Source of the DNA: a virus
Direction: 5' to 3' (one strand)
Virus genome (UHGV): UHGV-0098635
DNA length: 39,409 bases
Shown here: one piece after another, positions 1 through 39,409 of the stretch
Numbering within the stretch: the stretch's first letter is position 1
How the letters are laid out: each line of letters opens with the position of its first letter
Notes under the pieces: generated by a model
What the model was told of the DNA's origin: nothing
Seen by the model: only the letters and a program-made list of their open reading frames with translations
The model's database searches: none
Program-made: the position numbers and the translations under genes

Positions 1-49
1 ATGTTTGCAGTTTCAAGGCATTTCCTTAAATCTGCTGGTGATGCCCTGT

Positions 50-712
50 TCATGCTGCACGCTCCCGCCCCTGGTTGTCTGTTGGTGACAGCGGAGCATT
101 GCTGAATGCATTTGTTAATCCGGCAATATCCAACGCGTATCCAGGGTGTAGTTGCACTGCCGGGTCTTCGCACTGATTACCCCAAACATCGAAGCCATGA
201 GACGTCTGGCGGGCGAACAGTTCAATGCGAGAAACATCGCCTAACAATTGCACAAGTTTTTCACGAACAATATCTGGTTTTCTTGAATGCTCAAGCCGCG
301 GTGCGGTAAATGACTGAACGATCCCTGCATTAATGCGCGTAGGTAGTTTTCCCTTTACTGCAAACAGGCAATCTTCACTATTGGCGCGAGTCATGTGTCC
401 CATACCCATAACCAGTTTATCTGGTTGTCGACTACCACATTTTATCCACGTGAAGCCCTTCATGGTCATCAGACGGAATCCCCAGGCTTCAACAACTTTT
501 AGTGCTTCGAGTGGTTGTGTTGGCACCCACCACATGGCCAACAGACAGTTTTCATCGGCCAAATCCCACACAGGAAGGCGGCAGATATCCAGCACACTCA
601 TAACCGGATATTTAAAACCGGCACCGCGATTACCATCTGCGGCTTTGTCCCGGTATACCCAGGGTGGATCTGCATAGATTAGTGTGTATTTCTTAGTCAT
701 AAACCACCCCAC
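50..712 (-). CDS. MT-A70 family DNA N6-adenine methyltransferase
   Basis: 220-aa ORF with the DPPW catalytic motif (YADPPW) near the N-terminus. The likely true start is the ATG at 700 (MTKKY). Confidence 0.8.
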   Translation of the reverse strand: MGWFMTKKYTLIYADPPWVYRDKAADGNRGAGFKYPVMSVLDICRLPVWDLADENCLLAMWWVPTQPLEALKVVEAWGFRLMTMKGFTWIKCGSRQPDKLVMGMGHMTRANSEDCLFAVKGKLPTRINAGIVQSFTAPRLEHSRKPDIVREKLVQLLGDVSRIELFARQTSHGFDVWGNQCEDPAVQLHPGYALDIAGLTNAFSNAPLSPTDNQGRERAA

Positions 713-992
713 AACATCCTATGCCGCTATAGTCGCCACGGCGAAGGCCGTTACCTTTTGTGATACATTGGTCCCTGCGAACCGCGATCCTTGCACGCTC
801 AACATCACCAGAAGCAACATCCATACACTGAAGCCAAAGGTGGGCGGCAATGCGGAACTGCCCTTTTTTCTCTCTTTCAATCGCGCGTTTTTCGAACTCT
901 ATCGCCGCAGGAGTAACGGCAACAACCTTTGAAGGGCTGCGCATTGAAACCTTGTTCATGTGATATTTTTCAAGTCGGCTTAACTTTCTCAC
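693..992 (-). CDS. hypothetical small protein upstream of the methyltransferase
   Basis: 99-aa ORF whose stop overlaps the methylase start; GTG start at 992, internal ATG alternatives, no recognisable motif. Confidence 0.4.
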   Translation of the reverse strand: MRKLSRLEKYHMNKVSMRSPSKVVAVTPAAIEFEKRAIEREKKGQFRIAAHLWLQCMDVASGDVERARIAVRRDQCITKGNGLRRGDYSGIGCCGVVYD

Positions 993-1101
993 TTAATCCA
1001 ACACTCTCTGAAAATTAATGCCAGCAGATAAAGCCATGCTGAAACAGAGGCCAGGAATAAGTACCATCCTGACCATTTGCTCCAGTGCCTTAGCAGCGCA
1101 C

Positions 1102-1350
1102 TCATGCAGCGTTGCTCACAGGACGATATACACGTTGCTGAACAGGAGGTTTTTTACCCTGGAACTCTGCCGGGCTTGCTGCCTGACGTTCATCAAGCCA
1201 ACGCTCAACTTCATCACGGTTCCATGCGCAGCGTTTATCGGTGATATACCAGCGTTTAGGAAATTCCCCTGCGCGCTCCATACGGTCGATAGTGCTCCAT
1301 GACAGTGGAACCACCGCCAGGAGTTCCTTCTTACCTAATGCACCTTTCAT
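1102..1350 (-). CDS. AlpA-family phage transcriptional regulator / excisionase-like DNA-binding protein
   Basis: 82-aa ORF; the segment LSWSTIDRMERAGEFPKRWYI...WNRDEVERWL matches the AlpA/Xis-type winged-helix pattern. Confidence 0.75.
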   Translation of the reverse strand: MKGALGKKELLAVVPLSWSTIDRMERAGEFPKRWYITDKRCAWNRDEVERWLDERQAASPAEFQGKKPPVQQRVYRPVSNAA

Positions 1351-1399
1351 AAATACCTCTCTTGGTTGCAGTGCGGCGCGCGTGGCGCCGCGGTGGTGG

Positions 1400-2281
1400 T
1401 TACATAGATGTTTCGTTTAATTCTTCCCGACGAACGCTGTAAACGTCGGTGGCTTTTGCCAGCAGTTCGTCATCATCTGAAAGTTTTTGTGCAATGTATT
1501 TGTAAGCCTTATCCAGTTCGGAGACAGTGCTGTAATTCATCGCTGCGCTGGTAAAGGCCATCAGCATTTCTTCTGGATCACGGCTATCCGCTTTACGCGT
1601 TTGCTCATCAGGCTTTTTCGCTGGTTTAGCGTTGATCAGACTGTTCATTCCCGCAGCAGTGGTCGTTTGCGGAGTAATGTCTCGCTCAACGCGCGGTGCC
1701 GTTTCCTGTAATTCGTCTGGTGTGTAAACACCGAGAAGTACATCAGGAGCGTGCAGGCGAGCCCATCGTTTCGTGCAAAGATAGGCAAGTTGCTGACGCG
1801 GATCCTGTTCCCACAATGGAGAGTTACGCACTCCGGCTTGCGCCATACTGATGGTAAGCTCACGGGGTTCTGCTTCTCCTTTAAGAACTGCTGACACAGT
1901 TACCGTCAGATTCGGTGATTTATCTGTTTTGCCGTTAACATTCGACCAGTCACCGCTCCAGCGATAATTCAGGCGTGTCGCTAGCAGGCTGGAAGAGGAT
2001 ACGACCGCGTTTACCAACTGTGCTTCGTAGCCTAACGTTCCGTTTACCACATGCGTTTTCTGCGCCACGGCGAAAGGGTTCATTCCCCACTGTGCCGCCT
2101 GCATGGTCACCGCCAGACAATCGGCAGGTTTGCCTTCAAGATGTTTCGGTACAGTCGCTTTGCTTTGTGACATCAACTCCGCGAAACGAACCAGTTGATT
2201 CATGCCCTCGGGGCTGAATATTGCCGCAGCAGTGCCTACAGTTGCGCCTGGTTGTGATGTGATTGCGATATCATTGCTCAT
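1400..2281 (-). CDS. RecT/Red-beta-like single-strand annealing recombinase
   Basis: 293-aa ORF next to a PD-(D/E)XK exonuclease gene in a leftward early operon; sequence pattern fits the RecT family (from memory, not searched). Confidence 0.7.
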   Translation of the reverse strand: MSNDIAITSQPGATVGTAAAIFSPEGMNQLVRFAELMSQSKATVPKHLEGKPADCLAVTMQAAQWGMNPFAVAQKTHVVNGTLGYEAQLVNAVVSSSSLLATRLNYRWSGDWSNVNGKTDKSPNLTVTVSAVLKGEAEPRELTISMAQAGVRNSPLWEQDPRQQLAYLCTKRWARLHAPDVLLGVYTPDELQETAPRVERDITPQTTTAAGMNSLINAKPAKKPDEQTRKADSRDPEEMLMAFTSAAMNYSTVSELDKAYKYIAQKLSDDDELLAKATDVYSVRREELNETSM

Positions 2282-3099
2282 ACGTACATATCCTGTTTAC
2301 GTGCCCAGTCAGGGCGTTTAATAATTTCCACTCCGCCCCATTCATCGTTGATGCGGCATTCGTGATAGGTATTCAGATCCCGGCGGAACAGAGCGTGCCC
2401 GGCATCGACATCTGGCGCATCCAGCTCGAACACGCGTACCGGATACCGACCACAATCAATGCTTTCGCTCACGGCAAGAAAGAAAAAACCATGCGGCTGA
2501 CCAGTAACCCTCATTGCGCCTTCGCGGTACATTGCGTCCTGCACGTGGTAGCGGAATTCCTCGATGTGGCGTGCAAAACGGTCCATATCTGCAACCTTTT
2601 TCACGTCGACGATCACGTTGTGCTCGTTCAGCCATTTGTCTGGACGAATTCGGCACAACTCACCCGTCTCTTCATCGTTCCAGTACATTGATGCTTCGCA
2701 GTAACCAGGTGCTTCCAACATCCAGCGTGCCGCCGGATGAGCCATTGCGCTATCACGCATCAGCTCCAGTTTCCGCCACTGCTCGGCATCAAGTACCGTA
2801 ATCCCCATATCCGCCACATCACGAAGAAATGCCTCTTCGTCAGCTTTACCTTGTTTCGTCCGACGATCGAATTTCGGTGAAACAATGAAGCGTTTGTCGA
2901 ACTCTCCAGGCTCCAGAAGCAGACAGTGCAATGCGGTTCCCATATCCAGTGCAGACTTTTTCTCTTCGTCTTCTGGTGCTGCCTGAACCCATTTAAGAAG
3001 CGCCGGATTCTTGGCAACCATGTCCAGTTGCGACTTACTCACGCCGTCACCGGCGTGGTAGTCTTCGTTGCTGATGTCGAAATAAATTCCCGGTTTCAT
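2278..3099 (-). CDS. PD-(D/E)XK exonuclease (RecE C-terminal-like, partner of RecT)
   Basis: 273-aa ORF; the N-terminus MKPGIYFDISNEDYHAGDGVSKSQLD is typical of phage PDDEXK exonucleases; start and stop overlap the flanking genes; RBS GAGGGA upstream. Confidence 0.75.
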   Translation of the reverse strand: MKPGIYFDISNEDYHAGDGVSKSQLDMVAKNPALLKWVQAAPEDEEKKSALDMGTALHCLLLEPGEFDKRFIVSPKFDRRTKQGKADEEAFLRDVADMGITVLDAEQWRKLELMRDSAMAHPAARWMLEAPGYCEASMYWNDEETGELCRIRPDKWLNEHNVIVDVKKVADMDRFARHIEEFRYHVQDAMYREGAMRVTGQPHGFFFLAVSESIDCGRYPVRVFELDAPDVDAGHALFRRDLNTYHECRINDEWGGVEIIKRPDWARKQDMYV

Positions 3100-3395
3100 G
3101 CCGCGTCCCTCTGTCCATCAAGCTGATCCGCCAGATCCCAGCGGGCGATAATTGCCATTGCCTCTCGCCGATAGGCATCCATCAGTTCTTCGAACTCAGG
3201 GCTGTCTTTAGCAGCCTCCAGTACTTCCTGACGAACGCCTTTGCCTGTTACAACGTCGAAAGTTGAGGACAGTTGATGAAGTCGGATGCTCTCAATCAGT
3301 TCGACTTGTCGGTCATATAGCTGTTCTGACAGGCGGTAGTCCTTGTCGAATGCCAGCATGATTTTTTGAAGATTTTTCTGCTGATTAACGTTCAT
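3096..3395 (-). CDS. hypothetical early protein
   Basis: ORF in the leftward early operon; start taken as the ATG at 3395 (MNVNQQ) with GGAGG 7 nt upstream, not the longer track start. Confidence 0.6.
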   Translation of the reverse strand: MNVNQQKNLQKIMLAFDKDYRLSEQLYDRQVELIESIRLHQLSSTFDVVTGKGVRQEVLEAAKDSPEFEELMDAYRREAMAIIARWDLADQLDGQRDAA

Positions 3396-3397
3396 TA

Positions 3398-3550
3398 TCA
3401 GCCCTCCCATATCTCGTTATCGTTGGCCACATCGCGAGCTTCTTTGCTGACGAAAGCCCACTTAATGCCTTCCTGTAAGGTGCGGAACTTCCAGCTCATG
3501 AATCCGCATGCAGTAACGCAGTACCAACCGTTGATGATTTTCCACTGCAT
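3398..3550 (-). CDS. hypothetical 50-aa protein, first gene of the leftward early operon
   Basis: Not in the ORF track (under 60 aa). ATG at 3550 with GAGGT RBS; the TGA stop overlaps the next start (TGATAATG). Translation MQWKIINGWYCVTACGFMSWKFRTLQEGIKWAFVSKEARDVANDNEIWEG. Confidence 0.4.
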   Translation of the reverse strand: MQWKIINGWYCVTACGFMSWKFRTLQEGIKWAFVSKEARDVANDNEIWEG

Positions 3551-3569
3551 AACTTGTTACCTCGGTCTG

Positions 3570-3646
3570 TTACCGTTGAGGTAATGATTATGCGTATTTG
3601 GTTTGGTGTCAATAGATATGAGTTAAAAAAATTACCCTTAAGGTAA
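3570..3646 (-). promoter_or_regulatory. candidate leftward early promoter flanked by two TTACC-N5-GGTAA operator palindromes
   Basis: Minus-strand TTGACA (plus 3607-3612) and CATAAT (plus 3587-3592), though the spacer is only about 14 bp. Palindromes at 3570-3584 (TTACCGTTGAGGTAA) and 3632-3646 (TTACCCTTAAGGTAA). Confidence 0.5.
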
Positions 3647-3652
3647 TTGTGT

Positions 3653-3683
3653 AGACAATAAAAAAGCCGCCAGAAGGCGGCTT
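3653..3683 (-). terminator. rho-independent terminator after the repressor gene
   Basis: Stem AAGCCGCC / GGCGGCTT with a 4-nt loop, followed on the minus strand by a T-run. Confidence 0.6.
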
Positions 3684-3703
3684 ACTTACTGAAAAATATG
3701 ATT

Positions 3704-4288
3704 TTATTGTTTGTTTTTTTCGTTCTGGTTGATGACAAATTCAATGTAACTTTCGATCTTTGCTTTCTCGGTTTCGGGTAACAATGCGTAGCGCGAGCGG
3801 TCATAGTTGATGGTCGCAGGGTCGTGCGGGTGAATCAGTAATTCATAGCCGTGACGCCCGAATGCGGATGCAACATTCTCCAGGGTGGAAATGGAAACGC
3901 TGACCTCATTGTTTAACAGGCGGCTGATTGTCACCTGGGCGACGCCGGATGCGCGGTGAAGTTTTCCCTGTGTTGAAAGGTCGCGGCTTTCGCTCATCCA
4001 GCGTTCCAGGTTGTGAGCCGCCAGCTGACCAATGTCGCTTGGGCCGACAGGCTGAAAACCTTCCTGAGAAAGCGAGCGATCGATATCAAGCCAGTTACGG
4101 GGTTTATTGGCGGCAGCTTCAATTTTTCGCGCAACCTGGTCGCCGATAACCTTCTTGCCAAGAGCCCAGCGGTTTACCAGATTTGCCTGAGTTCCAAGTT
4201 TTTCTGCCATCCGCGTCTGAACACCATTGAATTCACGGTCGATCAAGTCGTTGAGATTTTGCCTGCGGACGTCCTGGATACTTTTCAT
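3704..4288 (-). CDS. phage repressor, CI-like role, two HTH regions, no S24 peptidase domain
   Basis: 194-aa ORF divergent from a Cro-like gene. HTH-like segments at residues about 25-45 and 110-140. No Ser/Lys autoprotease motif (no GDSM-type segment). Confidence 0.7.
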   Translation of the reverse strand: MKSIQDVRRQNLNDLIDREFNGVQTRMAEKLGTQANLVNRWALGKKVIGDQVARKIEAAANKPRNWLDIDRSLSQEGFQPVGPSDIGQLAAHNLERWMSESRDLSTQGKLHRASGVAQVTISRLLNNEVSVSISTLENVASAFGRHGYELLIHPHDPATINYDRSRYALLPETEKAKIESYIEFVINQNEKNKQ

Positions 4289-4343
4289 TTTCTGGAAAAT
4301 CGCCTCGTATATGAATCAGTAGATGATTCAATTTAAAGCAATA

Positions 4344-4406
4344 TTACCCAACAGGTAAATGCACCCCATAGGTAACTATCCTTGATTTTTGTTACCTTAT
4401 GGGTGA
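4344..4406. promoter_or_regulatory. tripartite operator cluster between the repressor and Cro-like genes
   Basis: TTACCCAACAGGTAA (4344-4358), imperfect GCACCCCATAGGTAA (4361-4375), TTACCTTATGGGTGA (4392-4406). A candidate rightward promoter TTGTTA-N17-TATTAT overlaps the third site. Confidence 0.6.
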
Positions 4407-4442
4407 ATATTTATTATCTGAAATAAATATCAGGCAATAGCT

Positions 4443-4673
4443 ATGAGCGATAACGGACATTTCGATTTCAAAAAGCACTGGCTTGCACTTACTCCGGATG
4501 AGCGTGAAGCCTTCGCACAGGAAGCCGGAACGACGAGTCACTATATCCAGACTCACTTAACAGGTAAGCGCAAAATGCCAGGTAAAGTATTGATGAATGG
4601 GCTTTTTAAAGCCTGTAAAACAAGACAATGGCTGCGCTCAAAAGCAGAACTGGCATACTTCTTCTACTCATGA
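4443..4673 (+). CDS. Cro-like small DNA-binding protein (YdaS-like)
   Basis: 76-aa ORF transcribed divergently from the repressor, directly downstream of the operator cluster. Confidence 0.55.
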   Translation: MSDNGHFDFKKHWLALTPDEREAFAQEAGTTSHYIQTHLTGKRKMPGKVLMNGLFKACKTRQWLRSKAELAYFFYS

Positions 4674-4695
4674 TATCCAGCCACAACCCTCTGTA

Positions 4696-4720
4696 GACCG
4701 CCACCCGGCGGTCTTTTCAT
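4696..4720 (+). terminator. rho-independent terminator after the Cro-like gene (tR1-like position)
   Basis: Stem GACCGCC / GGCGGTC, loop ACCC, followed by TTTTCAT. Confidence 0.5.
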
Positions 4721-4823
4721 ATCTATTCGCACCTCAAAGGTAATAAAAAACCAAATCTGGTTGATCTTTTTTTTGTGTCAGCACAAAATGACCGTAATCC
4801 CAATACTAATAACAGGGCTTACC

Positions 4824-5024
4824 ATGGAAATCATTACACGTATTGATGCCGCAAAGCGCGGACTTAAACGCTACTACACCGGAAAAACATGTAAGCACGG
4901 ACATGACAGTGAACGCTGGGTTTACAACGGACACTGTGTTGAGTGCACCATGGAATCAAACCGTCGTATCAGGGCAGAGATTAAGCAGATCATGATTAAT
5001 TCCTCCCCACAACATTCAAGCTGA
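4824..5024 (+). CDS. small zinc-ribbon protein in the cII position
   Basis: Start taken as the ATG at 4824 (MEIITR). Contains TCKHGHDSERWVYNGHCVEC with Cys/His ligands. Confidence 0.45.
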   Translation: MEIITRIDAAKRGLKRYYTGKTCKHGHDSERWVYNGHCVECTMESNRRIRAEIKQIMINSSPQHSS

Positions 5025-5039
5025 TAGCGGAGATTAATC

Positions 5040-5855
5040 ATGAGCAGACATGCAACAGATTGGGCCTGGGAGACAGATCCAGGTAGCTCGTCATTAAAGC
5101 TCATACTGCTCTCGATGGCTGACAGAGCCGATGAATATAACCTCTGCTACCCCAGCATAGAACGCCTCGTTAAAGACACTTGTCTGAATAAAAAAACCGT
5201 GCAGGCCGGGCTTATATCGCTCATGAAAATGGGGCTTATTTCAGATACCGGAGAGAGAAAGGGAGCGACAAAAAGAGTGCGGGTTTTCTCTCTTAATATA
5301 ACCAAAAACGGGAACATTAAAGGCAACCGGGAGGGGGGCAATGAACCCGAAAACGGTAATGTTACCGAAAACGGGAATATACCCAAAAACGGGATGTTGA
5401 ATGATCCCAAAAACGGGATGTTGAATGATCCCAAAAACGGGATCCAGAACCAGTCATATAACCAGTCATTTAACCAAGAGAGGGAGAGCAGGACAAAAAA
5501 CGGGGATTCTGTGCCTCATGACCCCGACGCAAACAACGCCGTGATGAATAACTTTGTTCCTCCTGGTGGGCCAGGGCAATTAGGCAAATTTGTCATGCAT
5601 GAACAATGGCAGCCATCAGATGACTTTCTTCGGAAAAGCTCATTGCAGGGGATCTACCTGGACAGTCTGCCAACGGCACAGGAACTTGCAGAGTTCAGAA
5701 TTTACTGGATGGCTGAGGGTAAGGCATACCATCAGGCACAGTGGGAGCAGAAGCTGGCAAGGCGGCTGCAGATTAGCAGACAGAAGCAATCAACATTACC
5801 TGATAACAACGTTCCGCACTGGAACAGCCCTGAAGCATGGGAGGATTTCTTGTGA
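5040..5855 (+). CDS. replication initiator (O-like role) with internal iterons
   Basis: 271-aa ORF with an N-terminal winged-helix-like region, a low-complexity KNG-repeat middle encoded by direct DNA repeats, and a P-like gene immediately downstream. Confidence 0.65.
   Translation: MSRHATDWAWETDPGSSSLKLILLSMADRADEYNLCYPSIERLVKDTCLNKKTVQAGLISLMKMGLISDTGERKGATKRVRVFSLNITKNGNIKGNREGGNEPENGNVTENGNIPKNGMLNDPKNGMLNDPKNGIQNQSYNQSFNQERESRTKNGDSVPHDPDANNAVMNNFVPPGGPGQLGKFVMHEQWQPSDDFLRKSSLQGIYLDSLPTAQELAEFRIYWMAEGKAYHQAQWEQKLARRLQISRQKQSTLPDNNVPHWNSPEAWEDFL
5302..5514. repeat. iteron array inside the initiator gene; candidate replication origin
   Basis: About seven copies of the core CAAAAACGGGA, including a perfect 24-bp tandem duplication cccaaaaacgggatgttgaatgat at 5382-5405 and 5406-5429. 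Confidence 0.6.
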
Positions 5856-6637
5856 ACAACGTTTTTACCGCGATACAAAACCGTGACGGAGAAGCCCTTT
5901 CTCGCATGTCAGGTTATGAGCATCAGTACGTCAACAATGACAATGTGGTGAACATGTCAGCAGAGAGGCTTGTTGATGCCCTTTTTAAACAGCTGAAACA
6001 ACTGTTTCCGGCGGCAGTGGTAACCAACCTGAAGACGCCAGAGCAGGAAGTTGCTGCAAAACAGCAGTGGATTGCTGCGTTTGCCGAAGGGGGGATCCGA
6101 ACCCGTGAACAGGTTTCTGCTGGTATGCGCCACGCCCGCGCCAGTGAATCTCCGTTCTGGCCGTCTCCAGGGCAATTTATCAAGTGGTGCAAAGACAGCA
6201 AGATGGTTCTTGGCGTCACCATTGACGATGTGATGGCGGAGTTTCACCGGTACAGCAAGGAAAAAAGTTTATATCCTGGTGGTCCCGAAAGATTCCCGTG
6301 GCGACATCCGGTTATGTACTGGGTCGTATGTGATACCCGCCGCGCAATGTATCAGCGCCAGCTTAGCGAGATTGAGGTTGAGAAACACGCACGCAGGCTG
6401 CTCGATGATTGGGCGAAAAAGGTGGCTTCCGGACAGCAGATACCCGATCCGGTGATCAGCATACAGGCAAAGCCAGAACCCATGAGTACGCCTCCGGACA
6501 CAGGGAGAGACGTTTACCATCCACCAGGGCGAAGTTTCGGGTGCATGCCTAACGCCGCCACCCTTGGGGGAATAACACCGGCGCAGTGGCTGATGGAGGA
6601 ATACAGGCGGGGAAAGGCGGCAGGATTTATCAAGTAA
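5852..6637 (+). CDS. lambda P-like replication protein (DnaB helicase loader)
   Basis: The segment LFPAAVVTNLKTPEQEVAAKQQWIAAFAEGGIRTREQVSAGMRHARASESPFWPSPGQFIKWCKD aligns with the conserved lambda P region (recalled). Likely GTG start at 5852 with GGAGG RBS, overlapping the upstream stop. Confidence 0.8.
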   Translation: MNNVFTAIQNRDGEALSRMSGYEHQYVNNDNVVNMSAERLVDALFKQLKQLFPAAVVTNLKTPEQEVAAKQQWIAAFAEGGIRTREQVSAGMRHARASESPFWPSPGQFIKWCKDSKMVLGVTIDDVMAEFHRYSKEKSLYPGGPERFPWRHPVMYWVVCDTRRAMYQRQLSEIEVEKHARRLLDDWAKKVASGQQIPDPVISIQAKPEPMSTPPDTGRDVYHPPGRSFGCMPNAATLGGITPAQWLMEEYRRGKAAGFIK

Positions 6638-6674
6638 TACCAGCGCGATAGCGCATTTTTTTACGCCTTGATAA

Positions 6675-6751
6675 TTACCTGTTGGGTAATAAAATATTCT
6701 AAACTCTATTGATTTCGTGTCTTATGTGGTTTTTAATTACCTTAGAGGTAA
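6675..6751 (+). promoter_or_regulatory. composite regulatory module upstream of the nin-like operon
   Basis: TTACCTGTTGGGTAA (6675-6689), CTTATGTGGTT (6721-6731), TTACCTTAGAGGTAA (6737-6751) ending 3 nt before the ATG at 6755. Confidence 0.5.
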
Positions 6752-6754
6752 ATC

Positions 6755-7102
6755 ATGAGAAAACAGATACAGGCTCTTGGTCGACTCAAAACAGGCCAGA
6801 TGAACAAAACAGAATCTGCGTATTGCCAGCACCTTGAGCAGCGTAAACGTGCAGGGGAAATCGCCTGGTATCGATTCGAGGGTATCAAGCTGCGGTTAGC
6901 TGACAACACGTTCTATACGCCTGATTTCGCTGTGATGCTCGCCACCGGAGAGATGGAACTGCACGAAGTGAAAGGGGGATTCTGGACCGACGACGCCAGG
7001 GTGAAAACCAAAGTAGCCGCAGATCAGTATCCGTTCCGAATCATCGGGGTAACGGTTAAACCAAAGAAAGCAGGTGGCGGCTGGAACATCGAAGAGTTCT
7101 GA
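6755..7102 (+). CDS. DUF1064-like phage protein (possible resolvase-like nuclease)
   Basis: 115-aa ORF; the pattern YCQHLEQRKRAGEIAWYRFEGIKLRL...YTPDFAV...HEVKGG recalls DUF1064; nin-region position. Confidence 0.55.
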   Translation: MRKQIQALGRLKTGQMNKTESAYCQHLEQRKRAGEIAWYRFEGIKLRLADNTFYTPDFAVMLATGEMELHEVKGGFWTDDARVKTKVAADQYPFRIIGVTVKPKKAGGGWNIEEF

Positions 7103-7163
7103 ATCGACGATCTTTTTAGTTATCAATGTAATCAATAAGTTATGTGGATAAGCGAGGGTAAAG

Positions 7164-7721
7164 ATGGAAAGTAATATCAAAGGGTTAGTTGCCGCCGGGC
7201 ATGAGATGGCTTCGGAACTGAAAGCAGAATGTGGTGCCGTTGATATGCGCAGTGTGGCAAAGCTGATCAGCGATTTGGCAACGCAACTGGAAGTTCAGTT
7301 GGTGCGTGCTAATGAGCTGGCTGAAGACCAGCAGAAAGCGATTGAGTCAATTAAGCAGGCTGATTCGGCTGTTAAGTTGGCACACGAGAAGTTTTCGGAG
7401 CTGGCAGCGGAGAATGCGGGGCTTAAGGCGATATGTGATGACCGTCGCAGGTTCATCATGAATGGGGTGCAGATGGGTTATATCAAGGTTCCAGCAGCGG
7501 AAACAGATCCAGACCTTGAGACAATTCGCATTGCTATATCACCACAAAAGCCCATTCCAGCCACCGATGCTTTCCTGACTGAAATTGAACGCAAAGCAAT
7601 CCGAAAGTTCATTAACAGCATTGAACACATCCTGCGTGACAAGCTGTCTCCGTATGACACCGAAGAGATGCTTGAGGCTATGCGTATTTTTCTGGAAGAA
7701 CAGGAAGGTGAGCAAAAATGA
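7164..7721 (+). CDS. hypothetical phage protein
   Basis: 185-aa ORF with start/stop coupling to the next gene; predicted helical. Confidence 0.55.
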   Translation: MESNIKGLVAAGHEMASELKAECGAVDMRSVAKLISDLATQLEVQLVRANELAEDQQKAIESIKQADSAVKLAHEKFSELAAENAGLKAICDDRRRFIMNGVQMGYIKVPAAETDPDLETIRIAISPQKPIPATDAFLTEIERKAIRKFINSIEHILRDKLSPYDTEEMLEAMRIFLEEQEGEQK

Positions 7722-8023
7722 CGATCACAAAACAACGTGTAGAAGAAATCATATCCCGTATTGAAATGTATGGGCATGGTGCCGGGTATACCGCTGATGA
7801 GGTTTATGACCTTGCTGTACTGGCGCTGAATTTATCAAATATCGCAAAACTCAAGCGATACGAGCTTGATATGGATGGTTGTGACTCGTTCGGTCAGGAT
7901 TGTGGCGCTGACATGACTGAAGATTCTGATGGCGATTATGTCCTGTTTGATGACGTAGTTAAGTTGTTTGAGTTTGATACATTCGAAAGCCCAGCAAAGG
8001 AGGCAACCAGTGAGCAAGATTGA
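7718..8023 (+). CDS. hypothetical acidic phage protein
   Basis: 101-aa ORF whose start overlaps the upstream stop. Confidence 0.5.
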   Translation: MTITKQRVEEIISRIEMYGHGAGYTADEVYDLAVLALNLSNIAKLKRYELDMDGCDSFGQDCGADMTEDSDGDYVLFDDVVKLFEFDTFESPAKEATSEQD

Positions 8024-8534
8024 TTATCAGGCACTGCGTGAGTTAGCAAAACAGGCAACACAAGGAGAATGGGTTGCATTTATTTCGACGGGTACTGGTA
8101 CGTATGCGGTGCATACGCCCGGTGATAAACGATGTGAAGACGTTATCAAATGGACCGGCTTTGATGGACAGAAAAACGCAGAGAACAACGCTCGTTATAT
8201 CGCAGCTTTCAACCCAGAAGTAGTGCGGGCACTACTGGATGAACGGGAAAGAAACCAGCAATACATCAAAAGCCGTGATCAGGAGAACGAGGATATTGCG
8301 CTAACGGTAGGGAAGTTGCGCGTTGAGCTTGAGGCAGAAAAACAGCGGGCAAAGGATCTGTTTATGGAAAATGCTCGGCTTAAGTCAGGTATAGCCGGTC
8401 TGATACACCTCGGTATTCGATATGCAGATGTTGATGTCATGAAAATTGCTGGAGATGCCCAGCTTTCTACCCCATGCACTGACAGCATCATAAACAGCAT
8501 TGCAACAGGCATTCGCATCAACGGAGGTGAGTAG
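8010..8534 (+). CDS. Ead/Ea22-like family protein
   Basis: GTG start at 8010 with AAGGAGG 6 nt upstream; QGEWVAF...YAVHTPGDKRCEDVI...NARYIAAFNPEVVRALLD resembles Ead/Ea22-like early proteins. Confidence 0.6.
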   Translation: MSKIDYQALRELAKQATQGEWVAFISTGTGTYAVHTPGDKRCEDVIKWTGFDGQKNAENNARYIAAFNPEVVRALLDERERNQQYIKSRDQENEDIALTVGKLRVELEAEKQRAKDLFMENARLKSGIAGLIHLGIRYADVDVMKIAGDAQLSTPCTDSIINSIATGIRINGGE

Positions 8535-8706
8535 TGCGTGTGGCATGTATTGGCTTGTTACCGTACCCGACTCGTTTTTTGGCTTCTGCGCTAATTGCAA
8601 AGCCGTATGTCCTGATGGCTGACAACATCATCCCGGCACCAAAGCGCCGCCATACCGGTATTGCAGCGGCACGACGAGCAGCAAAGAGACGCAGGAGAGC
8701 AAAGCG

Positions 8707-8883
8707 ATGAAAAACCGTAAGGCAAAACGACTTTTTTTACAGCGACCTGTGCGTGTGGTGGAGCTGGTTATTAGCAACCATAAGATAGCGGTACTCCATC
8801 CATTTGGTCAGGTGGCTTTTGCCGCAAAGCGTAAGCCTACTGCGTCACAGAACAGGCGGAAGAAAGGGTACGCTGTAAGATGA
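8707..8883 (+). CDS. small basic protein, paralog of the next ORF
   Basis: 58-aa ORF not in the track; starts MKNRKAKRLFLQRP, with the first roughly 40 nt nearly identical to the start of the ORF at 8880; its stop overlaps that start. Confidence 0.35.
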   Translation: MKNRKAKRLFLQRPVRVVELVISNHKIAVLHPFGQVAFAAKRKPTASQNRRKKGYAVR

Positions 8884-9068
8884 AAAACCGTAAAGCAAAG
8901 ATTCTGTTAGTTCGTAGAAACGCTCCTGGCGTCTGGCAGTGGGTGAGACTCAGCAACCGACGGATGGGGTTGATGAAATATTACGGGATGATGGATTGTG
9001 GTTTTTGCAAAAAGCCCAGCGCGGCGCAAAACCGCTGGAAAAACCACTTGCGCACTAAAGGAGAGTGA
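8880..9068 (+). CDS. small basic protein with Cys pair
   Basis: 62-aa ORF starting MKNRKAKILLVRR. Confidence 0.45.
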   Translation: MKNRKAKILLVRRNAPGVWQWVRLSNRRMGLMKYYGMMDCGFCKKPSAAQNRWKNHLRTKGE

Positions 9069-9069
9069 T

Positions 9070-9333
9070 ATGGCAACTTTGACAAAAAAAGAACAAGCAT
9101 GGTTGAGCGAATTACAGGACGTTCTTGATCGCTGTCCATCACCGAAAAAAATTGGTTTTTACACCATTGGCGATAAAAGCATTTACCTGTATGACCTGCG
9201 CCGCATGGATGAAATCATGGAGGCTCTTGATAATCGTTCGTCGATGGATTGGTGTGTTGCTGTTCATGATATGAATGCAGGGTTTGATGAAAAGATTTTG
9301 TTCCCCTCATCAGTTGAAAGCACTGCGGGTTAA
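9070..9333 (+). CDS. hypothetical phage protein
   Basis: ATG at 9070 with GGAG RBS, directly after the upstream stop. Confidence 0.5.
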   Translation: MATLTKKEQAWLSELQDVLDRCPSPKKIGFYTIGDKSIYLYDLRRMDEIMEALDNRSSMDWCVAVHDMNAGFDEKILFPSSVESTAG

Positions 9334-9343
9334 GGAGTAACAC

Positions 9344-9940
9344 ATGACCACTATAACCGATAAGAAACAGTATCCAGGCGAGCAATATCTTAATGAGCTG
9401 ATCACCAACATAGAGTTTGCTGCAAGGGCACCAGTTGAAGTCGTGAGAGCAATGGCAGCAGAGCTACAGAAGCGGCGCGAAGCTGATAGTGCCGAACCTG
9501 CAAGTAATCATGAAGAGTTGCCGCTTGATTATCTCCAAGGTCAAAAAGATGGTCTTGAATGGGCTGCGCAGCTTGCAGAAGCAAATCACCCACAAACTGG
9601 CGACTGGCTTTACGATGACCCTGTTGAGCTTGCAAAGGCTATTCGCAAAGGTCCGGATATGCCCGAGGCCGCTGGCAACTCTCCGGTAACTCCGGATGGT
9701 TGGATAAGCTGTAGTGAGCGAATGCCAGAAATGGGAGAGCGACAATGCTATGTGTTAGCAGCTGACTTTAAAAACAACTACCCGCCAAACATCCCCAACA
9801 CTCAGGTCGGCGTATATGGCGACTGGTTTAATGATGGCAATCCCACTTGGGATGACGGTGATGGCGAAGACCTGTATCTCAAAGAGGTAACCCACTGGAT
9901 GCCGCTACCAGAACCGCCGAAGGAGGTTAACCGTGGCTAA
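9344..9940 (+). CDS. DUF551-domain phage protein
   Basis: The C-terminal segment DGWISCSERMPE...THWMPLPEPP is the DUF551-type signature (recalled). Confidence 0.6.
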   Translation: MTTITDKKQYPGEQYLNELITNIEFAARAPVEVVRAMAAELQKRREADSAEPASNHEELPLDYLQGQKDGLEWAAQLAEANHPQTGDWLYDDPVELAKAIRKGPDMPEAAGNSPVTPDGWISCSERMPEMGERQCYVLAADFKNNYPPNIPNTQVGVYGDWFNDGNPTWDDGDGEDLYLKEVTHWMPLPEPPKEVNRG

Positions 9941-9970
9941 CATGCAACTTATCCTTAAAGGTGAAAAGAT

Positions 9971-10192
9971 TTGAGGATTCGCATCATTAATAACACCGAC
10001 AAGCATCCGGAAGATTATTTGGATTGCTCGTTAGCAGAGTGCGGTATTTCCGTATGGGATGAGTTCGATGTGATGCGTAAAACCGCTTACGGCTATGTCG
10101 TAATTCATAACGGAGACGAATTATTTGTTCGTCGGTCAGAATGCGTGGAATTGATAGAAGAGAATCTCCGCACATCGGCAACACACAGCTAA
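9971..10192 (+). CDS. hypothetical phage protein
   Basis: 73-aa ORF with an apparent TTG start preceded by AGGTGA. Confidence 0.4.
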   Translation: MRIRIINNTDKHPEDYLDCSLAECGISVWDEFDVMRKTAYGYVVIHNGDELFVRRSECVELIEENLRTSATHS

Positions 10193-10219
10193 GTATGTTC
10201 GCGATAAAGGTAAATATTG

Positions 10220-10558
10220 ATGGCTAAATCAGCAGCAGAGCGCAAAGCCGCTCAGAGAGCCAGACAAGCTGCATCTGGTGTGCGTAAGCTGGAGATTGTG
10301 CTTGATGCTCAGGAAATTGAAATGCTGGAGCGTAACTGTGCCACGCGTCGCCCCGGGCGTGCGCCTTACGAATTTGGTGAGTATATAGCGTTACTGATCC
10401 GCCAGGATGATGCACGCGTGCGCGGGCGTATAAAATCGATCAGCAGAAAACGTTGCGGTAAGTGCGGCGAGAGAGTTCCTGTGAATTCATGCCCGTGCAA
10501 TGGTGACTCGCAATGCTGGGTGACTAAAGGCTGGCATGAAACGAAATTAATAGTGTGA
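10220..10558 (+). CDS. zinc-finger protein at the end of the early region; candidate late-gene regulator
   Basis: 112-aa ORF with a basic N-terminus and a CGKCGERVPVNSCPCNGDSQC cluster; it is the last gene before a terminator and terminase. Confidence 0.45.
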   Translation: MAKSAAERKAAQRARQAASGVRKLEIVLDAQEIEMLERNCATRRPGRAPYEFGEYIALLIRQDDARVRGRIKSISRKRCGKCGERVPVNSCPCNGDSQCWVTKGWHETKLIV

Positions 10559-10566
10559 CATGTCAC
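10555..10566. repeat. perfect 12-bp palindrome GTGACATGTCAC, copy 1
   Basis: Overlaps the stop codon of the 10220 ORF; an identical copy lies at 30674-30685. Confidence 0.7.
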
Positions 10567-10607
10567 GAGTAGATTATGCATGATGAATTTGATGGGTTTT
10601 GAATACT

Positions 10608-10634
10608 GCCGCCAACTATGGCGGCTTTATTTTG
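10608..10634 (+). terminator. rho-independent terminator upstream of terminase (tR'-like position)
   Basis: Stem GCCGCC / GGCGGC, loop AACTAT, followed by TTTATTTTG. Confidence 0.5.
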
Positions 10635-10676
10635 CATGGTACTATTACCACAACGGTAACTATTACCACGGTGGTT

Positions 10677-11273
10677 ATGATGCCTGCTGAACCTAAAACC
10701 TATAAACGCAAATCAACGCAATTTAAGCCACTAACAGCAATGCAGGAGGCTTATTGCCAGTCATACATCAAAACGCCTGAAAACCAGACTCAGGCAGCGA
10801 TTAACGCAGGATTCTCCCCAAATACAGCGGCAGTTAAAGCCAGTGTCATGATGCGCGATGAACGCATTCAAAAACGGATTGCCGAGTTGATGGAGGAGCG
10901 CAACAAACGAATGCGCGTCAGTGCTGATTACGTTCTCATGCGCCTGGTGGAGATCGACCAGATGGACGTGATCGATATCCTCAACGACGATGGGAGCCTT
11001 AAACCAATCCGTGAGTGGCCGAAAATCTGGCGCACTACGCTTAGTGGCTTTGATCTGTCATCGACCATCATGAACATGAACGAGGATTCGATAGAGACAA
11101 TCCTCAAAAAAATTAAATGGCCTGACAAGGTGAAGAACCTTGAGCTGATTGGTAAGCATGTTGATGTCAACGCGTTCAAAGAACGTCTGGATGTTAATGT
11201 GAATGTGACAATTGCTGATCGCATAGCAGCAGCCAGGAAGCGACTCAAAGAACGTCAGGATGGTAATCAGTGA
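10677..11273 (+). CDS. terminase small subunit
   Basis: Start ATG at 10677 or 10680; positioned directly upstream of the large subunit with a 4-nt overlap. Confidence 0.65.
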   Translation: MMPAEPKTYKRKSTQFKPLTAMQEAYCQSYIKTPENQTQAAINAGFSPNTAAVKASVMMRDERIQKRIAELMEERNKRMRVSADYVLMRLVEIDQMDVIDILNDDGSLKPIREWPKIWRTTLSGFDLSSTIMNMNEDSIETILKKIKWPDKVKNLELIGKHVDVNAFKERLDVNVNVTIADRIAAARKRLKERQDGNQ

Positions 11274-12745
11274 CAGATACCGTGTTATCTCCTGAAGAGC
11301 AGTTAATCGAGGATATTGCAGGGTTCACTCACGATCCGCTTGGTTATGCCCTCTATGCGTTCCCTTGGGGGGAAGAGGGGACTGAACTGGCACATGCTAC
11401 CGGCCCACGTCAGTGGCAGGCCGATGCGTTCCGAGAGATACGTGATCACCTGCAGAATCCAGAGACGCGCTATCAGCCGCTTATGCTGGCACGCGCTTCT
11501 GGTCACGGTATTGGTAAATCCGCATTCATCTCAATGCTGATCAACTGGGGCATGTCCACTTGCGAGGATTGTAAGGTCGTGGTGACCGCCAACACCGACA
11601 ACCAGCTACGAACGAAGACCTGGCCGGAAATTATCAAGTGGTCGAACCTTGCTATCACGAAAGACTGGTTTACCTGTACCGCTACCGCGATGTACAGCAA
11701 TGATCCTGGGCACGACAAGCGGTGGCGAGCTGACGCAATCCCCTGGTCTGAGCACAACACTGAGGCATTCGCCGGACTACACAACGAGCGCAAACGCATC
11801 ATCGTGGTATTCGATGAAGCGTCGAACATTGCGGATCTGGTGTGGGAAGTTGCTGAGGGTGCGCTTACGGACGAAGACACTGAGATTATCTGGGTGGCGT
11901 TCGGAAACCCTACACGTAACACCGGGCGTTTCCGCGAATGTTTCCGCAAATATAAACACCGCTGGAAAACTGCGCAGATTGACAGCCGGACGGTGGAAGG
12001 CACTAACAAACAGCAGTTGCAGAAATGGGTTGATGACTACGGGGAAGACAGCGACTTCGTTAAAATCCGTGTGCGCGGCATATTCCCTGATGCATCTGAA
12101 TTGCAGTTTATCCCTACCGGTCTTACTGATGAGGCAATGAAACGGGTGGTAACCGCTGCGCAGGTGGCGCATGCTCCGGTGATAATCGGTGTTGACCCGG
12201 CATATTCAGGCGTTGATGACGCGGTGATATACCTGCGGCAGGGGCTACACAGTAAGATGCTGTGGACTGGCAACAAGACCACTGACGATCTGATTATGGC
12301 GAAGCGTATCGCTGACTTTGAAGACCAGTATCAGGCTGACGCGGTGTTCATCGACTTCGGTTACGGAACCGGTTTGAAGTCAATCGGTGATGGCTGGGGG
12401 CGTACTTGGCAACTTGTTCCGTTCGGCGGCGCGTCTACTGACCCGCAGATGCTCAATAAGCGCGGGGAGATGTTCAACTCATGCAAGACATGGCTGAGGC
12501 TGGGCGGCATGCTGGATGACCAGGAAACAGCAGACGACCTGTCGGCGGCAGAGTACAAAGTTCGAGTGGACGGTAAAATCGTTATCGAACCGAAGGAAGA
12601 TATCAAGGAGCGGCTTGGGCGTTCACCGGGTAAAGGCGATGCGCTACTGCTGACGTTTGCGTTCCCTGTGTCGAAGCGTCTGCGAATTCCCGGGCAGCAG
12701 AACCAGCAAGGCAAGGCCATTACAGATTACGATCCCTATGCTTAG
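11270..12745 (+). CDS. terminase large subunit
   Basis: 491-aa ORF with an ATPase-like N-terminus and nuclease-like C-terminus, in the canonical position before the portal. Confidence 0.85.
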   Translation: MTDTVLSPEEQLIEDIAGFTHDPLGYALYAFPWGEEGTELAHATGPRQWQADAFREIRDHLQNPETRYQPLMLARASGHGIGKSAFISMLINWGMSTCEDCKVVVTANTDNQLRTKTWPEIIKWSNLAITKDWFTCTATAMYSNDPGHDKRWRADAIPWSEHNTEAFAGLHNERKRIIVVFDEASNIADLVWEVAEGALTDEDTEIIWVAFGNPTRNTGRFRECFRKYKHRWKTAQIDSRTVEGTNKQQLQKWVDDYGEDSDFVKIRVRGIFPDASELQFIPTGLTDEAMKRVVTAAQVAHAPVIIGVDPAYSGVDDAVIYLRQGLHSKMLWTGNKTTDDLIMAKRIADFEDQYQADAVFIDFGYGTGLKSIGDGWGRTWQLVPFGGASTDPQMLNKRGEMFNSCKTWLRLGGMLDDQETADDLSAAEYKVRVDGKIVIEPKEDIKERLGRSPGKGDALLLTFAFPVSKRLRIPGQQNQQGKAITDYDPYA

Positions 12746-13560
12746 TCTTTATTTTTATCCTCGAAACCTGATAATCCAGATAGAACACCAAAGTTATTAA
12801 AAACGTCTGGCTTACCAGATTTTAATCCGGATAAGTTGTGTTGCTCCAAAAAGTTGCTAATTGTTTGGCCGTTGCCAAGTGCAAGACTTTTTATTTGAGA
12901 TTTTTCAGGGTATTTGAGTTTGTATTCGTCGAAATCATTTTGGAGGGTCTTATATGCCTCATTCATTCTTCCCAGAGTTTCCGATATCTCTTTTAATGAA
13001 TGATTTAGAGCTGCTAACTGAGCACTGGCGGATCTCAATTCGTCATCTTTAGCTTTCAACTCGGCAGTCAATTCCCCCATACTATTCTTTGATCGAATAA
13101 TCTCTTCTTTCATCTCTTGGATGTCTTTTTCCGCGCCAGTCTTAACTTTGTCGTATGTAACATCTTTTTTAGCCAATAACCTCTGCAGTCTGGTTTCACG
13201 CTGGATTTTTCTTGCCTTCAGGTGATTTTCGATTGAGTCATTATTATCAAGAGGCTTTGCTTGCCATACGTTAATGATATTGTTTACCCATGGTAATAGG
13301 CAGCAGATAGCAATTACAGATAAGCATGGATAAAACATAACAGTTTTCCATGTGCTGTTATCTGAGATATATGAAATTTTATCTATTATGTTTGATTTGC
13401 TAAAAAATAGATAAAGAATTGATTTCCAGTTGAAGGCGCACCAGGACATAACAAAAGCACCAAGCACAGGGTTTTTGGCTCGATTCACGGCAGTATTGGC
13501 AGTAGATAAAAACAGCTCTTTGAAGGATTCAAACATGCTAATTACCTTGAAGTTTTTCAT
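12742..13560 (-). CDS. accessory membrane plus coiled-coil protein of unknown function
   Basis: AT-rich and opposite in strand to the flanking late genes. Start taken at 13560 (MKNFKV). Two hydrophobic segments and a long charged helical region. Uses AGA/AGG Arg codons. Confidence 0.6.
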   Translation of the reverse strand: MKNFKVISMFESFKELFLSTANTAVNRAKNPVLGAFVMSWCAFNWKSILYLFFSKSNIIDKISYISDNSTWKTVMFYPCLSVIAICCLLPWVNNIINVWQAKPLDNNDSIENHLKARKIQRETRLQRLLAKKDVTYDKVKTGAEKDIQEMKEEIIRSKNSMGELTAELKAKDDELRSASAQLAALNHSLKEISETLGRMNEAYKTLQNDFDEYKLKYPEKSQIKSLALGNGQTISNFLEQHNLSGLKSGKPDVFNNFGVLSGLSGFEDKNKD

Positions 13561-13564
13561 GATT

Positions 13565-13579
13565 ATACCTTTAAGGTAA
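13565..13579 (-). promoter_or_regulatory. operator-like palindrome abutting the accessory gene start
   Basis: Minus-strand TTACCTTAAAGGTAT followed by AATC and the ATG. Confidence 0.5.
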
Positions 13580-13595
13580 TTTGCGGTCATCAAGC

Positions 13596-13619
13596 AAAAA
13601 AATGCCCGGCGAACCGGGC
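13596..13619 (-). terminator. rho-independent terminator (second of two after the tRNA)
   Basis: Stem GCCCGG / CCGGGC, loop CGAA, followed on the minus strand by a T-run. Confidence 0.5.
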
Positions 13620-13696
13620 GAACTGGAAGCAATGAGTTATGCCTTCCGTGGCTGTACTGGTTTACAGCATGAAGTCATCGCAATGGCGTCCTGCTG

Positions 13697-13739
13697 TAAA
13701 AAGGGCGGTGATAGTCCTTCAAGGGAAACCATCACCGCC
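13697..13739 (-). terminator. rho-independent terminator after the tRNA
   Basis: 9-bp stem GGCGGTGAT / ATCACCGCC, followed on the minus strand by CTTTTT. Confidence 0.55.
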
Positions 13740-13782
13740 AAGCCCCTGGAACTTCTGGCATCACGGTCCTTAGGCGTGATTC

Positions 13783-13859
13783 TGGCGTGGCATGCAGGAT
13801 TCGAACCTGCGACCAACCGCTTAGAAGGCGGTTGCTCTGTCCAACTGAGCTAATGCCAC
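13783..13859 (-). tRNA. tRNA-Arg, anticodon UCU (reads AGA)
   Basis: Hand-folded 77-nt cloverleaf: 7-bp acceptor stem GTGGCAT/ATGCCAC, D-arm GCTC..GAGC, anticodon loop CTTCTAA, T-arm GCAGG-TTCGAAT-CCTGC, discriminator G, encoded CCA. Confidence 0.85.
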
Positions 13860-14181
13860 AACGCTGAGAGCACTTAGCCTGTTAAGGCACCACACTTTGT
13901 CGCGGCTCCATAAATGCTCTCATCGTTGTACCCTCGTCTCTTCCGAGGCGTCACACCGAATCGCCGGGATGGTGAATCCCCGTGCGCGGAATAAAACCGC
14001 TCGACTTGCACATTCCGGCTACCTGGTTCGTTTGCCCGAGCAAGGGAGGGTGCCCCTTAAACGTATCCAGACCGCTATCGTCGCATGTGCCATACGCCGT
14101 ACTGCTCAAAATAAAAGCTCACTCCACCTGTTCAATTTAACGACAAGCCAGTCAGGTTAGTAACCGGAATGAACTCTTTAG

Positions 14182-14258
14182 TTACCTGAAAGGTAATAAT
14201 TCGCGCGTTAAATGTCAACTGTCTACGATAAATAAATCATATGTGGTTAAATTGGTAA
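14182..14258 (+). promoter_or_regulatory. composite regulatory module upstream of the portal operon
   Basis: TTACCTGAAAGGTAA (14182-14196), CATATGTGGTT (14237-14247), GGTAAT half-site (14253-14258). Confidence 0.5.
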
Positions 14259-14286
14259 TGATTTAATTGCGTACGGAGTCATTGAT

Positions 14287-14493
14287 ATGTGCATGGGTAG
14301 CTCACCATCAGTGCCTGCAACACCAGAAGTTCAGGCAGCACCACAGGAGCAGGATGCCGCCGTTGTTGATGCCCGCGACGAAGAAACTCGTCGCCGTCGC
14401 GCTGCTGCTGGTCGTAGTTCTACGCTGCTTACCGGTTCTCAGGGCGACACATCAACCGCTAATACCAGCGGTAAAACGCTGCTTGGTCAGTAA
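14287..14493 (+). CDS. small hypothetical protein upstream of the portal
   Basis: 68-aa ORF, Ala/Ser/Thr/Gln-rich; its initiation region GGAGTCATTGATATG is nearly duplicated at the portal start. Confidence 0.4.
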   Translation: MCMGSSPSVPATPEVQAAPQEQDAAVVDARDEETRRRRAAAGRSSTLLTGSQGDTSTANTSGKTLLGQ

Positions 14494-14507
14494 CCGGAGT
14501 CATTGAA

Positions 14508-16187
14508 ATGGCGGAAACAACTAAAGAGCGATTGAACAAACAGTTCGCACAACTTGAAAGCGAGCGTCAGTCGTTCGAGCCGCACTGGCGCGAGTTGAGT
14601 GATTACATCAACCCGCGTGGTTCCCGCTTTCTGACTTCTGAGGTCAACCGTAACGATCGACGCAATACACGCATTATTGATTCGACCGGGACTATGGCGG
14701 CGCGCACTCTCGCCAGCGGCATGATGTCAGGCATCACAAGCCCCGCGCGTCCGTGGTTTCGCTTGGCTACGCCAGATCCTGAAATGATGGATTATGGCCC
14801 TGTTAAGTTGTGGCTTGAGGCGGTGCAGAACCGCATGAACGATATGTTCAATAAGTCGAATCTCTATCAGTCGCTGCCGCAGTTATACGGAAGCCTCGGC
14901 ACATACAGCACTGGTGCAATGGCAGTGCTGGAGGATGACGAGGACATCATTCGCACAATGCCATTCCCGATAGGCAGTTACTACCTGGCTAACTCACCTC
15001 GTGGCAGTGTGGACACCTGTTTTCGCAAGTTCTCTATGACTGTTCGTCAGCTTGTTCAGGAGTTCGGGCTAAATAACGTCAGCGAATCCGTAAAAAGCAT
15101 GTGGGAAAGCGGCACCTACGAGAAGTGGATTGAAGTGATGCATTCGGTTTACCCGAACATTGACCGCGATACATCGAAGCTGGATAGCAAGAACAAGCCA
15201 TTCAAATCGGTTTATTACGAGGTTGGTGGCGATAACGACAAGTTGTTGCGTGAGTCCGGATTCGATGAGTTTCCAATTATGGCTCCGCGCTGGGAAGTTA
15301 ACGGCGAAGATGTTTATGGATCATCATGCCCGGGTATGCTGGCGCTTGGACCTGTTAAGGCATTGCAGCTTCTCCAGAAGCGCAAGTCGCAGTTGATTGA
15401 TAAAGCCACCAATCCGCCGATGGTTGCTCCGACTTCCCTCAAGAATCAGCGCGCCTCCCTTCTTCCTGGCGACATCACGTATATCGATCAGATTACTGGT
15501 CAGGATGGCTTCAGGCCTGCTTATCTGGTTAACCCCAGTACAGCAGATTTGGTGGCAGACATTCAGGACACTCGTCAAATCATTAACAGCGCCTACTTTG
15601 TCGATCTGTTCATGATGTTGCAGAACATCAATACCCGCTCGATGCCTGTTGAAGCGGTGATCGAAATGAAAGAAGAAAAACTTCTGATGTTGGGGCCGGT
15701 TCTGGAGCGTCTGAACGACGAATGTCTTAATCCTCTCATTGACCGCGCTTTCTCGATGATGGTGCGTAAAAACACGCTGCCGCCACCGCCTGACGCGATG
15801 GAAGGCATGCCCCTGAAGGTCGAATACATTTCCGTCATGGCTCAGGCGCAGAAGTCTATCGGCCTGTCCAGTCTGGCGTCCACGGTTAACTTCATTGGTC
15901 AACTTGCGCAAGCGAAACCAGAAGCTCTCGACAAACTCAACGTTGATCAGGCGATCGATGCATTCGCTGATATGTCCGGAGTGTCTCCAACCGTCATTGT
16001 TCCGCAGGAACAGGTTGAGCATGCTCGCCAGCAACGGGCACAGCAGCAACAGCAGCAACAAATGATGGCGATGGGGATGGCGGCGGCACAGGGTGCCAAG
16101 ACGCTAAGCGAAGCTAAAACTTCGGATCCGAGTGTTTTGTCAGCTATGGCGAATGCAGTTAGTGGTCAGGGTGGGCAATCACAATGA
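14508..16187 (+). CDS. portal protein, T7 gp8-like head-to-tail connector
   Basis: 559-aa ORF after terminase; the C-terminal Gln/Ala/Met-rich tail (QQQQQQQMMAMGMAAAQGA) resembles the T7 gp8 C-terminus (recalled). Confidence 0.8.
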   Translation: MAETTKERLNKQFAQLESERQSFEPHWRELSDYINPRGSRFLTSEVNRNDRRNTRIIDSTGTMAARTLASGMMSGITSPARPWFRLATPDPEMMDYGPVKLWLEAVQNRMNDMFNKSNLYQSLPQLYGSLGTYSTGAMAVLEDDEDIIRTMPFPIGSYYLANSPRGSVDTCFRKFSMTVRQLVQEFGLNNVSESVKSMWESGTYEKWIEVMHSVYPNIDRDTSKLDSKNKPFKSVYYEVGGDNDKLLRESGFDEFPIMAPRWEVNGEDVYGSSCPGMLALGPVKALQLLQKRKSQLIDKATNPPMVAPTSLKNQRASLLPGDITYIDQITGQDGFRPAYLVNPSTADLVADIQDTRQIINSAYFVDLFMMLQNINTRSMPVEAVIEMKEEKLLMLGPVLERLNDECLNPLIDRAFSMMVRKNTLPPPPDAMEGMPLKVEYISVMAQAQKSIGLSSLASTVNFIGQLAQAKPEALDKLNVDQAIDAFADMSGVSPTVIVPQEQVEHARQQRAQQQQQQQMMAMGMAAAQGAKTLSEAKTSDPSVLSAMANAVSGQGGQSQ

Positions 16188-16480
16188 CAGATTACGAAGA
16201 CGATCAACTGAAAGAAGAAAACGCCCGTAAGCAACGTGACATGGCGCAGCGTGAAATTGATGACATTCGCTTTGTCATGAGCAGTGAACAGGGGCGTCGC
16301 GTTGTCTGGTCGGTGCTGGAGAAAGGCCGTGTGTTTTCCGCTATCTCACCGATGGACGCTATGGCAATGGCATTTAATGAGGGGCAACGCAATCTGGCGC
16401 TGGAACTGTTTCAGCGCGTTATGGCGCATTGCCCTGAACAGTATTTGAAGATGGCCAAAGAGGCCAGTGAACAGGAGTGA
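16184..16480 (+). CDS. hypothetical head-module protein
   Basis: 98-aa ORF coupled by overlap to the portal stop. Confidence 0.55.
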   Translation: MTDYEDDQLKEENARKQRDMAQREIDDIRFVMSSEQGRRVVWSVLEKGRVFSAISPMDAMAMAFNEGQRNLALELFQRVMAHCPEQYLKMAKEASEQE

Positions 16481-16482
16481 TC

Positions 16483-17178
16483 ATGAATTTGTTTGAGCGT
16501 TTGCTGTATAGCCGTCTTTGCAATGAGCAACCAGTCGATGGTGGAGCAGCTCCGGCTGCGTCAGAACCGTCAGCGCCTGCAGGTGATAACCCTGCTCCAG
16601 TTGGTGATCCATCACAACAGGAAGGTGATAAGCCACAACCTGTTGCTGATGTCGATAAACCTGCTGATGACAAAAAGCCTGAAAACGATAAGCAGGATGA
16701 AAAAAAGGACGGCGATAAACCAGAGGGTGCGCCTGAGAAGTACGAGTTTCAGGCTGCCGAAGGCGTAGAGCTGGATACAGAAGCGTTGAAGGAATTCGAG
16801 CCGGTGGCGCGAGAACTTAACCTGACCAACGAGCAAGCGCAAAAGCTGGTTGATGCTTATCCGAAGATTCTGGCAGGTGTTCAGCAGCGCCAGGCAGAAG
16901 CCTGGCAGAAAACAACCGAGCAGTGGGCTGCGGATGTAAAAGCTGACAAAGAAATCGGTGGCGACAAGTTGATTTCTAACCTTAGCGCCGCACAGCGTGC
17001 GCTTGACCAGTTCGGGACACCTGAACTCAAAGAATATCTGAACACCACCGGGCTGGGTAATCACCCTGATCTGGTCAAAACGTTCGTGAAAATCGGAAAG
17101 GCGATGTCTGAAGATGGCATGGTCACCGGTGGTAATGAAGGCCAGCGTAGTGCGGCCGAAGTGCTCTATGGCAAATAA
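16483..17178 (+). CDS. scaffolding protein (gp9-like position)
   Basis: Acidic, low-complexity, helical ORF between portal and capsid; ATG at 16483 with AGGAG RBS. Confidence 0.6.
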   Translation: MNLFERLLYSRLCNEQPVDGGAAPAASEPSAPAGDNPAPVGDPSQQEGDKPQPVADVDKPADDKKPENDKQDEKKDGDKPEGAPEKYEFQAAEGVELDTEALKEFEPVARELNLTNEQAQKLVDAYPKILAGVQQRQAEAWQKTTEQWAADVKADKEIGGDKLISNLSAAQRALDQFGTPELKEYLNTTGLGNHPDLVKTFVKIGKAMSEDGMVTGGNEGQRSAAEVLYGK

Positions 17179-17186
17179 GAGAGGAA

Positions 17187-18179
17187 ATGACAATGACTGT
17201 TAAAGGCTTAACTGCGCTAACGCTGGCTGACTGGGGTAAGCGCGTCGATCCAAACGGGAAAGTCGATAAGATTATCGAGCTTCTCGGTCAAACTAACCCG
17301 ATCCTTCAGGATATGCCTTTTGTCGAAGGGAACCTTCCTACCGGACACCGAACCACCATTCGTTCTGGTTTACCTTCAGCTACCTGGCGTTTGCTGAACT
17401 ATGGCGTACAGCCAAGCAAATCAACCACAGTGCAGGTAACCGATTACGTTGGCATGCTGGAAACCTATGCTGAAGTCGATAAATCACTGGCTGATCTGAA
17501 CGGCAATACCGCTGAATTCCGCCTGTCTGAAGACCGCGCATTTATTGAAGCGATGAATCAGCAGATGGCGCAGACGCTGTTTTATGGTGATTCCAGCGTT
17601 AACCCTCAGCAGTTTATGGGACTGTCCTCCCGCTATTCCAGCCTGTCTGCGGGTAATGCTCAGAACATCATTGATGCTGGTGGCACGGGTACAGATAACA
17701 CCTCAATCTGGTTAGTGGTGTGGGGCGAAAACACCGTGCATGGCATCTTCCCGAAAGGGCAGAAGGCTGGCATCCAGATGGAAGATAAAGGCCAGGTGAC
17801 ACTGGAAGATGCTAATGGCGGCAAGTACGAAGGCTATCGCACCCATTACAAATGGGACAACGGACTTGCTCTGCGTGACTGGCGTTATGTTGTTCGCATT
17901 GCAAACATCGATGTCAGCAATCTTTCAGAACCTTCCTCTGCCGCAAATATTGCGAAGTTGATGGTTAAAGCACTGCATCGCATTCCAAACCGTGGAATGG
18001 GTCGCCCGGTGTTCTACATGAACCGCACTGTAGGCCAGGCTCTTGATCTGCAATCTCTGGAGAAAACATCTCTGGCGATCAGCGTAAAAGAGACTGAAGG
18101 CGAGTGGTGGACTTCATTCCGTGGTGTACCAATCCGTGAAACTGATGCGCTTCTGGAAACAGAAGCCCGCGTGGTGTAA
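17187..18179 (+). CDS. major capsid protein
   Basis: 330-aa ORF after the scaffold with a strong RBS and followed by a terminator-bearing region; start may be 17193. Confidence 0.75.
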   Translation: MTMTVKGLTALTLADWGKRVDPNGKVDKIIELLGQTNPILQDMPFVEGNLPTGHRTTIRSGLPSATWRLLNYGVQPSKSTTVQVTDYVGMLETYAEVDKSLADLNGNTAEFRLSEDRAFIEAMNQQMAQTLFYGDSSVNPQQFMGLSSRYSSLSAGNAQNIIDAGGTGTDNTSIWLVVWGENTVHGIFPKGQKAGIQMEDKGQVTLEDANGGKYEGYRTHYKWDNGLALRDWRYVVRIANIDVSNLSEPSSAANIAKLMVKALHRIPNRGMGRPVFYMNRTVGQALDLQSLEKTSLAISVKETEGEWWTSFRGVPIRETDALLETEARVV

Positions 18180-18230
18180 CGCCTGTTATTAACCTGTGGG
18201 TCGTAACAGACCCACTAATGGAGAAAGAAG

Positions 18231-18668
18231 ATGATCACCGACAAACTGTTGATGTTCTCCGAAGCTCAGGCGGTTACGAATACCGCGGCTTCTACTGACG
18301 TAATCGATCTCGGTCCAATTGATGGAAACCGTCGCGATATCGGCGTGGGTTATCCGCTTGAGTTTTGGGTGCTGGTTAACGAAGCCGCCACGGCAAGTGG
18401 TGAGGCAACTGTAAACATCCAGTTGCAGACGAGTGAGAATAACAGCTCATGGTCCACTATTTATGATAGTGGCGCACTGGCAAAGGCTACCCTGACAGCA
18501 GGTAAACGAGTTGTTTCTGCAAAGGTGCCTGCCGGTGTTCAGCGATATCTGCGTGTTAACTACTCCGTCGCAACTGGCCCACTAACGGCCGGCAAATTCA
18601 CTGCGGGTATCAGTCTGGATGTTGATGCCAATACGCCGTACCCGATCCGCTCAAAAGTAACTGGTTAA
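18231..18668 (+). CDS. virion structural protein, possible capsid decoration protein
   Basis: 145-aa ORF with beta-rich composition immediately after the capsid gene. Confidence 0.5.
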   Translation: MITDKLLMFSEAQAVTNTAASTDVIDLGPIDGNRRDIGVGYPLEFWVLVNEAATASGEATVNIQLQTSENNSSWSTIYDSGALAKATLTAGKRVVSAKVPAGVQRYLRVNYSVATGPLTAGKFTAGISLDVDANTPYPIRSKVTG

Positions 18669-18669
18669 G

Positions 18670-19014
18670 GTGATATCGATGTCAGGTGAGAAACCAAGAT
18701 ACCGCGTTCTGCGCCTCTCTCATATCCATAACACACTGTGGCCGGAGGGGGAAGAAATCGAATACGAAGGTGAGCCTGGTAGCGCACTGGAACCTGTTAA
18801 CGATGCAGCCAGACAGGCAAAAGCAAAGGTAGCAGGAAAGGTGTCTATGGCAGCAACCAGCACCAAAATCATCAACGATGTGTCAGATGATGGTGAACTG
18901 GATAAGCTCCGTGAAGAGTACGAATTGCTCTTTAACGAGAAGCCACACCATAACGCTAAAGCCGAAACGCTCCGCGAGAAGATCGCAGATAAGCGTAAAG
19001 AACTGGGCGTGTAA
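18670..19014 (+). CDS. hypothetical virion-module protein
   Basis: 114-aa ORF with a 1-nt gap to the upstream gene. Confidence 0.5.
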   Translation: MISMSGEKPRYRVLRLSHIHNTLWPEGEEIEYEGEPGSALEPVNDAARQAKAKVAGKVSMAATSTKIINDVSDDGELDKLREEYELLFNEKPHHNAKAETLREKIADKRKELGV

Positions 19015-19032
19015 GCCTCGCGAATCCGACAA

Positions 19033-19052
19033 GGGGCTTCGGCCCCTTTATT
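19033..19052 (+). terminator. rho-independent terminator within the late operon
   Basis: Stem GGGGC / GCCCC with a TTCG loop, followed by TTTATT. Confidence 0.5.
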
Positions 19053-19064
19053 GCAGGAGTGTAT

Positions 19065-19388
19065 ATGGAACTCGTAAACCTCAAAACCGGCACTGACAGC
19101 TACCAGGATGAGAGCGGAGAAACCAGAACTCGCGATGAATACCCGTGGGGGCTGTGCATCACTCTTAATAACGACACATTGAATAAGCTGAAGGCGCAAC
19201 CTCAGGGCGTCGGAACAGAAGTGATGATAACTGCAAAGGCTGTTATTCGAGGCCTGTCTGCCAGAGAAACTGACGATGGTGTTAATCGCAGCGCCGATCT
19301 GCAGATCACTGATATGGCGATCGCTCCTGTTTCCAGGGATGTAGAAAAATCAGCGGCTGAAACTCTGTACGGTAACGGAGGTGAGTGA
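19065..19388 (+). CDS. hypothetical virion-module protein
   Basis: ATG at 19065 with GGAG 5 nt upstream. Confidence 0.5.
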   Translation: MELVNLKTGTDSYQDESGETRTRDEYPWGLCITLNNDTLNKLKAQPQGVGTEVMITAKAVIRGLSARETDDGVNRSADLQITDMAIAPVSRDVEKSAAETLYGNGGE

Positions 19389-19993
19389 TGGCCTCTGTAG
19401 TAGAGATCTGTAATCGTGCGCTGTCCAATATTGGCAACAGCCGCAGTATTAACAGCCTGACGGAAGCCAGCAAGGAAGCGGGTGAATGTTCGCTGCACTT
19501 TGAGGCCTGCCGTGATGCTGTTCTTTCTGATTTTGACTGGAACTTTGCTACCAAACGCGTGGCGCTTGCAGATACGAGCAATCCACCGCCTGACTGGGAA
19601 TATGCGTACCAGTACCCGTCCGATTGTCTGCGCATTACTGAAATTATGCTTCCTGGTGTACGCAATCCAACAGCAGCAATGCGCGTTCAGTACGAAGTTG
19701 GTGCAGACACCAACGGAACAGGAAAGTTGATCTACACAGACCAGCCGCAGGCATGGCTCAAGTATGTCTCTCGCGTTTCAGATGTGAACATGTTTGATGC
19801 CATTTTTATGGAGGCGTTGGCCTGGCGTCTTGCGGCAGCTATTAACATGGCGCTGACTGGGAATGCAGACCTCGGTACGTTTGCCCTCAATATGTACAAT
19901 CGCGTGATTCTTAGTGCTGGCTCGCATAGCCAGAATGAATCACAGGAACCACAGCCACCGGTTGACGAGTTTACCATTGCGAGGTTGTCCTGA
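19388..19993 (+). CDS. tail adaptor, T7 gp11-like (tail tubular protein A)
   Basis: About 200 aa; the N-terminal pattern ICNRALSNIGNSRSINSLTEA resembles the T7 gp11 N-terminus (recalled); precedes a roughly 800-aa gp12-sized gene. Confidence 0.55.
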   Translation: MASVVEICNRALSNIGNSRSINSLTEASKEAGECSLHFEACRDAVLSDFDWNFATKRVALADTSNPPPDWEYAYQYPSDCLRITEIMLPGVRNPTAAMRVQYEVGADTNGTGKLIYTDQPQAWLKYVSRVSDVNMFDAIFMEALAWRLAAAINMALTGNADLGTFALNMYNRVILSAGSHSQNESQEPQPPVDEFTIARLS

Positions 19994-22446
19994 TGGCTAT
20001 CAGTTGGATCCAGCCCAGCTTTGCCGGTGGTGAGATTGGACCGTCGTTGTACGGTCGTATCGACATGGCGAAGTACCAGGTGGCATTGCGCAAGTGCGAT
20101 AACTTTATCGTGCGGCAGTATGGCGGCGTTGAGAATCGACCTGGTACGCGTTTTGTCGGTGCCGCCAAATACCCAAATCGGAAATGCCGCCTGATCCCGT
20201 TCCAGTTCTCGACGGTTCAGACTTATGCTCTGGAGTTCGGACACCAGTACATGCGCGTTATCAAAGATGGTGCGTTGGTGCTGAACAGCAGCAATGTTAT
20301 TTATGAAATTGCCACGCCATATACTGAAGCCGATCTGTTCCGAATTAAATTCACGCAAAGCGCAGACGTGCTTACGCTGGTTCATCCGGCATACCCGCCG
20401 AAAGAGTTGCGCCGCTATGCGCATGACAACTGGCAACTGGTTGATGTGGTAACGAAGAACGGGCCATTTGAAGATATCAATATTGACGAGTCAGTGACGG
20501 TTTATGCCAGCGCCAGCACCGGGACAATTACGTTAACGGCAAGCGCCTCAATTTTTGGCGCGGAGCAGGTAGGCAAATTGTTCTATCTGGAACAGCCTGC
20601 AGTGGATTCTGTGCCGGTATGGGAAACCAGTAAGAGTACGTCGATTGGCGATATTCGCCGTGCAGACAGTAACTACTATCGCGCCGTTACAGCAGGCAAA
20701 ACAGGCACTTTGCGCCCTTCGCATACAGAAGGCACATCATGGGATGGCTGGGGCGGATCCGGTGATGATGATACCGGCATTGAGTGGGAGTATCTGCACA
20801 GTGGTTTTGGCATTGCCCGTATCTCTGCTGCAAATGGAACTACTGCAACTGCCGAGGTGATTTCCTATATCCCTTCGCAGGTAGTTGGCGAGGATAATGC
20901 CAGCTATAAATGGGCTAAATATGCCTGGAACAGTATTAACGGTTATCCTGGCACTGTTGTTTATTATCAACAACGCCTTTACTTCGCCGCATCGACTGCG
21001 TTCCCTCAGACTATCTGGGCCAGCCGTACCGGGGATTATAAGGATTTTGGCAAAAGCAATCCTACGCAGGATGACGACAGAATTATCTACACCTATGCCG
21101 GGCGTCAGGTTAATGAGATCCGCCACCTGATTGATGTCGGTTCGCTGGTGGCACTGACTTCCGGAGGTGAGTACGTCATCACCGGCGACCAGAACAAAGT
21201 GTTAACCCCATCATCATTTGCATTCAGCTCTCAGGGATCAAATGGCTCGAGCAATGTCCCACCAATTGCCGTGGCGAATATTGCTCTGTTCGTCCAGGAG
21301 AAAGGCAGTGTTGTCCGTGATCTGGCCTACTCATTCGATGTTGACGGCTATCAGGGGAACGACCTGACCATCCTTGCCAATCATCTTTTTCAGAAGCACA
21401 GCATTGTTGACTGGTGCTTCTCTATTGTCCCTTACTCCAGCGCCTTCTGCATTCGTGATGACGGTAAATTACTGGTGATGACCTATCTGCGTGATCAACA
21501 GGTTTTTGCATGGGCACCACAGTCCAGTACCGGAAAATATGAAAGCACATGCAGTATCAGCGAAGGCAATGAAGATGCGGTGTATTTCGTCGTTAACCGA
21601 ACCGTTAACGGGCAAACAGTGAGATACATCGAGCGACTGTCCAGCCGTTTATTTACCAGCGATGAAGATGCTTTCTTTGTTGATTCTGGCCTTAGCTATG
21701 ATGGAAGAAATACGTCTGACAGAACGATGACCATCACTGGTGGTTCTGGTGAATGGGATTACCGCGCGGAATATACAATCAGTGTTTCTGGTGGTGCGTA
21801 CTTCACCAGTAGTGATGTCGGTGCGCAACTACAGTTCCCTTATACCGGCGATGAAGTGTCAAAAGAATTACGTTGCGACATTATTTCTGTAACCAGCAAT
21901 ACCGCAGTAGTGGTTCGTGCTAACAGGAACGTCCCGCCATCCCTCAGGAATGTGGCTACCACAAACTGGCAGATGGCGCGCCGGACATTTGGCGGCTTGT
22001 CTCATCTTGAAGGCCAGACCGTAAACATCCTCTCTGATGCGAACGTGGAACCACAAAAAGTGGTTTCCGGAGGTGCCGTCACGCTGGAATCACCGGGGGC
22101 TGTTGTGCACATCGGCCTGCCAATAACTGCTGAATTCGAAACACTGGATATCAACATTAACGGACAGGAAACGCTGCTGGACAAAAAACAGGTGATCCCG
22201 TCCGTTACTCTGGTTGTGAATGCCAGTCGCGGCATCTGGGCGACTACGCCCGGCGGTAAATGGTACGAATATCCACAGCGTGAATTCGAGTTCTACGATG
22301 ATCCTGTTGATGACGCTACCGGAAAAGTAGAAGTGAAACTGGACAGTAACTGGGGCAAAAACGGACGTGTAAAAATCCGTCAGCTTGACCCGTTGCCGCT
22401 GTCTGTTCTTGCCGTTATTCCTCGCCTTACTGTTGGGGGATTCTGA
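19993..22446 (+). CDS. tail nozzle, T7 gp12-like (tail tubular protein B)
   Basis: 817-aa ORF in the gp12 position; call rests on size and synteny. Confidence 0.6.
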   Translation: MAISWIQPSFAGGEIGPSLYGRIDMAKYQVALRKCDNFIVRQYGGVENRPGTRFVGAAKYPNRKCRLIPFQFSTVQTYALEFGHQYMRVIKDGALVLNSSNVIYEIATPYTEADLFRIKFTQSADVLTLVHPAYPPKELRRYAHDNWQLVDVVTKNGPFEDINIDESVTVYASASTGTITLTASASIFGAEQVGKLFYLEQPAVDSVPVWETSKSTSIGDIRRADSNYYRAVTAGKTGTLRPSHTEGTSWDGWGGSGDDDTGIEWEYLHSGFGIARISAANGTTATAEVISYIPSQVVGEDNASYKWAKYAWNSINGYPGTVVYYQQRLYFAASTAFPQTIWASRTGDYKDFGKSNPTQDDDRIIYTYAGRQVNEIRHLIDVGSLVALTSGGEYVITGDQNKVLTPSSFAFSSQGSNGSSNVPPIAVANIALFVQEKGSVVRDLAYSFDVDGYQGNDLTILANHLFQKHSIVDWCFSIVPYSSAFCIRDDGKLLVMTYLRDQQVFAWAPQSSTGKYESTCSISEGNEDAVYFVVNRTVNGQTVRYIERLSSRLFTSDEDAFFVDSGLSYDGRNTSDRTMTITGGSGEWDYRAEYTISVSGGAYFTSSDVGAQLQFPYTGDEVSKELRCDIISVTSNTAVVVRANRNVPPSLRNVATTNWQMARRTFGGLSHLEGQTVNILSDANVEPQKVVSGGAVTLESPGAVVHIGLPITAEFETLDININGQETLLDKKQVIPSVTLVVNASRGIWATTPGGKWYEYPQREFEFYDDPVDDATGKVEVKLDSNWGKNGRVKIRQLDPLPLSVLAVIPRLTVGGF

Positions 22447-22910
22447 TGATCGACGTTCAAATTATTCCCGCTACCGAAGAGCATCTTCAGATGATTTTGC
22501 CGGATGTTCGTCAGGCTGATATTGACGAACTGTATGCGGTATCGCTGATGACTACCGAAGATGCGCTGCGTGTTGGTCTGCGTACTGCGACTATGGCCTG
22601 GTCAGGATTTGCGAACGGAGAACTGGTAACCATGTTTGGCGTATCTCCGGCGTCAATGATCGGTGGCAATGGTACGCCCTGGCTGGTCGGAACCAGCCGT
22701 ATCGAAAAATATCAGAAGACATTTCTTCGCCACTGCCGCCCTGTATTGCAGCAGATGCTGGCAGTTTATCCGCGCCTGGAAAACTATGTCGACGAGCGAA
22801 ACCATGTTGCCAAAGCATGGCTGCACTGGCTTGGATTCAGGCTTGAAGAAGCCGCGCCTTATGGTGCTCTTGGTCTTAATTTCCACAGATTTCACATGGA
22901 GAGAAAATAA
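22446..22910 (+). CDS. small internal virion protein (gp13-like position)
   Basis: 154-aa ORF coupled to gp12-like and gp14-like genes. Confidence 0.5.
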   Translation: MIDVQIIPATEEHLQMILPDVRQADIDELYAVSLMTTEDALRVGLRTATMAWSGFANGELVTMFGVSPASMIGGNGTPWLVGTSRIEKYQKTFLRHCRPVLQQMLAVYPRLENYVDERNHVAKAWLHWLGFRLEEAAPYGALGLNFHRFHMERK

Positions 22911-23455
22911 TGTGCGATCCGGTTATTGCTGGTGGCGCAATGCTCGCCATGAGTGGCATTCAGGCATACACCCAGTACCAACAGGGAAAGTATGCCTCGA
23001 AGGTTGCAGAAGCGAACGCAGATATAGCCACAGCTCAGGCAAATGATGCAATAAACAGGGGTAACGCTGAAGCTGAGCAACGGCGCAGAGAGACCCGACA
23101 GCGGCTTGGTACACAGGCGGCGACAATGGGGGCTACCGGCGCTGATTTATCTACCGGTAACGCGCTGGATATATTTGGTGACACTGCTCAGTTTGGCGCT
23201 CTTGATTCGCTGACGACGGTGAATAACGCGCAACGCGAGGCTTACGGTTATCAGGTTCAGGCTGCCAACTATAAAGCAGAAGCCAGTTCAGCCCGTAAAC
23301 AGGGGAATGTGGGAGCAGCAACAACATTGCTCACTGCGCCTCTGAAGGCATACGGTGCGTACCAGATGTTTGGTGGGACGTGGAGTCCGTTTACTCAAAG
23401 CACCCCTGCGCCAATCGGGGCAGCAGCAGGAACCAGATTACCCGGAGGATTATAA
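22910..23455 (+). CDS. internal virion protein B, T7 gp14-like
   Basis: The N-terminus MCDPVIAGGAMLAMSGIQAYTQYQQGKY parallels the T7 gp14 N-terminus MCWAAAIPIAISGAQAISGQNAQAKM (recalled); similar size. Confidence 0.65.
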   Translation: MCDPVIAGGAMLAMSGIQAYTQYQQGKYASKVAEANADIATAQANDAINRGNAEAEQRRRETRQRLGTQAATMGATGADLSTGNALDIFGDTAQFGALDSLTTVNNAQREAYGYQVQAANYKAEASSARKQGNVGAATTLLTAPLKAYGAYQMFGGTWSPFTQSTPAPIGAAAGTRLPGGL

Positions 23456-25968
23456 TGCCAGTCGTACCAACAGTATCCGGACGCCAGGTTGAGAGCCGTG
23501 GAGTTCAGTCAGCAGGCTTGCAGACGTTTTCTCAGCCAGGTATTGGTGATGCTTTTGTTCGGGCAGGGACAGAGGCAATTGATGTTTTGGGGCAGGCAAA
23601 ACAGCGTGCCAATATCGCTCTGGCTCAGGAGGCATCTCTTAACCTCAGTCAGATAAGCAGTGATCTGCTGAATAACCCTGAAACAGGTTTGCTTAACCTG
23701 AAAGGGAAAAATGCTATTGGAAAAGGCCATGAGTATACGCAGCAGTTTGATGCTCAGGTCGAACAACTGGCTATGTCGCTGCCGGATGAACAGGCTCGTA
23801 ATGCTTTCATGCAGCAGGCGCAGCAGCAGCGCATTCAGTTCACTACGCAGGCCGGGCGACACGAGATAGGGCAAATTAATGCCTACGAAGAAGGCCAGTT
23901 TCAGGCGACACTGCTGAACAATGGTAAAAATGCCGCAGCATTGTATGGCGACAACGCCGCATACGTATTGGCTAACAAACAAACTTTCCAGCAAATTGAG
24001 GAGTACGGTGTTGCACATGGCTGGAGCAACGAGCAAATCCAGGCCAAGAAAATCGAGTTTAAAGAGAAGGTTGCTGATGCTGCATTGTCCCAGTGGTCGG
24101 CAAACAATGCGACCGCATTCATCCAAAGTAATGGCGAGTTAAGTGATACTGCTGCTGGAGCTCGCCGTGCTGTAGCAGATAGTGACTCTTCCGAGCGTGC
24201 CCGTGGCATACGCAACAATAACCCAGGAAATCTCGAATACAGCAAAACTAATCCGTGGGTAGGCCAGACCGGTGATGATGGTCGATTTGCTAAATTCGAA
24301 ACACCTGAACACGGGATTCGTGCATTAGGGCGGAACCTGATGTCGTATCAGAGGCAGGGTATTGATACCGTCAGCGAGATAATTAATCGCTGGGCACCGC
24401 CTGCTGATAAAAATGACACTATGTCGTATATCAAAGCAGTGTGCGAACAACTTGGCGTTTCTGCTGATGAGCCTCTCGATGCATCTAATCCTGATACCCT
24501 GAAGGCGCTTTGTGCAGCCATTATCCATCATGAGAACGGTAGCCAGCCATACAGTGATCAGCAGTTAACTGCTGGTGTCAGTGCAGCACTTGGTTTATCA
24601 ACAATTCCAACCAACACCAAACGCTATACCGGTAATGCAGCATTCGATGCGGCATCTCCTGAGGCTCAGGCAAGTTTTATGTGGCAGGCGGATCAACTGC
24701 GTCGGCAGCAGCAGGCTGAATATAAAACGATGATTGACAGCCAGGTTCGCGATGCGACGGCTGCGTATATGCGTGGCGTTGAATTTCCTAACCCACCTGG
24801 TGAGGCTGATTTTATTGCAGCTTATGGAGTCAGAGAAGGAAACCTGCGATATACCGAGTTTAAGAATACGCAGATCGCCGGACAGTATATAGGCTCTTTC
24901 CGCAACATGCCGACAAGCAGCATTACAGCATATGTTGAGCAATTACGCCCGGATACTGGTGAGACAGGGGAGGGTTATGCGGCTCGCGCAGCTCTTTATG
25001 ACAACGTTGTTTCGGCTGCAAATCAGGTGATAAAGCAGCGGCAGTCTGATCCTGTGCAGTTCTCTCTTGCCTCCGGACAGGCAAAGCCTATCGACATGAG
25101 CAATAAGGATAACTTTGGACAGAGCGTTGCCTTGCGTGCCGCTCAGGTCAGTGACCTTGCTAAGTCATATGGCACTCCACTGACGTTCTTTTCCAAAGAC
25201 GAGGCCAATCAGATCGGTGTTTTTTTTCGTGATGCTCCAGTTTCCCAACAGGCAGCATATCTCGATACCATCAGGCAGAGCACTGGTGGTGGGCAGGTGT
25301 ATATGTCAGCACTACAGCAGATCAGTGCCAACGCTCCATCTGCTGCCGTTGCCGGGATACTGATGGACAAGCCTGGTGGTATTTTGGCAGAAAAAAACTG
25401 GTTTAATCCGGATGTTTCCGTGTCTCCTGAAACCGCTGCGCAGACAATTCTTACTGGCGCGGCGGCTCGTAAAGGTACTGATGATGCGAAAGGTATTCCG
25501 ATGCCTAAAGATGCTGATCTTCGCCTTGAGTTTTCTGACATGGTGAAGGATGCATTTGCTGGTGATGCTCAGGGGGCATCAATGGCATACGAGATCGCAA
25601 AGGACTATTACGCTGGTGTGATGGCGAAAAAAGGCGTGATATCAGGCGAAATTGACAATGATATCTGGAAACAGGCTGTTAACGTAGCTACAGGTGGCGT
25701 GCATGACTATAACGGAATGGGGAATGTTCTTTTGCCGTGGGGAATGTCTGCAGAGCAATTCGATAAGCAGGTTAATCAGGCTTGGAATGAACAAGTTGTC
25801 GGCACAGGGATAAAAACACCGCCTGGTCAGTATGGTTTGCAAAGTTACGGCGATAGTCAGTACCTGGTAAAACTTGGGGCTGGATATCTGCTGAAGGATG
25901 ATGGTTCTCCTGTTGTTCTTGATCTGACACAGAAGCGTCAGAGATTCTCCGGAGATATTCCGCAATGA
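23456..25968 (+). CDS. internal virion / ejection protein (gp15-like position)
   Basis: About 837 aa from the ATG at 23456 (GGAGG RBS); the track ORF from 23380 overlaps the upstream gene in another frame. Contains an RNNNPGNLEY...NRWAPP segment. Confidence 0.6.
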
Positions 25969-27767
25969 GTTACTTTGGCCTTAATCCAGTAAACCAGAAT
26001 CAGCAGCTTGACGAAGCAGCATCAAATCCAGCTGGCTTTAACAGCGATGTTGGTTTTTTCGACAATGCTGTAGGAGCGGCATTGTCTGGTTTGTACTCCG
26101 GGCTGGTGGCAAAGCCAGATCAGTTGCTCTGGGCAGGGATGGATAAAATCGTATCCCCGATTGCTCAGTTTATTAACGAAAACACCTCGCTCAATGATAC
26201 TTCAGTTTCATACATTGCCGAGCAGAGAAAACTAGCAGAGCAGCAGGTTAAGCGGCTGACGCCTGATGCCGCGACAACCGGAACCGCCGGGCAGGTTCTT
26301 TATGGGTTGTTCGATATGGGCGGGCAGGCTGTTGTCGGTACAACGCTCGGTGGTCCTGTCGGAGGTGCAGCGGCGGTAACTTCGCTACAGGGTTTTTCTG
26401 AGTTTGAACGGCTGACAGCACAGGGTGTTGATTTCAGGACGGCGCAGGAAGCGGGATTAGTGCAGGGCATTACTGCTGGTGCCGGAACACTGATCCCTAT
26501 GAGCCTCGGGTTACGTGCTGGTGGTGCGCTGGCGGAAGGTGTGGCGGCTCAGCTTGCGCGGACGGGTGAGAGTTCAGTGCGACGCGCCGCAGCAACAGCA
26601 GTACGTGCAACGCCAGATATTGCCTATGCCGCAGGTACAAATATTGCGTTCGGTATGGCACAGCGTGGGCTTACTGCAAAAACACTTCGTGATGGTGGCT
26701 ATAGCGAAATGGCTAACCAGTATGATGTGTTGGATCGACAGGCAATTGCTATTGATGCTGTTCTTGGGGTGGCGTTTGGTGGTGTCGGCAGATTTATTAA
26801 CTCTCGCGGCGAGTCTACAAGCGCACCAAATTTTTCACCAGTTGATATTGATGCTGCACTGGCGGCGAATGCCGCTCATCATGCTGAAATTGATATTGCT
26901 CCCGGCGTTCCGATCAACGTGCTTTCGCGTAATTCGCACATTCAGGCTCTGCGAAAAGCCATGTCTGATGTTAGCCAGGGGAGACCTGTAGACGTTGCCA
27001 GCATTGTTGAGTCTGCATCTTTCAGTGAAATTCCTGGGCGCAAGAGTCTGCTGTCTCAGGCAGTTAATGAGGCTCTGTCATCTGTAGATGATGGAGTAAC
27101 GGCGCGCGCTATAGAAAATCGGTTGCTTGAAGAACAGGCCGCGCAGCTTTTGTCGCGTGGCGATAGAAAGGTTTACCAGTCTGAAATCGCTAATAGCCAA
27201 CGAATTATTGAAAATCTCACTGAACAGCGCGCACAAATTCTTGCAGAAGAGCCAACCGGTAGCGGTAAGGCTTTATCTCGTGCTCGATCAGATAAACAGG
27301 CCAGACTTCGCGATATTGACCAACGAATCCGGCAGGCACAAGAACGCCTGGAATTTTCTCGTAACGCGTTGGCGCCGCACGAGCCTGGAGGTCAGTTTTT
27401 TGAAGCTCGAGCAGAACTGGCACGACGACAGCAGGCAGAAAGTGAACTTAATGCTCAGGCTGTTTCATTCTATAAAACAGCAGAGGTCAGGACGCCAGAA
27501 GAAGTAGCTCCTTTTGAGCCCGGTAAGATATTGCAACAGACAGAACAAAAAATGATGGCAGATCCGGCAGGAGATATTGATCTGCGTATAGCTGAAGACT
27601 CGCTGCTTGAATCACCTGACATGATAATCACCGTGCTGGATGATGATGGTAATCCACAATCGCGCAGTGCGCGTGAAGTACTGGATGAAGCGAACAGGGA
27701 AAGTGAGCAGGCAATACAGGATTCCAGCCTGTTTGATGTTGCTGTGGCGTGTTTCTTGAGAGGTTAA
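25965..27767 (+). CDS. internal virion / ejection protein
   Basis: 600-aa ORF coupled by ATGA overlap; Ala/Gly-rich N-terminus and a charged helical C-terminus. Confidence 0.6.
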   Translation: MSYFGLNPVNQNQQLDEAASNPAGFNSDVGFFDNAVGAALSGLYSGLVAKPDQLLWAGMDKIVSPIAQFINENTSLNDTSVSYIAEQRKLAEQQVKRLTPDAATTGTAGQVLYGLFDMGGQAVVGTTLGGPVGGAAAVTSLQGFSEFERLTAQGVDFRTAQEAGLVQGITAGAGTLIPMSLGLRAGGALAEGVAAQLARTGESSVRRAAATAVRATPDIAYAAGTNIAFGMAQRGLTAKTLRDGGYSEMANQYDVLDRQAIAIDAVLGVAFGGVGRFINSRGESTSAPNFSPVDIDAALAANAAHHAEIDIAPGVPINVLSRNSHIQALRKAMSDVSQGRPVDVASIVESASFSEIPGRKSLLSQAVNEALSSVDDGVTARAIENRLLEEQAAQLLSRGDRKVYQSEIANSQRIIENLTEQRAQILAEEPTGSGKALSRARSDKQARLRDIDQRIRQAQERLEFSRNALAPHEPGGQFFEARAELARRQQAESELNAQAVSFYKTAEVRTPEEVAPFEPGKILQQTEQKMMADPAGDIDLRIAEDSLLESPDMIITVLDDDGNPQSRSAREVLDEANRESEQAIQDSSLFDVAVACFLRG

Positions 27768-27772
27768 ATTAA

Positions 27773-30247
27773 ATGAGACAGGAATGTATACAAGCGGTCC
27801 AGCAGGCGGCGCAGCGCACGTTAACGGCGCGAGAAATACAGAACATTGAAGACCGCATTTATCGAAATATGCGCTCCATTGCTCGTGATGACCCGATGTC
27901 GTGGCGACAACTTTCCGAATCAGAGCGGCTGTATCGTGCAGCACAATTGGCATCTGAAGAATTACAGCGAGAAGCGGCATTAAAGAAACGTCGTGTGGCC
28001 CTCACTATAGCCGCACGTCAGAGATTGGATAAATTTATCAATAGCTATCAAGGGGCTGATGGGAAACTTGGCGCTCTTAACCGTACTATTGCTTTTAATG
28101 CAGACGGTAAATCGAATTTCCTCTCTGTTGAATCCAGAACAAAAGCCACCCGTGATTATGCATTGAGTCAATTACAGGAGGCATTCGAAGCAGTTGATCC
28201 TCGCTTTTTTGGTCTGTTTGAAGATGAAGCGGGCGTACGTGACCTGGTATATGAAATGCGGGGGCAAAATACTGGCAATGCTAAAGCAAGAAAAGGTGCT
28301 AAGGCGTGGAGAGAAGTGACAGAGCTACTGCGCCGCCGGTTTAATGATGCTGGTGGGGACATTGGCTATCTCGAAAACTGGGGGATCCCTCAACATCATT
28401 CTATGGAAAAGGTTGGGGCGGTATCAAAAGATAAATGGGTTAGCGATGTTATAGGTAAGCTGGATCGCAAATATTATACCCGAGCCGATGGACAACTGAT
28501 GAACGATGCCGAGTTGTCTGCATTTCTTGGAGAGGCTTATAACACGATCGCTACTGGTGGGCTGAATAAGCTTACTGATACCGGAATGCGAATTTCCGGC
28601 GCACGTGCTAACCGTGGTAATGCATCACGACAGATACATTTCAAAGATGCAGATTCCTATCTGCAATATCAGCAACTTTATGGCGATCGCTCTCTATGGG
28701 AAATCATGGTCGGTCACCTGGAAGGGATCAGTAAAGATATTGCTTTGGTGGAAACATATGGTCCAAACCCCGATCATGTTTTCCGTTCCCTTCTTGATCA
28801 GGTGAAGGCAGAAACGGCAACAGCTAACCCGAGTAAAACCGGTAGCGTCGAGCGGCTGGCGAACAAAACAGAGAACCTGTACAACTTTATTTCCGGAAAG
28901 ACACAGCCTGTTGCGAATCCTCACATCGCGCGCTGGTCTGACAATATCAGAAACTGGCTGGTTGCCAGCAGGCTCGGATCCGCGTTGCTGTCATCGTTCT
29001 CTGATCTTGGAACCATGTATCTGTCTGCGAAGGTTACCAACCTTCCAATGAACCAGTTATTCCGCAACCAGCTTGAAGCTATGGACCCAACGAACCGTAC
29101 AGAACTTGCGCGGGCGCGCCGCGCTGGTCTGGCGATGGAATCTCTACTTGGCAGCGTTAACCGCTGGGCGATGGATAATATGGGGCCGTCAGTGTCTCGT
29201 TGGGCGGCAACGGCGGTAATGCGTGCCAGTGGGCTTACAGCATGGTCAGATGCGCACAAGCGCGCTTATGGCGTAACCATGATGGGAAGCCTGGGAGAAG
29301 TAGTGTCACGGACACCAGACCTTCGTAGCCTCGATGACTCTGATTTTCGTATCCTGAAAAGCAAAGGGATTACTGACACAGACTGGAGCGTATGGAAGCT
29401 GGCGCAACAGGAGGACTGGGGGAACGGTAATAATACGATGCTGACACCGGAAAGCATTATGCGTATCCCTGATTCAGCAGTTAAACATCTTGGTGAGCCT
29501 GAACGTGTGAAATTTGAGGCAATGCGTAAACTGCTCGGTGCCGTAACTGAAGAAGTTGATATGGCTGTTATTACACCGGGCGCACGTGAACAGATGTTCG
29601 TAGGGTCTGGTCTTCAGCGTGGAACATGGAAAGGTGAATTAACGAGAAGTGTTTTCCTGTTTAAATCGTTCCCTATCTCGGTAGTTATGCGTCACTGGCA
29701 TAGAGCTATGGGGATGCCGTCTGCTGGTGGGCGTGCGGCATATATAGCAACGTTTTTAGCAAGCACAACCATGCTTGGTGCTCTTTCCATGCAGATTACT
29801 GATCTTATTAATGGGAGAAATCCAAAAGAAATGACCGGTGACAACATGGTTAAATTCTGGATAAATGCATTTTTAAAAGGTGGTGGGGCAGGGTTGTATG
29901 GTGATTTTCTTTTCTCTGACCACACCAGGTACGGGAGCGGCGCACTAGCGTCGATGCTTGGCCCGGTAGCTGGTCTGGTTGATGACGTAGTGAAGATTGC
30001 TCAGGGCATACCGTTAAATGCTGTGGAAGGGAAGAATGAGCAGACTGGTGGTGATCTGGTTAAGCTTGGGAAAGGTTTGATGCCTGGTGCGAATCTCTGG
30101 TACTTGAAGGCGGCTCTCGATCACATGATCTTTAATCAGATGCAGGAGTATTTTTCACCAGGCTATTTGCGTAAAATGGAGCAACGTTCGAAGAAAGAGT
30201 TTAACCAGACATACTGGTGGCGACCTCAGGATGTCACTCCGCAATAA
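27773..30247 (+). CDS. internal virion protein, T7 gp16 C-terminal-region-like
   Basis: The segment LFKSFPISVVMRHWHRAMGM...AFLKGGGAGLYGDFLF parallels the T7 gp16 segment QFKSFTIKSLNSKFLRTFYDG...MGLAGGFYAM (recalled). Confidence 0.65.
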   Translation: MRQECIQAVQQAAQRTLTAREIQNIEDRIYRNMRSIARDDPMSWRQLSESERLYRAAQLASEELQREAALKKRRVALTIAARQRLDKFINSYQGADGKLGALNRTIAFNADGKSNFLSVESRTKATRDYALSQLQEAFEAVDPRFFGLFEDEAGVRDLVYEMRGQNTGNAKARKGAKAWREVTELLRRRFNDAGGDIGYLENWGIPQHHSMEKVGAVSKDKWVSDVIGKLDRKYYTRADGQLMNDAELSAFLGEAYNTIATGGLNKLTDTGMRISGARANRGNASRQIHFKDADSYLQYQQLYGDRSLWEIMVGHLEGISKDIALVETYGPNPDHVFRSLLDQVKAETATANPSKTGSVERLANKTENLYNFISGKTQPVANPHIARWSDNIRNWLVASRLGSALLSSFSDLGTMYLSAKVTNLPMNQLFRNQLEAMDPTNRTELARARRAGLAMESLLGSVNRWAMDNMGPSVSRWAATAVMRASGLTAWSDAHKRAYGVTMMGSLGEVVSRTPDLRSLDDSDFRILKSKGITDTDWSVWKLAQQEDWGNGNNTMLTPESIMRIPDSAVKHLGEPERVKFEAMRKLLGAVTEEVDMAVITPGAREQMFVGSGLQRGTWKGELTRSVFLFKSFPISVVMRHWHRAMGMPSAGGRAAYIATFLASTTMLGALSMQITDLINGRNPKEMTGDNMVKFWINAFLKGGGAGLYGDFLFSDHTRYGSGALASMLGPVAGLVDDVVKIAQGIPLNAVEGKNEQTGGDLVKLGKGLMPGANLWYLKAALDHMIFNQMQEYFSPGYLRKMEQRSKKEFNQTYWWRPQDVTPQ

Positions 30248-30256
30248 GGAACAACA

Positions 30257-30670
30257 ATGAAGGAATTATTGCTGTTATCGGTATTTTTGATATCCGCTTG
30301 CTCGACATCCTATGATGTTTATGACGGTGTTGATAAGGCATATTGCGACAAAGTTAAAATGGATTTTTCTCTTGCCAAGACGGCGAAGGATAGTTGTATT
30401 GATCACTACGTCAAGACTTATACCAAGCCAGCCTCATCGGCATCTGATATTGCTGAAGGTGCTGTGTTTGAGTGTAACAAGGTGATATCCATCGCAGCGA
30501 GTTCTTCATACGATGCTGCTGTATGTGCAATGGCTGAAAGAAACGGCATGTCAGTGCAAAAAATTAATAGCATGATAAGCAGTAATGACGAAGCCAAAAT
30601 AAGAACTGATATCAGCTCGGTGAAAAAAGATGCCATGAACAGAGTTGTAAAATATCAGTCATCTTTATAA
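30257..30670 (+). CDS. lipoprotein, accessory gene
   Basis: 137-aa ORF with a signal peptide and lipobox (LISAC); AT-rich; last gene of the late operon before a terminator. Confidence 0.65.
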   Translation: MKELLLLSVFLISACSTSYDVYDGVDKAYCDKVKMDFSLAKTAKDSCIDHYVKTYTKPASSASDIAEGAVFECNKVISIAASSSYDAAVCAMAERNGMSVQKINSMISSNDEAKIRTDISSVKKDAMNRVVKYQSSL

Positions 30671-30673
30671 GTC

Positions 30674-30685
30674 GTGACATGTCAC
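30674..30685. repeat. perfect 12-bp palindrome GTGACATGTCAC, copy 2
   Basis: Lies 4 nt after the lipoprotein stop and abuts the terminator stem. Confidence 0.7.
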
Positions 30686-30710
30686 AGGCCGCTTTCGCGG
30701 CCTTGTTTTT
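30686..30710 (+). terminator. rho-independent terminator ending the late operon
   Basis: Stem AGGCCGC / GCGGCCT, loop TTTC, followed by TGTTTTT. Confidence 0.6.
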
Positions 30711-30870
30711 AACGAATGCCACCGCCACCCGGGCGGGAATCCGCAGAACGCCCACCGCAGCGGGAGCCGTCAGCGGCAGTATCGCTGTCGTGCTGACAAC
30801 GACCGGCAAAGGCCTGAGTTGAAGCTACCAGAGACAACAAAACGAACAGTGCAGCAAATGCTTTTTTCAT
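30709..30870 (-). CDS. small secreted peptide precursor
   Basis: Start taken at 30870 (MKKAF). Signal peptide MKKAFAALFVLLSLVASTQAFA followed by a roughly 31-aa Gly/Arg-rich peptide with two Cys. Confidence 0.4.
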   Translation of the reverse strand: MKKAFAALFVLLSLVASTQAFAGRCQHDSDTAADGSRCGGRSADSRPGGGGIR

Positions 30871-30951
30871 TGTGAAATTTCCATCTATAATCCACCTCAA
30901 TGCGGCGTCAATGAGTGTAGCACTGACTTTTGTTTCGTCCATAAAAAACTA

Positions 30952-31464
30952 CTATGCAGGCTTTTTGGATTTGTACGAATAATCCCACGGATAAACATTT
31001 CTACTAAGCGGAGCTGTATTCGTTCGTTCATGAAATAATTTTGTGAAATTCAATACGGAATCCATCCAAACTTTTGCGTTAGCTTTGGTGTGTGCGGGCG
31101 GGTCCCAATAAGCTAGTAAGGCTGCATCTCTTATTTCATTGACTGCATATATGAGATATGCGTTACTGGTTGGTTTTGGCCTGTAATTTCCTTGTTCATC
31201 AATCAATCCATATGACCACTCATCCCAACACTGTTCAGTACATGAGTATGAATATGATGCATATTCACCAATATTGACATGAACCTTTCTGAGATGGAAA
31301 CCTAATACTTCGTCTGGTCTTTCAAAAAGAGTATCTTTTCCCAGATCAGGATGATGACCATGACGCCAGTGTTGTTTAAAAGCATCTTTTAGCGAAATCA
31401 GAAAGTCATCAGTTTTAAACTCACCAGTAGGTATAACCTTCCCGCTATACTCACTCAAAAACAT
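30952..31464 (-). CDS. candidate toxin (weak YafO-like resemblance) of a two-gene accessory module
   Basis: 170-aa ORF overlapping the upstream gene by 14 nt; the segment GKDTLFERPDEVLGFHLRKVHVNI loosely resembles the YafO core FGRDALYD...KFERVAHIHL (recalled). Confidence 0.5.
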   Translation of the reverse strand: MFLSEYSGKVIPTGEFKTDDFLISLKDAFKQHWRHGHHPDLGKDTLFERPDEVLGFHLRKVHVNIGEYASYSYSCTEQCWDEWSYGLIDEQGNYRPKPTSNAYLIYAVNEIRDAALLAYWDPPAHTKANAKVWMDSVLNFTKLFHERTNTAPLSRNVYPWDYSYKSKKPA

Positions 31465-31777
31465 CGAATTCCTCTTCCTTCATATGCGTTTCTAATGAGT
31501 TAAGCTGGCGGAAAGATATCTCTTTTGATTCTGCAGATGAGAGCTTTTTTATCCGCTTTATATTCTTTGTGATAGGAATAGTCATTGTATGCACATCAGC
31601 GGATGCTCTTGGCTTTGTGCTGATAAAAATATGGCGCAATGCCGCATTTTCACTATTGAACGAGCCAATAGCTGATTTACGTGCTACAACCTTACCAGTA
31701 AAAATACGACTCTTGCTACGCTTTGCATGAGTTCCGCTTCTTACCGGACCTCTCATCACGAATCCAAGTTTTGTCAT
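31451..31777 (-). CDS. basic small protein, candidate antitoxin/partner
   Basis: 108-aa basic ORF, first gene of the operon, with GGAG RBS and an operator palindrome about 45 nt upstream. Confidence 0.5.
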   Translation of the reverse strand: MTKLGFVMRGPVRSGTHAKRSKSRIFTGKVVARKSAIGSFNSENAALRHIFISTKPRASADVHTMTIPITKNIKRIKKLSSAESKEISFRQLNSLETHMKEEEFDVFE

Positions 31778-31819
31778 CTTTAATCTCCGGTAAGTTACAG
31801 GTATAAAATAAAAACAGGT

Positions 31820-31834
31820 TTACCTTTAAGGTAA
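31820..31834 (-). promoter_or_regulatory. operator-like palindrome upstream of the accessory operon
   Basis: TTACCTTTAAGGTAA. Confidence 0.5.
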
Positions 31835-31906
31835 TAGTACGCTATTCACCCCCAGTCTGCAATCTGTACAGAATTATTTAAAGGCACATCCCTGTGCCGC
31901 CGCCCG

Positions 31907-32563
31907 TCAGAAGAACCCTGCCTTGTCGTTGATGTACTCCGCGTGGGTCTGGATATCACGCAGGCATTTGCTCACACCGACGATGTAGCAGAACATGGTG
32001 GTCAGCTCCGCCGCCGCGCCCGATACGTCGTGCCCGTCTTCCTGTAACTGGTTCAGCAGATTCATCAGCAGTGAGTTCTCCGTCAGGCCGAGAACACCAG
32101 ACGGAGAATGAATCAGGCTGCGGTAGCCGGGCTTCAGTGGGGCGCTGTATTCTTTTTTGTCTTCCAGCTTGATCGCCTCCATAATGGCGGGCATGAAGCC
32201 TGACAAGACCTTCTCCACTTTTGTTTCTTGTTGTCTTAAACGTTTCTCGCATTCAATGAAGTAGCGTCGCACCTGGCGACCTTTTTCGTTACGCTCGACC
32301 ATCGCCAGCTCTTTGGCTGTATCAAGGGTGAGGTGGTACTCTTTGCGGTTGTGGCCGCCTCTACCAGATGTTTGCTTTCCCAAATTGGAAAGCAAAATAT
32401 AGTCTTGATTTTCAATGAATTCGTATTCTGATATGCGATTTGTAATCCATGCTGCAAACACCTTTTTAACACCTAAAAAAGCGTGCAGATCGCGGGCATT
32501 ACAAAGTAGGGCTGTTTCGTTAGATATAGTGCCGTTGAATACGGGGATGAGTTGAGCGTTCAT
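31907..32563 (-). CDS. phage antirepressor, AntA-type N-terminal domain
   Basis: The N-terminus [32 protein letters not shown] matches the AntA/Ant antirepressor pattern; the C-terminal roughly 80 aa are paralogous to the ORF at 32881-33138. Confidence 0.75.
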
Positions 32564-32723
32564 GATGGCGTCTCCACTTAGCGAATTACATCACCACCGC
32601 TGAGACCAATCAGATGGTGGTGAACTGAACGGAGTTGGTCTTACCGGCCTAAGTGGTACCGGCGTCCTTTCGGACCCCCATTCAGCCCACCATAATTCTG
32701 GCATGACTGTGCTATACGCATAA

Positions 32724-32801
32724 AAAAACCACGTCTGGCGTGGTATGCGCCACTTAGTAATCCGGGAGACCAATCCCGGCACTGGATTTTGCCAGTGCCC
32801 G
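32724..32801 (-). ncRNA. structured non-coding segment with terminator; candidate small RNA or attenuator
   Basis: Minus-strand series of stem-loops: GGCACTGG/CCAGTGCC (plus 32780-32801), CCGGGA/TCCCGG, then CCACG-CCAGA-CGTGG followed by T7. The track ORF here (32591-32914) is judged spurious. Confidence 0.3.
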
Positions 32802-32834
32802 ATTACTATGGCACAAGAGGAGTGCGATGTAAAT

Positions 32835-32849
32835 TTACCGCAAAGGTAA
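32835..32849 (-). promoter_or_regulatory. operator-like palindrome
   Basis: TTACCGCAAAGGTAA. Confidence 0.5.
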
Positions 32850-32880
32850 ATATAAGCACTCATCTTGGTAATTTCAAGCC

Positions 32881-33138
32881 TTATCTGGTTTGTTTTCGTA
32901 ATTGTTCGGCACAATAGTCGAGATGTGTTTGCAGATCCCGCATAGACATCTGTGAGCTGGTGACGTAGTTAATCAGTGCAGTCAGTTCGGCAAGTGGGCC
33001 ATCGACATTAAATCCATCCTTATCGAGATCCCGGAGTAATTTCATCAAGTGCGATCCCTCCACTAGTGATCTGACGCCTCCCGGCGTGTGAATCCTTTCG
33101 GTAAATCCGTCTTCCAGTGGATAGTGATACTGCTGCAT
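32881..33138 (-). CDS. small antirepressor-like protein, paralog of the AntA C-terminal domain
   Basis: Start taken as the ATG at 33138 (MQQYHY) with GGAGAA RBS. IHTPGGVRSLVEGSHLMKLLRDLDKDGFNVDG...MRDLQTHLDY aligns with the AntA C-terminus [32 protein letters not shown]...[10 protein letters not shown]. Confidence 0.6.
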   Translation of the reverse strand: MQQYHYPLEDGFTERIHTPGGVRSLVEGSHLMKLLRDLDKDGFNVDGPLAELTALINYVTSSQMSMRDLQTHLDYCAEQLRKQTR

Positions 33139-33159
33139 CTTATCTTCTCCATGCAATAA

Positions 33160-33175
33160 CTGTATATTTATACAG
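33160..33175. promoter_or_regulatory. LexA (SOS) box
   Basis: CTGTATATTTATACAG; with flanks AACTGTATATTTATACAGTA it matches the 20-bp LexA consensus TACTGTATATATATACAGTA at 18 of 20 positions; about 22 nt upstream of the start at 33138. Confidence 0.75.
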
Positions 33176-33214
33176 TATCAAATAATTTGTTTGCTATCCA
33201 GCACGTTTTGCAAA

Positions 33215-33280
33215 TTACCCGAAAGGTAATATCTATTCGTATTTACAGTCTTTCTATCCATATGTGGTTTTTCGGGTAAT
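33215..33280 (+). promoter_or_regulatory. composite regulatory module in the antirepressor/tailspike divergent region
   Basis: TTACCCGAAAGGTAA (33215-33229), CATATGTGGTT (33259-33269), GGTAAT (33275-33280). Confidence 0.5.
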
Positions 33281-33333
33281 AGAATAACCAGATATGCGGC
33301 GCAACGGGTGCTGCGACTATCTGGAGATTTAAC

Positions 33334-35349
33334 ATGACGGTCTCAACCGAAGTTGACCACAACGAATACACAGGTAACGGCGTTACGACATCATTTCCGT
33401 ATACCTTCCGTATTTTCAAAAAATCCGACTTGGTTGTTCAGGTGTCTGACCTGAACGGGAACGTAACAGAATTGGTTCTGGATACCGGTTATACGGTAAC
33501 TGGGGCGGGCACTTATAGTGGCGGTTCTGTTGTTCTTCCGTCGCCGCTTGCTGCTGGATGGCGAATTACGATAGATCGTGTGCTTGATGTAGTGCAGGAG
33601 ACAGACCTTCGCAATCAGGGAAAGTTTTTCCCCGAAGTGCATGAAGATGCCTTTGACTACCTGACGATGCTGATCCAGCAATGTTTTGGGTGGTTCAGAC
33701 GTGCATTGATGAAACCATCTTTGCTTGCAAAATATTACGATGCAAAGCAAAACAGAATTTCTAACCTTGCAGATCCATCACTTGAGCAGGACGCTGTAAA
33801 TAATCGCTCAATGCGTAATTATGTCGATGCTGCAATCGCCGGGGTTGTTGGTGGTTTTGGTTGGTTTATTCAGTATGGTTCAGGCGCGGTATATAGAACG
33901 TTTCAGGATAAGATGCGGGATACTGTCAGTGTTCTTGACTTTGGCGCTAAAGGTGATGGAGTCACAAATGATACAGATGCTTTCATTGCCGCGGCATCTG
34001 CTTCGCCACAAGGTGTTTATGTTCCTGATGGCACGTATTTATTGCCGGAAGATATTAATGGAAGATTTTATGGCCCAGGAAAAATAATTAAAGAGACAGG
34101 AGCGGAACGAATTCCGTTTACCAATGTAGCTCAGTCTCATAGCAACCTTATTTTAGGTTATGATGCCGCAAAAAATTACACTGACTCTGGTAAAGGTAAT
34201 CAATTGGTTTTGCTTGGACCAAGTTCTGGTCGCAACATAACTAGCGGCACTAACACAATCGTGGTTGGTGTGGGTGGTTTGTCAGGAGATACTCTAGAAG
34301 ATGATCTTACAGATAAGTCGCCATTTTCTGGAACAGAGATTATCAGTATAGGTATTAATGCTTTGAAGAAAGCCACCACTGGAAATAACATGATTGGTAT
34401 TGGCAGGGATGCGCTAAACGAGTGTAAGGATGGTAGGTTCAATGTTGCAGTTGGTATGTCAGCTTTGCAGCAACTCCATTCTGGAGAAGCTAATGTTGCA
34501 ATAGGACGCTCTGCAGGAATGCGTACTGGCATCTACACAGACCCTCAAGGTGTACGTCTTGGGTATAATAAATGTAATGGAAATACCCTTATTGGTAATG
34601 CAGCTGGTAGGGAGTTAAAGCAAGGTGATCATAACACAGCTATAGGTAATGGAGCATTGCGAGGAGTATCATCAACAGAGAACCCATACACTGGGACTCT
34701 CACAGGTAATTTTAATACAGCAATTGGTGTTGATGCTCTCAATTCCCTATCCTCAGGTGACCTGAATGTTATGATAGGTGCAAGAGCAGGAAGAAAATTA
34801 CCAACTGGAAATGGTAATATTTTTATAGGTCCAGATGCTGGTACCGGAATATCAGAAGATACCTCCAATAAATTCATTGTAAATAATCACAAAGGATTGC
34901 CTTTTTTAGAAGGTGTTATGGGAGGCGCACAAGCGGAAGATAACTATTTGCGTATAGATGGTAGTGTTGCCCCCCAGATGGATAATCAAAGAACTTGTGG
35001 TCAATCTAGTCGTAGATGGCAAACTGTCTTTGCAACTAATGGTGTAATACAAACATCTGACGGTAGATGTAAAGATGTGTATGAGATATCTACGGCAGAG
35101 TATAGTGCAGGGCTAGAATTAGCCATTAGCATGATAAAGTTTAAATGGACAGATGCAGAATCTGATAAGTATCACTTCGGATGTATGGCTCAAGAAGTAA
35201 TGCTGATTATGGAGAAATATAATCTTAACCCTACAGACTATTCTCTGGTTACTTATGATAAAGAATCGGATATGTATGGTGTAAATTACGCTGACTTATC
35301 TTGTTTCTGTATTGCAGCTATGTCTAAACATTTATTACGAAGTGCGTAA
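33334..35349 (+). CDS. tailspike/tail fibre: T7 gp17-like N-terminal adaptor, receptor-binding region, C-terminal S74-type self-cleaving chaperone
   Basis: The N-terminus (YTGNGVTTSFPYTFRIFKKSDLVV) parallels T7 gp17 (recalled). The C-terminus DGRCKDVYEI...MIKFKWTD...YSLVTYD fits the intramolecular chaperone pattern. The middle is AT-rich. Confidence 0.75.
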   Translation: MTVSTEVDHNEYTGNGVTTSFPYTFRIFKKSDLVVQVSDLNGNVTELVLDTGYTVTGAGTYSGGSVVLPSPLAAGWRITIDRVLDVVQETDLRNQGKFFPEVHEDAFDYLTMLIQQCFGWFRRALMKPSLLAKYYDAKQNRISNLADPSLEQDAVNNRSMRNYVDAAIAGVVGGFGWFIQYGSGAVYRTFQDKMRDTVSVLDFGAKGDGVTNDTDAFIAAASASPQGVYVPDGTYLLPEDINGRFYGPGKIIKETGAERIPFTNVAQSHSNLILGYDAAKNYTDSGKGNQLVLLGPSSGRNITSGTNTIVVGVGGLSGDTLEDDLTDKSPFSGTEIISIGINALKKATTGNNMIGIGRDALNECKDGRFNVAVGMSALQQLHSGEANVAIGRSAGMRTGIYTDPQGVRLGYNKCNGNTLIGNAAGRELKQGDHNTAIGNGALRGVSSTENPYTGTLTGNFNTAIGVDALNSLSSGDLNVMIGARAGRKLPTGNGNIFIGPDAGTGISEDTSNKFIVNNHKGLPFLEGVMGGAQAEDNYLRIDGSVAPQMDNQRTCGQSSRRWQTVFATNGVIQTSDGRCKDVYEISTAEYSAGLELAISMIKFKWTDAESDKYHFGCMAQEVMLIMEKYNLNPTDYSLVTYDKESDMYGVNYADLSCFCIAAMSKHLLRSA

Positions 35350-35622
35350 GTACATATTTTATTGTTATTCCTAAACCACCTCCTTGTGAGGTGGTATGTT
35401 ATAGCTATCTTTTACTGATTAAATCAGTGAATTAATAACTTAAATATTGTAATTATGCCTAAATTACTCGTTAATAATTTCTCTACCGTGTTTTAATCAG
35501 TGACACTTTTTCGACAGTAATGAGTTTAACATTAGTATTACAATGAATTACCTGTTTAACCACATGTGGTTTATTGTGTATGATGAACCCCTTAAATTAG
35601 GAGGGCATATGCACATTAAACG

Positions 35623-36036
35623 GTGGTTTTTATGTCAGTTCAGATAACCAGTGAGTCTTTAAATCAGTGGCTTAGCATGAGTTCTCTGGTGGCGGTTATA
35701 GCAGGAGCACCTCCTGAGGTTGCTTTGGGGTCTTTGGCTGGAGCGGTTATTTTTGTTACCTCTGCAGTAGAGTATCCCATTCGTCGTCGCGTACTCTTGT
35801 CGATGCTTAGCTTTCTCTGCGGACTTCTTTTCTACAAACCAGCAGCATCAATTCTTATCGGCATAGCCAGCCTGATCCCTACAATTACGCAGGACTCGTT
35901 TGAGAAAGGGATTGTTTTCTCTGCTGGTGCATTCGTGTCAGCAATCGTCGCAGTTCGAATTGGAATCTGGCTCTATCACCGTTCCGATAATCCACGCGAG
36001 TTAATTCCGGGGAGAAAAGACGATGGTAACGCATGA
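35623..36036 (+). CDS. holin-like membrane protein
   Basis: Multiple hydrophobic segments; possible dual start GTG 35623 / ATG 35632 (M-V-F-M); sits directly upstream of the endolysin. Confidence 0.5.
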   Translation: MVFMSVQITSESLNQWLSMSSLVAVIAGAPPEVALGSLAGAVIFVTSAVEYPIRRRVLLSMLSFLCGLLFYKPAASILIGIASLIPTITQDSFEKGIVFSAGAFVSAIVAVRIGIWLYHRSDNPRELIPGRKDDGNA

Positions 36037-36331
36037 GTTTTTTTTGCTTATCACCAATGCAGTTATTTGCACTGGCATAGCAATTCGCGTTGTCACATTC
36101 CGGCGTAACGGCTCTCAACACCGAAGGTGGGGAGGATGGCTTGCTTATTTCCTGATTGTTGCTGCGGCCAGTATTCCTGTTCGTGTCGCCTATGCAATCT
36201 GGTTACGTACGCCAATGGCTGTGGATTTATCTGAGGTCATTATCAACGCTGTCATGCTAGCTGCGGTTATTAAAACTCGCGGTAACGTTGTTCAGATTTT
36301 CAAAATAACGAGGTCTAAACATGGAGATTAA
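36023..36331 (+). CDS. second lysis-cassette membrane protein (holin/antiholin-like)
   Basis: 102-aa ORF with three hydrophobic segments, overlapping both neighbours. Confidence 0.45.
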
Positions 36332-36950
36332 ACAATTCCAACGAGCTGCTGGTATTAGCGAGGCGCTGGCCGCACGCTGGTTCTCGCATATAACTTCTGC
36401 GATGAAAGAGTTTGATATCAGCAAACCAGAAGATCAGGCAATGTTTATTGCTCAGGTCGGGCATGAGTCTGGAGGCTTCACCCGGTTGCAGGAAAATTTC
36501 AACTACAGCGTCAGCGGACTGGCGAGCTTTGTCAGGACTGGACGCCTCACCCAGGGACAGGCTAATGCACTGGGGCGCCGTGCTGGTGAACCACCATTGC
36601 CACTTGAGCGCCAGCGCGCGATCGCAAATCTGGTTTACAGCAAACGCATGGGTAACAATGCTCCCGGCGATGGCTGGAATTACCGTGGGCGCGGGCTTAT
36701 CCAGATTACCGGTTTGAATAACTATCGTGACTGCGGAAACGGTCTGAAAGTTGACCTGCTGGAGAATCCTGAACTGCTGGCGCAGGACGAATACGCGGCT
36801 CGTAGCGCGGCGTGGTTCTTTGCCAGCAAAGGATGCATGAAGTATACCGGTGATATTGCACGTGTAACTCTGATTATCAATGGTGGCCGGAACGGCATCG
36901 ACGACCGGCGCGCGCGGTACGTCACTGCCAGTAAGGTGCTGGCTATATGA
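36321..36950 (+). CDS. endolysin, glycoside hydrolase family 19 (chitinase class I-like)
   Basis: 209-aa ORF with [11 protein letters not shown] and GRGLIQITG motifs. Confidence 0.8.
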
Positions 36951-37429
36951 TCTGGGCATTCGTAAAAGCATATTGGAAACAACTGATTATCGTGGTGATG
37001 CTTGCTGCTCTGTTCATCGTCGGAGTGGTTGTCTGGAATATACACGGCAGTCGCCAGTACGATGCCGGGTATGCGCAGGCGGAAGAAGATCGCAAAGACG
37101 AAGAAGACAAAGTTCGTCAGTACTACGAACAGGAGAAAGTGACCAATGAACGTGAAGCGCAGCAGAGAATCGACCAGGCGCGCAATGATGCTCTTGATGC
37201 TGCCGCTCGCGCTGGCAGGTTGCAGCAACAACTCTTTGCCATCCGTGAGCAGCTCAGGCAGTATAACGCCATTGTCGGCGCTGGGACGTCAGCCGCAGAC
37301 ACCGGAGTTTTGCTTGCCGACGTGCTCAGCAAATCTCTCGAGAGAAACAGACAACTGGCAGAGTATGCTGACCGGGCAGCCGAAGCCGGAAGAGTCTGCG
37401 AAAAACAGTATGACACCCTGACAAGATAG
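36947..37429 (+). CDS. i-spanin (Rz-like)
   Basis: N-terminal transmembrane segment then a charged coiled-coil; follows the endolysin with ATGA overlap. Confidence 0.7.
37146..37421 (+). CDS. o-spanin (Rz1-like), embedded in the +1 frame of Rz
   Basis: Signal peptide with lipobox LALAGC and a Pro/Ser-rich mature part; the likely real start is the ATG at 37185. Confidence 0.6.
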   Translation: MNVKRSRESTRRAMMLLMLPLALAGCSNNSLPSVSSSGSITPLSALGRQPQTPEFCLPTCSANLSRETDNWQSMLTGQPKPEESAKNSMTP

Positions 37430-37580
37430 CATGGCATTTTTCATGGCACTGATTTCCGGTGACGGTATATAAAACGGTACGGTGAAAATCATGTGGCAGA
37501 AAGTTGTTATCAGTCAATTGTTTATGTGTGTCGTAAATAATTGAGTGGGAATGATTTTGATCCCTGCACTATGAATGAAC

Positions 37581-37612
37581 AAAACCCTCTGTTACTACAG
37601 AGGGTTTTTTAT
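37581..37612. terminator. bidirectional rho-independent terminator
   Basis: Stem CCCTCTG / CAGAGGG, loop TTACTA, preceded by AAAA and followed by TTTTTT. Confidence 0.6.
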
Positions 37613-37648
37613 CTTCAAGAATTATAGGCTTGAAGTTACTTACATCGA

Positions 37649-38188
37649 TTAATTAAACCAGCTGTCCGATTTGTTCTCTTCTGCTTTGCCCACGCTTTTC
37701 ATCAGATCGCGACCGCCCTCAGTCATATTCCTGTTTGCGTCAGCTTCAGATTGCACCACATCGGTTTGCGCAGCTTTGTGCTTCAGTTCCTGATCGATAA
37801 ATTCGTTTTCGCGCTTAACGCGGGCTTCTTCTTTCGCCAGCGCCAGTTTTTGCTTCTGAATCTCTAAGCTACGTAGCTCATCTTCATAACTTTGATCGCG
37901 TTTTTTGTCCGCAGTGGCTTCGGCGTCCAGTTTATCCTGACGAGCTTTCTTATTCGCTGCTGCCGTTGCCGCTCTTTTATTAGCCGCGGCCTGGGCGTTT
38001 GCGCGACGTTGCTTCTCTTGCTGGATTTCCCTGTTGCGCTCCGCGACCCATTCGTCATGCTGCCTTTGCTCTTCATTTTTACCTTGCTGTTCCGCTTCTG
38101 CGACAGCCGAGAGTTGATCCTGCAATGATGAGGCGATAGCCGGATAGCTTAAGGAGGCTAAGATGGCGCAAAGAAAAACTTTCTTCAT
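37649..38188 (-). CDS. secreted coiled-coil protein (periplasmic; host gene or lysogenic-conversion gene)
   Basis: Signal peptide MKKVFLCAILASLSYPAIA then a Lys/Ala/Gln/Glu-rich helical region. Confidence 0.55.
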   Translation of the reverse strand: MKKVFLCAILASLSYPAIASSLQDQLSAVAEAEQQGKNEEQRQHDEWVAERNREIQQEKQRRANAQAAANKRAATAAANKKARQDKLDAEATADKKRDQSYEDELRSLEIQKQKLALAKEEARVKRENEFIDQELKHKAAQTDVVQSEADANRNMTEGGRDLMKSVGKAEENKSDSWFN

Positions 38189-38203
38189 GACTCCTCCTGA
38201 TTA

Positions 38204-38722
38204 TTAGCTCTTTTCAGGACATTTGGTATTTGGCTGAATACGCGTTTCGTTATACGTCGTGGTAATAACAACGGCTAAACCTGTCGTAAACTGGCACTCT
38301 TTACCCACCTGGGTGGAGGTATACACTTTGGTGCCTTCCTTATATGTTAAAGAAACACCTTCCACTAAGGTTTTATCATTCACCATAGAACCCGCTGCTG
38401 CGCCAACAGCTCCGCCGCCAACTGCACCTGCTGTCGTTCCGGAATTGCTGCCAGACCCGACGTTGTGGCCGATAACACCGCCAGCGACAGCGCCAATAAG
38501 CGCGCCGAAGGCTTGTGCGTTCCGTTTATTTTGGGCGTTGTCTACGGCAACTTTTGCGGGAAGAATGGAAATAATATTAACGGTTTTAGTTTCTTGTTTG
38601 GTATTCAGTTGATCGGTTTGATAAACATCGGCGGCATGATCATCAGCATTTGACTGGCATCCTGCCAGAGTAAATGACGCTAACATTGCCACAGGCAGAA
38701 GACATTTTTTTAATTTCATCAC
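38204..38722 (-). CDS. glycine-zipper outer-membrane lipoprotein
   Basis: Lipobox LAGC after a signal peptide; GALIGAVAGGVIGHNVGSG glycine zipper. Confidence 0.6.
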   Translation of the reverse strand: MMKLKKCLLPVAMLASFTLAGCQSNADDHAADVYQTDQLNTKQETKTVNIISILPAKVAVDNAQNKRNAQAFGALIGAVAGGVIGHNVGSGSNSGTTAGAVGGGAVGAAAGSMVNDKTLVEGVSLTYKEGTKVYTSTQVGKECQFTTGLAVVITTTYNETRIQPNTKCPEKS

Positions 38723-39032
38723 TATTCCTTGTTATACACATTACGAAAAATAAGACATTTAAGATCATCAAAAGAGGAAAGTAAATGTATTGCGTATAAA
38801 GGAATAGATTAAATTTATTAAAATTCATATGGGAAATAATTTATAAAAATACATCATCACAACATATGTATTAATGATGTATTTATTTCGCAGCCGAACA
38901 GGATGAACTTCAGTCAGAACAAAGACGTAAAATTTAAGATGAAAGAATATCTGCCGCTTTGATAATCTCAAAGAGCAAAAGCATCCGACAGCGAGGTGCC
39001 GTTATGTTCTGTGAGAGTGGAGAAGGTAACCG

Positions 39033-39224
39033 CTAACGTTGTACCGGTGATTCGACGGAGAGTGTGGATTGCTGAGCTTCTTTTTTGCTCTGATGGTGCT
39101 GCCAGGCACCGACGGACGAGTAGATAAAACGGCCAAAGAAGAAGATAAAGCTGATGAGCAGTACGATACGGGTCATGCGACTGTTAAATCGGTGTCGTTT
39201 TCGCATACTGGTTGCCTGACTCAC
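39033..39224 (-). CDS. small membrane protein
   Basis: 63-aa ORF with one hydrophobic helix (IVLLISFIFFFGRFIY) and a basic N-terminus. Confidence 0.35.
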   Translation of the reverse strand: MSQATSMRKRHRFNSRMTRIVLLISFIFFFGRFIYSSVGAWQHHQSKKEAQQSTLSVESPVQR

Positions 39225-39409
39225 AAAAGGTTCCTTGAAGTATGTCCCACGCCGTGGACGGTACTTACATTAAGGCACAACAGGACAAAATGGTCAATTC
39301 TTCGTTATGTAAAAAAGCGTCAGTGGATACATATTTTAATGTTATGGAAGTTAATTTAATTATTTACAATGATGATGTAATAATGATGAGTTAACATGAT
39401 AAACGTAAT

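Follow-up and report, generated by a model that had tools for sequence, protein, structure and literature searches.

Recurrent TTACC-N5-GGTAA palindromes as probable operators of the immunity repressor in a phiV10/ε15-like prophage

The TTACC-N5-GGTAA palindromes that recur across the DNA analysed here (a stretch of 39,409 nucleotides, referred to as the window) are very probably the operators of the prophage immunity repressor Rep, a protein of the SPC32H/ε15 family. This assignment is supported by the homology of Rep and by the co-occurrence of the motif with Rep in other genomes. The idea of Rep operators is not new, since such sites are already annotated for ε15, and the results leave the established view of the ε15/SPC32H switch as it is. 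The window is a phiV10/ε15-like (Uetakevirus) podophage prophage, with the structural and replication gene set and the gene order that it has in common with ε15 and phiV10. The immunity region is 98% identical at the nucleotide level to those of PAS61, phiv142-3, and phiV10, and the major capsid proteins of the same three have 99% identity to the one encoded here. Prophages carrying such an immunity region are common: among 5,426 complete E. coli genomes, 884 gave a match to it, with coverage of 80% or more in 415.

The window contains 10 exact copies of the motif, compared with 0.01 expected from dinucleotide-preserving shuffles. The exact copies start at positions 3570, 3632, 4344, 6675, 6737, 10645, 14182, 31820, 32835, and 33215. 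With the one-mismatch copies at 4392, 10663, and 13565, the number of copies with no more than one mismatch is 13, against 0.68 expected, indicating that the recurrence far above chance described in the original prediction (about 12 copies) is real. The copies listed there all exist, but the exact copy at 10645 and the one-mismatch copy at 10663, directly upstream of the terS start, had been overlooked, and the copy at 4361, which was called imperfect, carries two mismatches (GCACC...GGTAA). A full-text literature search for the motif alongside phage and repressor returned only primer-sequence matches.

Placement relative to genes was assessed on a near-identical prophage of E. coli PCN033 that carries an NCBI PGAP annotation. 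This prophage has nine exact copies, eight of them intergenic, while intergenic DNA makes up only 7.3% of its length (binomial P of about 7e-9). The ninth copy lies within the first 60 nt of a frame annotated as terS, the start of which has probably been set too far upstream. At 13565, the copy falls between genes only when the second or third ATG of the accessory gene is taken as its start; with the PGAP start at 13590, this site would lie within the coding sequence. A comparison of motif counts in host and prophage DNA, proposed along with the original prediction, gave nine copies inside the PCN033 prophage and none in the roughly 212 kb of surrounding host chromosome.

The motif follows Rep across phages and bacterial genomes. 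Every Uetakevirus genome examined, from phages of E. coli, Salmonella, Enterobacter, and Klebsiella, has 8 to 11 exact copies (phiV10, ε15, 66FD, Tyrion, BUCT554, BUCT711, and Kp4865-1). The RefSeq record of ε15 (NC_004775) marks seven ATTACC-N5-GGTAAT sites as "protein_bind: repressor," and these are found at corresponding places, namely at PL, after the replication genes, and at the small terminase gene, the portal operon, and the ant/tailspike region. Such operator annotation is absent from the public records of the phiV10 lineage. All six full-length Rep homologues found in other bacterial genomes (Superficieibacter, Erwinia, Klebsiella, Citrobacter, and Scandinavium) have four to seven copies no farther than 4 kb from rep. 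Distant relatives that share just the N-terminal domain of Rep have a different putative recognition helix, no copy of the motif, and a single different palindrome. This apparent covariation of helix and operator is weakly consistent with recognition of the motif by Rep.

The 194-amino-acid Rep, predicted to be a noncleavable repressor, is encoded at 3704 to 4288 on the minus strand and is a homologue of SPC32H Rep (PDB 5D50). It matches chain A of 5D50 over its full length (phmmer E value of 4e-42, residues 1 to 190) and is about 42% identical to the ε15 repressor over the whole protein (tblastn). Its Pfam domains are HTH_3 and a YdaS-like HTH only; no Pfam match to Peptidase_S24 was found in Rep, which sets it apart from cleavable repressors of the lambda CI/LexA type. 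The sequence NLVNRW in the N-terminal HTH, the putative recognition helix, is invariant across relatives, though Rep identity drops to 42%. The 85-amino-acid antirepressor Ant (32881 to 33138, minus strand) matches chain E of 5D50 with an E value of 1.4e-46 and is about 85% identical to SPC32H Ant, as counted from the alignment. A predicted LexA box, CTGTATATTTATACAG (CTGT-N8-ACAG), lies at 33160 to 33175, 22 nt upstream of the ant start codon, and a box at this place is conserved in five genomes (the window, phiV10, BUCT554, ε15, and 66FD). The full-length Rep without an S24 domain, the small Ant, the LexA box, and the operators at the ε15 positions together place the switch in the SPC32H/ε15 Rep-Ant type. 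A repressor identical to Rep blocks lytic growth of phage ZX5 when overexpressed, and that functional study of the allele defined no binding sites (PMC9782041). Two secondary reports describe Rep as a tetramer on palindromic sites that is disassembled by Ant (PMC9638917; PMC9986798).

In the early-left region, the PL-like promoter TTGACA-17-AATCAT (3584 to 3612, minus strand) lies between two exact operators, an architecture kept in six genomes. The proximal operator (3570 to 3584) abuts the -10 element of this leftward early promoter and spans about -6 to +8, and the distal operator (3632 to 3646) is found 62 bp away, upstream of the -35 element. Three sites make up the rep-cro switch. The exact operator at 4344 to 4358 overlaps the candidate -35 element and spacer of the rep promoter; 17 bp from it lies the degenerate operator at 4361 to 4375, which is exact in ε15, 66FD, and Kp4865-1. 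The third, with one mismatch (4392 to 4406), is located within the core of the rightward early promoter. The Cro-like gene that follows (4443 to 4673, plus strand; 76-amino-acid product) is a homologue of phiV10p41 and ε15 gp39. Past the cro terminator, a candidate weak operator at 4729 to 4743 has two mismatches, in the same form as the 4361 copy, and its right half, GGTAAT, is conserved.

The other copies are associated with replication, late, and cargo genes. After the terminator of the replication genes, the exact operator at 6675 to 6689 fills the spacer of TTGATA-16-TAAAAT. A second exact copy 62 bp downstream (6737 to 6751) abuts the -10 element of TTGATT-17-TTTAAT and also overlaps the ribosome-binding site of a DUF1064 gene. 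Upstream of terS, the exact operator at 10645 to 10659 is followed 18 bp beyond by the one-mismatch operator at 10663 to 10677, which overlaps the terS ribosome-binding site, and this pair is kept in the relatives checked (phiV10, BUCT554, ε15, and 66FD). The one-mismatch operator at 13565 to 13579 occupies the spacer of ATGACC-17-TATAAT, which reads leftward into an accessory gene adjoining tRNA-Arg, and overlaps a ribosome-binding site. The exact operator at 14182 to 14196 precedes the gp3/portal operon and is also directly adjacent to the -10 element of a leftward promoter-like site that faces tRNA-Arg. Another exact copy (31820 to 31834) lies upstream of a leftward two-gene operon ending in a YafO-like toxin gene. 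The exact operator at 32835 to 32849 abuts the -10 element of the leftward promoter TTGAAA-17-TATATT, which is predicted to drive an isrK-like small RNA (32722 to 32798), a C4 antisense RNA (32613 to 32697), and a gene for a 218-amino-acid antirepressor-like protein of the AntA/AntB family (31907 to 32563), all on the minus strand; the two RNAs (together 32613 to 32798) are located between the operator and the AntA-type gene. In the divergent region between ant and the tailspike gene, the exact operator at 33215 to 33229 forms the spacer of a rightward TTGCAA-16-TATCTA.

The operators overlap core promoter elements, and paired copies are spaced 61 to 63 bp or 17 bp apart. The longer spacing, about six helical turns, is that of the pairs on either side of the early-left promoter and of the promoter that follows the replication genes, and it has been kept in genomes ranging from E. 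coli to Klebsiella and Scandinavium. At two promoters in six genomes, the same architecture is kept: an operator, 19 to 20 nt, TTGAnn, 17 nt, and a -10 hexamer that ends on the first base of the next operator. This geometry persists although the intervening sequence diverges. The argument from geometry rests on cross-genome conservation, because consensus promoter scans of the operator regions gave counts of promoter-like sites not above the shuffled expectation. The placement of the copies at promoters and operon starts is borne out for several sites that overlap or abut core elements, but no convincing sigma-70 promoter was found at the terS and rightward portal sites, where promoter repression is only a proposal. 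A second recurrent palindrome, AACCA-N4-TGGTT, was also observed in these regions.

Binding of Rep at each of the sites, repression rather than activation, and bridging of the 61- to 63-bp pairs by the tetramer are inferred from these features. In the proposed mechanism, Rep is an HTH protein that would remain uncleaved upon DNA damage and would bind palindromic DNA as a tetramer. In the lysogen, it would sit on operators overlapping or adjoining core promoter elements at PL, at the rep/cro switch, downstream of the replication genes, in front of the terminase, portal, and tailspike operons, and at three cargo modules. A single protein would thereby directly silence early, late, and accessory transcription. 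Upon DNA damage, LexA would leave the box before ant and Ant would be made, which would dismantle the Rep tetramer so that all operators are vacated together. The original suggestion that one protein, most simply the noncleavable repressor, acts at early, late, and accessory promoters is supported by the homology and the motif-Rep co-occurrence. For phage immunity systems, it is unusual that repressors with no more than 42% identity use a single operator core, and this counts against the explanation.

The sites may also, or even mainly, be operators of the Cro-like 76-amino-acid protein acting as a lytic-phase repressor; this is improbable, though compatible with Rep binding. In that case, the scattered sites would serve to turn off early and cargo promoters at a late stage of infection, paralleling lambda CI and Cro. 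The gene of the Cro-like protein lies opposite rep across the three-operator switch in all relatives, and in lambdoid switches shared operators are the rule, as for lambda CI and Cro. The Cro-like protein, however, has no Pfam match and thus no DNA-binding domain recognisable in Pfam, the motif tracks the invariant NLVNRW helix of Rep, and the annotators of ε15 credited the sites to the repressor. It is very unlikely that another conserved protein binds the palindrome while Rep recognises something else. Candidates are the homologue of the late regulator phiV10p55/ε15 gp49 (10217 to 10558), PerC-like or AlpA-like regulators, and a host factor. Several copies precede late operons without good sigma-70 promoters, as activator sites would, and the second palindrome shows these regions to be under more than one regulator. 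Nevertheless, the densest and best-conserved copies bracket rep and the early promoters and overlap -35, -10, and +1 positions like repressor sites, and rep is flanked by no further repeated palindrome that could serve Rep instead. A host regulon was rejected because no copy occurs in the roughly 212 kb of host DNA.

There is hardly any likelihood that the repeats are not protein-binding sites at all but RNA hairpins, sequence related to ribosome-binding sites, or junctions of module exchange. The copies at 6737, 10663, and 13565 do overlap ribosome-binding sites, and many copies mark the edges of mosaic or cargo modules. However, the hairpin would have an A/T-rich stem of only 5 bp and a loop of 5 nt, with no T run after it, which is too weak for a terminator or attenuator, and the copies at 3632 (upstream of the -35 element) and at 6675 and 33215 (promoter spacers) would not be transcribed from those promoters. 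Both halves are invariant, although GGTAA alone could act in ribosome binding, in agreement with the earlier remark that Shine-Dalgarno overlap accounts for this half only. Stem strength, copies outside transcripts, and the invariance of both halves rule out the hairpin and ribosome-binding-site versions, and the strict spacing of 61 to 63 bp and 17 bp is a signature of protein binding.

As Rep operators, the sites can be compared with several known systems. ε15 has the same palindrome, site locations, and gene order, but the repressor here is only 42% identical and the central five bases are less A/T-rich. The copies before the tRNA-Arg accessory gene, the YafO-like operon, and the isrK/C4/AntA module are absent in ε15. 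The system resembles that of SPC32H (PDB 5D50 and 5D4Z) in the full-length Rep and Ant homologues, the LexA box before ant, and the lack of an autocleavage domain. In SPC32H, a Rep tetramer on palindromic operators is taken apart by tetrameric Ant (PMC9638917). Rep is about 42% and Ant about 85% identical to the SPC32H proteins, and a tetrameric state and sensitivity to Ant are presumed for the allele in the window. The likeness to lambda CI at OL/OR lies in the three-site switch between divergent rep and cro-like genes and in operators inside core promoters; by analogy, cooperative binding between separated sites is likely. Unlike in lambda, there is no domain for RecA-stimulated self-cleavage, late and cargo promoters are also guarded, and the inferred bridging spans 61 to 63 bp around a single promoter rather than 2.4 kb.

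The C1 repressor of phage P1 has many dispersed operators, asymmetric 17-mers, in separate operons, and in P1 immI a repressor-controlled promoter drives the C4 antisense RNA and then the antirepressor gene. The order of operator 32835, isrK and C4, and AntA is similar. The window nevertheless does not belong to the C1 regulon type, as its operator is a symmetric 15-mer and C1 is unrelated to the HTH_3-containing Rep; only the C4 RNA element (Rfam RF01695) is held in common with P1, and the resemblance is one of logic. Stoperators of mycobacteriophage L5 and Cluster A are asymmetric and orientation dependent, lie within transcribed regions, and stall elongation. They are alike in that many repressor sites occur genome-wide, beyond the immunity region, whereas the sites here are palindromic and at promoters.

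Possibly new beyond ε15 are the conserved 62-bp phasing, the single operator for 42%-identical repressors, and the operators before cargo modules. Each 61- to 63-bp pair may be held together by one Rep tetramer, with the DNA between folded into a tiny loop. A single operator specificity may be common to all Uetakeviruses despite repressor divergence to 42%. Acquired cargo (the YafO-like toxin operon, the P1-like isrK/C4/AntA module, and the gene adjoining the tRNA) may join the lysogeny switch through operators of its own. Taken together, these three proposals are less likely than not to hold.

The motif provides a simple sequence tag with which this switch can be found and annotated, and the prophage offers a natural system for studying short-range bridging by a tetrameric repressor. 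From the full operator set it can be predicted which prophage genes the lysogen keeps silent and SOS induction releases at the same time, among them the toxin-like operon and the second antirepressor. If the shared operator specificity is true, immunity would not be diversifying at the DNA level in Uetakeviruses, and cross-immunity among them would be predicted.

A pattern search of the window detected 10 exact copies of TTACC-N5-GGTAA (starting at 3570, 3632, 4344, 6675, 6737, 10645, 14182, 31820, 32835 and 33215), compared to 0.01 expected from dinucleotide-preserving shuffles. With up to one mismatch allowed, the number increased to 13 (additional copies at 4392, 10663 and 13565), compared to 0.68 expected. 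These counts indicate that the sites listed in the original prediction were right except for three corrections. The pair at 10645/10663, directly upstream of the small-terminase gene terS, had been missed; the copy at 4361, described as imperfect, has two mismatches (the form GCACC...GGTAA); and another site of that form, at 4729 past the cro terminator, was not listed. The consensus extends to A-TTACC-WWWWW-GGTAA-T; of 114 symmetrised half-sites, 110 had A or T at the central base.

The immunity region is 98% identical to that of Escherichia phages PAS61, phiv142-3 and phiV10, and matches to it were found in 884 of 5,426 complete E. coli genomes. By sequence, the window is assigned to Uetakevirus (the ε15 group), and the capsid gene confirms this assignment. 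A near-identical prophage with the same cargo adjoins guaA in E. coli PCN033. According to the independent NCBI annotation of that prophage, eight of its nine exact copies are intergenic, compared to 7.3% intergenic DNA (P about 7e-9). The ninth lies inside the first 60 nt of the annotated terS frame. Roughly 212 kb of the PCN033 chromosome around the prophage lacked the motif, indicating that, in this sample, it is not equally common in host DNA.

The terS start annotated in phiV10 (record 41-715) and by NCBI PGAP in PCN033 (locus tag RS13410) probably precedes the true start by about 27 codons (window 10599-10679). The 5' extension contains the terminator hairpin of the preceding operon together with both operators. 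In Tyrion and ε15, terS begins downstream of the operator sites, at starts equivalent to ATG 10680 of the window.

The 194-aa repressor Rep (3704-4288, minus strand) aligned over its full length to SPC32H Rep (PDB 5D50_A, E 4e-42). It contains HTH domains, and a domain search detected no S24 self-cleavage domain. The 85-aa antirepressor Ant (32881-33138, minus strand) matched SPC32H Ant (5D50_E, E 1.4e-46). A short distance upstream of ant there is a predicted canonical LexA box, CTGTATATTTATACAG (33160-33175), which is kept in phiV10, BUCT554, ε15 and 66FD. Papers citing the SPC32H work describe Rep of that phage as a tetramer on palindromic sites, with DNA-binding domain pairs contributed by different dimers, which is taken apart by tetrameric Ant (PMC9638917; PMC9986798). 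Overexpression of a repressor identical to Rep of the window abolished lytic growth of phage ZX5, in a study that defined no operator (PMC9782041). Compared with SPC32H, Ant is about 85% identical, whereas the identity of its binding partner Rep is only about 42%. Either Ant contacts Rep through a small patch that is conserved on the repressor, or a single Ant is able to act on divergent repressors.

The ε15 RefSeq record contains seven features labeled 'protein_bind: repressor', with the sequence ATTACC-N5-GGTAAT. They are located upstream of terS, upstream of gp3/portal, in the gap between ant (gp19) and the tailspike gene, in the early-left region (three) and after the replication genes, the very places occupied in the window. 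Exact copies numbered 8 in phiV10, 11 in ε15, 10 in 66FD, 9 in Tyrion, 8 in BUCT554, 9 in BUCT711 and 10 in Kp4865-1. Scanning one genome per bacterial species with the Rep alignment yielded six full-length homologues (Superficieibacter, Erwinia dacicola, Klebsiella, two Citrobacter species and Scandinavium); in every case, 4-7 exact copies lay no more than 4 kb from rep, in an unchanged layout. Rep identity drops to 42% among the compared genomes, and the N-terminal HTH sequence NLVNRW, likely the recognition helix, is invariant. Five relatives in which homology is confined to the N-terminal domain, and whose helix differs (e.g., QTQVSRL in Hydrogenovibrio), lack the motif; a palindrome of another sequence lies upstream of their gene.

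One architecture recurs in all six compared genomes at two promoters, the early-left one and the one that follows the replication genes: an operator, 19-20 nt, a TTGAnn -35 element, a 17-nt spacer, and a -10 hexamer ending in a T that is also the opening base of a second operator. The proximal operator spans about -6 to +8. The paired operators are 62 bp (61-63) apart, centre to centre, and this architecture was kept while the sequence between them diverged. In the more distant prophage of Scandinavium sp. (locus L021), both pairs are 61 bp apart rather than 62 (561/622 and 4640/4701), and the two seem to change spacing together. The rep/cro region has three sites, one inside the rightward promoter core and two, 17 bp apart, over and beside a candidate rep promoter. 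Among consensus promoter matches, operators 6675, 13565 and 33215 fill spacers, and operator 32835, like 14182 on its leftward face, directly adjoins a -10. No convincing sigma-70 promoter was detected by the scan at the terS pair, which is 18-20 bp apart in all relatives, or at the rightward face of the portal site. The counts of such consensus matches were not above shuffled expectation; the geometry argument is carried by conservation.

A second palindrome, AACCA-N4-TGGTT, had 8 matches at up to one mismatch, compared to 1.38 expected. Exact copies are at 4749-4762 and 35558-35571, one-mismatch copies at 14235-14248 and 33256-33269, and the right half, ATGTGGTT, also at 6724. Copies precede the replication genes, portal operon, tailspike gene and lysis cassette, beside or near Rep operators, and phiV10, Tyrion and the PCN033 prophage retain the palindrome, which may serve as the site of a second regulator (either the Cro-like protein or the late regulator). 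Upstream of the gp3/portal operon, a block of about 45 nt, CTACGnnAAATAAATCATATGTGGTTAAATTGGTAATAATTTAAT (about 14218-14265), has hardly changed between ε15 and phiV10 (loci L001, L002, L006, L010 and L011), although their capsid proteins are only 42% identical. Within the block, a TTAAATT-N6-AATTTAA palindrome encloses a Rep half-site at a distance of exactly 62 bp from the full operator.

Several operators precede cargo. Operator 31820 is upstream of a leftward operon of two genes (30952-31777, minus strand; 108 and 170 aa), the second of which weakly matched YafO_toxin and is annotated by NCBI as a YafO-family toxin in PCN033. Toxin-antitoxin cargo is usually expressed constitutively, whereas this YafO-like operon is placed behind a Rep operator. 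Operator 32835 adjoins a site that strongly resembles a promoter, followed by an isrK-like Hfq-binding sRNA and a C4 antisense RNA in tandem (32613-32798, minus strand; Rfam, 67.7 and 61.2 bits) and an AntA-family antirepressor gene (31907-32563, minus strand), an order that follows the logic of the P1 immI region. A P1 immI-like module with a predicted Rep-guarded promoter is present within an ε15-like prophage, as a second antirepressor system besides LexA-controlled Ant. Operator 13565 is upstream of the accessory gene adjoining tRNA-Arg. A leftward promoter-like site, TAGACA-18-AATTAT (14196-14225, minus strand), lies against operator 14182, pointing towards the phage tRNA-Arg(TCT) (13783-13859); if this promoter is real, the tRNA would also be under Rep control.

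In the lysogen, Rep tetramers would occupy all operators and obstruct RNA polymerase at the promoters of early, late and cargo genes. The SOS response would strip LexA and allow Ant production, and Ant would disassemble Rep, freeing the whole operator set at once. More speculatively, one tetramer, with its two DNA-binding pairs, may clamp operators 62 bp apart (about six helical turns, on the same helix face) or the adjacent 17-bp pairs. The motif is real, and the established placement, the Rep, Ant and LexA parts, the ε15 annotation and the co-occurrence of motif and Rep support the proposal that one repressor wires early, late and accessory promoters. The finding rediscovers the annotation of the ε15 record, and structures have been solved for the proteins of this switch. 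Possible novelties are the conservation of the 62-bp phasing, the sharing of one operator core by divergent repressors, and cargo recruitment through acquired operators, although some of these points may already be published.

Follow-up and report, generated by a model that had tools for sequence, protein, structure and literature searches.

Genome context and regulatory layout

The window, which is the whole 39,409-nucleotide stretch analyzed here, is an E. coli Uetakevirus prophage of the epsilon15/phiV10 type with 98% identity to vB_EcoP_ZX5. The original prediction described its structural module as T7-like; the module is epsilon15/BPP-1-like instead and not strictly T7-like. The accompanying statement that no phage RNA polymerase is present agrees with the ORFs of the window, as judged via annotated relatives. 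Pfam and PHROGs scans found no Q-type or other known late regulator among the ORFs, and no homologs of CII, MotA/AsiA, Lpa, Mor/C or Ogr were found among them. According to promoter scans, each transcription unit apparently has its own promoter behind each terminator. All -10 and -35 assignments are consensus matches, and the transcription starts are predicted; a literature search found no transcriptome or TSS papers for this phage genus. The features discussed below are listed in Table 1.

Table 1. Positions of the dyads, associated elements and candidate regulator genes in the window
Feature	Sequence	Position	Strand	Remarks
PerC-family "transcriptional activator" gene		693..992	-	PL operon; subfamily confined to the genus; candidate dyad binder
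Rep operator	TTACCGTTGAGGTAA	3570..3584	.	shares its first base with the end of the PL -10
Predicted PL	-35 TTGACA, -10 AATCAT	3612-3607, 3589-3584	-	promoter scan
Dyad	ATGCGTATTTGGTT	3590..3603	.	PWM 16.0 bits; GGTAA 5 bp away
Rep repressor gene		3704..4288	-	N-terminal HTH domain and C-terminal HTH_3-type domain; SPC32H Rep homolog (PDB 5D50)
Cro-like gene, 76-aa HTH protein		4443..4673	+	recognition helix GTTSHYIQ.HLT invariant; candidate dyad binder
Dyad, near-perfect palindrome	AACCAAATCTGGTT	4749..4762	.	after the cro terminator (4695-4714)
Dyad	TGTCTTATGTGGTT	6718..6731	+	copy originally reported at 6721
Dyad	AATCATATGTGGTT	14235..14248	+	upstream of gp3-like and portal genes
Dyad	AACCAGATAAGGCT (minus strand)	32877..32890	-	predicted isrK/C4/antirepressor promoter
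Dyad, best-scoring	ATCCATATGTGGTT	33256..33269	+	upstream of tailspike gene; PWM 22.5 bits
Dyad, weaker and inverted	AACCAGATATGCGG	33286..33299	-	abuts tailspike -10 on its downstream side
Dyad, perfect 14-bp palindrome	AACCACATGTGGTT	35558..35571	.	upstream of membrane-protein/holin/endolysin genes
CATATGTGGTT matches	CATATGTGGTT	6721 (+), 14238 (+), 33259 (+), 33286 (-), 35558 (-)/35561 (+)		up to one mismatch

A 14-bp dyad recurs in intergenic DNA

The element CATATGTGGTT had been reported as a recurring promoter-proximal motif. With up to one mismatch it matches six times in the window (0.79 expected), and none of 100 shuffles reached six. The enrichment and the palindrome at 35558-35571 were thus borne out, and the copy reported at 14237 starts at 14238. 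The conserved unit is 14 bp and not 11: a pseudo-palindrome A(A/T)yCAyA followed across the axis by TrTGGTT. CATATGTGGTT is the strong, well-kept half of this dyad-symmetric, putative protein-binding site, in which AACCA and TGGTT are separated by 4 bp and one half is degenerate; positions 4, 6 and 7 of the weak half are always symmetry-consistent. AACCA-N4-TGGTT with up to one mismatch gave 8 matches against 1.4 expected. Eight dyads are intergenic, namely the four first reported and those at 3590-3603, 4749-4762, 32877-32890 and 33286-33299, and 8 of the 10 PWM matches of at least 14 bits fall in intergenic DNA, which makes up about 7.8% of the prophage. Scores were 19–22.5 bits at late-promoter dyads versus 14.5–16 bits at early promoters. 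Perfect or near-perfect palindromes occur in the window at 35558 and 4749, in Tyrion (AACCATATATGGTT) and in epsilon15 (AACCGTATATGGTT).

Both orientations of the dyad occur, and its register with respect to the -10 takes at least three values: depending on promoter class, the gap to the predicted -10 is 0, 7, 8 or 10 bp, or the dyad lies upstream of the -35. It is very improbable that RNA polymerase reads the dyad directly as an unusual -35 or spacer signal, or that the dyad is merely inherited sequence. The dyad does always lie within core promoter regions, and its terminal TT forms part of two predicted -35 hexamers, but the orientations and the spread of registers are not those of a sigma-70 -35 element, a TTGACA-like hexamer that keeps one orientation and stands 16–18 bp before the -10, and both the symmetry, which includes perfect palindromes, and the conservation of the dyad as an island amid variable flanks also speak against this reading.

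Dyads at the portal, tailspike and lysis promoters

Counted from the motif start to the nearest following start codon, the first reported copies lie 30–90 bp away, as originally stated: 34 (6755), 49 (14287), 75 (33334) and 65 (35623) bases. A -10-like hexamer is present at all three late promoters. The portal dyad is followed by AAATT, a GGTAA half-site (14254-14258) and AATGAT (14257-14262), and a full Rep operator lies upstream (14182-14196). The tailspike dyad has the same arrangement, with TTTCG, GGTAA (33275-33279), the -10 TAGAAT (33280-33285) and an upstream operator at 33215-33229; the E. coli group has the inverted copy at 33286, which is degenerate in the other genomes. At the lysis promoter, a TTACC half-site (35548-35552) lies 5 bp upstream of the dyad, and the -10 candidates are TATGAT (35579-35584) and TATTGT (35572-35577). 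The portal block TGGTTAAATTGGT.AT.ATTT.A (dots, variable columns) is invariant in 9 genomes.

Neither a -35 nor a sigma-70 promoter scoring 9/12 or more was found by promoter scans at the portal or tailspike site. For the lysis promoter of the window they list one 9/12 match, TTAACC-17-TATGAT; the -35 of this match falls within the dyad, and relatives have not preserved it. At all three promoters, the dyad spans about -36 to -20, the usual place of the -35. Protein sites stand in place of a -35 in lambda CII-dependent PRE, PI and PaQ, at the T4 MotA box (about -30) and in the P1 Lpa-dependent late promoters. The sites at 14235, 33256 and 35558 and their orthologs likewise combine a -10, the absence of a -35 (apart from the 9/12 lysis match) and a conserved element at about -36 to -20, and this putative architecture has the look of an activator-dependent promoter; no cognate activator was found among the ORFs. 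They differ from the CII, MotA and Lpa systems in that the dyad also occurs at early promoters, in the spacer behind a -35, and at other promoters near -41.

Dyads at early and other promoters

The dyad had been proposed as the recognition element of a late activator. The portion of that proposal that stands is a non-random, conserved core-promoter element that accompanies -10s at late promoters and, at portal and tailspike, the lack of a -35. Late-specificity did not hold, since dyads also occur at PL, at the isrK/C4/antirepressor promoter, at a post-replication promoter and at one that follows the cro terminator, in both orientations and three registers.

At the predicted early leftward promoter PL, the dyad forms the last 14 bp of the 17-bp spacer, a layout that is the same in 7 genomes, and the Rep operator at 3570-3584 has a partner at 3632-3646, 62 bp away from center to center. 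The dyad at 6718 likewise forms the last 14 bp of the spacer in a predicted promoter (TTGATT, 6709-6714; TTTAAT, 6732-6737) that sits after the replication genes, with Rep operators at 6737-6751, 5 bp away, and at 6675-6689. PL and P_A2 share the identical 14-bp placement in a 17-bp spacer, with the strong half on opposite sides.

The other two promoters have the dyad farther upstream. The final TT of the dyad at 4749 starts the predicted -35 TTGATC (4761-4766) of a rightward promoter (-10 CAAAAT, 4784-4789) serving a 66-aa protein and the replication genes, and a degenerate operator ends 5 bp upstream of this dyad (GGTAA, 4739-4743). The last base of the dyad at 32877 starts the -35 TTGAAA (32877-32872), followed by the -10 TATATT (32854-32849) and a Rep operator (32835-32849); its half-site GGTAA (32867-32871) is 5 bp away. 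The dyad centers are predicted at about -40.5 and -41.5, respectively, overlapping the -35 as in class II activator geometry.

Our leading, still tentative reading of these sites is that a second dimeric regulator, distinct from Rep and specific to the epsilon15/phiV10 lineage, binds the dyad and turns late promoters on and early promoters down. We infer this protein and the direction of its action from the predicted promoters. At late promoters, the regulator would recruit host sigma-70 polymerase from the dyad in the -35 place, and Rep would compete for the overlapping hybrid TGGTT-N5-GGTAA. At PL and the post-replication promoter, weaker dyads lie in the spacer beside the -10, and binding there would turn the promoter down. 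At the post-cro and isrK/antirepressor promoters, the dyad is centered near -41, which would be a classical activating position. The differing registers relative to the -10 count against this reading, but one protein might plausibly act both ways. In phi29, p4 represses early and activates late promoters, binding at about -82 and working with p6. The logic proposed here is similar, with strong sites at late promoters and weaker ones inside early promoters, but there is no sequence or protein relationship between p4 and the dyad system.

The spacer position also recalls two other kinds of site. A lambda-type Q binding element, where an antiterminator is loaded, lies between -35 and -10, as the dyad does at PL and P_A2, but the Pfam and PHROGs scans gave no Q-like protein, and the eight sites serve many promoters and not one late promoter. 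MerR-type operators occupy spacers of 19–20 bp, in contrast to the 17 bp of PL and P_A2.

If instead a second repressor, Cro-like or of another kind, used the dyad as its operator, the dyad would only damp promoters and not activate them. We consider this rather unlikely. The positions at PL and P_A2, in the spacer and abutting the -10, are repressing ones, the 33286 copy abuts the tailspike -10 from downstream, and the Cro-like protein is genus-restricted like the dyad and has an invariant recognition helix. The best dyads, however, are found at virion and lysis promoters, which are needed in lytic growth and are short of a -35; the rep-cro intergenic region, the expected site of a Cro-type repressor, has no dyad; and a comparison with phage pOW20-A, described below, points to ACC-N5-GGT operators for Cro.

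A fixed register with Rep half-sites

The window contains 13 TTACC-N5-GGTAA sites with up to one mismatch (0.68 expected), and none of the 13 coincides with a dyad. In the RefSeq record of epsilon15, the orthologous Rep sites are annotated as "repressor" protein_bind features and the IHF sites are placed at Rep operators; the dyads are annotated nowhere. The dyad resembles the Rep operators of epsilon15 and SPC32H in being symmetric, in lying in core promoters, in its many copies genome-wide and in an ACC...GGT core, but those operators have TTACC/GGTAA with 5 bp between the halves, whereas the dyad has AACCA/TGGTT with 4 bp.

Three copies do have a full TTACC-N5-GGTAA site 29–41 nt upstream (6675, 14182, 33215), as the original prediction noted. 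Its rule that the motif always lies downstream of an operator palindrome is better put as a distance of 5 bp from a Rep half-site, seen at 7 of the 8 intergenic dyads of the window. The half-site described 4 nt downstream is real, at an offset of exactly 5 bp from the dyad edge and as either GGTAA or TTACC. Across 16 genomes, one of these pentamers occupies the 5-bp register in 50 of 70 PWM matches. The half-site is found in both orientations, and at the lysis promoters of most relatives the dyad has none at 5 bp. At late promoters, dyad and half-site together make the hybrid TGGTT-N5-GGTAA. The 62-bp spacing seen between the paired operators at PL and P_A also separates the portal hybrid from its full operator, and the far operators lie 40.5–43.5 or 52.5 bp from dyad centers, near whole helical turns.

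A conserved symmetric site at a fixed distance from a Rep half-site, in at least seven promoters, most likely marks a second regulator of the phage family. An unlikely alternative makes the dyad an accessory to the Rep repression complex, contacted for example by the C-terminal HTH_3-type domain or by a tetramer over two operators; operator and dyad would then be one bipartite, purely negative element. One protein reading both dyad and half-site would be the simplest source of the fixed 5-bp offset. Rep has another helix-turn-helix, of typical Xre-type sequence, at residues 106-147, the 62-bp spacings and helical phasing would suit such a complex, and the repressor of pOW20-A, which has no dyads, matches only the N-terminal region of Rep, its C-terminal part having no match. 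On the other side, the C-terminal recognition helix changes between phage groups (AQVTISR or GPATVNR) and the dyad stays constant, the half-site occurs in either orientation, and most lysis dyads of relatives have no half-site in register. In the SPC32H Rep structure paper, DNA binding is reportedly assigned to the N-terminal domains, and tetramerization and Ant binding to residues 92-198, which also counts against this alternative.

Two bolder schemes are together rather doubtful: a bipartite Rep operator with N-terminal domains on the half-sites and the C-terminal Xre-type HTH on the dyad, or hybrids that form a switch of Rep and late-activator competition at every late promoter. Under the first, an antirepressor that captures the C-terminal domains would break both contacts simultaneously, and a domain so far seen only in tetramerization and antirepressor binding would also read DNA. 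Under the second, a temperate podophage would achieve temporal control with no need of antitermination.

Conservation across the phage group

Orthologous dyads were found in 15 other genomes (7 phages and 8 prophages), some only about 76% identical, from 9–10 genera: Escherichia, Salmonella, Enterobacter, Klebsiella, Citrobacter, Erwinia, Kluyvera, Buttiauxella, Pseudocitrobacter and Scandinavium. They form conserved islands in otherwise variable intergenic DNA. The portal protein of Sodalis phage phiSG1 is 58% identical, yet phiSG1 has neither Rep operator nor dyad, so it is the regulatory set that the dyad accompanies, not the structural genes.

Across these genomes the dyad is practically invariant, while the phage regulators diverge to 42–80% identity, and this would suit a conserved protein of the Enterobacterales host that couples the phage promoters to host physiology or shapes a Rep loop. 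We regard such a host protein as improbable. Three phages of related hosts, phiSG1, ZF40 and N15, have no dyad, and a literature text search with motif strings returned primers only and no published description of the dyad. The dyad is not known to resemble any IHF, Fis, CRP, FNR, LexA, DnaA, FadR/PdhR, RutR or MerR-type site, which also counts against a host protein. The sole LexA box (CTGT-N8-ACAG) lies apart from the dyads at 33160-33175, and by eye every dyad has at least two mismatches to the IHF consensus WATCAANNNNTTR.

Candidate binding proteins

None of the candidate dyad regulators, whether Cro-like, PerC-like, the C-terminal domain of Rep or a host factor, could be tied to the dyad. 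Relatives of the Cro-like protein, with at least 56% identity, occur only in Enterobacterales and, within the phage collection, only in the genus. The sole distant homolog is in Psychrobacter phage pOW20-A, which has ATACC-N5-GGTAT operators only and no dyad, suggesting that Cro reads the Rep-type operator. For the PerC-like protein, a single-sequence AlphaFold2 model reached a pLDDT of 49, too poor for use, and PerC/Pch proteins are described as having no known DNA-binding fold and have no defined site (PMC4764244).

Two zinc-finger proteins had been proposed as activators, and neither proposal fared well. The 112-aa protein at 10220 has homologs in ZF40 (66%) and N15 (35%) that accompany GTGAC-NN-GTCAC palindromes, one of them at the stop codon of the homolog gene itself; it tracks the palindrome GTGACNNGTCAC in three unrelated phage types that have no dyad, and it was therefore dropped as the leading candidate. 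The zinc-ribbon protein at 4824 was down-weighted, its domain being widespread in unrelated phages, many of them apparently non-temperate, and only 52–84% conserved here. An AlpA-like protein is also an unlikely binder, because excisionase sites, if that is its role, are expected near attP, and there is no dyad near attP in epsilon15 or ZX5.

Gene presence and absence offered no natural experiment, all candidates being present in the 7 other phages and 8 prophages. The few absences, of a gp49-like gene in Kluyvera and of the PerC- and AlpA-like genes at one Citrobacter locus, perhaps reflect only a short flank or contig end. No extra HTH paralogs of Rep or Cro were found among six-frame ORFs.

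Relevance to related phages

As a regulator binding site, the dyad is an ordinary kind of element, so its value is specific and not general. At a fixed Rep register in every major promoter, it gives a testable handle on late-gene timing in phages whose lysis-lysogeny switch (Rep, Ant, LexA) has already been studied structurally, and its promoters are a compact, probably activator-dependent set for engineering them. Phages of the epsilon15/phiV10/SPN1S type serve as reporter and typing phages, and prophages of this type abound in E. coli, Salmonella and Klebsiella. An IMG/VR scan found at least 300 contigs with a Rep relative, and all 80 of the 80 kept carry an identical Rep.

Identity and gene order of the prophage

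The Escherichia phages vB_EcoP_ZX5, phiV10, PAS61 and TL-2011b are 97-98% identical to the window over most of its length, and Salmonella phage epsilon15 is ~76% identical; these relatives belong to the genus Uetakevirus and are temperate podophages. The homology to ZX5 ends at 37556, directly past the attP/attB core ATTGAGTGGGAATGATT (37540-37556), and the integrase gene would sit left of base 1, which together indicate that the window is a prophage truncated at its left end, with the right junction inside. The DNA past the core (37557-39409) has no Uetakevirus match, yet its minus strand still bears genes of phage type. The gene order is that of the relatives (see the table).

Genes and RNAs of the prophage and of the DNA beyond its right junction
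Feature	Coordinates	Strand or direction	Remark
Early operon	3550 down to 50	leftward	
rep	3704-4288	-	
cro-like gene	4443-4673		
66-aa zinc-ribbon protein and replication genes	4824-6637		
nin-like gene block	6755-10558		
Terminase	10599-12745		
tRNA-Arg and one ORF	13859-12742	leftward	
tRNA-Arg(TCT)	13783-13859	-	
gp3-like/portal/virion operon	14287-30670		
Antirepressor region	33156-30952	leftward	
C4 antisense RNA	32613-32697	-	Rfam
isrK Hfq-binding RNA	32722-32798	-	Rfam
Tailspike	33334-35349		
Lysis genes	35623-37429		
Family-of-unknown-function gene	37649-38188	-	beyond att core
DNA methyltransferase family gene	38204-38722	-	beyond att core

The prophage repressor, Rep, is homologous to the SPC32H Rep that has been crystallised. 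By sequence, it has two helix-turn-helix-like regions, at residues ~21-61 and, as a clear HTH_3 match, at 106-147; the region holding the latter is reportedly a tetramerisation and Ant-binding domain.

A 14-bp dyad recurs in intergenic DNA

The recurring motif of the original prediction, CATATGTGGTT, is real: six matches with at most one mismatch were found, against 0.79 expected by chance. They start at 6721, 14238, 33259 and 33286 (minus strand), the other two being the palindrome at 35558-35571 read in two overlapping ways. The copies had been placed correctly at 6721, 33259 and 35558, and the one listed at 14237 starts at 14238. The Rep operator TTACC-N5-GGTAA occurs 13 times in the window with at most one mismatch (0.68 expected), and the epsilon15 RefSeq record labels the orthologous positions as repressor binding sites. 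Re-measurement confirmed the distances given earlier from the motif to operators, half-sites and start codons.

The motif copies served to build a weight matrix, with which the window and its relatives were scanned. The actual unit is a 14-bp dyad with the consensus A(A/T)yCAyA|TrTGGTT, with TGGTT in its strong half. Perfect or near-perfect palindromes are present at 35558 (AACCACATGTGGTT) and 4749 (AACCAAATCTGGTT), in Tyrion (AACCATATATGGTT) and in epsilon15 (AACCGTATATGGTT). Where a copy is asymmetric, positions 4, 6 and 7 of its weak half are still C, pyrimidine and A, matching the symmetry. The simplified form AACCA-N4-TGGTT gave eight matches with at most one mismatch (1.4 expected). Eight dyads of the window are intergenic (3590, 4749, 6718, 14235, 32877, 33256, 33286 and 35558), and the intergenic share of the prophage is only ~7.8%. 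The two other matrix matches, at 266 and 15517, lie within coding sequence and are probably due to chance.

Dyads were found at orthologous places in phages ZX5, epsilon15, Tyrion, PAT1, SPC32H, Kp4865-1 and BUCT554 and in prophages of Citrobacter, Erwinia, Kluyvera, Buttiauxella, Pseudocitrobacter, Scandinavium and Klebsiella. When the sequences upstream of portal, tailspike and lysis genes were aligned, the dyad together with the 15-25 bp that follow it formed invariant islands, and the DNA upstream of these islands varied. Neither operators nor dyads were detected in scans of ZF40 and N15, nor in Sodalis phage phiSG1, which has a 58% identical portal and no Rep or Cro.

That a Rep half-site (GGTAA or TTACC) lies near the motif had been noticed before; the fuller rule is a fixed distance from the dyad edge. 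A half-site stands exactly 5 bp away in 50 of 70 matrix matches from 16 genomes and in seven of the eight intergenic dyads of the window, the remaining one being at 6 bp. The exceptions are mostly coding-region matches and lysis-promoter sites of other genomes.

Position of the dyad within predicted promoters

All -10 and -35 elements described here are consensus predictions. At PL, the predicted early leftward promoter, the order is TTGACA, 3 bp, the dyad and AATCAT, and a Rep operator begins at the final -10 base; the predicted promoter upstream of 6755 reads TTGATT, 3 bp, the dyad, TTTAAT and then a Rep operator. In both, the dyad forms the last 14 bp of the 17-bp spacer, with its centre at about -19.5. 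The strong half faces opposite sides at these two promoters, which argues for a symmetric dimer site and not a polar promoter element.

At two further sites, the dyad would overlap the -35 element, with its centre near -40.5 or -41.5. After the cro terminator, its final TT starts TTGATC, and CAAAAT comes after a further 17 bp; for the minus-strand dyad at 32877, the final T starts TTGAAA, with a 17-bp spacer before TATATT and a Rep operator beyond it. From the latter promoter, isrK, the C4 antisense RNA and an AntA/B antirepressor would be transcribed. The post-cro -35 (4761-4766) contains a Dam site, GATC. A GATC adjoining the dyad (GGTTGATC) is kept in every genome examined, and the phage itself encodes adenine methyltransferases.

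At the predicted late promoters, the dyad is followed after 7-10 bp by a -10-like hexamer: AATGAT (14257-14262) at portal (AATAAT in relatives), TAGAAT (33280-33285) at tailspike and TATGAT (35579-35584) at lysis. For portal and tailspike, promoter scans detected no -35. Because the Rep half-site lies within the spacer of these late promoters, TGGTT-N5-GGTAA looks like an operator in which one half has been exchanged. Matrix scores are highest at the three late sites (18.9-22.5, versus 14.5-16 at early promoters). We consider it very probable that the dyad is a functional protein-binding part of the predicted promoters.

The dyad is absent from the terminase promoter, which has an extended -10 (TGGTACTAT, 10637-10645) and two Rep operators. 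This promoter (region 10608-10677) directly follows a terminator and is covered by the adjacent operators at 10645 and 10663. Nearly every transcription unit seems to consist of a terminator followed by its own promoter and Rep operator, rather than relying on read-through or antitermination.

Rep operators come in pairs at PL (3577/3639) and upstream of 6755 (6682/6744), with exactly 62 bp between their centres, and all relatives checked have this spacing; the portal hybrid TGGTT-N5-GGTAA is likewise 62 bp from a full operator (14189/14251). This constant spacing suggests a fixed Rep tetramer span or a loop.

Candidate proteins for the dyad

Two zinc-finger proteins had been put forward as the factor. 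The 10220 protein (112 aa, with a ribbon-helix-helix-like N-terminus and a Cys cluster) is unlikely, since its homologs in ZF40 and N15 come with GTGAC-NN-GTCAC and no dyad; each of these phages has three such sites, one at the stop codon of the homolog, as in the window (10555). The 4824 protein also fits poorly, its zinc ribbon occurring widely in unrelated phages, of which many do not seem to be temperate.

The Cro-like protein is restricted to the genus and has an invariant recognition helix. Its sole distant homolog, in Psychrobacter phage pOW20-A, is accompanied by a classical OL/OR array of ATACC-N5-GGTAT operators in which a second motif is absent, suggesting that the Cro-like protein recognises the Rep-type operator. 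The PerC-like protein (693-992) is genus-restricted too and is labelled an activator; the DNA site of PerC/Pch proteins is undefined (PMC4764244), and the structure model of the PerC-like protein was of unusable quality.

Binding by the C-terminal Xre-type helix-turn-helix of Rep would account for the fixed register of the dyad, although the recognition helix of this region varies and the dyad is invariant. An AlpA-like protein (1102-1350) and the 50-aa product of the first PL gene (3398-3550) are further candidates. A host factor would explain the invariance of the dyad across hosts; the dyad is not known to match the site of any regulator.

A possible early-to-late switch

We tentatively propose, at somewhat less than an even chance, that a second, lineage-specific dimeric regulator binds the dyad and drives an early-to-late switch interlocked with Rep. 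At the three late promoters, such a regulator would provide the upstream contact that is absent; within the early promoters, it would fill the weaker sites and so bring about the switch. The interlock would be through the 5-bp register: the overlapping hybrid sites at late promoters would lead to competition, and the adjacent sites at early promoters could allow joint occupancy.

The dyad promoters resemble CII-, MotA- and Lpa-type promoters in their logic, and the proposed switch resembles that of phi29 p4; no homologs of these four proteins were found in the prophage. Unlike in those systems, one site is used here in three registers. The dyad is unannotated in the epsilon15 record, and our literature search found no description of it. 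As a probable phage regulator binding site, it is a familiar sort of element, relevant chiefly to workers on this widespread prophage family.

Other regulatory elements

The perfect palindrome GTGACATGTCAC occurs twice in the window (10555-10566 and 30674-30685; 0.02 expected), at gene or module ends beside terminators. Copies are found at 5125, 7622 and 14944 in ZF40 and, as GTGAC-TG-GTCAC, at 28550, 33237 and 39269 in N15. In every case, a copy overlaps the stop codon of the gene for the 112-aa protein (10220-10558 in the window). As the palindrome tracks homologs of the 10220 protein in three unrelated phage types, it is probably the binding site of that protein.

The C4 and isrK RNAs lie upstream of an AntA/B-type antirepressor gene (31907-32563), an arrangement like the immI module of P1 and Gifsy. 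A small SPC32H-type Ant homolog is also encoded (32881-33156), and so the prophage seems to hold two antirepressor systems. A perfect LexA box, CTGTATATTTATACAG, is located at 33160-33175, directly upstream of the small homolog. The SPC32H antirepressor is reportedly under LexA control, and the placement of the box fits such an arrangement.

The minus-strand hexamer TTGACA at 14218-14213 is the same in every relative, always 17 bp from a TACCYT within the Rep operator at 14182-14196. The two probably form a leftward promoter under Rep control, which would serve the tRNA and ORF 12742-13632 and diverge from the promoter of the portal operon. The inverted repeat TGAATCA-GTAGA-TGATTCA (4312-4330), situated between the start codon of rep and the first OR operator and partially conserved in relatives, could be a site governing rep transcription.

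Follow-up and report, generated by a model that had tools for sequence, protein, structure and literature searches.

A repeated 12-bp palindrome in a Uetakevirus-like prophage is a candidate dispersed operator associated with a PHROG 536 family gene

The locus described here raises the question of why a prophage should carry two identical, perfect 12-bp palindromes, one at the end of an early gene and the other at the end of the virion operon. The window, i.e., the whole stretch of 39,409 nucleotides analyzed (virus genome UHGV-0098635), was found to be a prophage resembling phiV10 and epsilon15 (Uetakevirus), integrated between guaA and yfgI. The original prediction that GTGACATGTCAC occurs twice in it was confirmed. 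Exactly two copies were detected (10555-10566 and 30674-30685), with no third exact copy elsewhere in the window, and a search allowing up to two mismatches returned just one additional hit, a coding near-match at 16236. The expectation from dinucleotide shuffles was 0.01 copies, and none of 100 shuffles reached two. Since the window contains nine perfect 12-bp palindromes, a look-elsewhere correction was applied, giving a chance of about 0.009 that any two of them would be identical. The palindrome was absent from the 40 kb of host DNA sampled. The features needed to follow the analysis are listed below.

10217..10558, + strand: ORF of 113 aa (gp55-like), the candidate binding protein; probable start ATG 10220
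10555..10566, no strand: S1, GTGACATGTCAC, upstream of the terS leader
10576..10602, + strand: mini-ORF of 8 codons (MHDEFDGF-stop), between S1 and the terminator
10608..10634, + strand: intrinsic terminator, consisting of a hairpin (10608-10625) and a T run; lies before terS, 41 nt past S1
12742..13859, - strand: window-specific leftward cassette (296-aa ORF 12742-13632 and tRNA-Arg 13783-13859)
30257..30670, + strand: variable last gene of the rightward operon, a 137-aa lipoprotein (PHROG 8691)
30674..30685, no strand: S2, GTGACATGTCAC, after the last rightward gene of the virion operon
30686..30710, + strand: intrinsic terminator, consisting of a hairpin (30686-30703) and a T run; immediately follows S2
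30709..32798, - strand: leftward C4/isrK antisense-RNA and antirepressor-type operon, converging on S2

The placement proposed for both copies was also borne out by the sequence. S1 overlaps the TGA stop codon (10556-10558) of the gp55-like ORF, and S2 begins 3 nt past the TAA (30668-30670) of the last late gene and abuts the terminator hairpin. This last gene had been called a lipoprotein gene, and its product does carry a lipoprotein signal (MKELLLLSVFLISAC). In the leftward operon, Rfam matches to isrK (32722-32798) and C4 (32613-32697) were found, and relatives have Ant or Bro-N genes at this position. A weak YafO-like match was also noted in this operon.

The decisive evidence that the pair is real was comparative, because the 12-mer is kept at orthologous positions across many genera while its flanks have diverged. 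A search of related prophages, suggested earlier as a check, recovered the exact palindrome at these positions in prophages of Escherichia, Salmonella, Enterobacter, Klebsiella, Citrobacter, Kluyvera, Rahnella, Yersinia, Pantoea, Erwinia and others. The position of S1 was conserved in about 94 related contexts and across genera, although S1 was missing from a Samsonia locus (L099). S2 was present as a single copy in 80 of 80 IMG/VR relatives (73 exact and 7 with one mismatch), and a 43-nt query comprising S2 and the hairpin was found in 456 of 5426 complete E. coli genomes, with a median of one per genome. Among 38 mutually divergent contexts, the flanks carried only about 0.1–0.5 bit of information per position, with the exception of positions -1 (Y in 37 of 38) and +1 (R in 38 of 38). 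The motif could thus be generalized as GTGAC-N2-GTCAC, flanked by Y and R.

The spacing of this motif was strict. A total of 260 copies with the N2 spacer were counted in 2.35 Mb, against one with N1 and three with N5, and N0, N3, N4, N6 and the everted form did not occur at all in the same 2.35 Mb. The central dinucleotide may be AT, TG, GC, AC, AG or CT, but the half-sites never change. In phages N15 and phiKO2 the center was TG (GTGAC-TG-GTCAC) at all three orthologous sites, in Vibrio K233 it was AC or GC, and in YenM it was GC; no one-mismatch near-sites were found in N15, phiKO2 or K233.

A clear association with a single phage gene was also observed. The product of ORF 10217-10558 belongs to the family of phiV10 gp55, epsilon15 gp49 and N15 gp46 (PHROG 536), and the site overlaps or abuts the stop of the family gene in podophages, siphophages, P2-like and other phages, with protein identities down to 35%. 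The overlap with the TGA stop was found in Uetakeviruses, in Pantoea and Erwinia prophages located beside cutC, in N15 and phiKO2 (35–37% identity) and in a Yersinia P2-like phage (42%). In ZF40, a Xenorhabdus P2-like prophage and Chlobot the site lies 2–11 nt past the stop, and in a Serratia lambdoid prophage it lies within the 3′ end of the gene; in Vibrio K233 there was no copy at the gene's own stop. Thirteen phage genomes bearing the gene (532 kb) contained 32 copies, compared with 0.51 expected, whereas four phages lacking it (lambda, P22, Flu_PA14_4 and Ab9; 174 kb) contained none. Copies, about three per genome (range 1–4), were seen only where the gene was present. The protein has a basic N-terminus, a ribbon-helix-helix (RHH)-like core and a C-terminal cluster of Cys residues, and the RHH model itself was weak.

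The pair had been proposed to delimit the whole virion operon, and this turned out to be an accident of the window. In PAS61, phiV10, an epsilon15-like phage, Tyrion, SPN9TCW and most of the IMG/VR relatives a third copy (S3) follows terL and falls inside the bracket, and some relatives have a fourth. Comparison of the sequences suggests that the window lost S3 to a different cassette, since the leftward cassette 12742..13859 fills the slot where relatives have S3 and a small leftward accessory gene. The suggestion of a regulator site marking operon ends survived in part: the comparison favored a regulator site and named a specific candidate gene, but the restriction to operon ends was not general. 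All Uetakevirus copies follow a stop codon and most of them precede a terminator, whereas some copies in N15, phiKO2 and ZF40 are located within coding genes.

On balance, the palindromes are probably copies of a dispersed operator, GTGAC-N2-GTCAC (in this prophage Y-GTGACATGTCAC-R), which would act as valves or roadblocks at gene and operon ends. The perfect symmetry of the sites implies a dimer and a lack of orientation, and, judging from the distribution of the motif, the binder is most likely a dimer of the ORF 10217-10558 product acting on double-stranded DNA; its modeled fold would make it an RHH DNA binder. When bound at a gene or operon end, such a regulator would impede elongating transcription. 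At S1, RNA polymerase reading through from the early-right operon would be held back from the terminase and virion operon; because this site covers the stop codon of the gene itself, the protein might also influence its own expression. A precedent exists in the LacI repressor: bound at O3 it is said to truncate the lacI mRNA, reportedly yielding a truncated, tmRNA-tagged product, in work attributed to Abo et al. from 2000. A much more speculative idea is that the copy over the stop codon makes expression self-limiting through roadblock-truncated, non-stop mRNA. At S2 the regulator would shield the virion operon from transcription of the antirepressor operon that converges on it. No consistent promoter was found at a fixed distance from the sites. 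The roadblock idea is at odds with S3, which lies within the late operon, after terL and before the portal gene; to accommodate this copy, the protein would have to be missing or dislodged late in infection.

Against this operator model, the half-sites stayed invariant while the protein diverged to 31% identity. Co-evolving pairs do not usually behave in this way, and a host factor that does not vary would also account for it. The motif might instead be recognized by a conserved protein of enterobacteria, for example MatP or a SlmA-like protein. MatP was considered because the half-sites of the motif equal those of matS: GTGACA/TGTCAC are the exact consensus half-sites of matS, which is GTGACATTGTCAC or GTGAC[AG]N[TC]GTCAC (PMC8669397, PMC3603311, PMC3116907), and the outer four bases also match those of the SlmA site GTGAGTACTCAC (PMC3116907). 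Nevertheless, the spacer is one bp shorter than that of matS and the N3 form occurred 0 times in 2.35 Mb; two phages of the same hosts, lambda and P22, lack the motif, and the prophage sits by guaA, outside the Ter macrodomain. On the K-12 map guaA lies outside Ter. Furthermore, the Xenorhabdus site is unchanged even though the related Photorhabdus uses GTTAC-N3-GTAAC (PMC8669397), prophages are known to avoid matS (PMC3603311), and the site co-occurs with a phage gene and is also present in a Vibrio phage. A host factor is therefore very unlikely. Identity with matS was rejected as such, the site being 12 bp long and matS (GTGAC[AG]N[TC]GTCAC) 13 bp, as was identity with the SlmA-binding site, from which four central positions differ (GTGAGTACTCAC; PMC3116907). 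A variant of this idea, in which the site is a phage "matS minus one" and the RHH protein is an evolutionary or functional analogue of MatP that bridges or loops the sites or interferes with MatP/MukBEF, is likewise given very little weight; such an analogue would loop two or three sites in order to organize or insulate the phage DNA. The protein showed no detectable sequence or profile similarity to MatP. A packaging (pac) or terminase-recognition site was conceivable because S1 lies just upstream of terS (110–125 nt before its start) and S3 just after terL, so that in relatives the terminase genes are flanked by S1 and S3, and in K233 a copy precedes terS by 19 nt. However, there are several copies per genome, one of them 20 kb away, and in other phages copies are found next to xis/int, in repA and in the ant leader (in N15 and phiKO2 a variant site lies in the leader of the ant operon). 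Moreover, the site goes with the PHROG 536 gene whatever the terminase type (cos phage N15, P2-like phages, podoviruses), and the start of the phiV10 record inside the site is an annotation convention only; this reading is extremely unlikely.

The site could alternatively work in the transcript, where GUGAC-NN-GUCAC would form a protein-bound hairpin or a processing site next to stop codons and ribosome-binding sites (RBSs), controlling how the downstream gene is translated or how stable the 3′ end is. Uetakevirus copies always occupy transcribed inter-cistronic or 3′-UTR positions, the site often precedes the next ATG by 9–19 nt (the mini-ORF of the window, L017, L174, L191, Chlobot, N15 gp47 and K233), and invariant arms with a variable center fit a stem-and-loop pattern in which the commonest single variants, GTGATATGTCAC and GTGACATGTTAC, would retain G-U pairs. 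Nevertheless, the 12-mer folds only into a 4-bp hairpin of -1.2 kcal/mol, no better than shuffled sequences and not always part of the minimum-energy fold, and no compensatory stem changes were seen across a very large divergence. Both the symmetric Y/R preference of the flanks and the exact two-fold symmetry suggest that a dimer reads the site in duplex DNA, and the weak RHH model of the protein is that of a duplex-DNA binder. An RNA element is thus distinctly unlikely. A component of an intrinsic terminator was rejected: the site folds separately from the terminators (the one at 10608..10634 also folds independently of it), the hairpins vary while the site is invariant, and in L174, L191, L017 and N15 an RBS and a gene, rather than a terminator, lie 3′ of the copies. 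The remaining alternative, that the palindrome is kept mainly as a microhomology, or as a nuclease or recombinase target, for the swapping of cassettes and modules between phages, is unlikely. In its favor, homology to relatives begins or ends at site edges and breakpoints were enriched at both S1 and S2. S2 and the hairpin form a constant 30-bp unit common to mosaic relatives, with at least seven left cassettes (unrelated genes among the IMG/VR relatives, one of which is ORF 30257-30670) and at least five right flanks around it. Several different genes are inserted directly after S1, where the mini-ORF 10576..10602 represents what is left, at the 3′ end, of a 70-aa gene that about 20 relatives carry intact, with only synonymous differences between genera (L088, L090 and L094). 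L037 carries two tandem cassettes, each ending as stop, 4 nt, site, 4 nt and hairpin; PAS61 resembles a site-to-site deletion of it. The phage encodes RecT and an exonuclease, and the concept of short conserved boundary sequences has been put forward for the mosaic junctions of lambdoid phages (cited in PMC3029335). Here too, conserved and swapped segments meet at the sites, but most junctions, including the strongest, lack the motif, with equal or stronger breakpoints (e.g., 12726-12750 and 30251-30275), a terminator hairpin without the motif also acts as a junction, and the motif tracks a specific protein gene. Copies in N15, phiKO2 and ZF40 lie within conserved coding genes and not at cassette borders, no associated recombinase or nuclease was found, and neither the strict link to one gene's stop across phage types nor the common center variant within a genome is explained. 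The recombination site that had been proposed as an alternative therefore gained little: homology breakpoints do fall on the sites, but no inversion or excision product was seen. As the sites are the only invariant sequence beside variable accessory-gene slots, they would also be incidental crossover points, and a role in recombination looks secondary.

The proposed dispersed operators have a known counterpart in Cluster A mycobacteriophages such as L5 and Bxb1, whose stoperators are sites in short intergenic spaces where the repressor halts elongation (PMC9283540). In both cases short sites are dispersed in a temperate phage genome, outside promoters, by stop codons and at gene or operon ends, and are tied to a phage-encoded DNA-binding protein (here a candidate) that plausibly acts on elongating RNA polymerase. 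However, stoperators number more than 20 per genome, compared with 1–4 here, and are 13-bp, asymmetric, monomer-bound and orientation-linked, whereas these palindromes are perfectly symmetric. All Uetakevirus copies share the location in short intergenic spaces at gene ends, but some copies of N15, phiKO2 and ZF40 do not. In addition, the candidate binder is distinct from the immunity repressor: the CI-type operators, located at 4346-4404, bear no relation to the palindrome, the repeats of the immunity region are of the ACCCNAYAGGTAA type, and no motif-like sequence was found in that region with up to two mismatches.

The resemblance to the matS/MatP system of E. coli covers the half-sites GTGACA and TGTCAC, the few dispersed sites and the fold, since MatP is an RHH protein and the candidate binder has an RHH-like model. 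The spacer differs (3 bp in matS and 2 bp here), these sites are phage-borne rather than chromosomal Ter sites and, unlike that of matS, their function is probably transcriptional. Other RHH regulators (Arc, Mnt, CopG, MetJ, ParD-type antitoxins and TraM) likewise combine a small protein of beta-alpha-alpha core, a short symmetric site and an adjoining gene. In this case, however, the operator is located at the 3′ end of the gene over the stop codon instead of in the promoter, further copies occur at other operon ends or inside genes, and the protein has an additional N-terminal basic helix and a C-terminal Cys cluster, its fold assignment being weakly supported. The site over the 3′ end and stop codon of the presumed binder's gene also has a possible analogue in lacI-O3, with a different protein family.

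If confirmed, the association would give a function and a DNA target to an uncharacterized protein family with members in at least 146 phage genomes on deposit (N15, phiKO2, epsilon15, phiV10 and ZF40 among them, as well as P2-like Yersinia phages and many Vibrio phages) and present as prophages in about 8% of complete E. coli genomes. It would also provide a second, mechanistically different example of operators at gene ends instead of promoters, and a starting point for working out how early, late and antirepressor transcription are kept apart in epsilon15-like phages. In these prophages, the motif is also of practical use for locating accessory-gene slots.

The window held a phiV10/epsilon15-like podophage of the genus Uetakevirus in the prophage state. 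Its place in a near-identical chromosome of E. coli (L181) was between guaA and yfgI and, hence, the final ~1.9 kb of the window corresponded to host DNA. The palindrome GTGACATGTCAC was found in the window exactly twice, at 10555-10566 (S1) and 30674-30685 (S2), versus 0.01 copies expected from shuffles, so the two identical 12-mers of the original prediction were confirmed. When up to two mismatches were allowed, the sole extra match in the window was a coding near-match at 16236. The window contained nine perfect 12-bp palindromes, and the probability of any two being identical was ~0.009, a figure that was suggestive but not decisive alone.

Features of the window
4346-4404: ACCCNAYAGGTAA-type repeat, three copies (two direct, one inverted), between the CI-like and Cro-position genes
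10555-10566: S1, on the TGA stop of ORF 10217-10558
10576-10602: 8-codon ORF (MHDEFDGF-stop), ending 5 nt upstream of the terS-leader terminator
10608-10625: hairpin with T run, 41 nt downstream of S1, before terS
10641-10669: 11-bp direct repeat ACTATTACCAC, two copies, 18 bp apart, downstream of the leader terminator and ahead of the terS start codon
13783-13859: tRNA-Arg(tct), within the window-specific minus-strand cassette 12742-13859
30257-30670: lipoprotein gene, upstream neighbour of S2
30674-30685: S2, starting 3 nt past the stop of ORF 30257-30670 and adjoining a hairpin with T run (30686-30703)
32613-32697, minus strand: C4 antisense RNA (Rfam, gathering-level)
32722-32798, minus strand: isrK (Rfam, gathering-level)
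37649-39224: host DNA at the right end, with homologs of yfgI, yfgH and yfgG

When related prophages were checked for the palindrome, the same 12-mer was found at corresponding positions of three classes: the stop of the gp55-like gene (S1), the end of the rightward virion operon (S2) and a place directly past terL, by the stop codon of a small accessory gene that runs leftward (S3). S3 was present in PAS61, phiV10, an epsilon15-like Salmonella phage, BUCT554, Tyrion and SPN9TCW, and also in most of 80 close IMG/VR relatives. Given this third copy after terL, the idea that a pair of palindromes brackets the virion operon had to be abandoned. The window had no S3 because another cassette, comprising a 296-aa ORF and the tRNA-Arg, filled the slot; this cassette stood in place of the site-bearing accessory gene of most relatives, and its ORF was coiled-coil-like, with only weak SMC, DndD and LmuB-type matches. 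In one relative (L037), terL was followed by two tandem leftward genes, each ending in the order stop, 4 nt, site, 4 nt and hairpin; the 12-mer was identical in both and the hairpin sequences were unlike. One copy of S2 was detected in each of 80 loci retrieved through the virion gene upstream of it (exact in 73, with one mismatch in 7). In phiV10 (L002), S1 spanned the record origin with one mismatch (GTGA at the end of the record, CATGTTAC at its start), and a one-base 'terminator' feature at 39104 was evidently cut by the linearisation. Although this record begins inside the site, its start was rejected as a physical DNA end, since the record had been opened past the last stop codon; the literature search yielded nothing usable on Uetakevirus packaging.

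S1 was also examined in 13 other-genus prophages (TerL 73-94% identical), being exact in 10 and altered in the central dinucleotide alone in two more. For the analysis of the flanks, 244 exact copies were reduced to 38 mutually divergent contexts; these flanks were almost information-free, save for a pyrimidine at -1 (37/38) and a purine at +1 (38/38), and thus the site was effectively a 14-bp palindrome. The general motif GTGAC-N2-GTCAC was counted 260 times across 2.35 Mb of related loci, the N1 spacing once and the N5 spacing three times, and the N0, N3, N4 and N6 spacings and everted forms gave zero occurrences. The centre variants GTGAC-CC/GG-GTCAC fell within tailspike and holin-like coding regions, and we regard them as chance matches. 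When close E. coli relatives were compared, S1 and S3 varied less than the non-coding bases next to them, whereas the variability of S2 was no lower than that of the hairpin stem; because of this mixed polymorphism, the case for selection rests on the cross-genus data.

The 113-aa ORF 10217-10558 belonged to PHROG 536, labelled 'transcriptional regulator'. No match to its protein was obtained in Pfam, NCBIfam, PADLOC or PDB-sequence searches, nor by Foldseek with a first AF2 model (pLDDT 64.5), and a DNA-binding fold was weakly predicted. Homologs of PHROG 536 were found far beyond Uetakevirus, and the palindrome with them. The central result, drawn from sequence comparison, was that the site travels with this one gene.

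Sites at PHROG 536 homologs
Xenorhabdus P2-like prophage: stop, 4 nt, ATGACATGTCAC and hairpin at the homolog
Serratia lambdoid prophage: exact site within the 3' end of the homolog, directly upstream of xis/int
Pantoea and Erwinia prophages by cutC, and a Yersinia prophage: exact site on the TGA stop of the homolog
Chlobot, lambdoid phage: exact site 11 nt past a gene remnant
ZF40 gp22 (67% identity): exact site 2 nt past the stop
N15 gp46 (35%) and phiKO2 gp45 (37%): cGTGACtgGTCACg on the TGA stop
YenM gp13, Yersinia P2-like phage (42% identity): ttGTGACgcGTCACaa on the TGA stop

N15 and phiKO2 had a TG-centre variant of their own, with three copies per genome at orthologous positions and with diverged flanks: one in the icd/ant antirepressor operon leader, one within the replicase gene and one on the gp46/gp45 stop. 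Three exact copies were present in the ZF40 genome, and three copies in Vibrio K233 (homolog with 31% identity), one of them 19 nt upstream of terS; K233 and a Samsonia prophage had no copy at the stop of the PHROG 536 gene. Altogether, 32 copies were counted in 13 gene-bearing genomes versus 0.51 expected, and zero in four gene-less phages (lambda, P22, Pseudomonas Flu_PA14_4 and Acinetobacter Ab9; 174 kb) and in 40 kb of sampled host DNA. We consider it somewhat better than an even chance that these sites are dispersed operators to which the PHROG 536 protein is predicted to bind. Dispersed-site phage regulators are a known kind; the PHROG 536 family, its motif and the placement on its own stop codon appear to be undescribed. 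In the literature searched, the 12-mer was not found in any paper and nothing was found on the function of N15 gp46.

An RNA hairpin or an extension of the terminators was rejected, given that the 12-mer lacked stability as RNA (-1.2 kcal/mol, a value not below that of shuffled sequence) and folded apart from the adjoining terminators; around S1, Rfam returned only a sub-threshold rseX match (E = 0.12). The site was also rejected as the -35 element of a late promoter, the match in the window being a weak 9/12 that epsilon15-type and Rahnella-type leaders did not keep. The repeats at 4346-4404 are likely the immunity operators and, since they were unrelated to the palindrome, the CI repressor was discarded as the binder and a CI stoperator with it. 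The consensus matS sequence, GTGACATTGTCAC (PMC8669397, PMC3603311, PMC3116907), has half-sites equal to those of the palindrome, but the latter lacks the matS central base pair. The evidence was against host MatP as the reader: the spacing was wrong and never reverted to the matS form in the 2.35 Mb of related loci, lambda and P22 were devoid of the site, and the phage protein had no similarity to MatP, a MatP-like PHROG 536 protein being rejected at an hhalign probability of 0.15%. Moreover, the prophage was located outside Ter, as its neighbour guaA is on the K-12 map. The site was also the same in Xenorhabdus, though its kin Photorhabdus has the matS form GTTAC-N3-GTAAC (PMC8669397).

A recombination site had been proposed as well, and homology to relatives did break at the site edges; at S2, at least seven left cassettes and at least five right flanks were combined around a constant 30-bp unit formed by site and hairpin. 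Nevertheless, motif-free junctions scored as high or higher in a BLAST breakpoint census (81, 77 and 61 loci, compared with 29 and 47 in the site bins). In three loci (L103, 10824; L106, 9614; L165, 10953) the S2-type terminator hairpin aggccgctcttgcggcc occurred a second time, lacking the palindrome. This palindrome-less copy stood at a different mosaic junction, ~3.4 kb downstream, so the hairpin itself can serve as a crossover point. In our reading, crossing over at the sites is incidental and arises because an invariant sequence with a function lies next to variable slots.

Regarding the dispersed operators, no conserved promoter was found at a fixed distance from the sites, which were placed within genes or where a cistron or operon ends, often 9-19 nt upstream of the next start codon. 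For these reasons we infer a valve or roadblock acting on elongating polymerase in preference to classic promoter control. S1 would gate the terminase/virion operon against transcription arriving from the early-right operon and, as it lies on the stop codon of the PHROG 536 gene, could also restrict the expression of that gene. S2 was the meeting point of the virion operon and the leftward operon that opens with isrK and the C4 antisense RNA; the Rfam matches at 32613-32798 point to a C4/antirepressor control region of the P1 type that drives this leftward operon, which ends at S2. Relatives carried Ant or Bro-N antirepressor genes at the corresponding place, and the ant-leader copy of N15 and phiKO2 suggests a common tie to antirepressor control. 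The replicase-gene copy (N15, L197, 33237 in repA/gp37; phiKO2, L201, record position 37663 in Gp35), kept despite differing flanks, hints at control of replication-gene expression.

Additionally, in non-Uetakevirus contexts (L186/L187, L188 and ZF40 gp21-gp22, L198) the PHROG 536 gene was found directly 3' of a DNA methyltransferase gene, a possible functional link. The mini-ORF 10576-10602 read MRDEFDGF, MLDEFDGF or MTDEFDGF in other genera, the differences being called synonymous. A 70-aa gene (...YDEFDGL) was intact in ~20 relatives (e.g., L017, 5121-5333), and the mini-ORF corresponded to its kept 3' end; the mini-ORF may serve the late operon as a leader peptide or attenuator. The direct repeat at 10641-10669 could be a terminase or regulatory element. 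In BUCT554 (L086, ~20260-20320) and three other loci (L087, L093 and L096), an extra gene was present directly past S1; given its sigma-70-like promoter and perfect LexA box (e.g., tACTGTttaaatgtACAGTat), it looks like an SOS-controlled accessory gene upstream of terS.

Follow-up and report, generated by a model that had tools for sequence, protein, structure and literature searches.

The DNA analysed here is a stretch of 39,409 nucleotides (the window) from an E. coli prophage of the epsilon15/phiV10-like type (Uetakevirus), integrated beside guaA. The region between its terminase and portal genes is laid out as follows:

11270..12745, plus strand: terL (large terminase, 491 aa; ORF list, terminase annotation in RefSeq and phiV10)
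12742..13536, minus strand: cargo gene for a 264-aa protein of PHROG 4780 (PHROG match, alignments, hydropathy, AF2)
13536-13057, minus strand: conserved module of that protein, residues 1-160 (N-terminal helix, TM1 at ~23-45, a short loop, and TM2 at ~63-92 running on as a predicted cytoplasmic helix)
13056-12745, minus strand: hypervariable tail, residues 161-264 (alignments)
13537..13560, minus strand: eight-codon in-frame extension MKNFKVIS
13562..13590, minus strand: predicted sigma-70-type cargo promoter (-35 ATGACC 13590-13585, 17-nt spacer, -10 TATAAT 13567-13562)
13564..13580, no strand assigned: putative epsilon15-type repressor operator (minus-strand ATTACC-TTAAA-GGTATA)
13596..13619, minus strand: terminator T2
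13620..13703, minus strand: conserved noncoding stretch between T1 and T2, with a hairpin at 13661-13700
13704..13739, minus strand: terminator T1
13783..13859, minus strand: tRNA-Arg (anticodon UCU)
14181..14218, no strand assigned: divergent control region (operator GTTACCTGAAAGGTAAT at 14181-14197; leftward -35 TTGACA at 14218-14213)
14287-14493, plus strand: gp3 (68 aa; ORF list)
14508-16187, plus strand: portal (559 aa; ORF list and PF12236, 5e-187)

A sequence-only reading of this DNA had described terminase–portal adjacency as broken by an opposite-strand insert with an AT-rich ORF of 272 aa (12742-13560, minus strand). The minus-strand insert is there, but the interval additionally contains gp3 and a regulatory region of about 430 nt; likewise the ORF, its strand and its low GC content (36.9% versus 48.5% for the whole window) stand, but the conserved start gives 264 aa. 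All the elements that it listed lie close to or on the positions given, each beyond what chance would produce. Judged by its homologues (177 by word index and 1784 HMM matches at E<=1e-3), the ORF is a real gene. Its true start is probably Met9 (ATG 13536), because all homologues begin M[LF]ES in the alignment, matching this codon, because the PHROG 4780 match (E 2.3e-137, covering positions 1-267 of the 275-position profile) runs from residue 9 to residue 272 in the numbering of the 272-aa ORF, and because ATG 13560 falls outside the predicted transcript, the predicted -10 (13567-13562) being too close to that codon for it to be transcribed. The MKNFKVIS stretch, which is missing from nearly all homologues and lies at or upstream of the predicted transcription start, is probably an untranslated 5′ leader with the Shine–Dalgarno motif AAGG (13548-13545). 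At its other end, where its stop codon overlaps that of terL, the ORF lacks a terminator; the one terminator-like sequence noted, at 12819-12806, is weak and internal to the ORF.

Among 79 E. coli Uetakevirus loci with flanks about 98% identical (terL 97-99%, and portal in the same range among those phages), the interval holds at least six alternative cargos or none. We consider it very probable, jointly with the anatomy given above, that the segment from T2 (its right boundary) to the end of terL (its left boundary) is a cargo slot, filled differently in phages that are otherwise nearly identical. A PHROG 4780-family gene occupies the slot in 17 of these loci (protein lengths 201-296 aa, set by the tails) and is absent from the other 62; this variable presence, the deviant GC content and a predicted promoter of its own bear out the earlier view of an accessory insert. 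The commonest cargo in sister phages belongs to PF13876 and another is Tad2-like, PF11195 (Pfam matches of 2e-35 and 3.2e-24), models that do not match the present cargo protein. PF13876 is the Acb4 anti-CBASS sponge family (bioRxiv 10.1101/2024.12.30.630793). Further cargos are of uncharacterised kind (PHROGs 4846, 3163 and 27507). Only the PHROG 4780 family has its own promoter in the slot; the other cargos begin directly after T2, which in the sister phages is directly followed by the cargo ribosome-binding site.

As Acb4-family and Tad2-like cargos sit there, the slot looks like a counter-defence locus. The terL–tRNA interval of epsilon15/phiV10-like phages can thus be seen as a cargo hotspot, and given that it already houses members of two immune-signal sponge families, its remaining cargos (PHROGs 4846, 3163, 27507 and 4780) become candidates for functions in phage–host conflict. 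These slot-mates also argue for a specific alternative, namely that the PHROG 4780 protein is a counter-defence or host-takeover factor made at infection or induction that helps the phage as they do; one example would be inactivation of a host immune effector or sensor that acts at the membrane, the variable tail being suited to differing host targets. The slot has kept the gene even between distantly related phages (one prophage with 73% identity in terL carries an allele of 35% identity there), which is consistent with this, but the gene has its own promoter here whereas the sponge genes have none, and the distant homologues sampled on bacterial chromosomes are lone genes or islets outside recognisable phages. 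On balance we regard such a counter-defence role as somewhat unlikely. Beyond the Uetakeviruses, the family gene is also found in lambdoid phages, on the opposite strand between the replication genes and ninB, and in a plasmid-prophage-like element; a scan of genome contigs with alignment A1 gave no confirmed relative.

The tRNA-Arg(UCU) of the sequence-only reading is upheld by ARAGORN (anticodon tct) and by a covariance-model scan (Rfam tRNA RF00005, 73.3 bits, E 1.8e-15, against a gathering threshold of 29), and so are its two consecutive terminators. Both are minus-strand intrinsic terminators with compensatory stem changes in related phages: T1, directly downstream of the tRNA, has a 14-bp stem (folding z -3.9) whose pairing is kept in other phages though the stem sequence is replaced, and T2 consists of GCCCGG-UUCG-CCGGGC (13619-13604) followed by A+U7 (folding z -3.6). 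In the noncoding stretch between them, the 16-nt core of the hairpin, ACGCCATTGCGATGAC, hardly varies (the 6 loci of alignment A2 share it exactly, and a few loci differ by single bases); this stretch has no Rfam match, a folding z of just -1.6 and, by eye, no convincing sigma-70 promoter. The idea that it travels with the gene for functional reasons was rejected, as it also precedes unrelated cargos. Comparison of the loci indicates that tRNA, T1, noncoding stretch and T2 are phage backbone and not part of the cargo cassette. In lambdoid and other carriers a piece of the 3′ end of terL still lies next to the gene, and therefore the whole block was copied from a Uetakevirus slot.

The adjacency of tRNA and gene on the same strand, together with the five AGA/AGG codons among the eight Arg codons of the ORF, had suggested a co-adapted unit in which the tRNA is carried to translate the gene. 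Whereas the codon count stands, the functional link is contradicted both by the distribution across loci and by codon counts elsewhere: of 80 related loci in E. coli Uetakeviruses, 79 have the tRNA, and the cargo gene is missing from 62 of those; the gene occurs with no tRNA in the locus in 21 Uetakevirus carriers and in 10 of the 12 carriers that are phages of other types; AGA/AGG codons persist in family genes that have no tRNA beside them (in L018, for instance, they make up 13 of 17 Arg codons); and the rest of the prophage contains 110 such codons, including 41 in two internal virion proteins. With T1 standing between the two and a predicted promoter belonging to the gene, we consider co-adaptation highly improbable; the appealing idea that the tRNA is there to serve the gene thus turns out to be wrong.

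PHROG 4780 is, by its profile matches, a large uncharacterised family (313 clusters at E<=1e-10) with a common architecture. The two membrane segments and long coiled coil noted earlier reappear as two hydrophobic segments in hydropathy analysis and as a long helix, and AF2 with a diverse alignment (pLDDT 83.8) predicts a two-helix membrane hairpin and an unbroken helix spanning residues 63-208. Nine Lys/Arg among the 33 residues following TM2 suggest that the stalk is cytoplasmic. We infer a cytoplasmic N terminus, then the membrane hairpin, whose second helix extends as a cytoplasmic stalk of ~115 residues; the stalk probably forms a coiled-coil oligomer. Conservation breaks sharply at residue ~160: mean pairwise identity is 78% in the N-part (residues 1-160) versus 20% in the C-part, and 203 of 277 pairs with more than 80% N-part identity fall below 30% in the C-part. 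The distal ~100 residues thus appear, from these alignments, to be swapped wholesale between alleles while the hairpin and proximal stalk are conserved. A partner of the tail is unlikely to be terL or portal, the two backbone components compared, since both are 97-99% identical in the same phages.

A membrane anchor with a long stalk resembles scaffolding or anchoring proteins, and the protein might accordingly be an accessory to the phage's own cycle, either as a membrane anchor for replication or assembly (compare phi29 p16.7) or as a modulator of lysis timing. Repressor control, discussed below, would fit such lytic-cycle expression. Yet 62 of the 79 sister phages do without the gene, phages that agree at ~98-99% in terL and portal have wholly different tails, and a complete lysis cassette (two holins, endolysin and Rz-like spanin) is located elsewhere, at 35623-37429; we therefore regard an own-cycle role as improbable. 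A role in lysis itself was rejected given this cassette and the absence of any lysis PHROG match. The layout of a conserved module plus a variable tail is better known from defence sensors, and we know of no characterised counter-defence protein with such a membrane architecture; both points weigh against the counter-defence alternative.

The cargo promoter is the best promoter-like site of the region (10/12), and in every carrier of the family its -35 TGAC and TAnnnT -10 keep the same spacing to the start codon. The operator-like palindrome that had been described as abutting the start codon is present as an operator-type element (core TACCTTTAAGGTA at 13566-13578), but it adjoins the non-conserved ATG 13560, not the real start, and overlaps the spacer and -10 of this promoter. 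With up to two mismatches, TACCTTTAAGGTA occurs 10 times in the window versus 1.1 expected. The putative operator at 13564-13580 matches ATTACC-N5-GGTAAT at 10/12 positions, and about 11 further sites of its type lie elsewhere in the window; GenBank AY150271 annotates this consensus as 'repressor; lysogeny' at 7 sites, and the window's repressor gene (3704-4288, minus strand) is homologous to the SPC32H repressor (PDB 5d50, E 4e-42). The cargo promoter appears, from these motif matches, to belong to the prophage-repressor regulon. Decay of the operator outside the Uetakeviruses was considered and rejected, as it holds for KO-TP1 only; most other carriers retain 9-10/12 positions, and those non-Uetakevirus carriers have no other such operator within 12 kb.

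In the divergent control region, the putative leftward -35 (14218-14213) could drive leader, tRNA and cargo arm; its TTGACA beside the operator is kept in E. coli, Salmonella and Klebsiella relatives and in epsilon15, in which repressor and IHF sites are annotated at the equivalent place. With putative operators at both promoters, the whole arm should fire in the absence of repressor, which favours the counter-defence alternative. As the putative operator overlaps the cargo -10, the cargo gene may be silent in the lysogen, a point against any function in defence of the lysogen.

Sequence comparison places the protein in no described family, in agreement with the earlier reading: it matches uncharacterised PHROG 4780 and nothing specific in Pfam, NCBIfam, PADLOC, PDB or the literature. 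Pfam, NCBIfam and PADLOC scans of the protein and 50 diverse relatives returned coiled-coil noise; the weak PADLOC-DB 2.0 matches (best 3.2e-5) are to coiled-coil arms of DndD, PbeC, LmuB and JetC, over residues ~92-258. A PDB sequence-profile search gave coiled coils alone, a search with the C-terminal 84 residues recovered nothing but two pieces of this protein and showed the tail in no other family, and literature searches on the family, accession numbers and slot genes yielded nothing on this protein or any phenotype. Homology to lambda SieB was rejected (2.2% probability when hhalign compared family profile A3 with lambda SieB; no SieB in the Pfam scan).

Taken together, these observations make a role in phage–bacterium conflict likely, whether as defence or as counter-defence. 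Our preferred reading, which we hold as a tentative possibility, is a mechanism of defence or exclusion, in which the protein would be a single-protein exclusion or abortive-infection module. Its variable cytoplasmic tip would recognise some component of a phage that is entering or competing, whereupon the conserved membrane module would act at the inner membrane, by stopping genome entry or by making the membrane permeable. In the lysogen, the repressor would damp expression through the imperfect 10/12 operator, and full expression would follow where repressor is absent; the tRNA would lie outside the proposed system. This superinfection-exclusion or abortive-infection interpretation, already put forward in the sequence-only reading, is supported in part only; in its favour are the arms-race-like modularity of a conserved membrane module with a hypervariable tail, the spread as a lone gene on bacterial chromosomes and the opposite-strand placement in lambdoid phages. 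The autonomy of the gene (its promoter unique among slot cargos, GC 37% versus 48%), its accessory status, the size and common architecture of the family and the presence of complete lysis genes elsewhere also favour it, and the convergent overlap with terL, with no terminator, fits expression while terL is silent. It is weakened, however, by the putative operator over the -10, by the counter-defence nature of the Acb4-family and Tad2-like slot-mates, by the lack of a match to any PADLOC, Pfam or NCBIfam defence model beyond coiled-coil noise or of homology to lambda SieB, and by the predicted status of topology, oligomerisation and repressor binding.

With somewhat more reserve, we propose that PHROG 4780, together with its remote relatives (313 clusters or more), might constitute a new single-protein, membrane-anchored immune or counter-immune module, with a two-helix effector or anchor, a long cytoplasmic stalk and an exchangeable tip that sets specificity, and with a mechanism unrelated to those of described exclusion, abortive-infection and anti-defence proteins. 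A function on either side would add a widespread single-gene family of unusual layout (that is, membrane hairpin, long stalk and swappable tip), which lends itself to specificity-swap experiments, and the cargo protein remains a good experimental candidate.

Among known systems, the Hendrix-type morons of lambdoid phages share with the cargo gene a predicted promoter of its own, deviant composition, presence or absence among relatives and, in lambdoid carriers, the opposite strand; unlike morons, the gene has no terminator of its own, its stop overlaps that of terL and its promoter apparently belongs to the prophage-repressor regulon. The early membrane protein p16.7 of phi29 likewise has an N-terminal membrane anchor followed by a coiled coil, but it has only one TM, and its C-terminal domain is conserved and binds DNA where the cargo tail is hypervariable, and the two are compared by architecture, homology not being expected. 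From general knowledge of defence systems, CapRel and Avs (a conserved effector with a hypervariable sensor) also fuse a conserved module to a rapidly exchanged one, and the two-TM effectors of CBASS, Pycsar and retron systems have an N-terminal two-helix membrane element as a possible effector; this likeness is architectural only, the cargo protein having no recognisable enzymatic or nucleotide-sensing domain and no PADLOC match. The Acb4 (PF13876) and Tad2 (PF11195) sponges share its T2–terL slot and minus strand in sister phages, but they are small, soluble and without their own promoter, whereas the cargo protein is predicted to be membrane-anchored and has no similarity to them. SieB of lambda and P22, SieA of P22, Imm of T4 and gp15 of HK97, which block other phages, are, as is predicted for the cargo protein, small phage inner-membrane proteins encoded by single accessory genes with their own expression signals. 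The cargo protein has no sequence relationship to SieB-type exclusion proteins (hhalign ~2% for lambda SieB, Pfam coiled-coil noise), and it differs from the exclusion proteins in its predicted ~115-residue cytoplasmic stalk, its hypervariable tail and a promoter with a putative repressor operator.

The window represents an E. coli prophage of the epsilon15/phiV10 kind, a podovirus of the genus Uetakevirus; the flanks of its cargo region (that is, of the minus-strand gene between terL and portal, hereafter the cargo gene) are ~98% identical to phiV10, O157 typing phages 9/10, ZX5 and others, and E. coli chromosomes hold an identical copy adjoining guaA. Every element of the island described in the sequence-only reading is present, including the two consecutive terminators, each with compensatory changes to its stem among related phages:

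10599–11273, plus strand: terS (ORF list)
11270–12745, plus strand: terL (ORF list)
12742–13560, minus strand: AT-rich ORF as first read, 272 aa (GC 36.9% versus 48.5%)
13566–13578: palindrome TACCTTTAAGGTA, within the cargo promoter
13619–13604 plus U-run, minus strand: terminator T2 (folding z −3.6)
13739–13704, minus strand: terminator T1 (folding z −3.9)
13783–13859, minus strand: tRNA-Arg(UCU) (ARAGORN; Rfam covariance scan, 73.3 bits)
14287–14493, plus strand: gp3 (ORF list)
14508–16187, plus strand: portal (PF12236 at 5e-187)

A 90-codon plus-strand ORF at 13581–13853, antisense to the tRNA and terminators and annotated as hypothetical-protein CDSs in phiV10 (p04), EC.W1-9 and others, is almost certainly spurious.

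With gp3 as the anchor, we compared the terL–gp3 intervals of 80 E. coli Uetakevirus loci; 79 were typable, and one representative per type was scanned. Phages of the phiV10 type have the terL end and everything from T2 rightwards in common with the window but not the cargo ORF, and phiV10 itself carries a different minus-strand gene at that position. The slot between T2 and the terL end (equivalent to window 12746–13595) was filled as follows:

PF13876 gene (N4 gp49 / Sf6 gp66 family): 36 loci, plus one in tandem
Cargo-gene family (PHROG 4780), alleles of 201–296 aa: 17 loci
140-aa protein (PHROG 4846): 12 loci, plus 2 truncated
115-aa protein (PHROG 3163): 3 loci
Tad2-like protein (PF11195, 3.2e-24): 2 loci
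110-aa protein (PHROG 27507): 1 locus
Empty: 6 loci

The terL–T2 interval is a hotspot for cargo in E. coli Uetakeviruses, and the cargo gene is part of that cargo. As PF13876 is the Acb4 anti-CBASS sponge family (bioRxiv 10.1101/2024.12.30.630793; also 10.1101/2025.07.12.664507), members of known counter-defence families occupy the slot of most sister phages; PHROGs 4846, 3163 and 27507 are three other slot families, with function unassigned.

The AT-rich ORF has the two hydrophobic segments and long helix ascribed to it, although its product is probably 264 rather than 272 aa, starting at ATG 13536, because all homologues have M[LF]ES at the N terminus, the PHROG alignment begins at residue 9 of the longer reading, and the sole good promoter-like site (ATGACC-17-TATAAT, 13590–13562) ends two bases short of the upstream ATG, and a transcript from it would lack that codon. 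The absence of a recognisable known family was borne out: Pfam, NCBIfam and PADLOC gave coiled-coil noise only, and the protein matches PHROG 4780 (2.3e-137), function unassigned. A word-indexed search returned 177 relatives, all unnamed and from Enterobacteriaceae, and an exhaustive profile search 313 clusters at E ≤ 1e-10 and 1784 at E ≤ 1e-3, with a shared architecture and nearly invariant R19, P23, W32, N36, W37, P70 and P82. In the AlphaFold2 (AF2) model from a diverse alignment (pLDDT 83.8), a helix at the N terminus is followed by a first membrane helix with a kink (23–45), a short helix in the loop and a single unbroken helix (63–208); the second membrane helix is thus predicted to extend directly into a long stalk, which the nine Lys/Arg among the 33 residues that follow this membrane helix would, by the positive-inside rule, place in the cytoplasm. 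Remote-homology and fold searches with the protein found generic coiled coils only, and a literature search returned no paper on the family and no reported phenotype.

Among close relatives, mean pairwise identity falls at a sharp break from 78% over the first ~160 residues to 20% over the remainder, and the tail is <30% identical in 203 of 277 pairs whose N-part is >80% identical. Across phages bearing these alleles, terL and portal are 97–99% identical, so neither of these two, the proteins compared, is a likely partner of the tail. The combination of conserved N-part and variable tail points to a conflict function, and a housekeeping role, at odds with both this tail and the gene's variable presence, is unlikely. 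As to lysis, a complete cassette is present elsewhere in the phage, away from the cargo gene.

Slot cargos of other families follow T2 directly (GCCCGGTTCGCCGGGCATTTTTTT-AAGGTGAGATT-ATG) with no promoter of their own; only the PHROG 4780 family has one, conserved at a fixed distance to the start codon in every carrier. In the window, the palindrome of this promoter, earlier called operator-like, is a predicted operator (13564–13580) that matches ATTACC-N5-GGTAAT at 10/12 positions and overlaps the −10. This consensus is annotated seven times as a 'repressor; lysogeny' binding site in the epsilon15 GenBank record, and the window repressor is homologous to the SPC32H repressor, whose structure is solved (5d50, E 4e-42). 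About a dozen such sites lie in the window, with consensus matches at:

3569, 3631 and 4343: by the repressor gene
6674 and 6736: early region
10644: terS
14181: upstream of gp3
31819 and 32834: further sites
33214: upstream of the tailspike gene

Most transcription units, terS, gp3/portal and the tailspike gene among them, are preceded by predicted epsilon15-type operators; the pattern suggests direct control of early, late and accessory units by one repressor. A leftward −35 (TTGACA) adjoins the 14181 operator; epsilon15 and the E. coli, Salmonella and Klebsiella relatives all conserve it, and the whole tRNA/cargo arm may for this reason belong to the regulon. Between this putative leftward promoter and the tRNA, ~320 nt (13860–14180) with no convincing ORF are conserved with phiV10-type phages. 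Judged by sequence, an operator over the −10 would cut against simple lysogenic expression: repression in a lysogen would be expected to dampen the cargo gene at the least, with full expression at infection or induction. The predicted operator, together with slot-mates of the Acb4 family and Tad2-like type, speaks for a lytic-phase or counter-defence role, which we regard as possible but rather unlikely.

Co-carriage had suggested that the tRNA reads the gene's AGA/AGG codons. Such codons make up 5 of its 8 Arg codons, but the proposed link is wrong: the tRNA occurs in 79 of the 80 loci, 62 of them without a PHROG 4780-family gene, and among family-anchored loci it is absent from 21 Uetakevirus carriers and 10 of 12 carriers of other phage types, whose genes still use AGA/AGG. 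T1 also stands between the tRNA and everything after it, and a single coupled unit is barely credible. More plausible clients are two large internal virion proteins, in which the 110 AGA/AGG codons of the rest of the prophage are concentrated (41 codons). Beyond these genes lies a second accessory patch (30952–31777, minus strand); it encodes a 170-aa protein (PHROG 1651), matched at sub-threshold level (E 9.5e-4) by YafO toxin, and, upstream, a partner of 108 aa. A related prophage in NZ_CP048107 has a YafO-family toxin annotated at the equivalent place. In 64 Synechococcus phage records, matches of 80–90% identity to a 1.9-kb query presumably represent the tRNA segment only.

Between T1 and T2 lies a noncoding stretch of ~85 nt (13620–13703, minus strand) with a hairpin (13661–13700); the 16-nt core of this hairpin, ACGCCATTGCGATGAC, hardly varies (six aligned loci agree exactly, and a few others differ by a single base). 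The stretch is kept regardless of cargo in Uetakeviruses of E. coli, Salmonella, Klebsiella and Enterobacter, and in lambdoid cassette copies; it has no Rfam match, only one covarying pair and a folding z of −1.6. Candidate identities are a small RNA, a signal for processing or antitermination, and a DNA site.

A 35% identical allele fills the same slot in a distant epsilon15-like prophage with a 73% identical terL; family and slot have thus long been associated. Lambdoid phages (KO-TP1, ST11-VIM1phi8.2 and several IMG/VR contigs) carry the gene between their replication genes and ninB, on the opposite strand. Many such copies still adjoin a terL 3′-end fragment, as found in lambdoid and other non-Uetakevirus carriers (L003 5815–5970, L041 6795–7028, L053 6804–7217, L062 6742–7158; also L055/L056), a footprint of copying out of a Uetakevirus slot. 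Of three distant relatives sampled, a plasmid-prophage-like element carries one, and the other two sit in bacterial chromosomes as lone genes or islets. In L087, from a different podovirus type, a family member (6001–6717) is co-directional between scaffold-like and capsid-like genes.

The layout of conserved module and variable tail, the gene's own promoter, its terminator-less convergent overlap with terL, lone chromosomal homologues and moron-like placement in lambdoids favour defence or exclusion, a plausible but not established role that we put tentatively at somewhat under an even chance; other functions are improbable. Kinship with lambda SieB was considered and rejected, the two proteins being unrelated. 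The island is real; its cargo gene is an authentic accessory gene, as yet uncharacterised, located in a hotspot of conflict genes, and both the gene and the whole slot are worth an experiment.

What the first reader, a model, noticed from the sequence alone, without database searches (positions are those of the whole stretch)
14508..30247. T7-like podovirus virion module fused to a lambdoid temperate backbone, with the gp16-like protein apparently split
Portal, gp11/gp12-like, gp14-like and gp16-like proteins show recalled T7-family sequence patterns, yet the element has a CI/Cro switch, O/P replication and RecT recombination and no phage RNA polymerase. The gp16-sized function appears as two ORFs (25965-27767 and 27773-30247) separated by 5 nt; that could be a genuine split, a frameshift site or a sequencing error.
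Basis: partly seen in the sequence, partly recalled or inferred. Interest (0 to 1): 0.5.

Follow-up and report, generated by a model that had tools for sequence, protein, structure and literature searches.

The report
Known phiV10/epsilon15-type phage; two genuine ejection genes
The window is an ordinary member of a well-described group of temperate short-tailed E. coli/Salmonella phages (phiV10/epsilon15, genus Uetakevirus), and the two adjacent ORFs suspected of being a broken gene are two real, separately translated internal-virion genes conserved across many bacterial genera.

Summary
The ORFs exist exactly as described. Region 14508-30247 is 97.6% identical to phage phiV10 and collinear with Salmonella phage epsilon15 (genus Uetakevirus). 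A T7-type portal, tail and internal proteins on a lambdoid temperate backbone without an RNA polymerase is the known layout of this genus.

The head is not T7-like: the capsid belongs to the epsilon15 GP7 family, with a protease and BPP-1-type decoration proteins.

The 600-aa ORF (pA, 25965-27767) and the 824-aa ORF (pB, 27773-30247) are neither a sequencing error nor a frameshift site:
- The junction is identical in 81 of 81 close relatives.
- pB's frame is closed by a TAA directly before its ATG, and a GAGAGG ribosome-binding site lies 9 nt upstream.
- In 22 further loci from at least 11 genera the two are always separate, with different junctions. Three Pseudomonas prophages carry a 430-470 bp insert between them.

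pB alone is the remote homologue of the T7 gp16 core, as already published for epsilon15 gp17. pA is a separate family. The cell-wall-cutting domain sits in the upstream 837-aa protein.

"Split gp16" is therefore only partly right. Rare metagenomic proteins do fuse a pA-type N-domain, enzymatic cargo and pB. Interest is low.

The parts
14508..16187 (+). Portal protein (T7 gp8-type head-to-tail connector), 559 aa
   Evidence: Pfam PF12236, E 5.1e-187. PDB 8ck0 'Portal protein', E 9e-179. Equivalent to phiV10 p07 and epsilon15 gp4.
16184..19388 (+). Head genes, not T7-like: Bbp19-like protein, protease (16477-17178), major capsid protein of the epsilon15 GP7 family (17187-18179), Bbp16-like cement protein (18231-18668), a small ORF, and a gp10-like decoration protein (19059-19388)
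   Evidence: Pfam PF25181, PF20911 (E 5.5e-149), PF21190 and PF21628. phrog_458 protease.
19385..19993 (+). Tail adaptor (position of T7 gp11), 202 aa
   Evidence: phrog_394 'tail protein' and phrog_9239 'tail tubular protein'. PDB 8ck1_E 'Connector Protein', E 2.9e-26. No direct similarity to T7 gp11.
19993..22446 (+). Tail nozzle (position of T7 gp12), 817 aa
   Evidence: PDB 8ck1_A 'Tail Nozzle', E 2.1e-220. phrog_376. Only a weak profile signal to the central region of T7 gp12 (hhalign E 0.0034, 9.5%).
22446..22910 (+). T7 gp13-type internal virion protein, 154 aa
   Evidence: phrog_308, E 9e-63. T7 gp13 falls in the same family.
22910..23455 (+). T7 gp14-type internal virion (ejection) protein, 181 aa
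   Evidence: Pfam PF24072 T7_gp14, E 2.5e-7, 31.2 bits against a cutoff of 27. phrog_418.
23455..25968 (+). 837-aa internal protein carrying a muralytic (endolysin-like) domain at about residues 250-395 (= phiV10 p18 = epsilon15 gp15). The true start is ATG 23455, not the upstream GTG 23380 listed mechanically.
   Evidence: PDB 9vvp_L Gp29 residues 3-143, E 5e-38, and 7q47 'Endolysin', E 2.8e-17. phrog_992/1044/873/7182. Start inferred from phiV10 and Tyrion and the translation.
25965..27767 (+). pA, 600 aa (= phiV10 p19 = epsilon15 gp16). It has a conserved Gly/Ala-rich N-domain (about 1-340), a coiled-coil middle with an SGKALSRAR motif, and a conserved C-terminal motif of about 50 aa. Probable ejection/internal protein; a family of its own.
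   Evidence: phrog_1145. Alignments. The only strongly hydrophobic stretch is 260-278. A module at 355-490 is similar to Klebsiella phage Kp_Z1 gp16-family protein residues 265-390. No match to T7 gp16 or gp15.
27758..27775 (+). pA/pB junction: Shine-Dalgarno-like GAGAGG (27758-27763), pA stop TAA (27765-27767), a TAA in pB's own frame (27770-27772), and pB start ATG (27773-27775)
   Evidence: Read directly from the sequence. Identical in 81 of 81 close relatives.
27773..30247 (+). pB, 824 aa (= phiV10 p20 = epsilon15 gp17). All-helical remote homologue of the core of T7 gp16 (internal virion protein D).
   Evidence: phrog_684 'virion structural protein'. hhalign of the pB family against the T7 gp16 family: 84.6%, E 6.8e-6, pB 120-674 to gp16 550-1149; 94.2%, E 1.2e-7 after adding Kp_Z1; reversed controls 0.1%. 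AF2 model is all-helical, pLDDT 74, pTM 0.76. Published assignment for epsilon15 gp17 in PMC4819975.

Best explanation
The window is the genome of a phiV10-like temperate podovirus (genus Uetakevirus, epsilon15 group), probably as a prophage. Region 14508-30247 is its late operon for head, tail and internal-virion (ejection) proteins.

pA (25965-27767) and pB (27773-30247) are two independent, translationally coupled genes. pA stops at TAA. A GAGAGG ribosome-binding site inside the end of pA serves the ATG of pB 9 nt downstream.

Inferred mechanism, by analogy with T7 and from published epsilon15 imaging:
1. The tailspike binds O-antigen.
2. The internal proteins leave the capsid through the portal-adaptor-nozzle channel and build a conduit across the cell envelope.
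3. The gp14-like protein acts at the outer membrane.
4. The 837-aa protein cuts peptidoglycan with its muralytic domain.
5. pB, the gp16-core homologue, and probably pA extend the channel across the periplasm and inner membrane.

Relative to T7, the jobs of gp16 are spread over three polypeptides. This is an old and stable arrangement, not a recent break.

Shown here: identity of the phage, gene boundaries, conservation of the two-gene state, remote homology of pB to gp16, the location of the muralytic domain, and the existence of fused relatives.

Inferred, not shown: virion location and the ejection role of pA and pB in this phage.
For: Identity of the phage:
- 97.6% identity over all 15.7 kb to phiV10 and several other Uetakevirus records.
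- Gene-for-gene collinear with phiV10 and epsilon15. The rest of the window is a mosaic of the same group.
- The closest relative, vB_EcoP_ZX5, is described as a short-tailed temperate Uetakevirus (PMC9782041).

Two real genes:
- The junction is identical in 81 of 81 loci.
- The region is present in 323 of 5426 complete E. coli genomes, where the listed best matches are annotated as separate CDS.
- The exact 600-aa protein is seen on hundreds of contigs.
- In 22 loci from Escherichia, Salmonella, Enterobacter, Citrobacter, Klebsiella, Kluyvera, Pectobacterium, Pseudomonas, Oleiphilus, Luteibacter and Aromatoleum, the 837-aa protein, pA and pB (or their homologues) are three separate ORFs. The pA/pB junction is a spacer of 5, 4, 3 or 1 nt, an overlap of 1 or 4 nt, or a 430-470 bp insert. 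In three of these loci the two ORFs share a frame but an in-frame TAA separates them.
- In the window, pB's own frame has a TAA at 27770-27772, so neither frameshifting nor readthrough can join the two.

Homology:
- pB to the T7 gp16 core, in agreement with PMC4819975.
- Muralytic domain in the 837-aa protein.
- gp13 and gp14 homologues.

Functional linkage of pA and pB:
- Five representative proteins of 1707-2913 aa carry a pA N-domain (E 1e-34 to 6e-61) and a full pB domain. One has the pA C-motif 10 residues before pB.
- One fusion is encoded identically on two independent contigs in a podophage context.
Against: - The pB-gp16 link is remote (about 16% identity) and depends on the alignment. 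A deeper but less diverse pB alignment gave only 0.1% probability over the same region.
- HMMER against PDB sequences found no gp16.
- No structural or proteomic data were examined for pA. Its virion location rests on synteny and on a second-hand citation for epsilon15 ('gp17/16', PMC12391199).
- Hydrophobic segments in pA and pB are weak apart from pA 260-278, so membrane insertion is conjecture.
- No integrase was found in the window, so whether this copy is a complete, inducible phage is not established.
Confidence: 0.88

Rival explanations
1. pA and pB are the two halves of an ancestral single gp16-type gene: an evolutionary split, in which pA corresponds to the N-terminal part and pB to the C-terminal part.
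For: - Combined size is 1424 aa against 1318 aa for T7 gp16.
- pB aligns only with gp16 542-1154, leaving the N-terminal 40% of gp16 without a partner.
- pA 355-490 resembles residues 265-390 of the 1287-aa gp16-family protein of Klebsiella phage Kp_Z1. That protein hits both phrog_342 (the T7 gp16 family, E 3e-172) and phrog_1145 (the pA family, E 4.5e-13).
- Fused pA-cargo-pB proteins exist.
Against: - The pA profile has no similarity to the T7 gp16 family anywhere (0.1-0.9%).
- The pA-like module of Kp_Z1 falls mainly in columns where T7 gp16 has gaps, so it looks like a shuffled insert rather than a conserved part of gp16.
- Fusions are 5 of the 150 best representatives; nearly all others are stand-alone proteins of 810-860 aa.
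- The published view places epsilon15 gp16 with the gp15-type candidates.
Confidence: 0.2
2. The two ORFs result from a sequencing or assembly error, or from a recent inactivating mutation, in a single gene.
Against: - The junction is identical in 81 independent loci and the region is found in 323 complete E. coli genomes.
- The two-gene state holds in at least 11 genera with varied junctions.
- pB has its own ribosome-binding site and ATG, and a family-wide conserved N-terminus 'MRxxCIxAV'.
Confidence: 0.01
3. A programmed ribosomal frameshift or stop-codon readthrough at the junction makes a pA-pB fusion protein alongside pA.
For: Frameshifted fusions are common in phage structural genes (general knowledge). 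pB is in the -1 frame relative to pA.
Against: - pB's frame contains a TAA (27770-27772) immediately before its ATG. Reading on past pA's TAA in pA's own frame meets TGA two codons later.
- There is no heptanucleotide slippery site before the stop.
- The relative frame of the two genes differs among relatives (0, +1 and +2), and some have a 430-470 bp insert.
Confidence: 0.01

Closest known systems
Escherichia phage phiV10 (NC_007804; genus Uetakevirus) and close relatives vB_EcoP_ZX5, PAS61, phiv142-3 and TL-2011b
   Same: - 97.5-97.7% nucleotide identity over the whole 15.7-kb region, with the same gene order and lengths (p19 600 aa, p20 824 aa, 5-nt spacer).
- The early region is 96-98% identical in mosaic blocks.
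   Different: - Tailspike and accessory genes differ: region 30.2-39.4 kb is only 35-59% covered in relatives.
- A 296-aa antisense ORF lies between the terminase and the portal, where phiV10 has a 123-aa gene.
- No integrase is found in the window.
Salmonella phage epsilon15 (NC_004775): gp4 and gp7-gp17
   Same: - Gene-for-gene collinear: portal, protease, capsid, decoration proteins, gp11, gp12, gp13, gp14, gp15 (muralytic), gp16 (= pA) and gp17 (= pB).
- Its capsid core and transient periplasmic tube have been imaged (cited).
   Different: - pA is only about 30-37% and pB about 27-30% identical to their epsilon15 counterparts, which are longer (634 and 918 aa).
- The junction there is a 1-nt overlap rather than a 5-nt spacer.
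T7 internal virion / ejection proteins gp13, gp14, gp15 and gp16 (Autographiviridae)
   Same: - Same order downstream of the tail tube genes.
- gp13 and gp14 are homologous.
- pB aligns with gp16 542-1154.
- A muralytic domain is present in the set.
   Different: - No phage RNA polymerase.
- The muralytic domain is internal to the 837-aa protein instead of N-terminal in gp16, as already noted for K1E/K1-5 and phiKMV (PMC8954989; PMC4819975).
- There is an extra protein family (pA), and no detectable gp15 homologue.
- Capsid, maturation and terminase genes are of another lineage.
Polyvalent injected proteins of phages (Iyer et al. 2017, PMC5512222), and H66 gp60 / N4 gp50 as gp16-type domains joined to enzymes (PMC4819975)
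   Same: - Relatives P0141, P0142, P0149, P0193 and P0239 combine a pA N-domain, variable middle regions and a C-terminal pB domain in one protein of 1707-2913 aa. P0149 carries ddrB-ParB and RadC-JAB domains.
- Many pB homologues carry a 200-300 aa insert at about residue 580.
   Different: The window's pA and pB carry no recognisable enzymatic cargo (no Pfam hits) and are separate polypeptides.

Membership tests
Genus Uetakevirus (epsilon15/phiV10-like temperate podoviruses) | High nucleotide identity and collinear gene order with accepted members | tested here: met
   97.6% identity over 100% of 14508-30247 to phiV10. 57-77% of the early region is covered at 96-98% identity. Gene order is identical to phiV10 and epsilon15.
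Genus Uetakevirus (epsilon15/phiV10-like temperate podoviruses) | Temperate functions: repressor, cro, excisionase and integrase | tested here: inconclusive
   Matches to the epsilon15 repressor, gp39 (cro-like) and excisionase are present. There is no match to the epsilon15 integrase anywhere in the window. The integrase may lie outside the window or be of another type.
Genus Uetakevirus (epsilon15/phiV10-like temperate podoviruses) | Short-tailed virion morphology | not testable with these tools
   Taken from the literature only. The abstract of PMC9782041 describes vB_EcoP_ZX5, the best match here, as short-tailed.
T7-like phages (Autographiviridae) | Phage-encoded single-subunit RNA polymerase | tested here: not met
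   All ORFs of 490 aa or more are assigned to terminase, portal, nozzle, the 837-aa internal protein, pA, pB or tailspike. None hit an RNA polymerase family.
T7-like phages (Autographiviridae) | T7-type portal (gp8) | tested here: met
   PF12236, E 5.1e-187.
T7-like phages (Autographiviridae) | Tail tube proteins homologous to gp11 and gp12 | tested here: inconclusive
   - BLASTP against T7 gp11 and gp12 is not significant.
- hhalign of the nozzle family against gp12 gives E 0.0034, 9.5%, over the central region. The adaptor family against gp11 gives nothing.
- Solved homologues are named connector and nozzle.
- Strong profile-profile matches between the epsilon15 and T7 gp12 groups are published (PMC4819975).
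T7-like phages (Autographiviridae) | T7-type capsid and scaffold (gp10/gp9) | tested here: not met
   The capsid protein is PF20911 (epsilon15 GP7 family). It comes with a protease (phrog_458) and BPP-1-type Bbp16/Bbp19 proteins.
T7 gp16 / internal virion protein D family | Homology to the helical core of gp16 | tested here: met
   - pB: hhalign 84.6% (E 6.8e-6), rising to 94.2% (E 1.2e-7); 510-529 collinear columns; reversed controls 0.1%.
- Caveat: a less diverse pB alignment gave 0.1%.
- pA: not met.
T7 gp16 / internal virion protein D family | N-terminal lytic transglycosylase domain | tested here: not met
   Neither pA nor pB has one. The muralytic domain lies in the 837-aa protein at 23455-25968. 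The domain is also absent from some accepted family members, such as Kp_Z1.
T7 gp16 / internal virion protein D family | Fold similar to solved gp16-type ejection proteins | tested here: inconclusive
T7 gp16 / internal virion protein D family | Packaged in the capsid core and ejected into the host | not testable with these tools
   Only indirect: epsilon15 gp17 is annotated as a virion structural protein and is discussed as such in PMC4819975 and PMC12391199.
Polyvalent injected proteins | Several unrelated enzymatic domains in one large polypeptide encoded among virion genes | tested here: not met
   The window's pA and pB have no Pfam domains. Only distant fused relatives qualify.

The most novel reading that the evidence does not exclude
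The pA N-domain and pB work as one two-part delivery chassis for protein ejection. In related phages the same two modules bracket variable enzymatic cargo in a single giant polypeptide, and pB has an insertion hotspot near residue 580. In the phiV10/epsilon15 lineage the chassis is expressed as two coupled genes without cargo. If so, pA would be the missing N-terminal partner of the gp16-type core. The family could then be read as a general, engineerable system for injecting proteins with phage DNA.
Probability: 0.3. Interest if true: 0.4.

Novelty: already known. Interest (0 to 1): 0.15.

Why it matters
It matters little for discovery. The element is a routine phiV10/epsilon15-type prophage carried by about 6% of complete E. 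coli genomes, and its mixed architecture and the gp16-type assignment of the pB family are already published.

The practical value is for annotation:
- The 600-aa and 824-aa 'hypothetical proteins' can be labelled as separate internal-virion (ejection) proteins.
- The 824-aa one can be labelled as the gp16/IVP-D homologue.
- The muralytic function belongs to the upstream 837-aa protein.

The side observation has some interest for work on podovirus ejection proteins. Fused pA-cargo-pB proteins exist, and pA shares a module with a gp16-family protein of an autographivirus. That fits the known mosaic evolution of these proteins.

Tried and rejected
- **Homologue searches for pA.** Searches with the single sequence and with a 12-sequence profile returned only E. 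coli copies at least 98% identical. A viral-contig scan gave the same result. These were useful only to show junction constancy.
- **Genome scan.** It failed twice because the alignments were too diverse. It worked with three sequences.
- **PDB sequence searches.** pA and pB as single sequences, and the pB profile, gave only noise: PET hydrolase at E 0.12 and LidA at E 0.02.
- **Structure prediction of pA.** I did not run it as a single sequence.
- **Local hhalign run.** One run accidentally used global mode and was discarded.
- **Direct comparisons with T7.** BLASTP or hhalign of the adaptor, nozzle and the 837-aa protein against T7 gp11, gp12 and gp15 gave nothing significant.
- **Solved entries.** A literature search for PDB codes 8CK0/8CK1/9VVP did not identify the phages behind them. 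9EFK belongs to a Legionella phage paper.
- **Readings considered and rejected.** Sequencing error, pseudogene and programmed frameshift; see the rival explanations.

Full report
**1. What is in the window**

ORF listing confirms every ORF named in the finding. They form a tightly packed plus-strand operon with overlapping or nearly abutting start and stop codons:
- portal 14508-16187
- head genes 16184-19388
- adaptor 19385-19993
- nozzle 19993-22446
- a 154-aa protein 22446-22910
- a 181-aa protein 22910-23455
- an 837-aa protein 23455-25968
- pA 25965-27767 (600 aa)
- pB 27773-30247 (824 aa)

The mechanical ORF for the 837-aa protein starts at GTG 23380. Relatives and the translation place the real start at ATG 23455.

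**2. Identity**

Megablast of 14508-30247 covers 100% of the region at 97.0-97.7% identity in Escherichia phages vB_EcoP_ZX5, phiV10, O157 typing phages 9 and 10, phiv142-3, PAS61 and HEMP4. It covers 96% at 81% identity in Enterobacter phage Tyrion, with partial matches at about 75% in Salmonella phage epsilon15 and relatives. All of these are Uetakevirus.

The annotated records of phiV10 and epsilon15 are collinear with the window gene for gene. pA corresponds to phiV10 p19 (600 aa) and epsilon15 gp16 (634 aa). pB corresponds to phiV10 p20 (824 aa) and epsilon15 gp17 (918 aa, 'virion structural protein'). The rest of the window is a mosaic of the same phage group.

The closest relative, ZX5, is published as a short-tailed temperate Uetakevirus (PMC9782041). 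The region 25900-30300 occurs in 323 of 5426 complete E. coli genomes, almost always on the chromosome. This is a common prophage type.

**3. Is the virion module T7-like?**

Partly.
- **T7-type:** the portal (PF12236, E 5e-187); the 154-aa protein, which shares phrog_308 with T7 gp13; the 181-aa protein (Pfam T7_gp14, above the curated cutoff); and pB (section 5).
- **Uncertain at sequence level:** the adaptor and nozzle match solved chains named 'Connector Protein' and 'Tail Nozzle'. Against T7 gp11/gp12 I obtained nothing significant by BLASTP. Profile comparison gave only a weak signal for the nozzle's central region (E 0.0034). Hardies et al. report strong profile-profile matches between the epsilon15 and T7 gp12 groups (PMC4819975).
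- **Not T7-like:** the head genes. The capsid is of the epsilon15 GP7 family, with a maturation protease, Bordetella BPP-1-type Bbp16/Bbp19 proteins and a gp10-type decoration protein. The small terminase is Terminase_2.

**4. The backbone**

Pfam and tblastn found the following: an MT-A70 methylase, RecT, a PDDEXK exonuclease, an HTH_3 repressor (42% identical to the epsilon15 repressor), a cro/gp39-like ORF, an excisionase-like ORF, a replication initiator with HTH_36 and DnaT domains, lambda-type P (PF06992), Ead/Ea22, DUF551, two holins, an endolysin and a spanin.

'O' is a different kind of initiator. No integrase is detectable in the window.

**5. The two ORFs**

*The junction.* It reads GAGAGG-T-TAA-ATTAA-ATG. 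pB's own frame carries a TAA at 27770-27772, directly before its ATG. Reading on past pA's TAA in pA's frame meets TGA two codons later. No frameshift or readthrough can therefore join them.

*Conservation.* The junction is identical in 80 viral contigs and in phiV10. In 22 further loci the 837-aa protein, pA and pB (or their homologues) are always three ORFs. These loci include Tyrion, SPN1S, BUCT711, epsilon15, Pseudomonas phage YA3, and prophages of Citrobacter, Klebsiella, Kluyvera, Pectobacterium, Pseudomonas, Oleiphilus, Luteibacter and Aromatoleum. Their junctions are spacers of 5, 4, 3 or 1 nt, overlaps of 1 or 4 nt, or a 430-470 bp insert in three Pseudomonas prophages. The relative frame varies among them.

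Sequencing error, pseudogene and programmed frameshift are excluded.

**6. Which protein is 'gp16-like'?**

*The muralytic domain.* In T7 it sits at the N-terminus of gp16. Here it lies inside the 837-aa protein. That protein matches the first 143 residues of the 1295-aa chain 9vvp_L (E 5e-38) and an endolysin, 7q47 (E 2.8e-17).

*pB.* A 42-sequence pB profile was built from the 5130-member family found by the exhaustive search. It aligns with an 8-sequence T7 gp16 family profile over 510 collinear columns. The aligned ranges are pB 120-674 and gp16 550-1149, at 84.6% probability and E 6.8e-6. Adding the Klebsiella phage Kp_Z1 protein raises this to 94.2% and E 1.2e-7. Reversed-sequence controls, T7 gp15, and the nozzle and pA families give 0.0-0.2%; the 837-aa family gives 3.5% (E 0.012), and only over gp16's N-terminal muralytic domain.

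Two cautions apply. A deeper but less diverse pB alignment gave no significant score. Fold searches with a reasonable AF2 model (pLDDT 74, pTM 0.76) were uninformative. The assignment agrees with Hardies et al. 2016. They identified epsilon15 gp17 as the homologue of T7 internal virion protein D and listed gp15 and gp16 as gp15-type candidates.

*pA.* It has no detectable similarity to T7 gp16 or gp15. Residues 355-490 do resemble residues 265-390 of the Kp_Z1 gp16-family protein: 30% identity by BLASTP, and hhalign 72%, E 3e-5. That protein hits both the T7 gp16 PHROG (E 3e-172) and the pA PHROG (E 4.5e-13). This segment of Kp_Z1 falls mostly in alignment columns where T7 gp16 has gaps. It therefore looks like a shuffled module, in line with the mosaicism described for ejection proteins (PMC8954989).

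**7. Fused relatives**

Five of the 150 best pB-family representatives are 1707-2913 aa long. Each has a pA-type N-domain (E 1e-34 to 6e-61), a variable middle and a full pB domain.
- In P0193 the conserved pA C-terminal motif ends 10 residues before pB begins.
- P0149 carries ddrB-ParB and RadC-JAB domains. It is encoded identically on two independent contigs, one of 39.4 kb and next to a T7-type terminase.

These resemble the polyvalent injected proteins of Iyer et al. (PMC5512222), and H66 gp60 and N4 gp50 as discussed by Hardies et al.. They argue that pA and pB act together. Because they are rare, they do not show that the two-gene state is derived.

**8. Verdict**

The 'fusion' is the known Uetakevirus architecture. 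The two ORFs are genuine genes.

'Split gp16' is partly right in a loose functional sense. The tasks of gp16 are spread over the 837-aa protein, probably pA, and pB. It is wrong as a statement of homology for pA, and wrong as a hint of a frameshift or an error.

Novelty: already known. Interest: low.

Noticed in passing
pB residue about 575-585 (window about 29495-29530); homologues P0124, P0125, P0129, P0143, P0153, P0170, P0182, P0196, P0204, P0216-P0218, P0226, P0257: Many pB-family proteins of 1020-1170 aa carry an insert of 200-300 aa at the same position, between profile positions about 573 and 575. This suggests a hotspot for added domains in this ejection protein.
   Followed up: partly
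L102:9528-10000, L105:9573-10000, L108:9528-9973: Three Pseudomonas prophages have a 430-470 bp segment between the pA and pB homologues. In L102 and L108 it contains a small ORF that starts like a lipoprotein signal peptide (for example MKQVLLLAALALLGGC in L102).
   Followed up: no
window 1-5040 and 37430-39409: Excisionase-like (1105-1350, minus), repressor (3719-4288, minus) and cro/gp39-like (4443-4670, plus) ORFs match epsilon15. No part of the window matches the epsilon15 integrase. The integrase may lie just outside the window or be missing.
   Followed up: partly
window 12742-13632 (minus strand): A 296-aa antisense ORF lies between the large terminase and the portal, in a dip of G+C (0.445). 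phiV10 has a 123-aa gene at this position. The ORF belongs to phrog_4780 (unknown function) and has only weak coiled-coil-type matches to DndD/PbeC/LmuB defence proteins, E about 1e-4.
   Followed up: partly
window 37649-38722 (minus strand): Two minus-strand genes follow the lysis cassette: a DUF5384 protein, and a 172-aa glycine-zipper/TraT-like protein that PHROGs labels 'DNA methyltransferase' (phrog_1277). They are possibly lysogenic-conversion or exclusion genes. The PHROG label looks doubtful.
   Followed up: no
window 30952-32563 (minus strand): Between pB and the tailspike lie an AntA/AntB-type antirepressor (31907-32563) and two small ORFs. One of them has a faint YafO-toxin-like match (E 9.5e-4, below the cutoff).
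   Followed up: no
window 33334-35349: The tailspike has a pectate-lyase-like domain and a C-terminal Peptidase_S74 intramolecular chaperone domain. It differs from those of phiV10 and epsilon15, consistent with serogroup-specific tailspike exchange in this genus.
   Followed up: no

Follow-up and report, generated by a model that had tools for sequence, protein, structure and literature searches.

We found that a short lipoprotein gene, placed last in the structural gene string of a phage that by its sequence belongs with the epsilon15/phiV10 group, occupies a replaceable slot which is a hot-spot for accessory envelope-protein cassettes. The gene is real and under strong purifying selection; it is an unnamed envelope moron, borne by phages and other mobile elements, whose product is probably an exclusion factor. 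More specifically, and by analogy with known systems, we propose with moderate confidence that it may be an outer-membrane-anchored, periplasm-facing exclusion factor, carried by an epsilon15/phiV10-like podophage as a moron-type cassette. The window analyzed here is the whole stretch of 39,409 nucleotides of the virus genome UHGV-0098635; the features discussed below are listed in table 1.

Table 1. Positions of the lipoprotein gene, its surroundings, the known occupants of its slot and two plasmid-borne relatives (window coordinates unless another record is named)
Feature	Position	Strand	Remarks
Lipoprotein gene, 137 aa	30257..30670	+	ATG start, stop included; WP_000661385.1 "hypothetical protein"; phrog_8691
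Shine-Dalgarno AAGGAA	30246..30251	+	Overlaps the upstream TAA, 5 nt before the ATG
Signal peptide (residues 1-14) and lipobox L-I-S-A-C	30257..30301	+	Cys15 is the predicted lipidated residue
Four invariant cysteines, C30, C47, C73, C90	30344..30526	+	On predicted antiparallel helices H24-55 and H74-96
Cassette slot	30248..30673	+	Left edge after the stop ...CCGCAATAA; right edge before GTGACATGTCAC
12-bp perfect palindrome GTGACATGTCAC	30674..30685	.	Invariant right border of the slot
Intrinsic terminator AGGCCGC-TTTC-GCGGCCT plus T run	30686..30711	+	Common to all slot alleles; annotated terminator in phiV10
T7 gp14-family internal virion protein	22910..23455	+	PF24072, E 2.5e-7; same ejection-protein string
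Upstream gene, 824 aa	27773..30247	+	Homologue of phiV10 p20 and epsilon15 gp17; phrog_684
Tailspike gene	33334-35349		2.7 kb from the lipoprotein gene, beyond five minus-strand genes
Rz	36947-37429		Lysis cassette
Rz1, embedded in Rz	37146-37421		Lysis cassette
57-aa two-helix ORF plus 98-aa three-helix membrane protein (phrog_3075)	slot		212 genomes
46-aa two-hydrophobic-helix protein (phiV10 p21, phrog_7892)	slot		54 genomes
126-aa lipoprotein, MRKVFLIFGFMLLVGC/QSAAQ (phrog_3716)	slot		34 genomes; unrelated to the 137-aa lipoprotein
137-aa lipoprotein (phrog_8691)	slot		22 genomes
epsilon15 gp18, 64 aa, two hydrophobic stretches	slot in epsilon15
P0025-type family member	L057 (NZ_CP135992.1, 2,428 bp) 263-691
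P0025-type family member	L058 (NZ_CP066834.1) 365-793

Megablast of positions 19993-31500 recovered phiV10, phiv142-3, vB_EcoP_ZX5 and the O157 typing phages at 96-97% identity, with epsilon15 and its relatives as more distant matches; on this sequence basis the window represents a temperate epsilon15/phiV10-like podophage (genus Uetakevirus) or prophage. The plus-strand genes at 14508-30670 form a tight string in which the spacing between neighbours ranges from -76 to +51 nt. It begins with the portal gene (PF12236), continues with the head and tail genes and those of the internal virion proteins, and ends with the lipoprotein gene. Besides the T7 gp14-family protein, the ejection part of the string encodes proteins of 862 aa, 600 aa (phrog_1145) and 824 aa (phrog_684), and relatives of the 862-aa protein have a lytic transglycosylase domain. 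The epsilon15 counterpart of the 824-aa protein, gp17, was identified by profile-profile matching as a homologue of T7 gp16, internal virion protein D (Hardies et al., PMC4819975). Beyond the terminator the order is a small secreted peptide gene, a YafO-like toxin pair, the antirepressor gene ant with C4 antisense and isrK RNAs before it, and the tailspike gene; the lysis set, made up of holins, endolysin, Rz and an embedded Rz1, lies at 35623-37429.

The lipoprotein gene starts 9 nt past the stop of the last ejection-protein gene. The earlier note had described it as an AT-rich gene with a clean signal peptide and lipobox, lying between a gp16-like gene and a terminator, and each part of this description holds: the reading frame is exact, its N-terminus agrees with the lipoprotein rule given below, its GC content of 39.4% is low beside the 48.5% of the window (by ~2 SD, at the 5th percentile among segments of 414 bp), the upstream gene is the epsilon15 gp17 homologue, and a stem-loop of 7 pairs, 6 of them G-C, stands at 30686-30703 and is followed by TTGTTTTT. 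Comparison with two diverged IMG/VR alleles gave dN/dS values of 0.05-0.06, with 18 and 31 synonymous changes against 5 and 8 non-synonymous ones. No sigma-70 consensus promoter was found on the plus strand at 29800-30256, that is, within 450 nt upstream of the gene, and the sole promoter-like site on that strand near its start lies inside the gene (30287-30316). Since the gene lacks a consensus promoter upstream and abuts the late operon, its expression from the repressed prophage has no support.

The N-terminus of the protein, MKELLLLSVFLISAC/STSY, agrees with PROSITE PS51257, here applied as a cysteine at position 15-35 and a K or R within the first seven residues: it has K2, an uncharged h-region (LLLLSVF) and L-I-S-A-C15. 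The six frames of the window contain 1,043 start-to-stop candidates with a length of 50 aa or more, of which only Rz1 (37146) and a lipoprotein gene starting at 38722 on the minus strand likewise combine agreement with this rule and a true hydrophobic leader. All 10 family members agree with the rule, and none of the 10 has Asp at +2. The residue at +2 governs the sorting of lipoproteins by the Lol system, and because no family member has Asp there (Ser16 in the window protein), Lol-dependent transfer to the outer membrane is predicted. The mature protein has 123 aa, 13.3 kDa and a pI of 6.75, and no transmembrane segment was found in it (highest 19-residue hydropathy 1.11).

The AlphaFold2 model, built on a seven-sequence alignment, has a mean pLDDT of 85, with ten-residue block averages of 88-96 from residue 21 on and a dip to 73 at residues 111-120. 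The predicted fold is all-helical, with helices at 24-55, 62-72 and 74-96 and three short C-terminal helices. The first of them begins eight residues after the cysteine predicted to be lipidated, and because of this short tether the helical domain is expected to stay close to its anchoring membrane. The four invariant cysteines keep their spacing (17 / 25-26 / 17) in every homologue. Their places on the two long antiparallel helices, together with the equality of 30 + 90 and 47 + 73, suggest that two disulfides, C30-C90 and C47-C73, would clamp these helices into a hairpin, as one would expect of a protein in the periplasm.

The protein matches phrog_8691 over its full length (residues 1-137 against 1-137 of the 137 profile positions, E 1.6e-91), but this is a family of unknown function, without annotation, and membership in it names the protein without explaining it. 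No named family was recovered from Pfam, PHROGs, NCBIfam or PADLOC; Pfam, NCBIfam and PADLOC returned noise only, and no PADLOC-DB 2.0 model matched at E ≤ 1. The Pfam matches to linker histone, Trans_coact, PDH_N and Spackle were all under the cut-offs and were rejected. The predicted structure had no fold match in BFVD or PDB, and the sequence profile search of PDB retrieved only designed helical proteins, at E ≥ 0.1. Based on the absence of a match to any solved or viral structure, we do not consider the lipoprotein a relative of Llp, Cor, SieA, Ltp, Spackle, Bor/TraT or the spanins. The gene was found in none of 50,697 phage records, which were searched both as DNA and as protein, and hence in no isolated phage of that collection; it is known only from prophages and IMG/VR contigs. 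Nothing relevant was found in the literature on WP_000661385.1, on a phiV10 lipoprotein or on superinfection in Uetakevirus.

The suggestion in the earlier note that the gene was a later addition is borne out by the comparison of prophages that are otherwise 96-99% identical, among which the segment from the upstream stop to the palindrome and terminator is swapped. The flanks of the slot were found in ~560 of 5,426 complete Escherichia coli genomes, with the four alternative cassettes counted in table 1, and its boundaries are identical in 10 loci carrying the 4 different cassettes. The slot is 170-609 nt long, with a GC content of 38-44%. Strains with the 137-aa lipoprotein gene came from chicken, pig, calf, dog and human sources. 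By their sequences all the occupants are envelope proteins, none has a Pfam family and they share no homology with one another. Such a sharing of one slot by unrelated envelope proteins is the pattern expected of phage-phage competition genes. Moreover, every cassette opens with its own ribosome-binding site directly past the upstream stop, which argues that the slot cassettes are built to be read together with the late operon.

Some further features of the slot deserve mention. The palindrome GTGACATGTCAC occurs exactly twice in the window, at 10555-10566 and 30674-30685, each copy lying just 5' of an intrinsic terminator (10608-10625 and 30686-30703), and the two copies mark the head and tail of the rightward structural string; it could be a regulator-binding or a recombination site. 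In the 126-aa cassette (L017, 332-520) a small hydrophobic ORF before the main gene is split over two frames, representing either a frameshifted remnant or a sequencing error, and the equivalent 57-aa ORF of the 98-aa cassette, with a GTG start, is intact and without RefSeq annotation. A convergent small gene at 30709-30942 on the minus strand adjoins all slot alleles. It encodes a Sec-signal peptide, MKKAFAALFVLLSLVASTQAFA/G..., with a mature part of 30 residues that is rich in Gly, Arg and Asp and has two cysteines; it matches phrog_3117 and phrog_14503, and a 53-aa RefSeq version is named "transmembrane anchored protein" (WP_000708858). The lipoprotein was considered as an immunity partner of this peptide and rejected, the peptide gene standing beside all slot alleles with no specific linkage to this one.

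The family to which the lipoprotein belongs is very small: a collection of 5.8 billion sequences contained 17-22 clusters of it, and when 1.84 billion representatives were searched exhaustively with a profile, seven matched. One match of the exhaustive search, a protein of 3,870 aa (P0023, E 3.5e-4), aligned only over a cysteine-containing stretch of 35 residues and was discarded as spurious. Near-identical copies were found in E. coli, Enterobacter and Citrobacter, and full-length homologues reach down to 26% identity. In Cedecea, the corresponding slot of an epsilon15-like prophage, with an upstream protein of only 24% identity, contains a copy that is 55% identical; a 44% identical copy follows a 27% identical C-terminal fragment of the upstream ejection protein; and in a phage of still greater divergence the slot is filled by a 26% identical copy, preceded by an additional 191-aa protein with a Sec signal. 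The same slot is used in four divergent lineages in which the upstream ejection protein is only 24-27% identical. Since divergent epsilon15-like phages carry homologues in the same slot, the association of the family with the end of the ejection operon is old or recurrent.

Other relatives were found outside phages. Two homologues from Providencia and Morganella (P0020 and P0024, ~27% identical) belong to integrative islands of the integrase-AlpA-DUF3987-YfjJ type, always between the conserved backbone and the variable cargo (L011-L013 and L054-L056, ~8001-8420). Among the cargo were genes for a Gabija-type helicase, for type I restriction with PDC-S11 and for type III restriction, as well as ThiF-ThiF-ABC genes and CP4-57-like antirestriction and RadC genes. 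Because the Morganellaceae homologue stands at the backbone border in every context seen, its closeness to defence cargo may reflect island architecture and not a shared function. Col3M plasmids of 2.4 kb in Providencia have just two annotated ORFs, one of which encodes a further homologue (P0025, 28% identical) that is also present on 4.0-kb plasmids of Proteus. Some metagenome contigs (L050/L051), apparently assembled as concatemers, have P0025 together with a Wzz-like (GNVR) or a pentapeptide-repeat (Qnr-like) gene. Given that three kinds of mobile element keep the gene, a minimal plasmid included, the family likely benefits the carrying cell directly, and its presence on defence-bearing islands and 2.4-kb Col3M plasmids argues that this benefit does not depend on virion assembly.

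According to the mechanism that we propose, the lipoprotein would be exported by Sec and lipidated at Cys15, which would leave a helical domain of ~13 kDa, with two disulfides, on a tether of ~8 residues at its predicted outer-membrane site, where it would disturb an envelope-crossing step of incoming phages. It might do so by binding the periplasmic face of an outer-membrane component that the phage needs, as Llp and Rtp45 do, or by binding the outer-membrane end of the conduit made by the ejected internal proteins, a SieA-like logic transferred to the outer membrane; in the latter case the T7 gp14-like protein (22910-23455) would be a candidate target. Because the tether is short, the target is expected at the outer membrane, be it the host component or the end of the conduit. 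What speaks against exclusion is that the lipoprotein resembles no known exclusion protein in sequence or fold.

The benefit of such an activity would be clearest in lytic growth, because the gene is the last of the late operon and has no recognizable promoter of its own: the infected cell would be protected, and the progeny would be spared the loss of DNA on infected cells and lysis debris. A low level of expression in the lysogen, if there is any, would lead to prophage-mediated exclusion. An action in lytic growth, including the protection of progeny from debris, is better supported than this classical form. A bolder reading, which we regard as doubtful, would make the slot a dedicated, exchangeable entry-exclusion locus and the counterpart of sieA, with at least six unrelated envelope families; the lipoprotein would then be an inhibitor of conduit assembly at the outer-membrane end, with a new fold, and the islands and Col3M plasmids would have borrowed its family as a stand-alone anti-phage gene.

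Envelope morons can also help the host in other ways, for instance by serum resistance or stress tolerance. The lipoprotein could accordingly be read as a host-fitness or lysogenic-conversion factor with no relation to phage entry, which, like lambda Bor, TraT and Iss, would act for instance in resistance to serum or complement, in adhesion, or in the tolerance of envelope stress or bacteriocins. The occurrence of the family on tiny Col3M plasmids and integrative islands besides phages agrees with a phage-independent benefit to the cell, and the AT-rich, accessory nature of the gene and the range of animal and human sources of its carriers point in the same direction. However, the protein matches no virulence-associated family, with no Pfam match to Bor (PF06291) or TraT at E ≤ 1; a gene of the late lytic operon without its own promoter has the wrong timing for a factor benefiting the lysogen; and the other slot cassettes encode tiny membrane peptides, which are improbable serum-resistance factors. 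On balance, we consider this explanation unlikely.

A role as helper of the lytic cycle, in which a late periplasmic protein would tune lysis and release through spanin, endolysin or peptidoglycan, or would chaperone envelope events, is quite improbable. It would fit the terminal place of the gene in the late operon, the overlap between its ribosome-binding site and the preceding stop, and a weak PHROG match to an Rz-like spanin (phrog_6073, E 0.13), but this match covers only residues 1-18, the signal peptide. An o-spanin of the Rz1 type was rejected on the same grounds, the gene being 6 kb from the lysis cassette where genuine Rz and Rz1 are present. With holins, endolysin, Rz and embedded Rz1 already encoded there, the phage has a complete lysis set, and therefore the lipoprotein is not needed for lysis. 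Moreover, the gene is missing from most relatives, phiV10 and epsilon15 included, and no lysis genes are found near the plasmid and island homologues.

A variant of exclusion itself, to which we give only a slight chance, would have the lipoprotein inhibit from the periplasm the cell-wall-cutting domain of incoming ejection proteins, guarding against lysis from without and blocking passage through the peptidoglycan. The model for such an activity is T4 Spackle, a small helical periplasmic protein, as the lipoprotein is predicted to be, and relatives of the 862-aa protein of the same operon have a lytic transglycosylase domain; the Pfam match to Spackle (PF25676, E 0.82) scored 10.7 bits against a cut-off of 27. 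Finally, the notion of a chance reading frame or a decaying remnant in an AT-rich spacer, for which only the absence of annotation speaks, has practically no probability left, being already refuted by the conservation data (dN/dS ~0.05, the phrog_8691 match at E 1.6e-91, and the lipobox and four invariant cysteines kept by homologues down to 26% identity), as well as by the confident AlphaFold2 model.

Several other loci of the window are worth noting. A second accessory lipoprotein (38204-38722, minus strand, 172 aa) has the leader ...ASFTLAGC/QSNA, a glycine-zipper 2TM domain and a weak match to TraT (E 2e-6, below cut-off); it adjoins the gene of a DUF5384 protein (37649-38188, minus strand), downstream of the lysis cassette, and is a candidate surface-exclusion or serum-resistance moron. 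A 296-aa ORF on the minus strand (12742-13632) interrupts the rightward string between a 491-aa ORF (11270-12745) and the portal gene; it had no Pfam match and may be another inserted moron. The YafO-family toxin-like gene (30952-31464, minus strand) reached only E 9e-4 in Pfam, below the cut-off, and has a RefSeq homologue named "YafO family toxin". Upstream, and overlapped by it, a gene of 108 aa (31451-31777, minus strand) is probably its partner, and the pair, with 39-40% GC, is variable among related prophages. Just upstream of the antirepressor gene (31907-32563, minus strand), Rfam matches to C4 antisense RNA (61 bits), isrK (68 bits) and the c4 a1/b1 target were found at 32613-32811 (minus strand). 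Judged by its sequence, this ensemble is an immI-like antirepressor control module, with a P22-like placement.

If exclusion holds true, the gene would represent the first entry-exclusion locus for the epsilon15/phiV10 group (Uetakevirus), whose members are common prophages of E. coli and Salmonella and among which phiV10 has been used for the detection of O157. The lipoprotein would add a new fold to the few exclusion lipoproteins, and at least four interchangeable cassettes in isogenic backgrounds would offer a natural set for studying how the delivery of podophage DNA is blocked. The carriage of the family by Col3M plasmids and defence islands would then make it a candidate for single-gene, envelope-level defence that current defence catalogues have missed. 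If exclusion is not borne out, the gene would be another uncharacterised prophage moron. The main interest of the finding lies in the slot as a clean natural experiment.

The earlier note had likened the protein to T5 Llp and phi80 Cor as lipoproteins found at this position in other phages, a likeness which our data do not uphold as to kinship and which is loose as to position: neither in sequence nor in fold does the protein resemble Llp, Rtp45 or Cor, and in its mature form, with 13.3 kDa, it is twice the size of Llp and Rtp45 (~6 kDa). The llp and cor genes adjoin those of receptor-binding proteins and do not follow ejection genes, and the T5 gene is expressed early, whereas the lipoprotein gene adjoins that of internal virion protein D. 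Furthermore, Llp, Rtp45 and Cor target FhuA or LptD, which are receptors of siphophages, while the window phage adsorbs by an O-antigen tailspike. Llp, Rtp45 and the Cor protein of phi80 and N15 are phage lipoproteins that are anchored on the inner leaflet of the outer membrane and exert their effect from the periplasm; they are said to protect infected cells, and progeny from debris (PMC9586334, PMC12685063). Of these, the proven exclusion lipoproteins Llp and Rtp45 are described as preventing non-productive adsorption to infected cells and to the fragments left after lysis (PMC12685063). The window protein is likewise a phage lipoprotein, its periplasm-facing site at the outer membrane being a prediction.

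Both HK97 gp15 and TP-J34 Ltp are expressed from the prophage. They resemble our case as accessory genes in or beside structural operons, with envelope products that block DNA entry (PMC10883804), and Ltp is also a lipoprotein (cited in PMC10883804). On the other hand, neither is homologous to the window lipoprotein, gp15 being an inner-membrane protein and Ltp belonging to a phage of a Gram-positive host and targeting the tape-measure protein.

By analogy of position, we regard sieA of P22 as a better counterpart than llp or cor and as the closest one. In P22 this gene lies between gene 16, the last of the ejection genes, and gene 9, which encodes the tailspike. Its product has the proven role of blocking DNA injection, by which the ejection-protein conduit delivers the DNA; only a third of P22-like phages carry the gene, and escape mutations map to the ejection proteins gp16 and gp20 (PMC10883804). 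SieA is a polytopic inner-membrane protein of 162-164 aa with 3-4 helices, the cytoplasmic motif FxRYPxEAxxFNK and its own promoter, whereas the window lipoprotein, predicted for the outer membrane, has no transmembrane segment, no such motif, no homology to SieA and no recognizable promoter. Nevertheless, both are envelope proteins found in a fraction of the related phages only, with several very divergent or replaceable types. Likewise, both genes lie between the last ejection-protein gene and the antirepressor region and tailspike, the P22 order of ejection genes 7-20-16, sieA, the immI/ant region and tailspike gene 9 being paralleled in the window.

Follow-up and report, generated by a model that had tools for sequence, protein, structure and literature searches.

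Organization of the locus

The analysed window, a stretch of 39,409 nt, represents a Uetakevirus (epsilon15/phiV10-like) phage of E. coli. Three minus-strand genes, encoding a 108-aa protein, a 170-aa protein and a short peptide precursor, are placed between the end of the late operon on the plus strand and an AntA-domain antirepressor gene (ant) on the minus strand (Table 1). Positions and strand of these ORFs, the 14-nt overlap of the first two and their location between the late operon and the antirepressor had been described in an initial annotation of this DNA, and all were found again in the sequence.

The bidirectional rho-independent terminator at the distal end closes both the late operon and the leftward unit of ant, cargo and peptide gene, and alignment shows that it is kept in all sister phages. 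A perfect 6-bp inverted repeat that follows ant could possibly act as a weak terminator belonging to the conserved backbone. It was not picked out by the terminator scan, and it is conserved in phiv142-3, TL-2011b and EC.W1-9. Upstream of ant, C4 antisense RNA, its a1/b1 target sites and isrK were found. The search of PADLOC-DB returned no match at E <= 1 for the 108-aa, 170-aa and 53-aa proteins or for the neighbouring lipoprotein-like ORF.

Table 1. Coordinates of genes and sequence features at the locus and of the repressor gene
Feature	Position	Strand	Remarks
Late operon end		+	824-aa ORF and 137-aa ORF
AntA-domain antirepressor (ant)	32563..31907	-	
108-aa ORF	31777..31451	-	phrog_5933; GGAG 7 nt before ATG
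170-aa ORF	31464..30952	-	phrog_1651; GAGGAA upstream of start
Peptide ORF	ends 30709	-	77 aa from ATG 30942, or 53 aa from ATG 30870
53-aa peptide precursor	30709..30870	-	phrog_14503; "transmembrane anchored protein" in databases
Possible own promoter of peptide gene	30884..30911	-	TTGACG (30906-30911), 16 nt, TATAGA (30884-30889)
Degraded terminator remnant	30943..30961	-	GCCTGCATAGTAG-TTTTTT here, GCCCGC-ATA-GCGGGC-TTTTT in relatives; DNA alignments
Bidirectional rho-independent terminator	30686..30703	both	terminator scan
Palindrome TTACC-N5-GGTAA	31820..31834		TTACCTTTAAGGTAA; abuts -10-like TACTAT; left boundary of exchangeable cargo
Candidate sigma-70 promoter of cargo slot	31834..31862	-	TTGCAG (31857-31862), 17-nt spacer, TACTAT (31834-31839)
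Hairpin, possible weak terminator	31883..31898	-	GGCACAGGGATGTGCC then TTTAAATAATT; just past ant stop codon
Double-HTH repressor gene	3704..4288	-	194 aa; flanked by palindrome pairs

The palindrome and the candidate promoter of the cargo slot

A palindrome upstream of the three genes had been reported as the operator of their module. It is present at that place, but it turned out to be a phage-wide backbone motif, with 13 copies in the window (10 perfect and 3 with one mismatch) against 0.68 expected, and it occurs in 56 of the 60 loci examined. Palindromes abut the -10 elements at the ant promoter (32835), at the start of the late operon (10645) and at the leftward early promoter (3570), and one is also found at the tail-fibre promoter; a further site is at 4344. 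Pairs of palindromes lie on both sides of the double-HTH repressor gene, in a layout that resembles OL/OR. Because of where these sites lie, the palindrome is most likely an operator of this putative master repressor of the phage. A literature search gave no paper in which operators of phiV10/epsilon15-like phages are mapped.

Directly after the copy in front of the pair, homology to those sister phages that have other cargo stops. The slot is bounded by the operator palindrome on the left, and by a terminator or a T-tract on the right. The candidate promoter agrees with the consensus at 7 of 12 positions; it is weak and falls under the threshold of the consensus scan. Promoter and palindrome are identical in phiv142-3 and TL-2011b, both of which carry different cargo, and TTG and TAnnAT of the promoter are aligned in other contexts as well. 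That the palindrome is an operator belonging to the antitoxin itself is made improbable by its 13-copy distribution and by the break of homology that follows it.

The 170-aa protein and its relation to YafO

The weak resemblance of the 170-aa protein to YafO, noticed earlier together with a proposal to follow it up by HMM search, proved to be real. The protein matches Pfam YafO_toxin (PF13957) over profile positions 7-100 of 101 with E = 9.5e-4 and 19.7 bits, below the Pfam gathering cut-off of 25 bits, while a profile of 40 family members aligns with E. coli K-12 YafO (hhalign) at 95.9% probability (E = 6e-9, 110 columns). This signal was obtained only with the broader 40-sequence profile, the narrow toxin profile giving none against the single YafO sequence (0.4%). 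PF13957 is matched at E <= 0.01 by 25 of the 40 relatives (best E = 6.8e-23), and a homologue with 76% identity has a precomputed match to it. In the alignment of long forms with E. coli YafO, residues F29, G42, H62, Y106 and H125 are invariant, and G36, D44, P50 and S100 are nearly so.

No match was found for the 170-aa protein in NCBIfam, and sequence search of PDB with the toxin profiles disclosed nothing meaningful and no solved structure of a relative. The AlphaFold2 model of the toxin family, computed with 10 sequences, reached pLDDT 39, which is too poor for a fold test. The protein is mildly acidic (pI 6.4), which looks unusual for an RNase toxin and counts against such an activity.

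On sequence grounds, the 170-aa protein is classified as a divergent member of a small long-form clade within the YafO family. E. coli YafO is the ribosome-dependent mRNA interferase of the type II YafN-YafO system, located within the SOS-regulated dinB operon, and it is the only protein for which the property of ribosome-dependent mRNA cleavage with growth arrest is established (PMC7781912, PMC7180214). Because of homology with E. coli YafO, the 170-aa protein is most likely a putative ribosome-associated mRNA endonuclease that blocks translation. The toxin assignment is not new, since the identical gene is already named "YafO family toxin" by RefSeq/PGAP in 69 complete E. coli genomes.

The 108-aa partner and the two-gene unit

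The 108-aa protein is basic, as the initial annotation had it, with a pI of 10.6 that is unevenly distributed: the first 78 residues have a pI of about 12 and the last 30 a pI of 4.5. It is composed of an invariant N-terminus (MTKLGF), a variable basic middle part and a conserved acidic C-terminal helix. AlphaFold2 prediction from 6 sequences gave an overall pLDDT of 60, the only confident part being the C-terminal helix 81-107 (pLDDT about 87-89).

Searches of Pfam, NCBIfam, PADLOC and PDB gave no match for this protein, and neither a DNA-binding domain nor a recognisable antitoxin domain was detected or predicted by domain searches, AlphaFold2 and comparison with PDB. Pfam finds no Phd/YefM domain in it, whereas E. 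coli YafN does match PhdYeFM, and no similarity to YafN, Phd or RelB could be detected. The partner had previously been described as not of the RelB/DinJ type, and by Pfam, hhalign and a tail HMM it is not of the Phd/YefM type either. Two candidate relationships in the C-terminal part were rejected. A YafN-like tail (EEEFDVFE in the partner, DDDFNDFKE in YafN) is supported by hhalign over the last 28 residues only, with E = 0.065, and the tail HMM scores YafN at -0.5 bits. A single homologous C-terminal motif across all partner groups was not supported by leave-one-group-out HMMs, in which mutual detection was limited to groups C and D; group B was absent from the listed matches, and group A, to which the 108-aa protein belongs, reached 6.2 bits (E = 2.6). 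Given that it shows no similarity to YafN, Phd or RelB and is always paired with the 170-aa toxin, the 108-aa protein is likely an antitoxin of an unannotated family.

The two genes are co-directional. Partners of 104-123 aa and the 170-aa toxin keep the 14-nt overlap in every context examined. In a lambdoid prophage the pair follows a Q-type antiterminator, and in podophage-like prophages of Enterobacter, Serratia and E. coli it stands behind Bro-N or pRha genes. The type of partner varies with the clade of the toxin: toxins share 65-99% identity inside one partner group and 38-49% across groups, with 58-61% for C and D, which are related. By these features the pair is built like a type II toxin-antitoxin module. 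The earlier suggestion of a toxin-antitoxin module is borne out in the anatomy of the pair. What the analysis shows is homology, synteny, the distribution of the motif and the limits of the cassette, whereas toxicity, neutralisation, the protein bound to the palindrome and the time of expression are inferred.

Proposed function and control of the pair

We consider it probable that the locus carries a mobile, two-gene type II toxin-antitoxin-like cassette, comprised of a putative long-form YafO toxin and its antitoxin, which occupies a variable cargo slot downstream of ant and is controlled by the phage repressor. The 170-aa toxin would cleave mRNA at the ribosome and stop translation; a YafO-like mechanism would imply cuts 11-13 nt downstream of start codons and association with 50S. 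The translationally coupled 108-aa cognate antitoxin would neutralise it, probably through the conserved acidic C-terminal helix, while its basic part, the N-terminal two-thirds, seems to be disordered or may bind nucleic acid. The cassette would be transcribed from the backbone promoter, where a copy of the palindrome abuts the -10 element, so that the double-HTH master repressor bound there, and not the antitoxin, would set expression. In a stable lysogen the cassette would be largely off, and inactivation of the repressor would turn it on at the same time as ant and the lytic promoters. Several points count against the proposed scheme: the partner is basic and lacks any antitoxin or DNA-binding domain that could be recognised, the candidate promoter is weak, and silence in the lysogen is a poor fit with addiction or defence, the roles that prophage toxin-antitoxin modules usually have.

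An extended form of this reading is conceivable, if rather unlikely. Control would have been handed over to the prophage master repressor, with an antitoxin devoid of a DNA-binding domain, and the YafO-like RNase and its neutraliser would be made only on repressor inactivation, either at induction or through titration by the antirepressor of a superinfecting phage. Translation shut-off triggered by derepression might then serve as abortive infection that guards the repressor, or as host take-over in the lytic phase, and the palindrome would double as a recombination joint for swapping at least four non-homologous types of antitoxin/toxin cassettes.

It is unlikely, in our view, that the pair is no functional toxin-antitoxin module, with the YafO-like protein being a lytic-phase effector (for example, an RNase for shut-off of host translation) or a catalytically retired fold, and the 108-aa protein a nucleic-acid-binding helper or regulator. 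The promoter does bear the operator of the phage's lytic promoters, and expression is therefore expected on derepression and not in the lysogen; the partner is basic and looks largely disordered, and no defence-system model of PADLOC matches. However, a neutralising partner is what strict co-inheritance, translational coupling and co-variation of partner type with toxin clade point to, and residues invariant across the YafO family are retained.

A toxin-antitoxin cassette under repressor control is also preferred over an autoregulated type II module, which we regard as improbable. There, the 108-aa antitoxin, with or without the toxin, would bind the palindrome through its basic N-terminal region and repress its own promoter, and the other copies would be bound by a different protein or share the specificity by chance. 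Consistent with this, every A-type pair has the palindrome at its promoter, also where the pair has moved into a lambdoid prophage, and the invariant basic N-terminus of the partner (MTKLGF...KRRK) could contact DNA. Yet identical half-sites also stand before cassettes in which the N-terminus of the partner is unrelated, and before non-toxin cargo; 12 further palindromes are placed at promoters unrelated to the cassette, with the repressor gene flanked on either side; and a DNA-binding fold is neither detected nor predicted in the partner.

The peptide gene and the decayed terminator

The 53-aa form of the peptide begins with MKKAFAALFVLLSLVASTQAFA followed by G, which reads as a signal peptide with n-, h- and c-regions and an AXA site; its product is accordingly predicted to be a small secreted peptide with two cysteines, of 31 residues in its mature form. 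Association of this gene with the pair is loose. It lies beside unrelated cargo in phiv142-3, in EC.W1-9 (a DUF2335 pair) and in TL-2011b, while at least 13 loci (L003-L010, L014, L029 and L033 among them) have the pair but not the peptide gene. In relatives a rho-independent terminator stands between the toxin and the peptide gene. Only a degraded remnant of it is left in the window, and RNA folding of this stretch is no better than that of shuffled sequences (z = -0.16). Sequence comparison thus indicates that the 53-aa gene is a separate backbone gene and not a part of the cassette, although in the window it may be co-transcribed with the cassette because the intervening terminator has decayed.

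The initial annotation had joined all three genes into one functional unit. The ORF with a signal peptide is present as described, but it is not inherited together with the pair. A toxin-antitoxin or abortive-infection module of new, three-gene arrangement, with the secreted peptide as a functional third part and the palindrome as its own operator, is agreeable with the co-directional genes and the lack of an intact terminator between toxin and peptide gene in the window, and with about 30 IMG/VR loci, divergent toxins included, in which the peptide gene is positioned 82-95 nt downstream of a toxin homologue, but it is highly improbable, being largely refuted by the distribution of the genes, by the terminator in relatives and by the 13-copy nature of the palindrome. 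For annotation the outcome is negative: what appeared as one operon of three genes with an operator of its own consists of a two-gene cassette accompanied by backbone elements, and its toxin is already called in RefSeq.

Comparison with known systems

Compared with YafN-YafO of E. coli K-12, the toxins are homologous and have the core motifs FG(K/R)D, (V/I)H(V/I), TS(N/D)..L(V/I)Y and AH in common, and in both systems a small partner gene is placed directly upstream, with frames overlapping or abutting. The toxin described here is longer (170 aa versus 132 aa), with about 15-25 residues inserted behind the HVH strand and about 25 more added at the C-terminus. In contrast to YafN, the partner lacks a Phd/YefM domain, and it does not significantly resemble YafN. 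The cassette is phage-borne and located behind a phage operator, whereas YafN-YafO resides in the SOS-regulated dinB operon. The YafO family is poorly understood, with one characterised member and no solved structure, and we found no paper characterising a phage YafO-like pair. If active, the pair would add to this family a long-form branch specific to a phage lineage, together with an antitoxin type that has no known fold.

A close counterpart is gp45-gp44 of the related E. coli phage TL-2011b (59 aa and a 181-aa "YafO family toxin"), which shares the slot, the backbone promoter, the palindrome and the peptide gene. The toxins are 33% identical (E = 2e-27), while the TL-2011b partner is unrelated in sequence and half as long. 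The terminator after the toxin is intact in TL-2011b and degraded in the window.

In phages P1 and P7, the C1 repressor acts on many dispersed operators, and the c4 antisense RNA of immI controls ant. The phage studied here is alike in having one operator motif over many promoters, and C4 antisense RNA with a1/b1 sites and isrK upstream of ant. It differs in the symmetric TTACC-N5-GGTAA palindrome and in the candidate repressor, a double-HTH protein. To our knowledge, P1 has no toxin-antitoxin cassette downstream of ant. If the proposed control is true, a toxin-antitoxin cassette placed on a backbone promoter with a phage operator would be run by the lysis-lysogeny switch and not by itself, which bears on the question of whether such modules of prophages work in the lysogen, for addiction or exclusion, or in lytic growth.

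As in those moron or cargo hot spots of temperate phages that have conserved boundary sequences, unrelated cargo is swapped between fixed boundaries in near-identical backbones. Classical morons carry a promoter and a terminator of their own and are expressed during lysogeny, whereas the promoter and operator of this slot are part of the backbone and seem to be under repressor control.

The predicted toxin and its upstream partner

The open reading frames described in the initial annotation (108 aa, 170 aa overlapping it by 14 nt, and the 53-aa form downstream) are all present, and their interpretation as a toxin-antitoxin module is partly supported. The weak resemblance of the 170-aa protein to YafO extends to family membership. 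On its own this protein stays below threshold against Pfam YafO_toxin (19.7 bits, cut-off 25) and has no match in NCBIfam, PADLOC or PDB sequence searches, and in PHROGs it corresponds to phrog_1651, which has no assigned function. The HMM search for YafO proposed initially gave individual Pfam YafO_toxin matches in 25 of 40 full-length relatives (best E = 6.8e-23), while the profile of these 40 relatives aligns with E. coli K-12 YafO over 110 columns (95.9% probability, E = 6e-9). In an explicit alignment, F29, G42, H62, Y106 and H125 are invariant across long forms, short forms and YafO. What sets the toxin clade apart from YafO (132 aa) is extra sequence inserted after the HVH strand and an extended C-terminus. 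Judged by profile and alignment, the 170-aa protein is thus a long-form YafO-family member. The family call is already in RefSeq and is not new: an identical gene, found in 69 of 5,426 complete E. coli genomes, is labelled "type II toxin-antitoxin system YafO family toxin", and its partner "hypothetical protein". Homologues with 66-82% identity, named "YafO family toxin" by NCBI, occur in Enterobacter, Salmonella, Serratia and Raoultella. The toxin clade is small: 1.84 billion cluster representatives, searched exhaustively by HMM, yielded only 54 relatives.

YafO acts as an endoribonuclease associated with the ribosome, cleaving mRNAs 11-13 nt past the start codon, and its structure has not been solved (PMC7781912, PMC7180214). 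The toxin would likewise arrest translation by ribosome-associated mRNA cleavage. Its AlphaFold model (pLDDT 39) is too poor for fold assessment.

Pairing with the 108-aa partner is obligatory among the close toxin homologues looked up, each preceded directly by a partner homologue of 104-123 aa with an identical 14-nt overlap. Such pairs lie in a lambdoid prophage after a Q-type antiterminator, and in podophage-like prophages after Bro-N or pRha genes. The partner matches phrog_5933 (no assigned function), has few homologues, and gave no match in Pfam, NCBIfam, PADLOC or PDB. As first described, it is a basic protein overall (pI 10.6), with an acidic end of 30 residues. This end and the N-terminus (MTKLGF..G) are conserved, on either side of a highly variable basic middle, and AlphaFold is confident only for the C-terminal helix 81-107, through which the partner may neutralise the toxin.

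A survey of 46 IMG/VR loci showed that, upstream of more distant toxins, the partner's sequence is quite different (groups B, C and D, and the 59-aa type of TL-2011b). Partner type tracks toxin clade, with identity of 65-99% within groups and 38-49% between them. Such co-inheritance and co-divergence is the pattern that would be expected of a cognate antitoxin. The resemblance of the partner's end to a YafN-like acidic tail was not significant. A tail common to all partner groups was also rejected, as only C and D detect each other in a leave-one-group-out HMM test, in which the tail of group A, that of the window, gave no score against the others. Anatomy and co-evolution, rather than homology, are therefore the basis for the antitoxin role, and the partner is an unannotated, non-Phd antitoxin candidate.

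Features of the cassette, its surroundings and the palindrome sites in the window
Feature	Position	Strand	Remarks
824-aa ORF, then 137-aa lipoprotein-like ORF	137-aa ORF, 30257-30670	+	end of rightward late operon
Bidirectional terminator	30686-30703		after 137-aa ORF, late-operon end
Peptide gene	from ATG 30870 (53 aa) or ATG 30942 (77 aa)	-	downstream ORF
Hairpin GCCAC-N6-GTGGC	30891-30907	-	5' region of peptide gene
Toxin ORF, 170 aa	31464..30952	-	14-nt overlap with partner; GAGGAA directly upstream of ATG
Partner ORF, 108 aa	31777..31451	-
Palindrome TTACCTTTAAGGTAA	31820-31834		abuts TACTAT -10-like hexamer; TTGCAG 17 nt upstream
AntA-domain antirepressor gene (ant)	32563..31907	-	other landmark flanking cassette
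C4 antisense RNA	32613-32697	-	Rfam, 61.2 bits
isrK Hfq-binding sRNA	32722-32798	-	Rfam, 67.7 bits
c4 a1/b1 target sites	32759-32811	-	Rfam, slightly sub-threshold
Palindrome copies	3570-3584, 3632-3646, 4344-4358, 4392-4406		flank 194-aa double-HTH repressor gene 3704..4288 (-); OL/OR-like layout
Palindrome copies	6675-6689, 6737-6751, 13565-13579, 14182-14196		other intergenic regions
Palindrome copies	10645-10659, 10663-10677		terminase gene start, late operon
Palindrome copy	32835-32849		abuts -10 of ant promoter (TTGAAA-17-TATATT)
Palindrome copy	33215-33229		upstream of tail-fibre gene
LexA boxes (CTGT-N8-ACAG)	33160-33175, 13652-13667		upstream of ORFs 32881..33156 (-) and 12742..13632 (-)

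Boundaries of the cargo slot

The region matches Uetakevirus (epsilon15/phiV10-like podophages of E. coli), best phiv142-3 and TL-2011b. Coverage of the 2.4-kb query by any GenBank phage record reaches at most 44%, a limit set by the variable central part of the region. The sequence running from the stop codon of ant across a hairpin and TTGCAG-17-TACTAT up to the palindrome is identical in phiv142-3 and TL-2011b despite different cargo, and homology to both ends directly after GGTAAA. Promoter and operator are thus part of the slot rather than of the cassette. By consensus this promoter is weak, and the promoter scan did not list it.

At the other boundary, the 53-aa gene, about 75 nt upstream of it and the bidirectional terminator form a near-identical block in phiv142-3, TL-2011b, EC.W1-9 and an E. 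coli prophage. Upstream of this block are two tiny ORFs in phiv142-3, a 59-aa/181-aa YafO-like pair in TL-2011b, a 108-aa/DUF2335 membrane-protein pair in EC.W1-9, and almost no cargo in phiV10. Conversely, pairs of the window's kind occur without the peptide gene in related loci L003-L010, L014, L029 and L033. The three-gene arrangement proposed in the initial annotation is therefore not a real feature of the module, and the peptide gene is a backbone neighbour of the cassette.

In relatives, the last codons of the toxin and its stop codon lie within an intrinsic terminator, GCCCGC-ATA-GCGGGC-T5. The window has lost the 3' arm (GCCTGCATAGTAG-T6), and the RNA fold is no better than that of shuffled sequence. 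This decay makes read-through into the peptide gene plausible here, probably as a derived accident. A candidate promoter of the gene's own, TTGACG-16-TATAGA, is present in E. coli-type sequence and is not kept in the Klebsiella-type. The 53-aa form is the one annotated in GenBank and RefSeq and the only one with an N-terminal signal peptide (MKK-hydrophobic core-AFA/G cleavage); the upstream ATG of the 77-aa form is GTG in sister phages. The predicted mature peptide, named "transmembrane anchored protein" in databases, would have 31 glycine-rich residues with two cysteines.

Several side observations concern the slot and its neighbour. The hairpin in the 5' region of the peptide gene has equivalents in L013, L030, L042 and L057 and is kept in both sequence types; the surrounding promoter-like hexamers are not. 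EC.W1-9 (locus L012) carries the DUF2335 pair in the cargo slot (1033-1834, -) and a separate YafO-like pair (139 aa and 168 aa, toxin 47% identical) on the other strand beyond ant (3092-4007, +), indicating two cargo positions able to hold such cassettes. In an Enterobacter-type lambdoid prophage (L003-L005, 3560-4513), the pair, slot promoter and palindrome have been transplanted together and now lie downstream of a Q-type antiterminator gene. No second palindrome copy was found inside that 8.5-kb locus, which looks like a recent transfer carrying a now-orphan operator.

The palindrome and the phage repressor

Alignment of regions upstream of pairs of the window's kind shows ATTACC-N5-GGTAA(T) kept while flanks diverge, suggesting the module-specific operator that the initial annotation had assumed. 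The palindrome is indeed there, but its private nature was overturned by three results. The same half-sites stand upstream of cassettes with unrelated partners; the motif recurs through the window (10 perfect and 3 one-mismatch copies against 0.68 expected, with 13 reached in 0 of 100 shuffles) and in 56 of the 60 related loci examined; and its sites are positioned like repressor operators. A private operator is thus not a real feature of the module, and the twelve further copies look like a dispersed repressor regulon. No paper describing such a TTACC-N5-GGTAA regulon was found in the literature. In the related phage vB_EcoP_ZX5, experiment identified the homologous repressor as the key lysogeny determinant, with operators unmapped there (PMC9782041).

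Site placement indicates that the palindrome's binder is most likely the phage repressor. If so, the cassette is turned on and off together with the lytic promoters and does not autoregulate; the master repressor would occupy the palindrome, and expression would occur mainly on derepression. The cassette pairs a YafO-family toxin with an antitoxin candidate in a slot that is probably repressor-controlled. The most interesting reading to survive is a toxin-antitoxin cassette putatively under control of the lysis-lysogeny switch.

Additional features near the cassette

The 137-aa ORF, last in the late operon, has a lipoprotein-type signal (LISAC) and matches phrog_8691, without assigned function. 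Different small genes occupy its position in phiV10, phiv142-3 and TL-2011b, making it a second variable spot beside the cargo slot.

Upstream of ant (32613-32811), Rfam matches to isrK, C4 antisense RNA and c4 target sites resemble the antisense control of the antirepressor in P1/P7 immI, here in a podophage. Of the two LexA-box matches in the window, one (CTGTATATTTATACAG) lies immediately upstream of a small ORF whose product is similar to the C-terminal part of Ant and which could be an SOS-inducible small antirepressor triggering induction. The second is located about 20 nt upstream of a 296-aa ORF.
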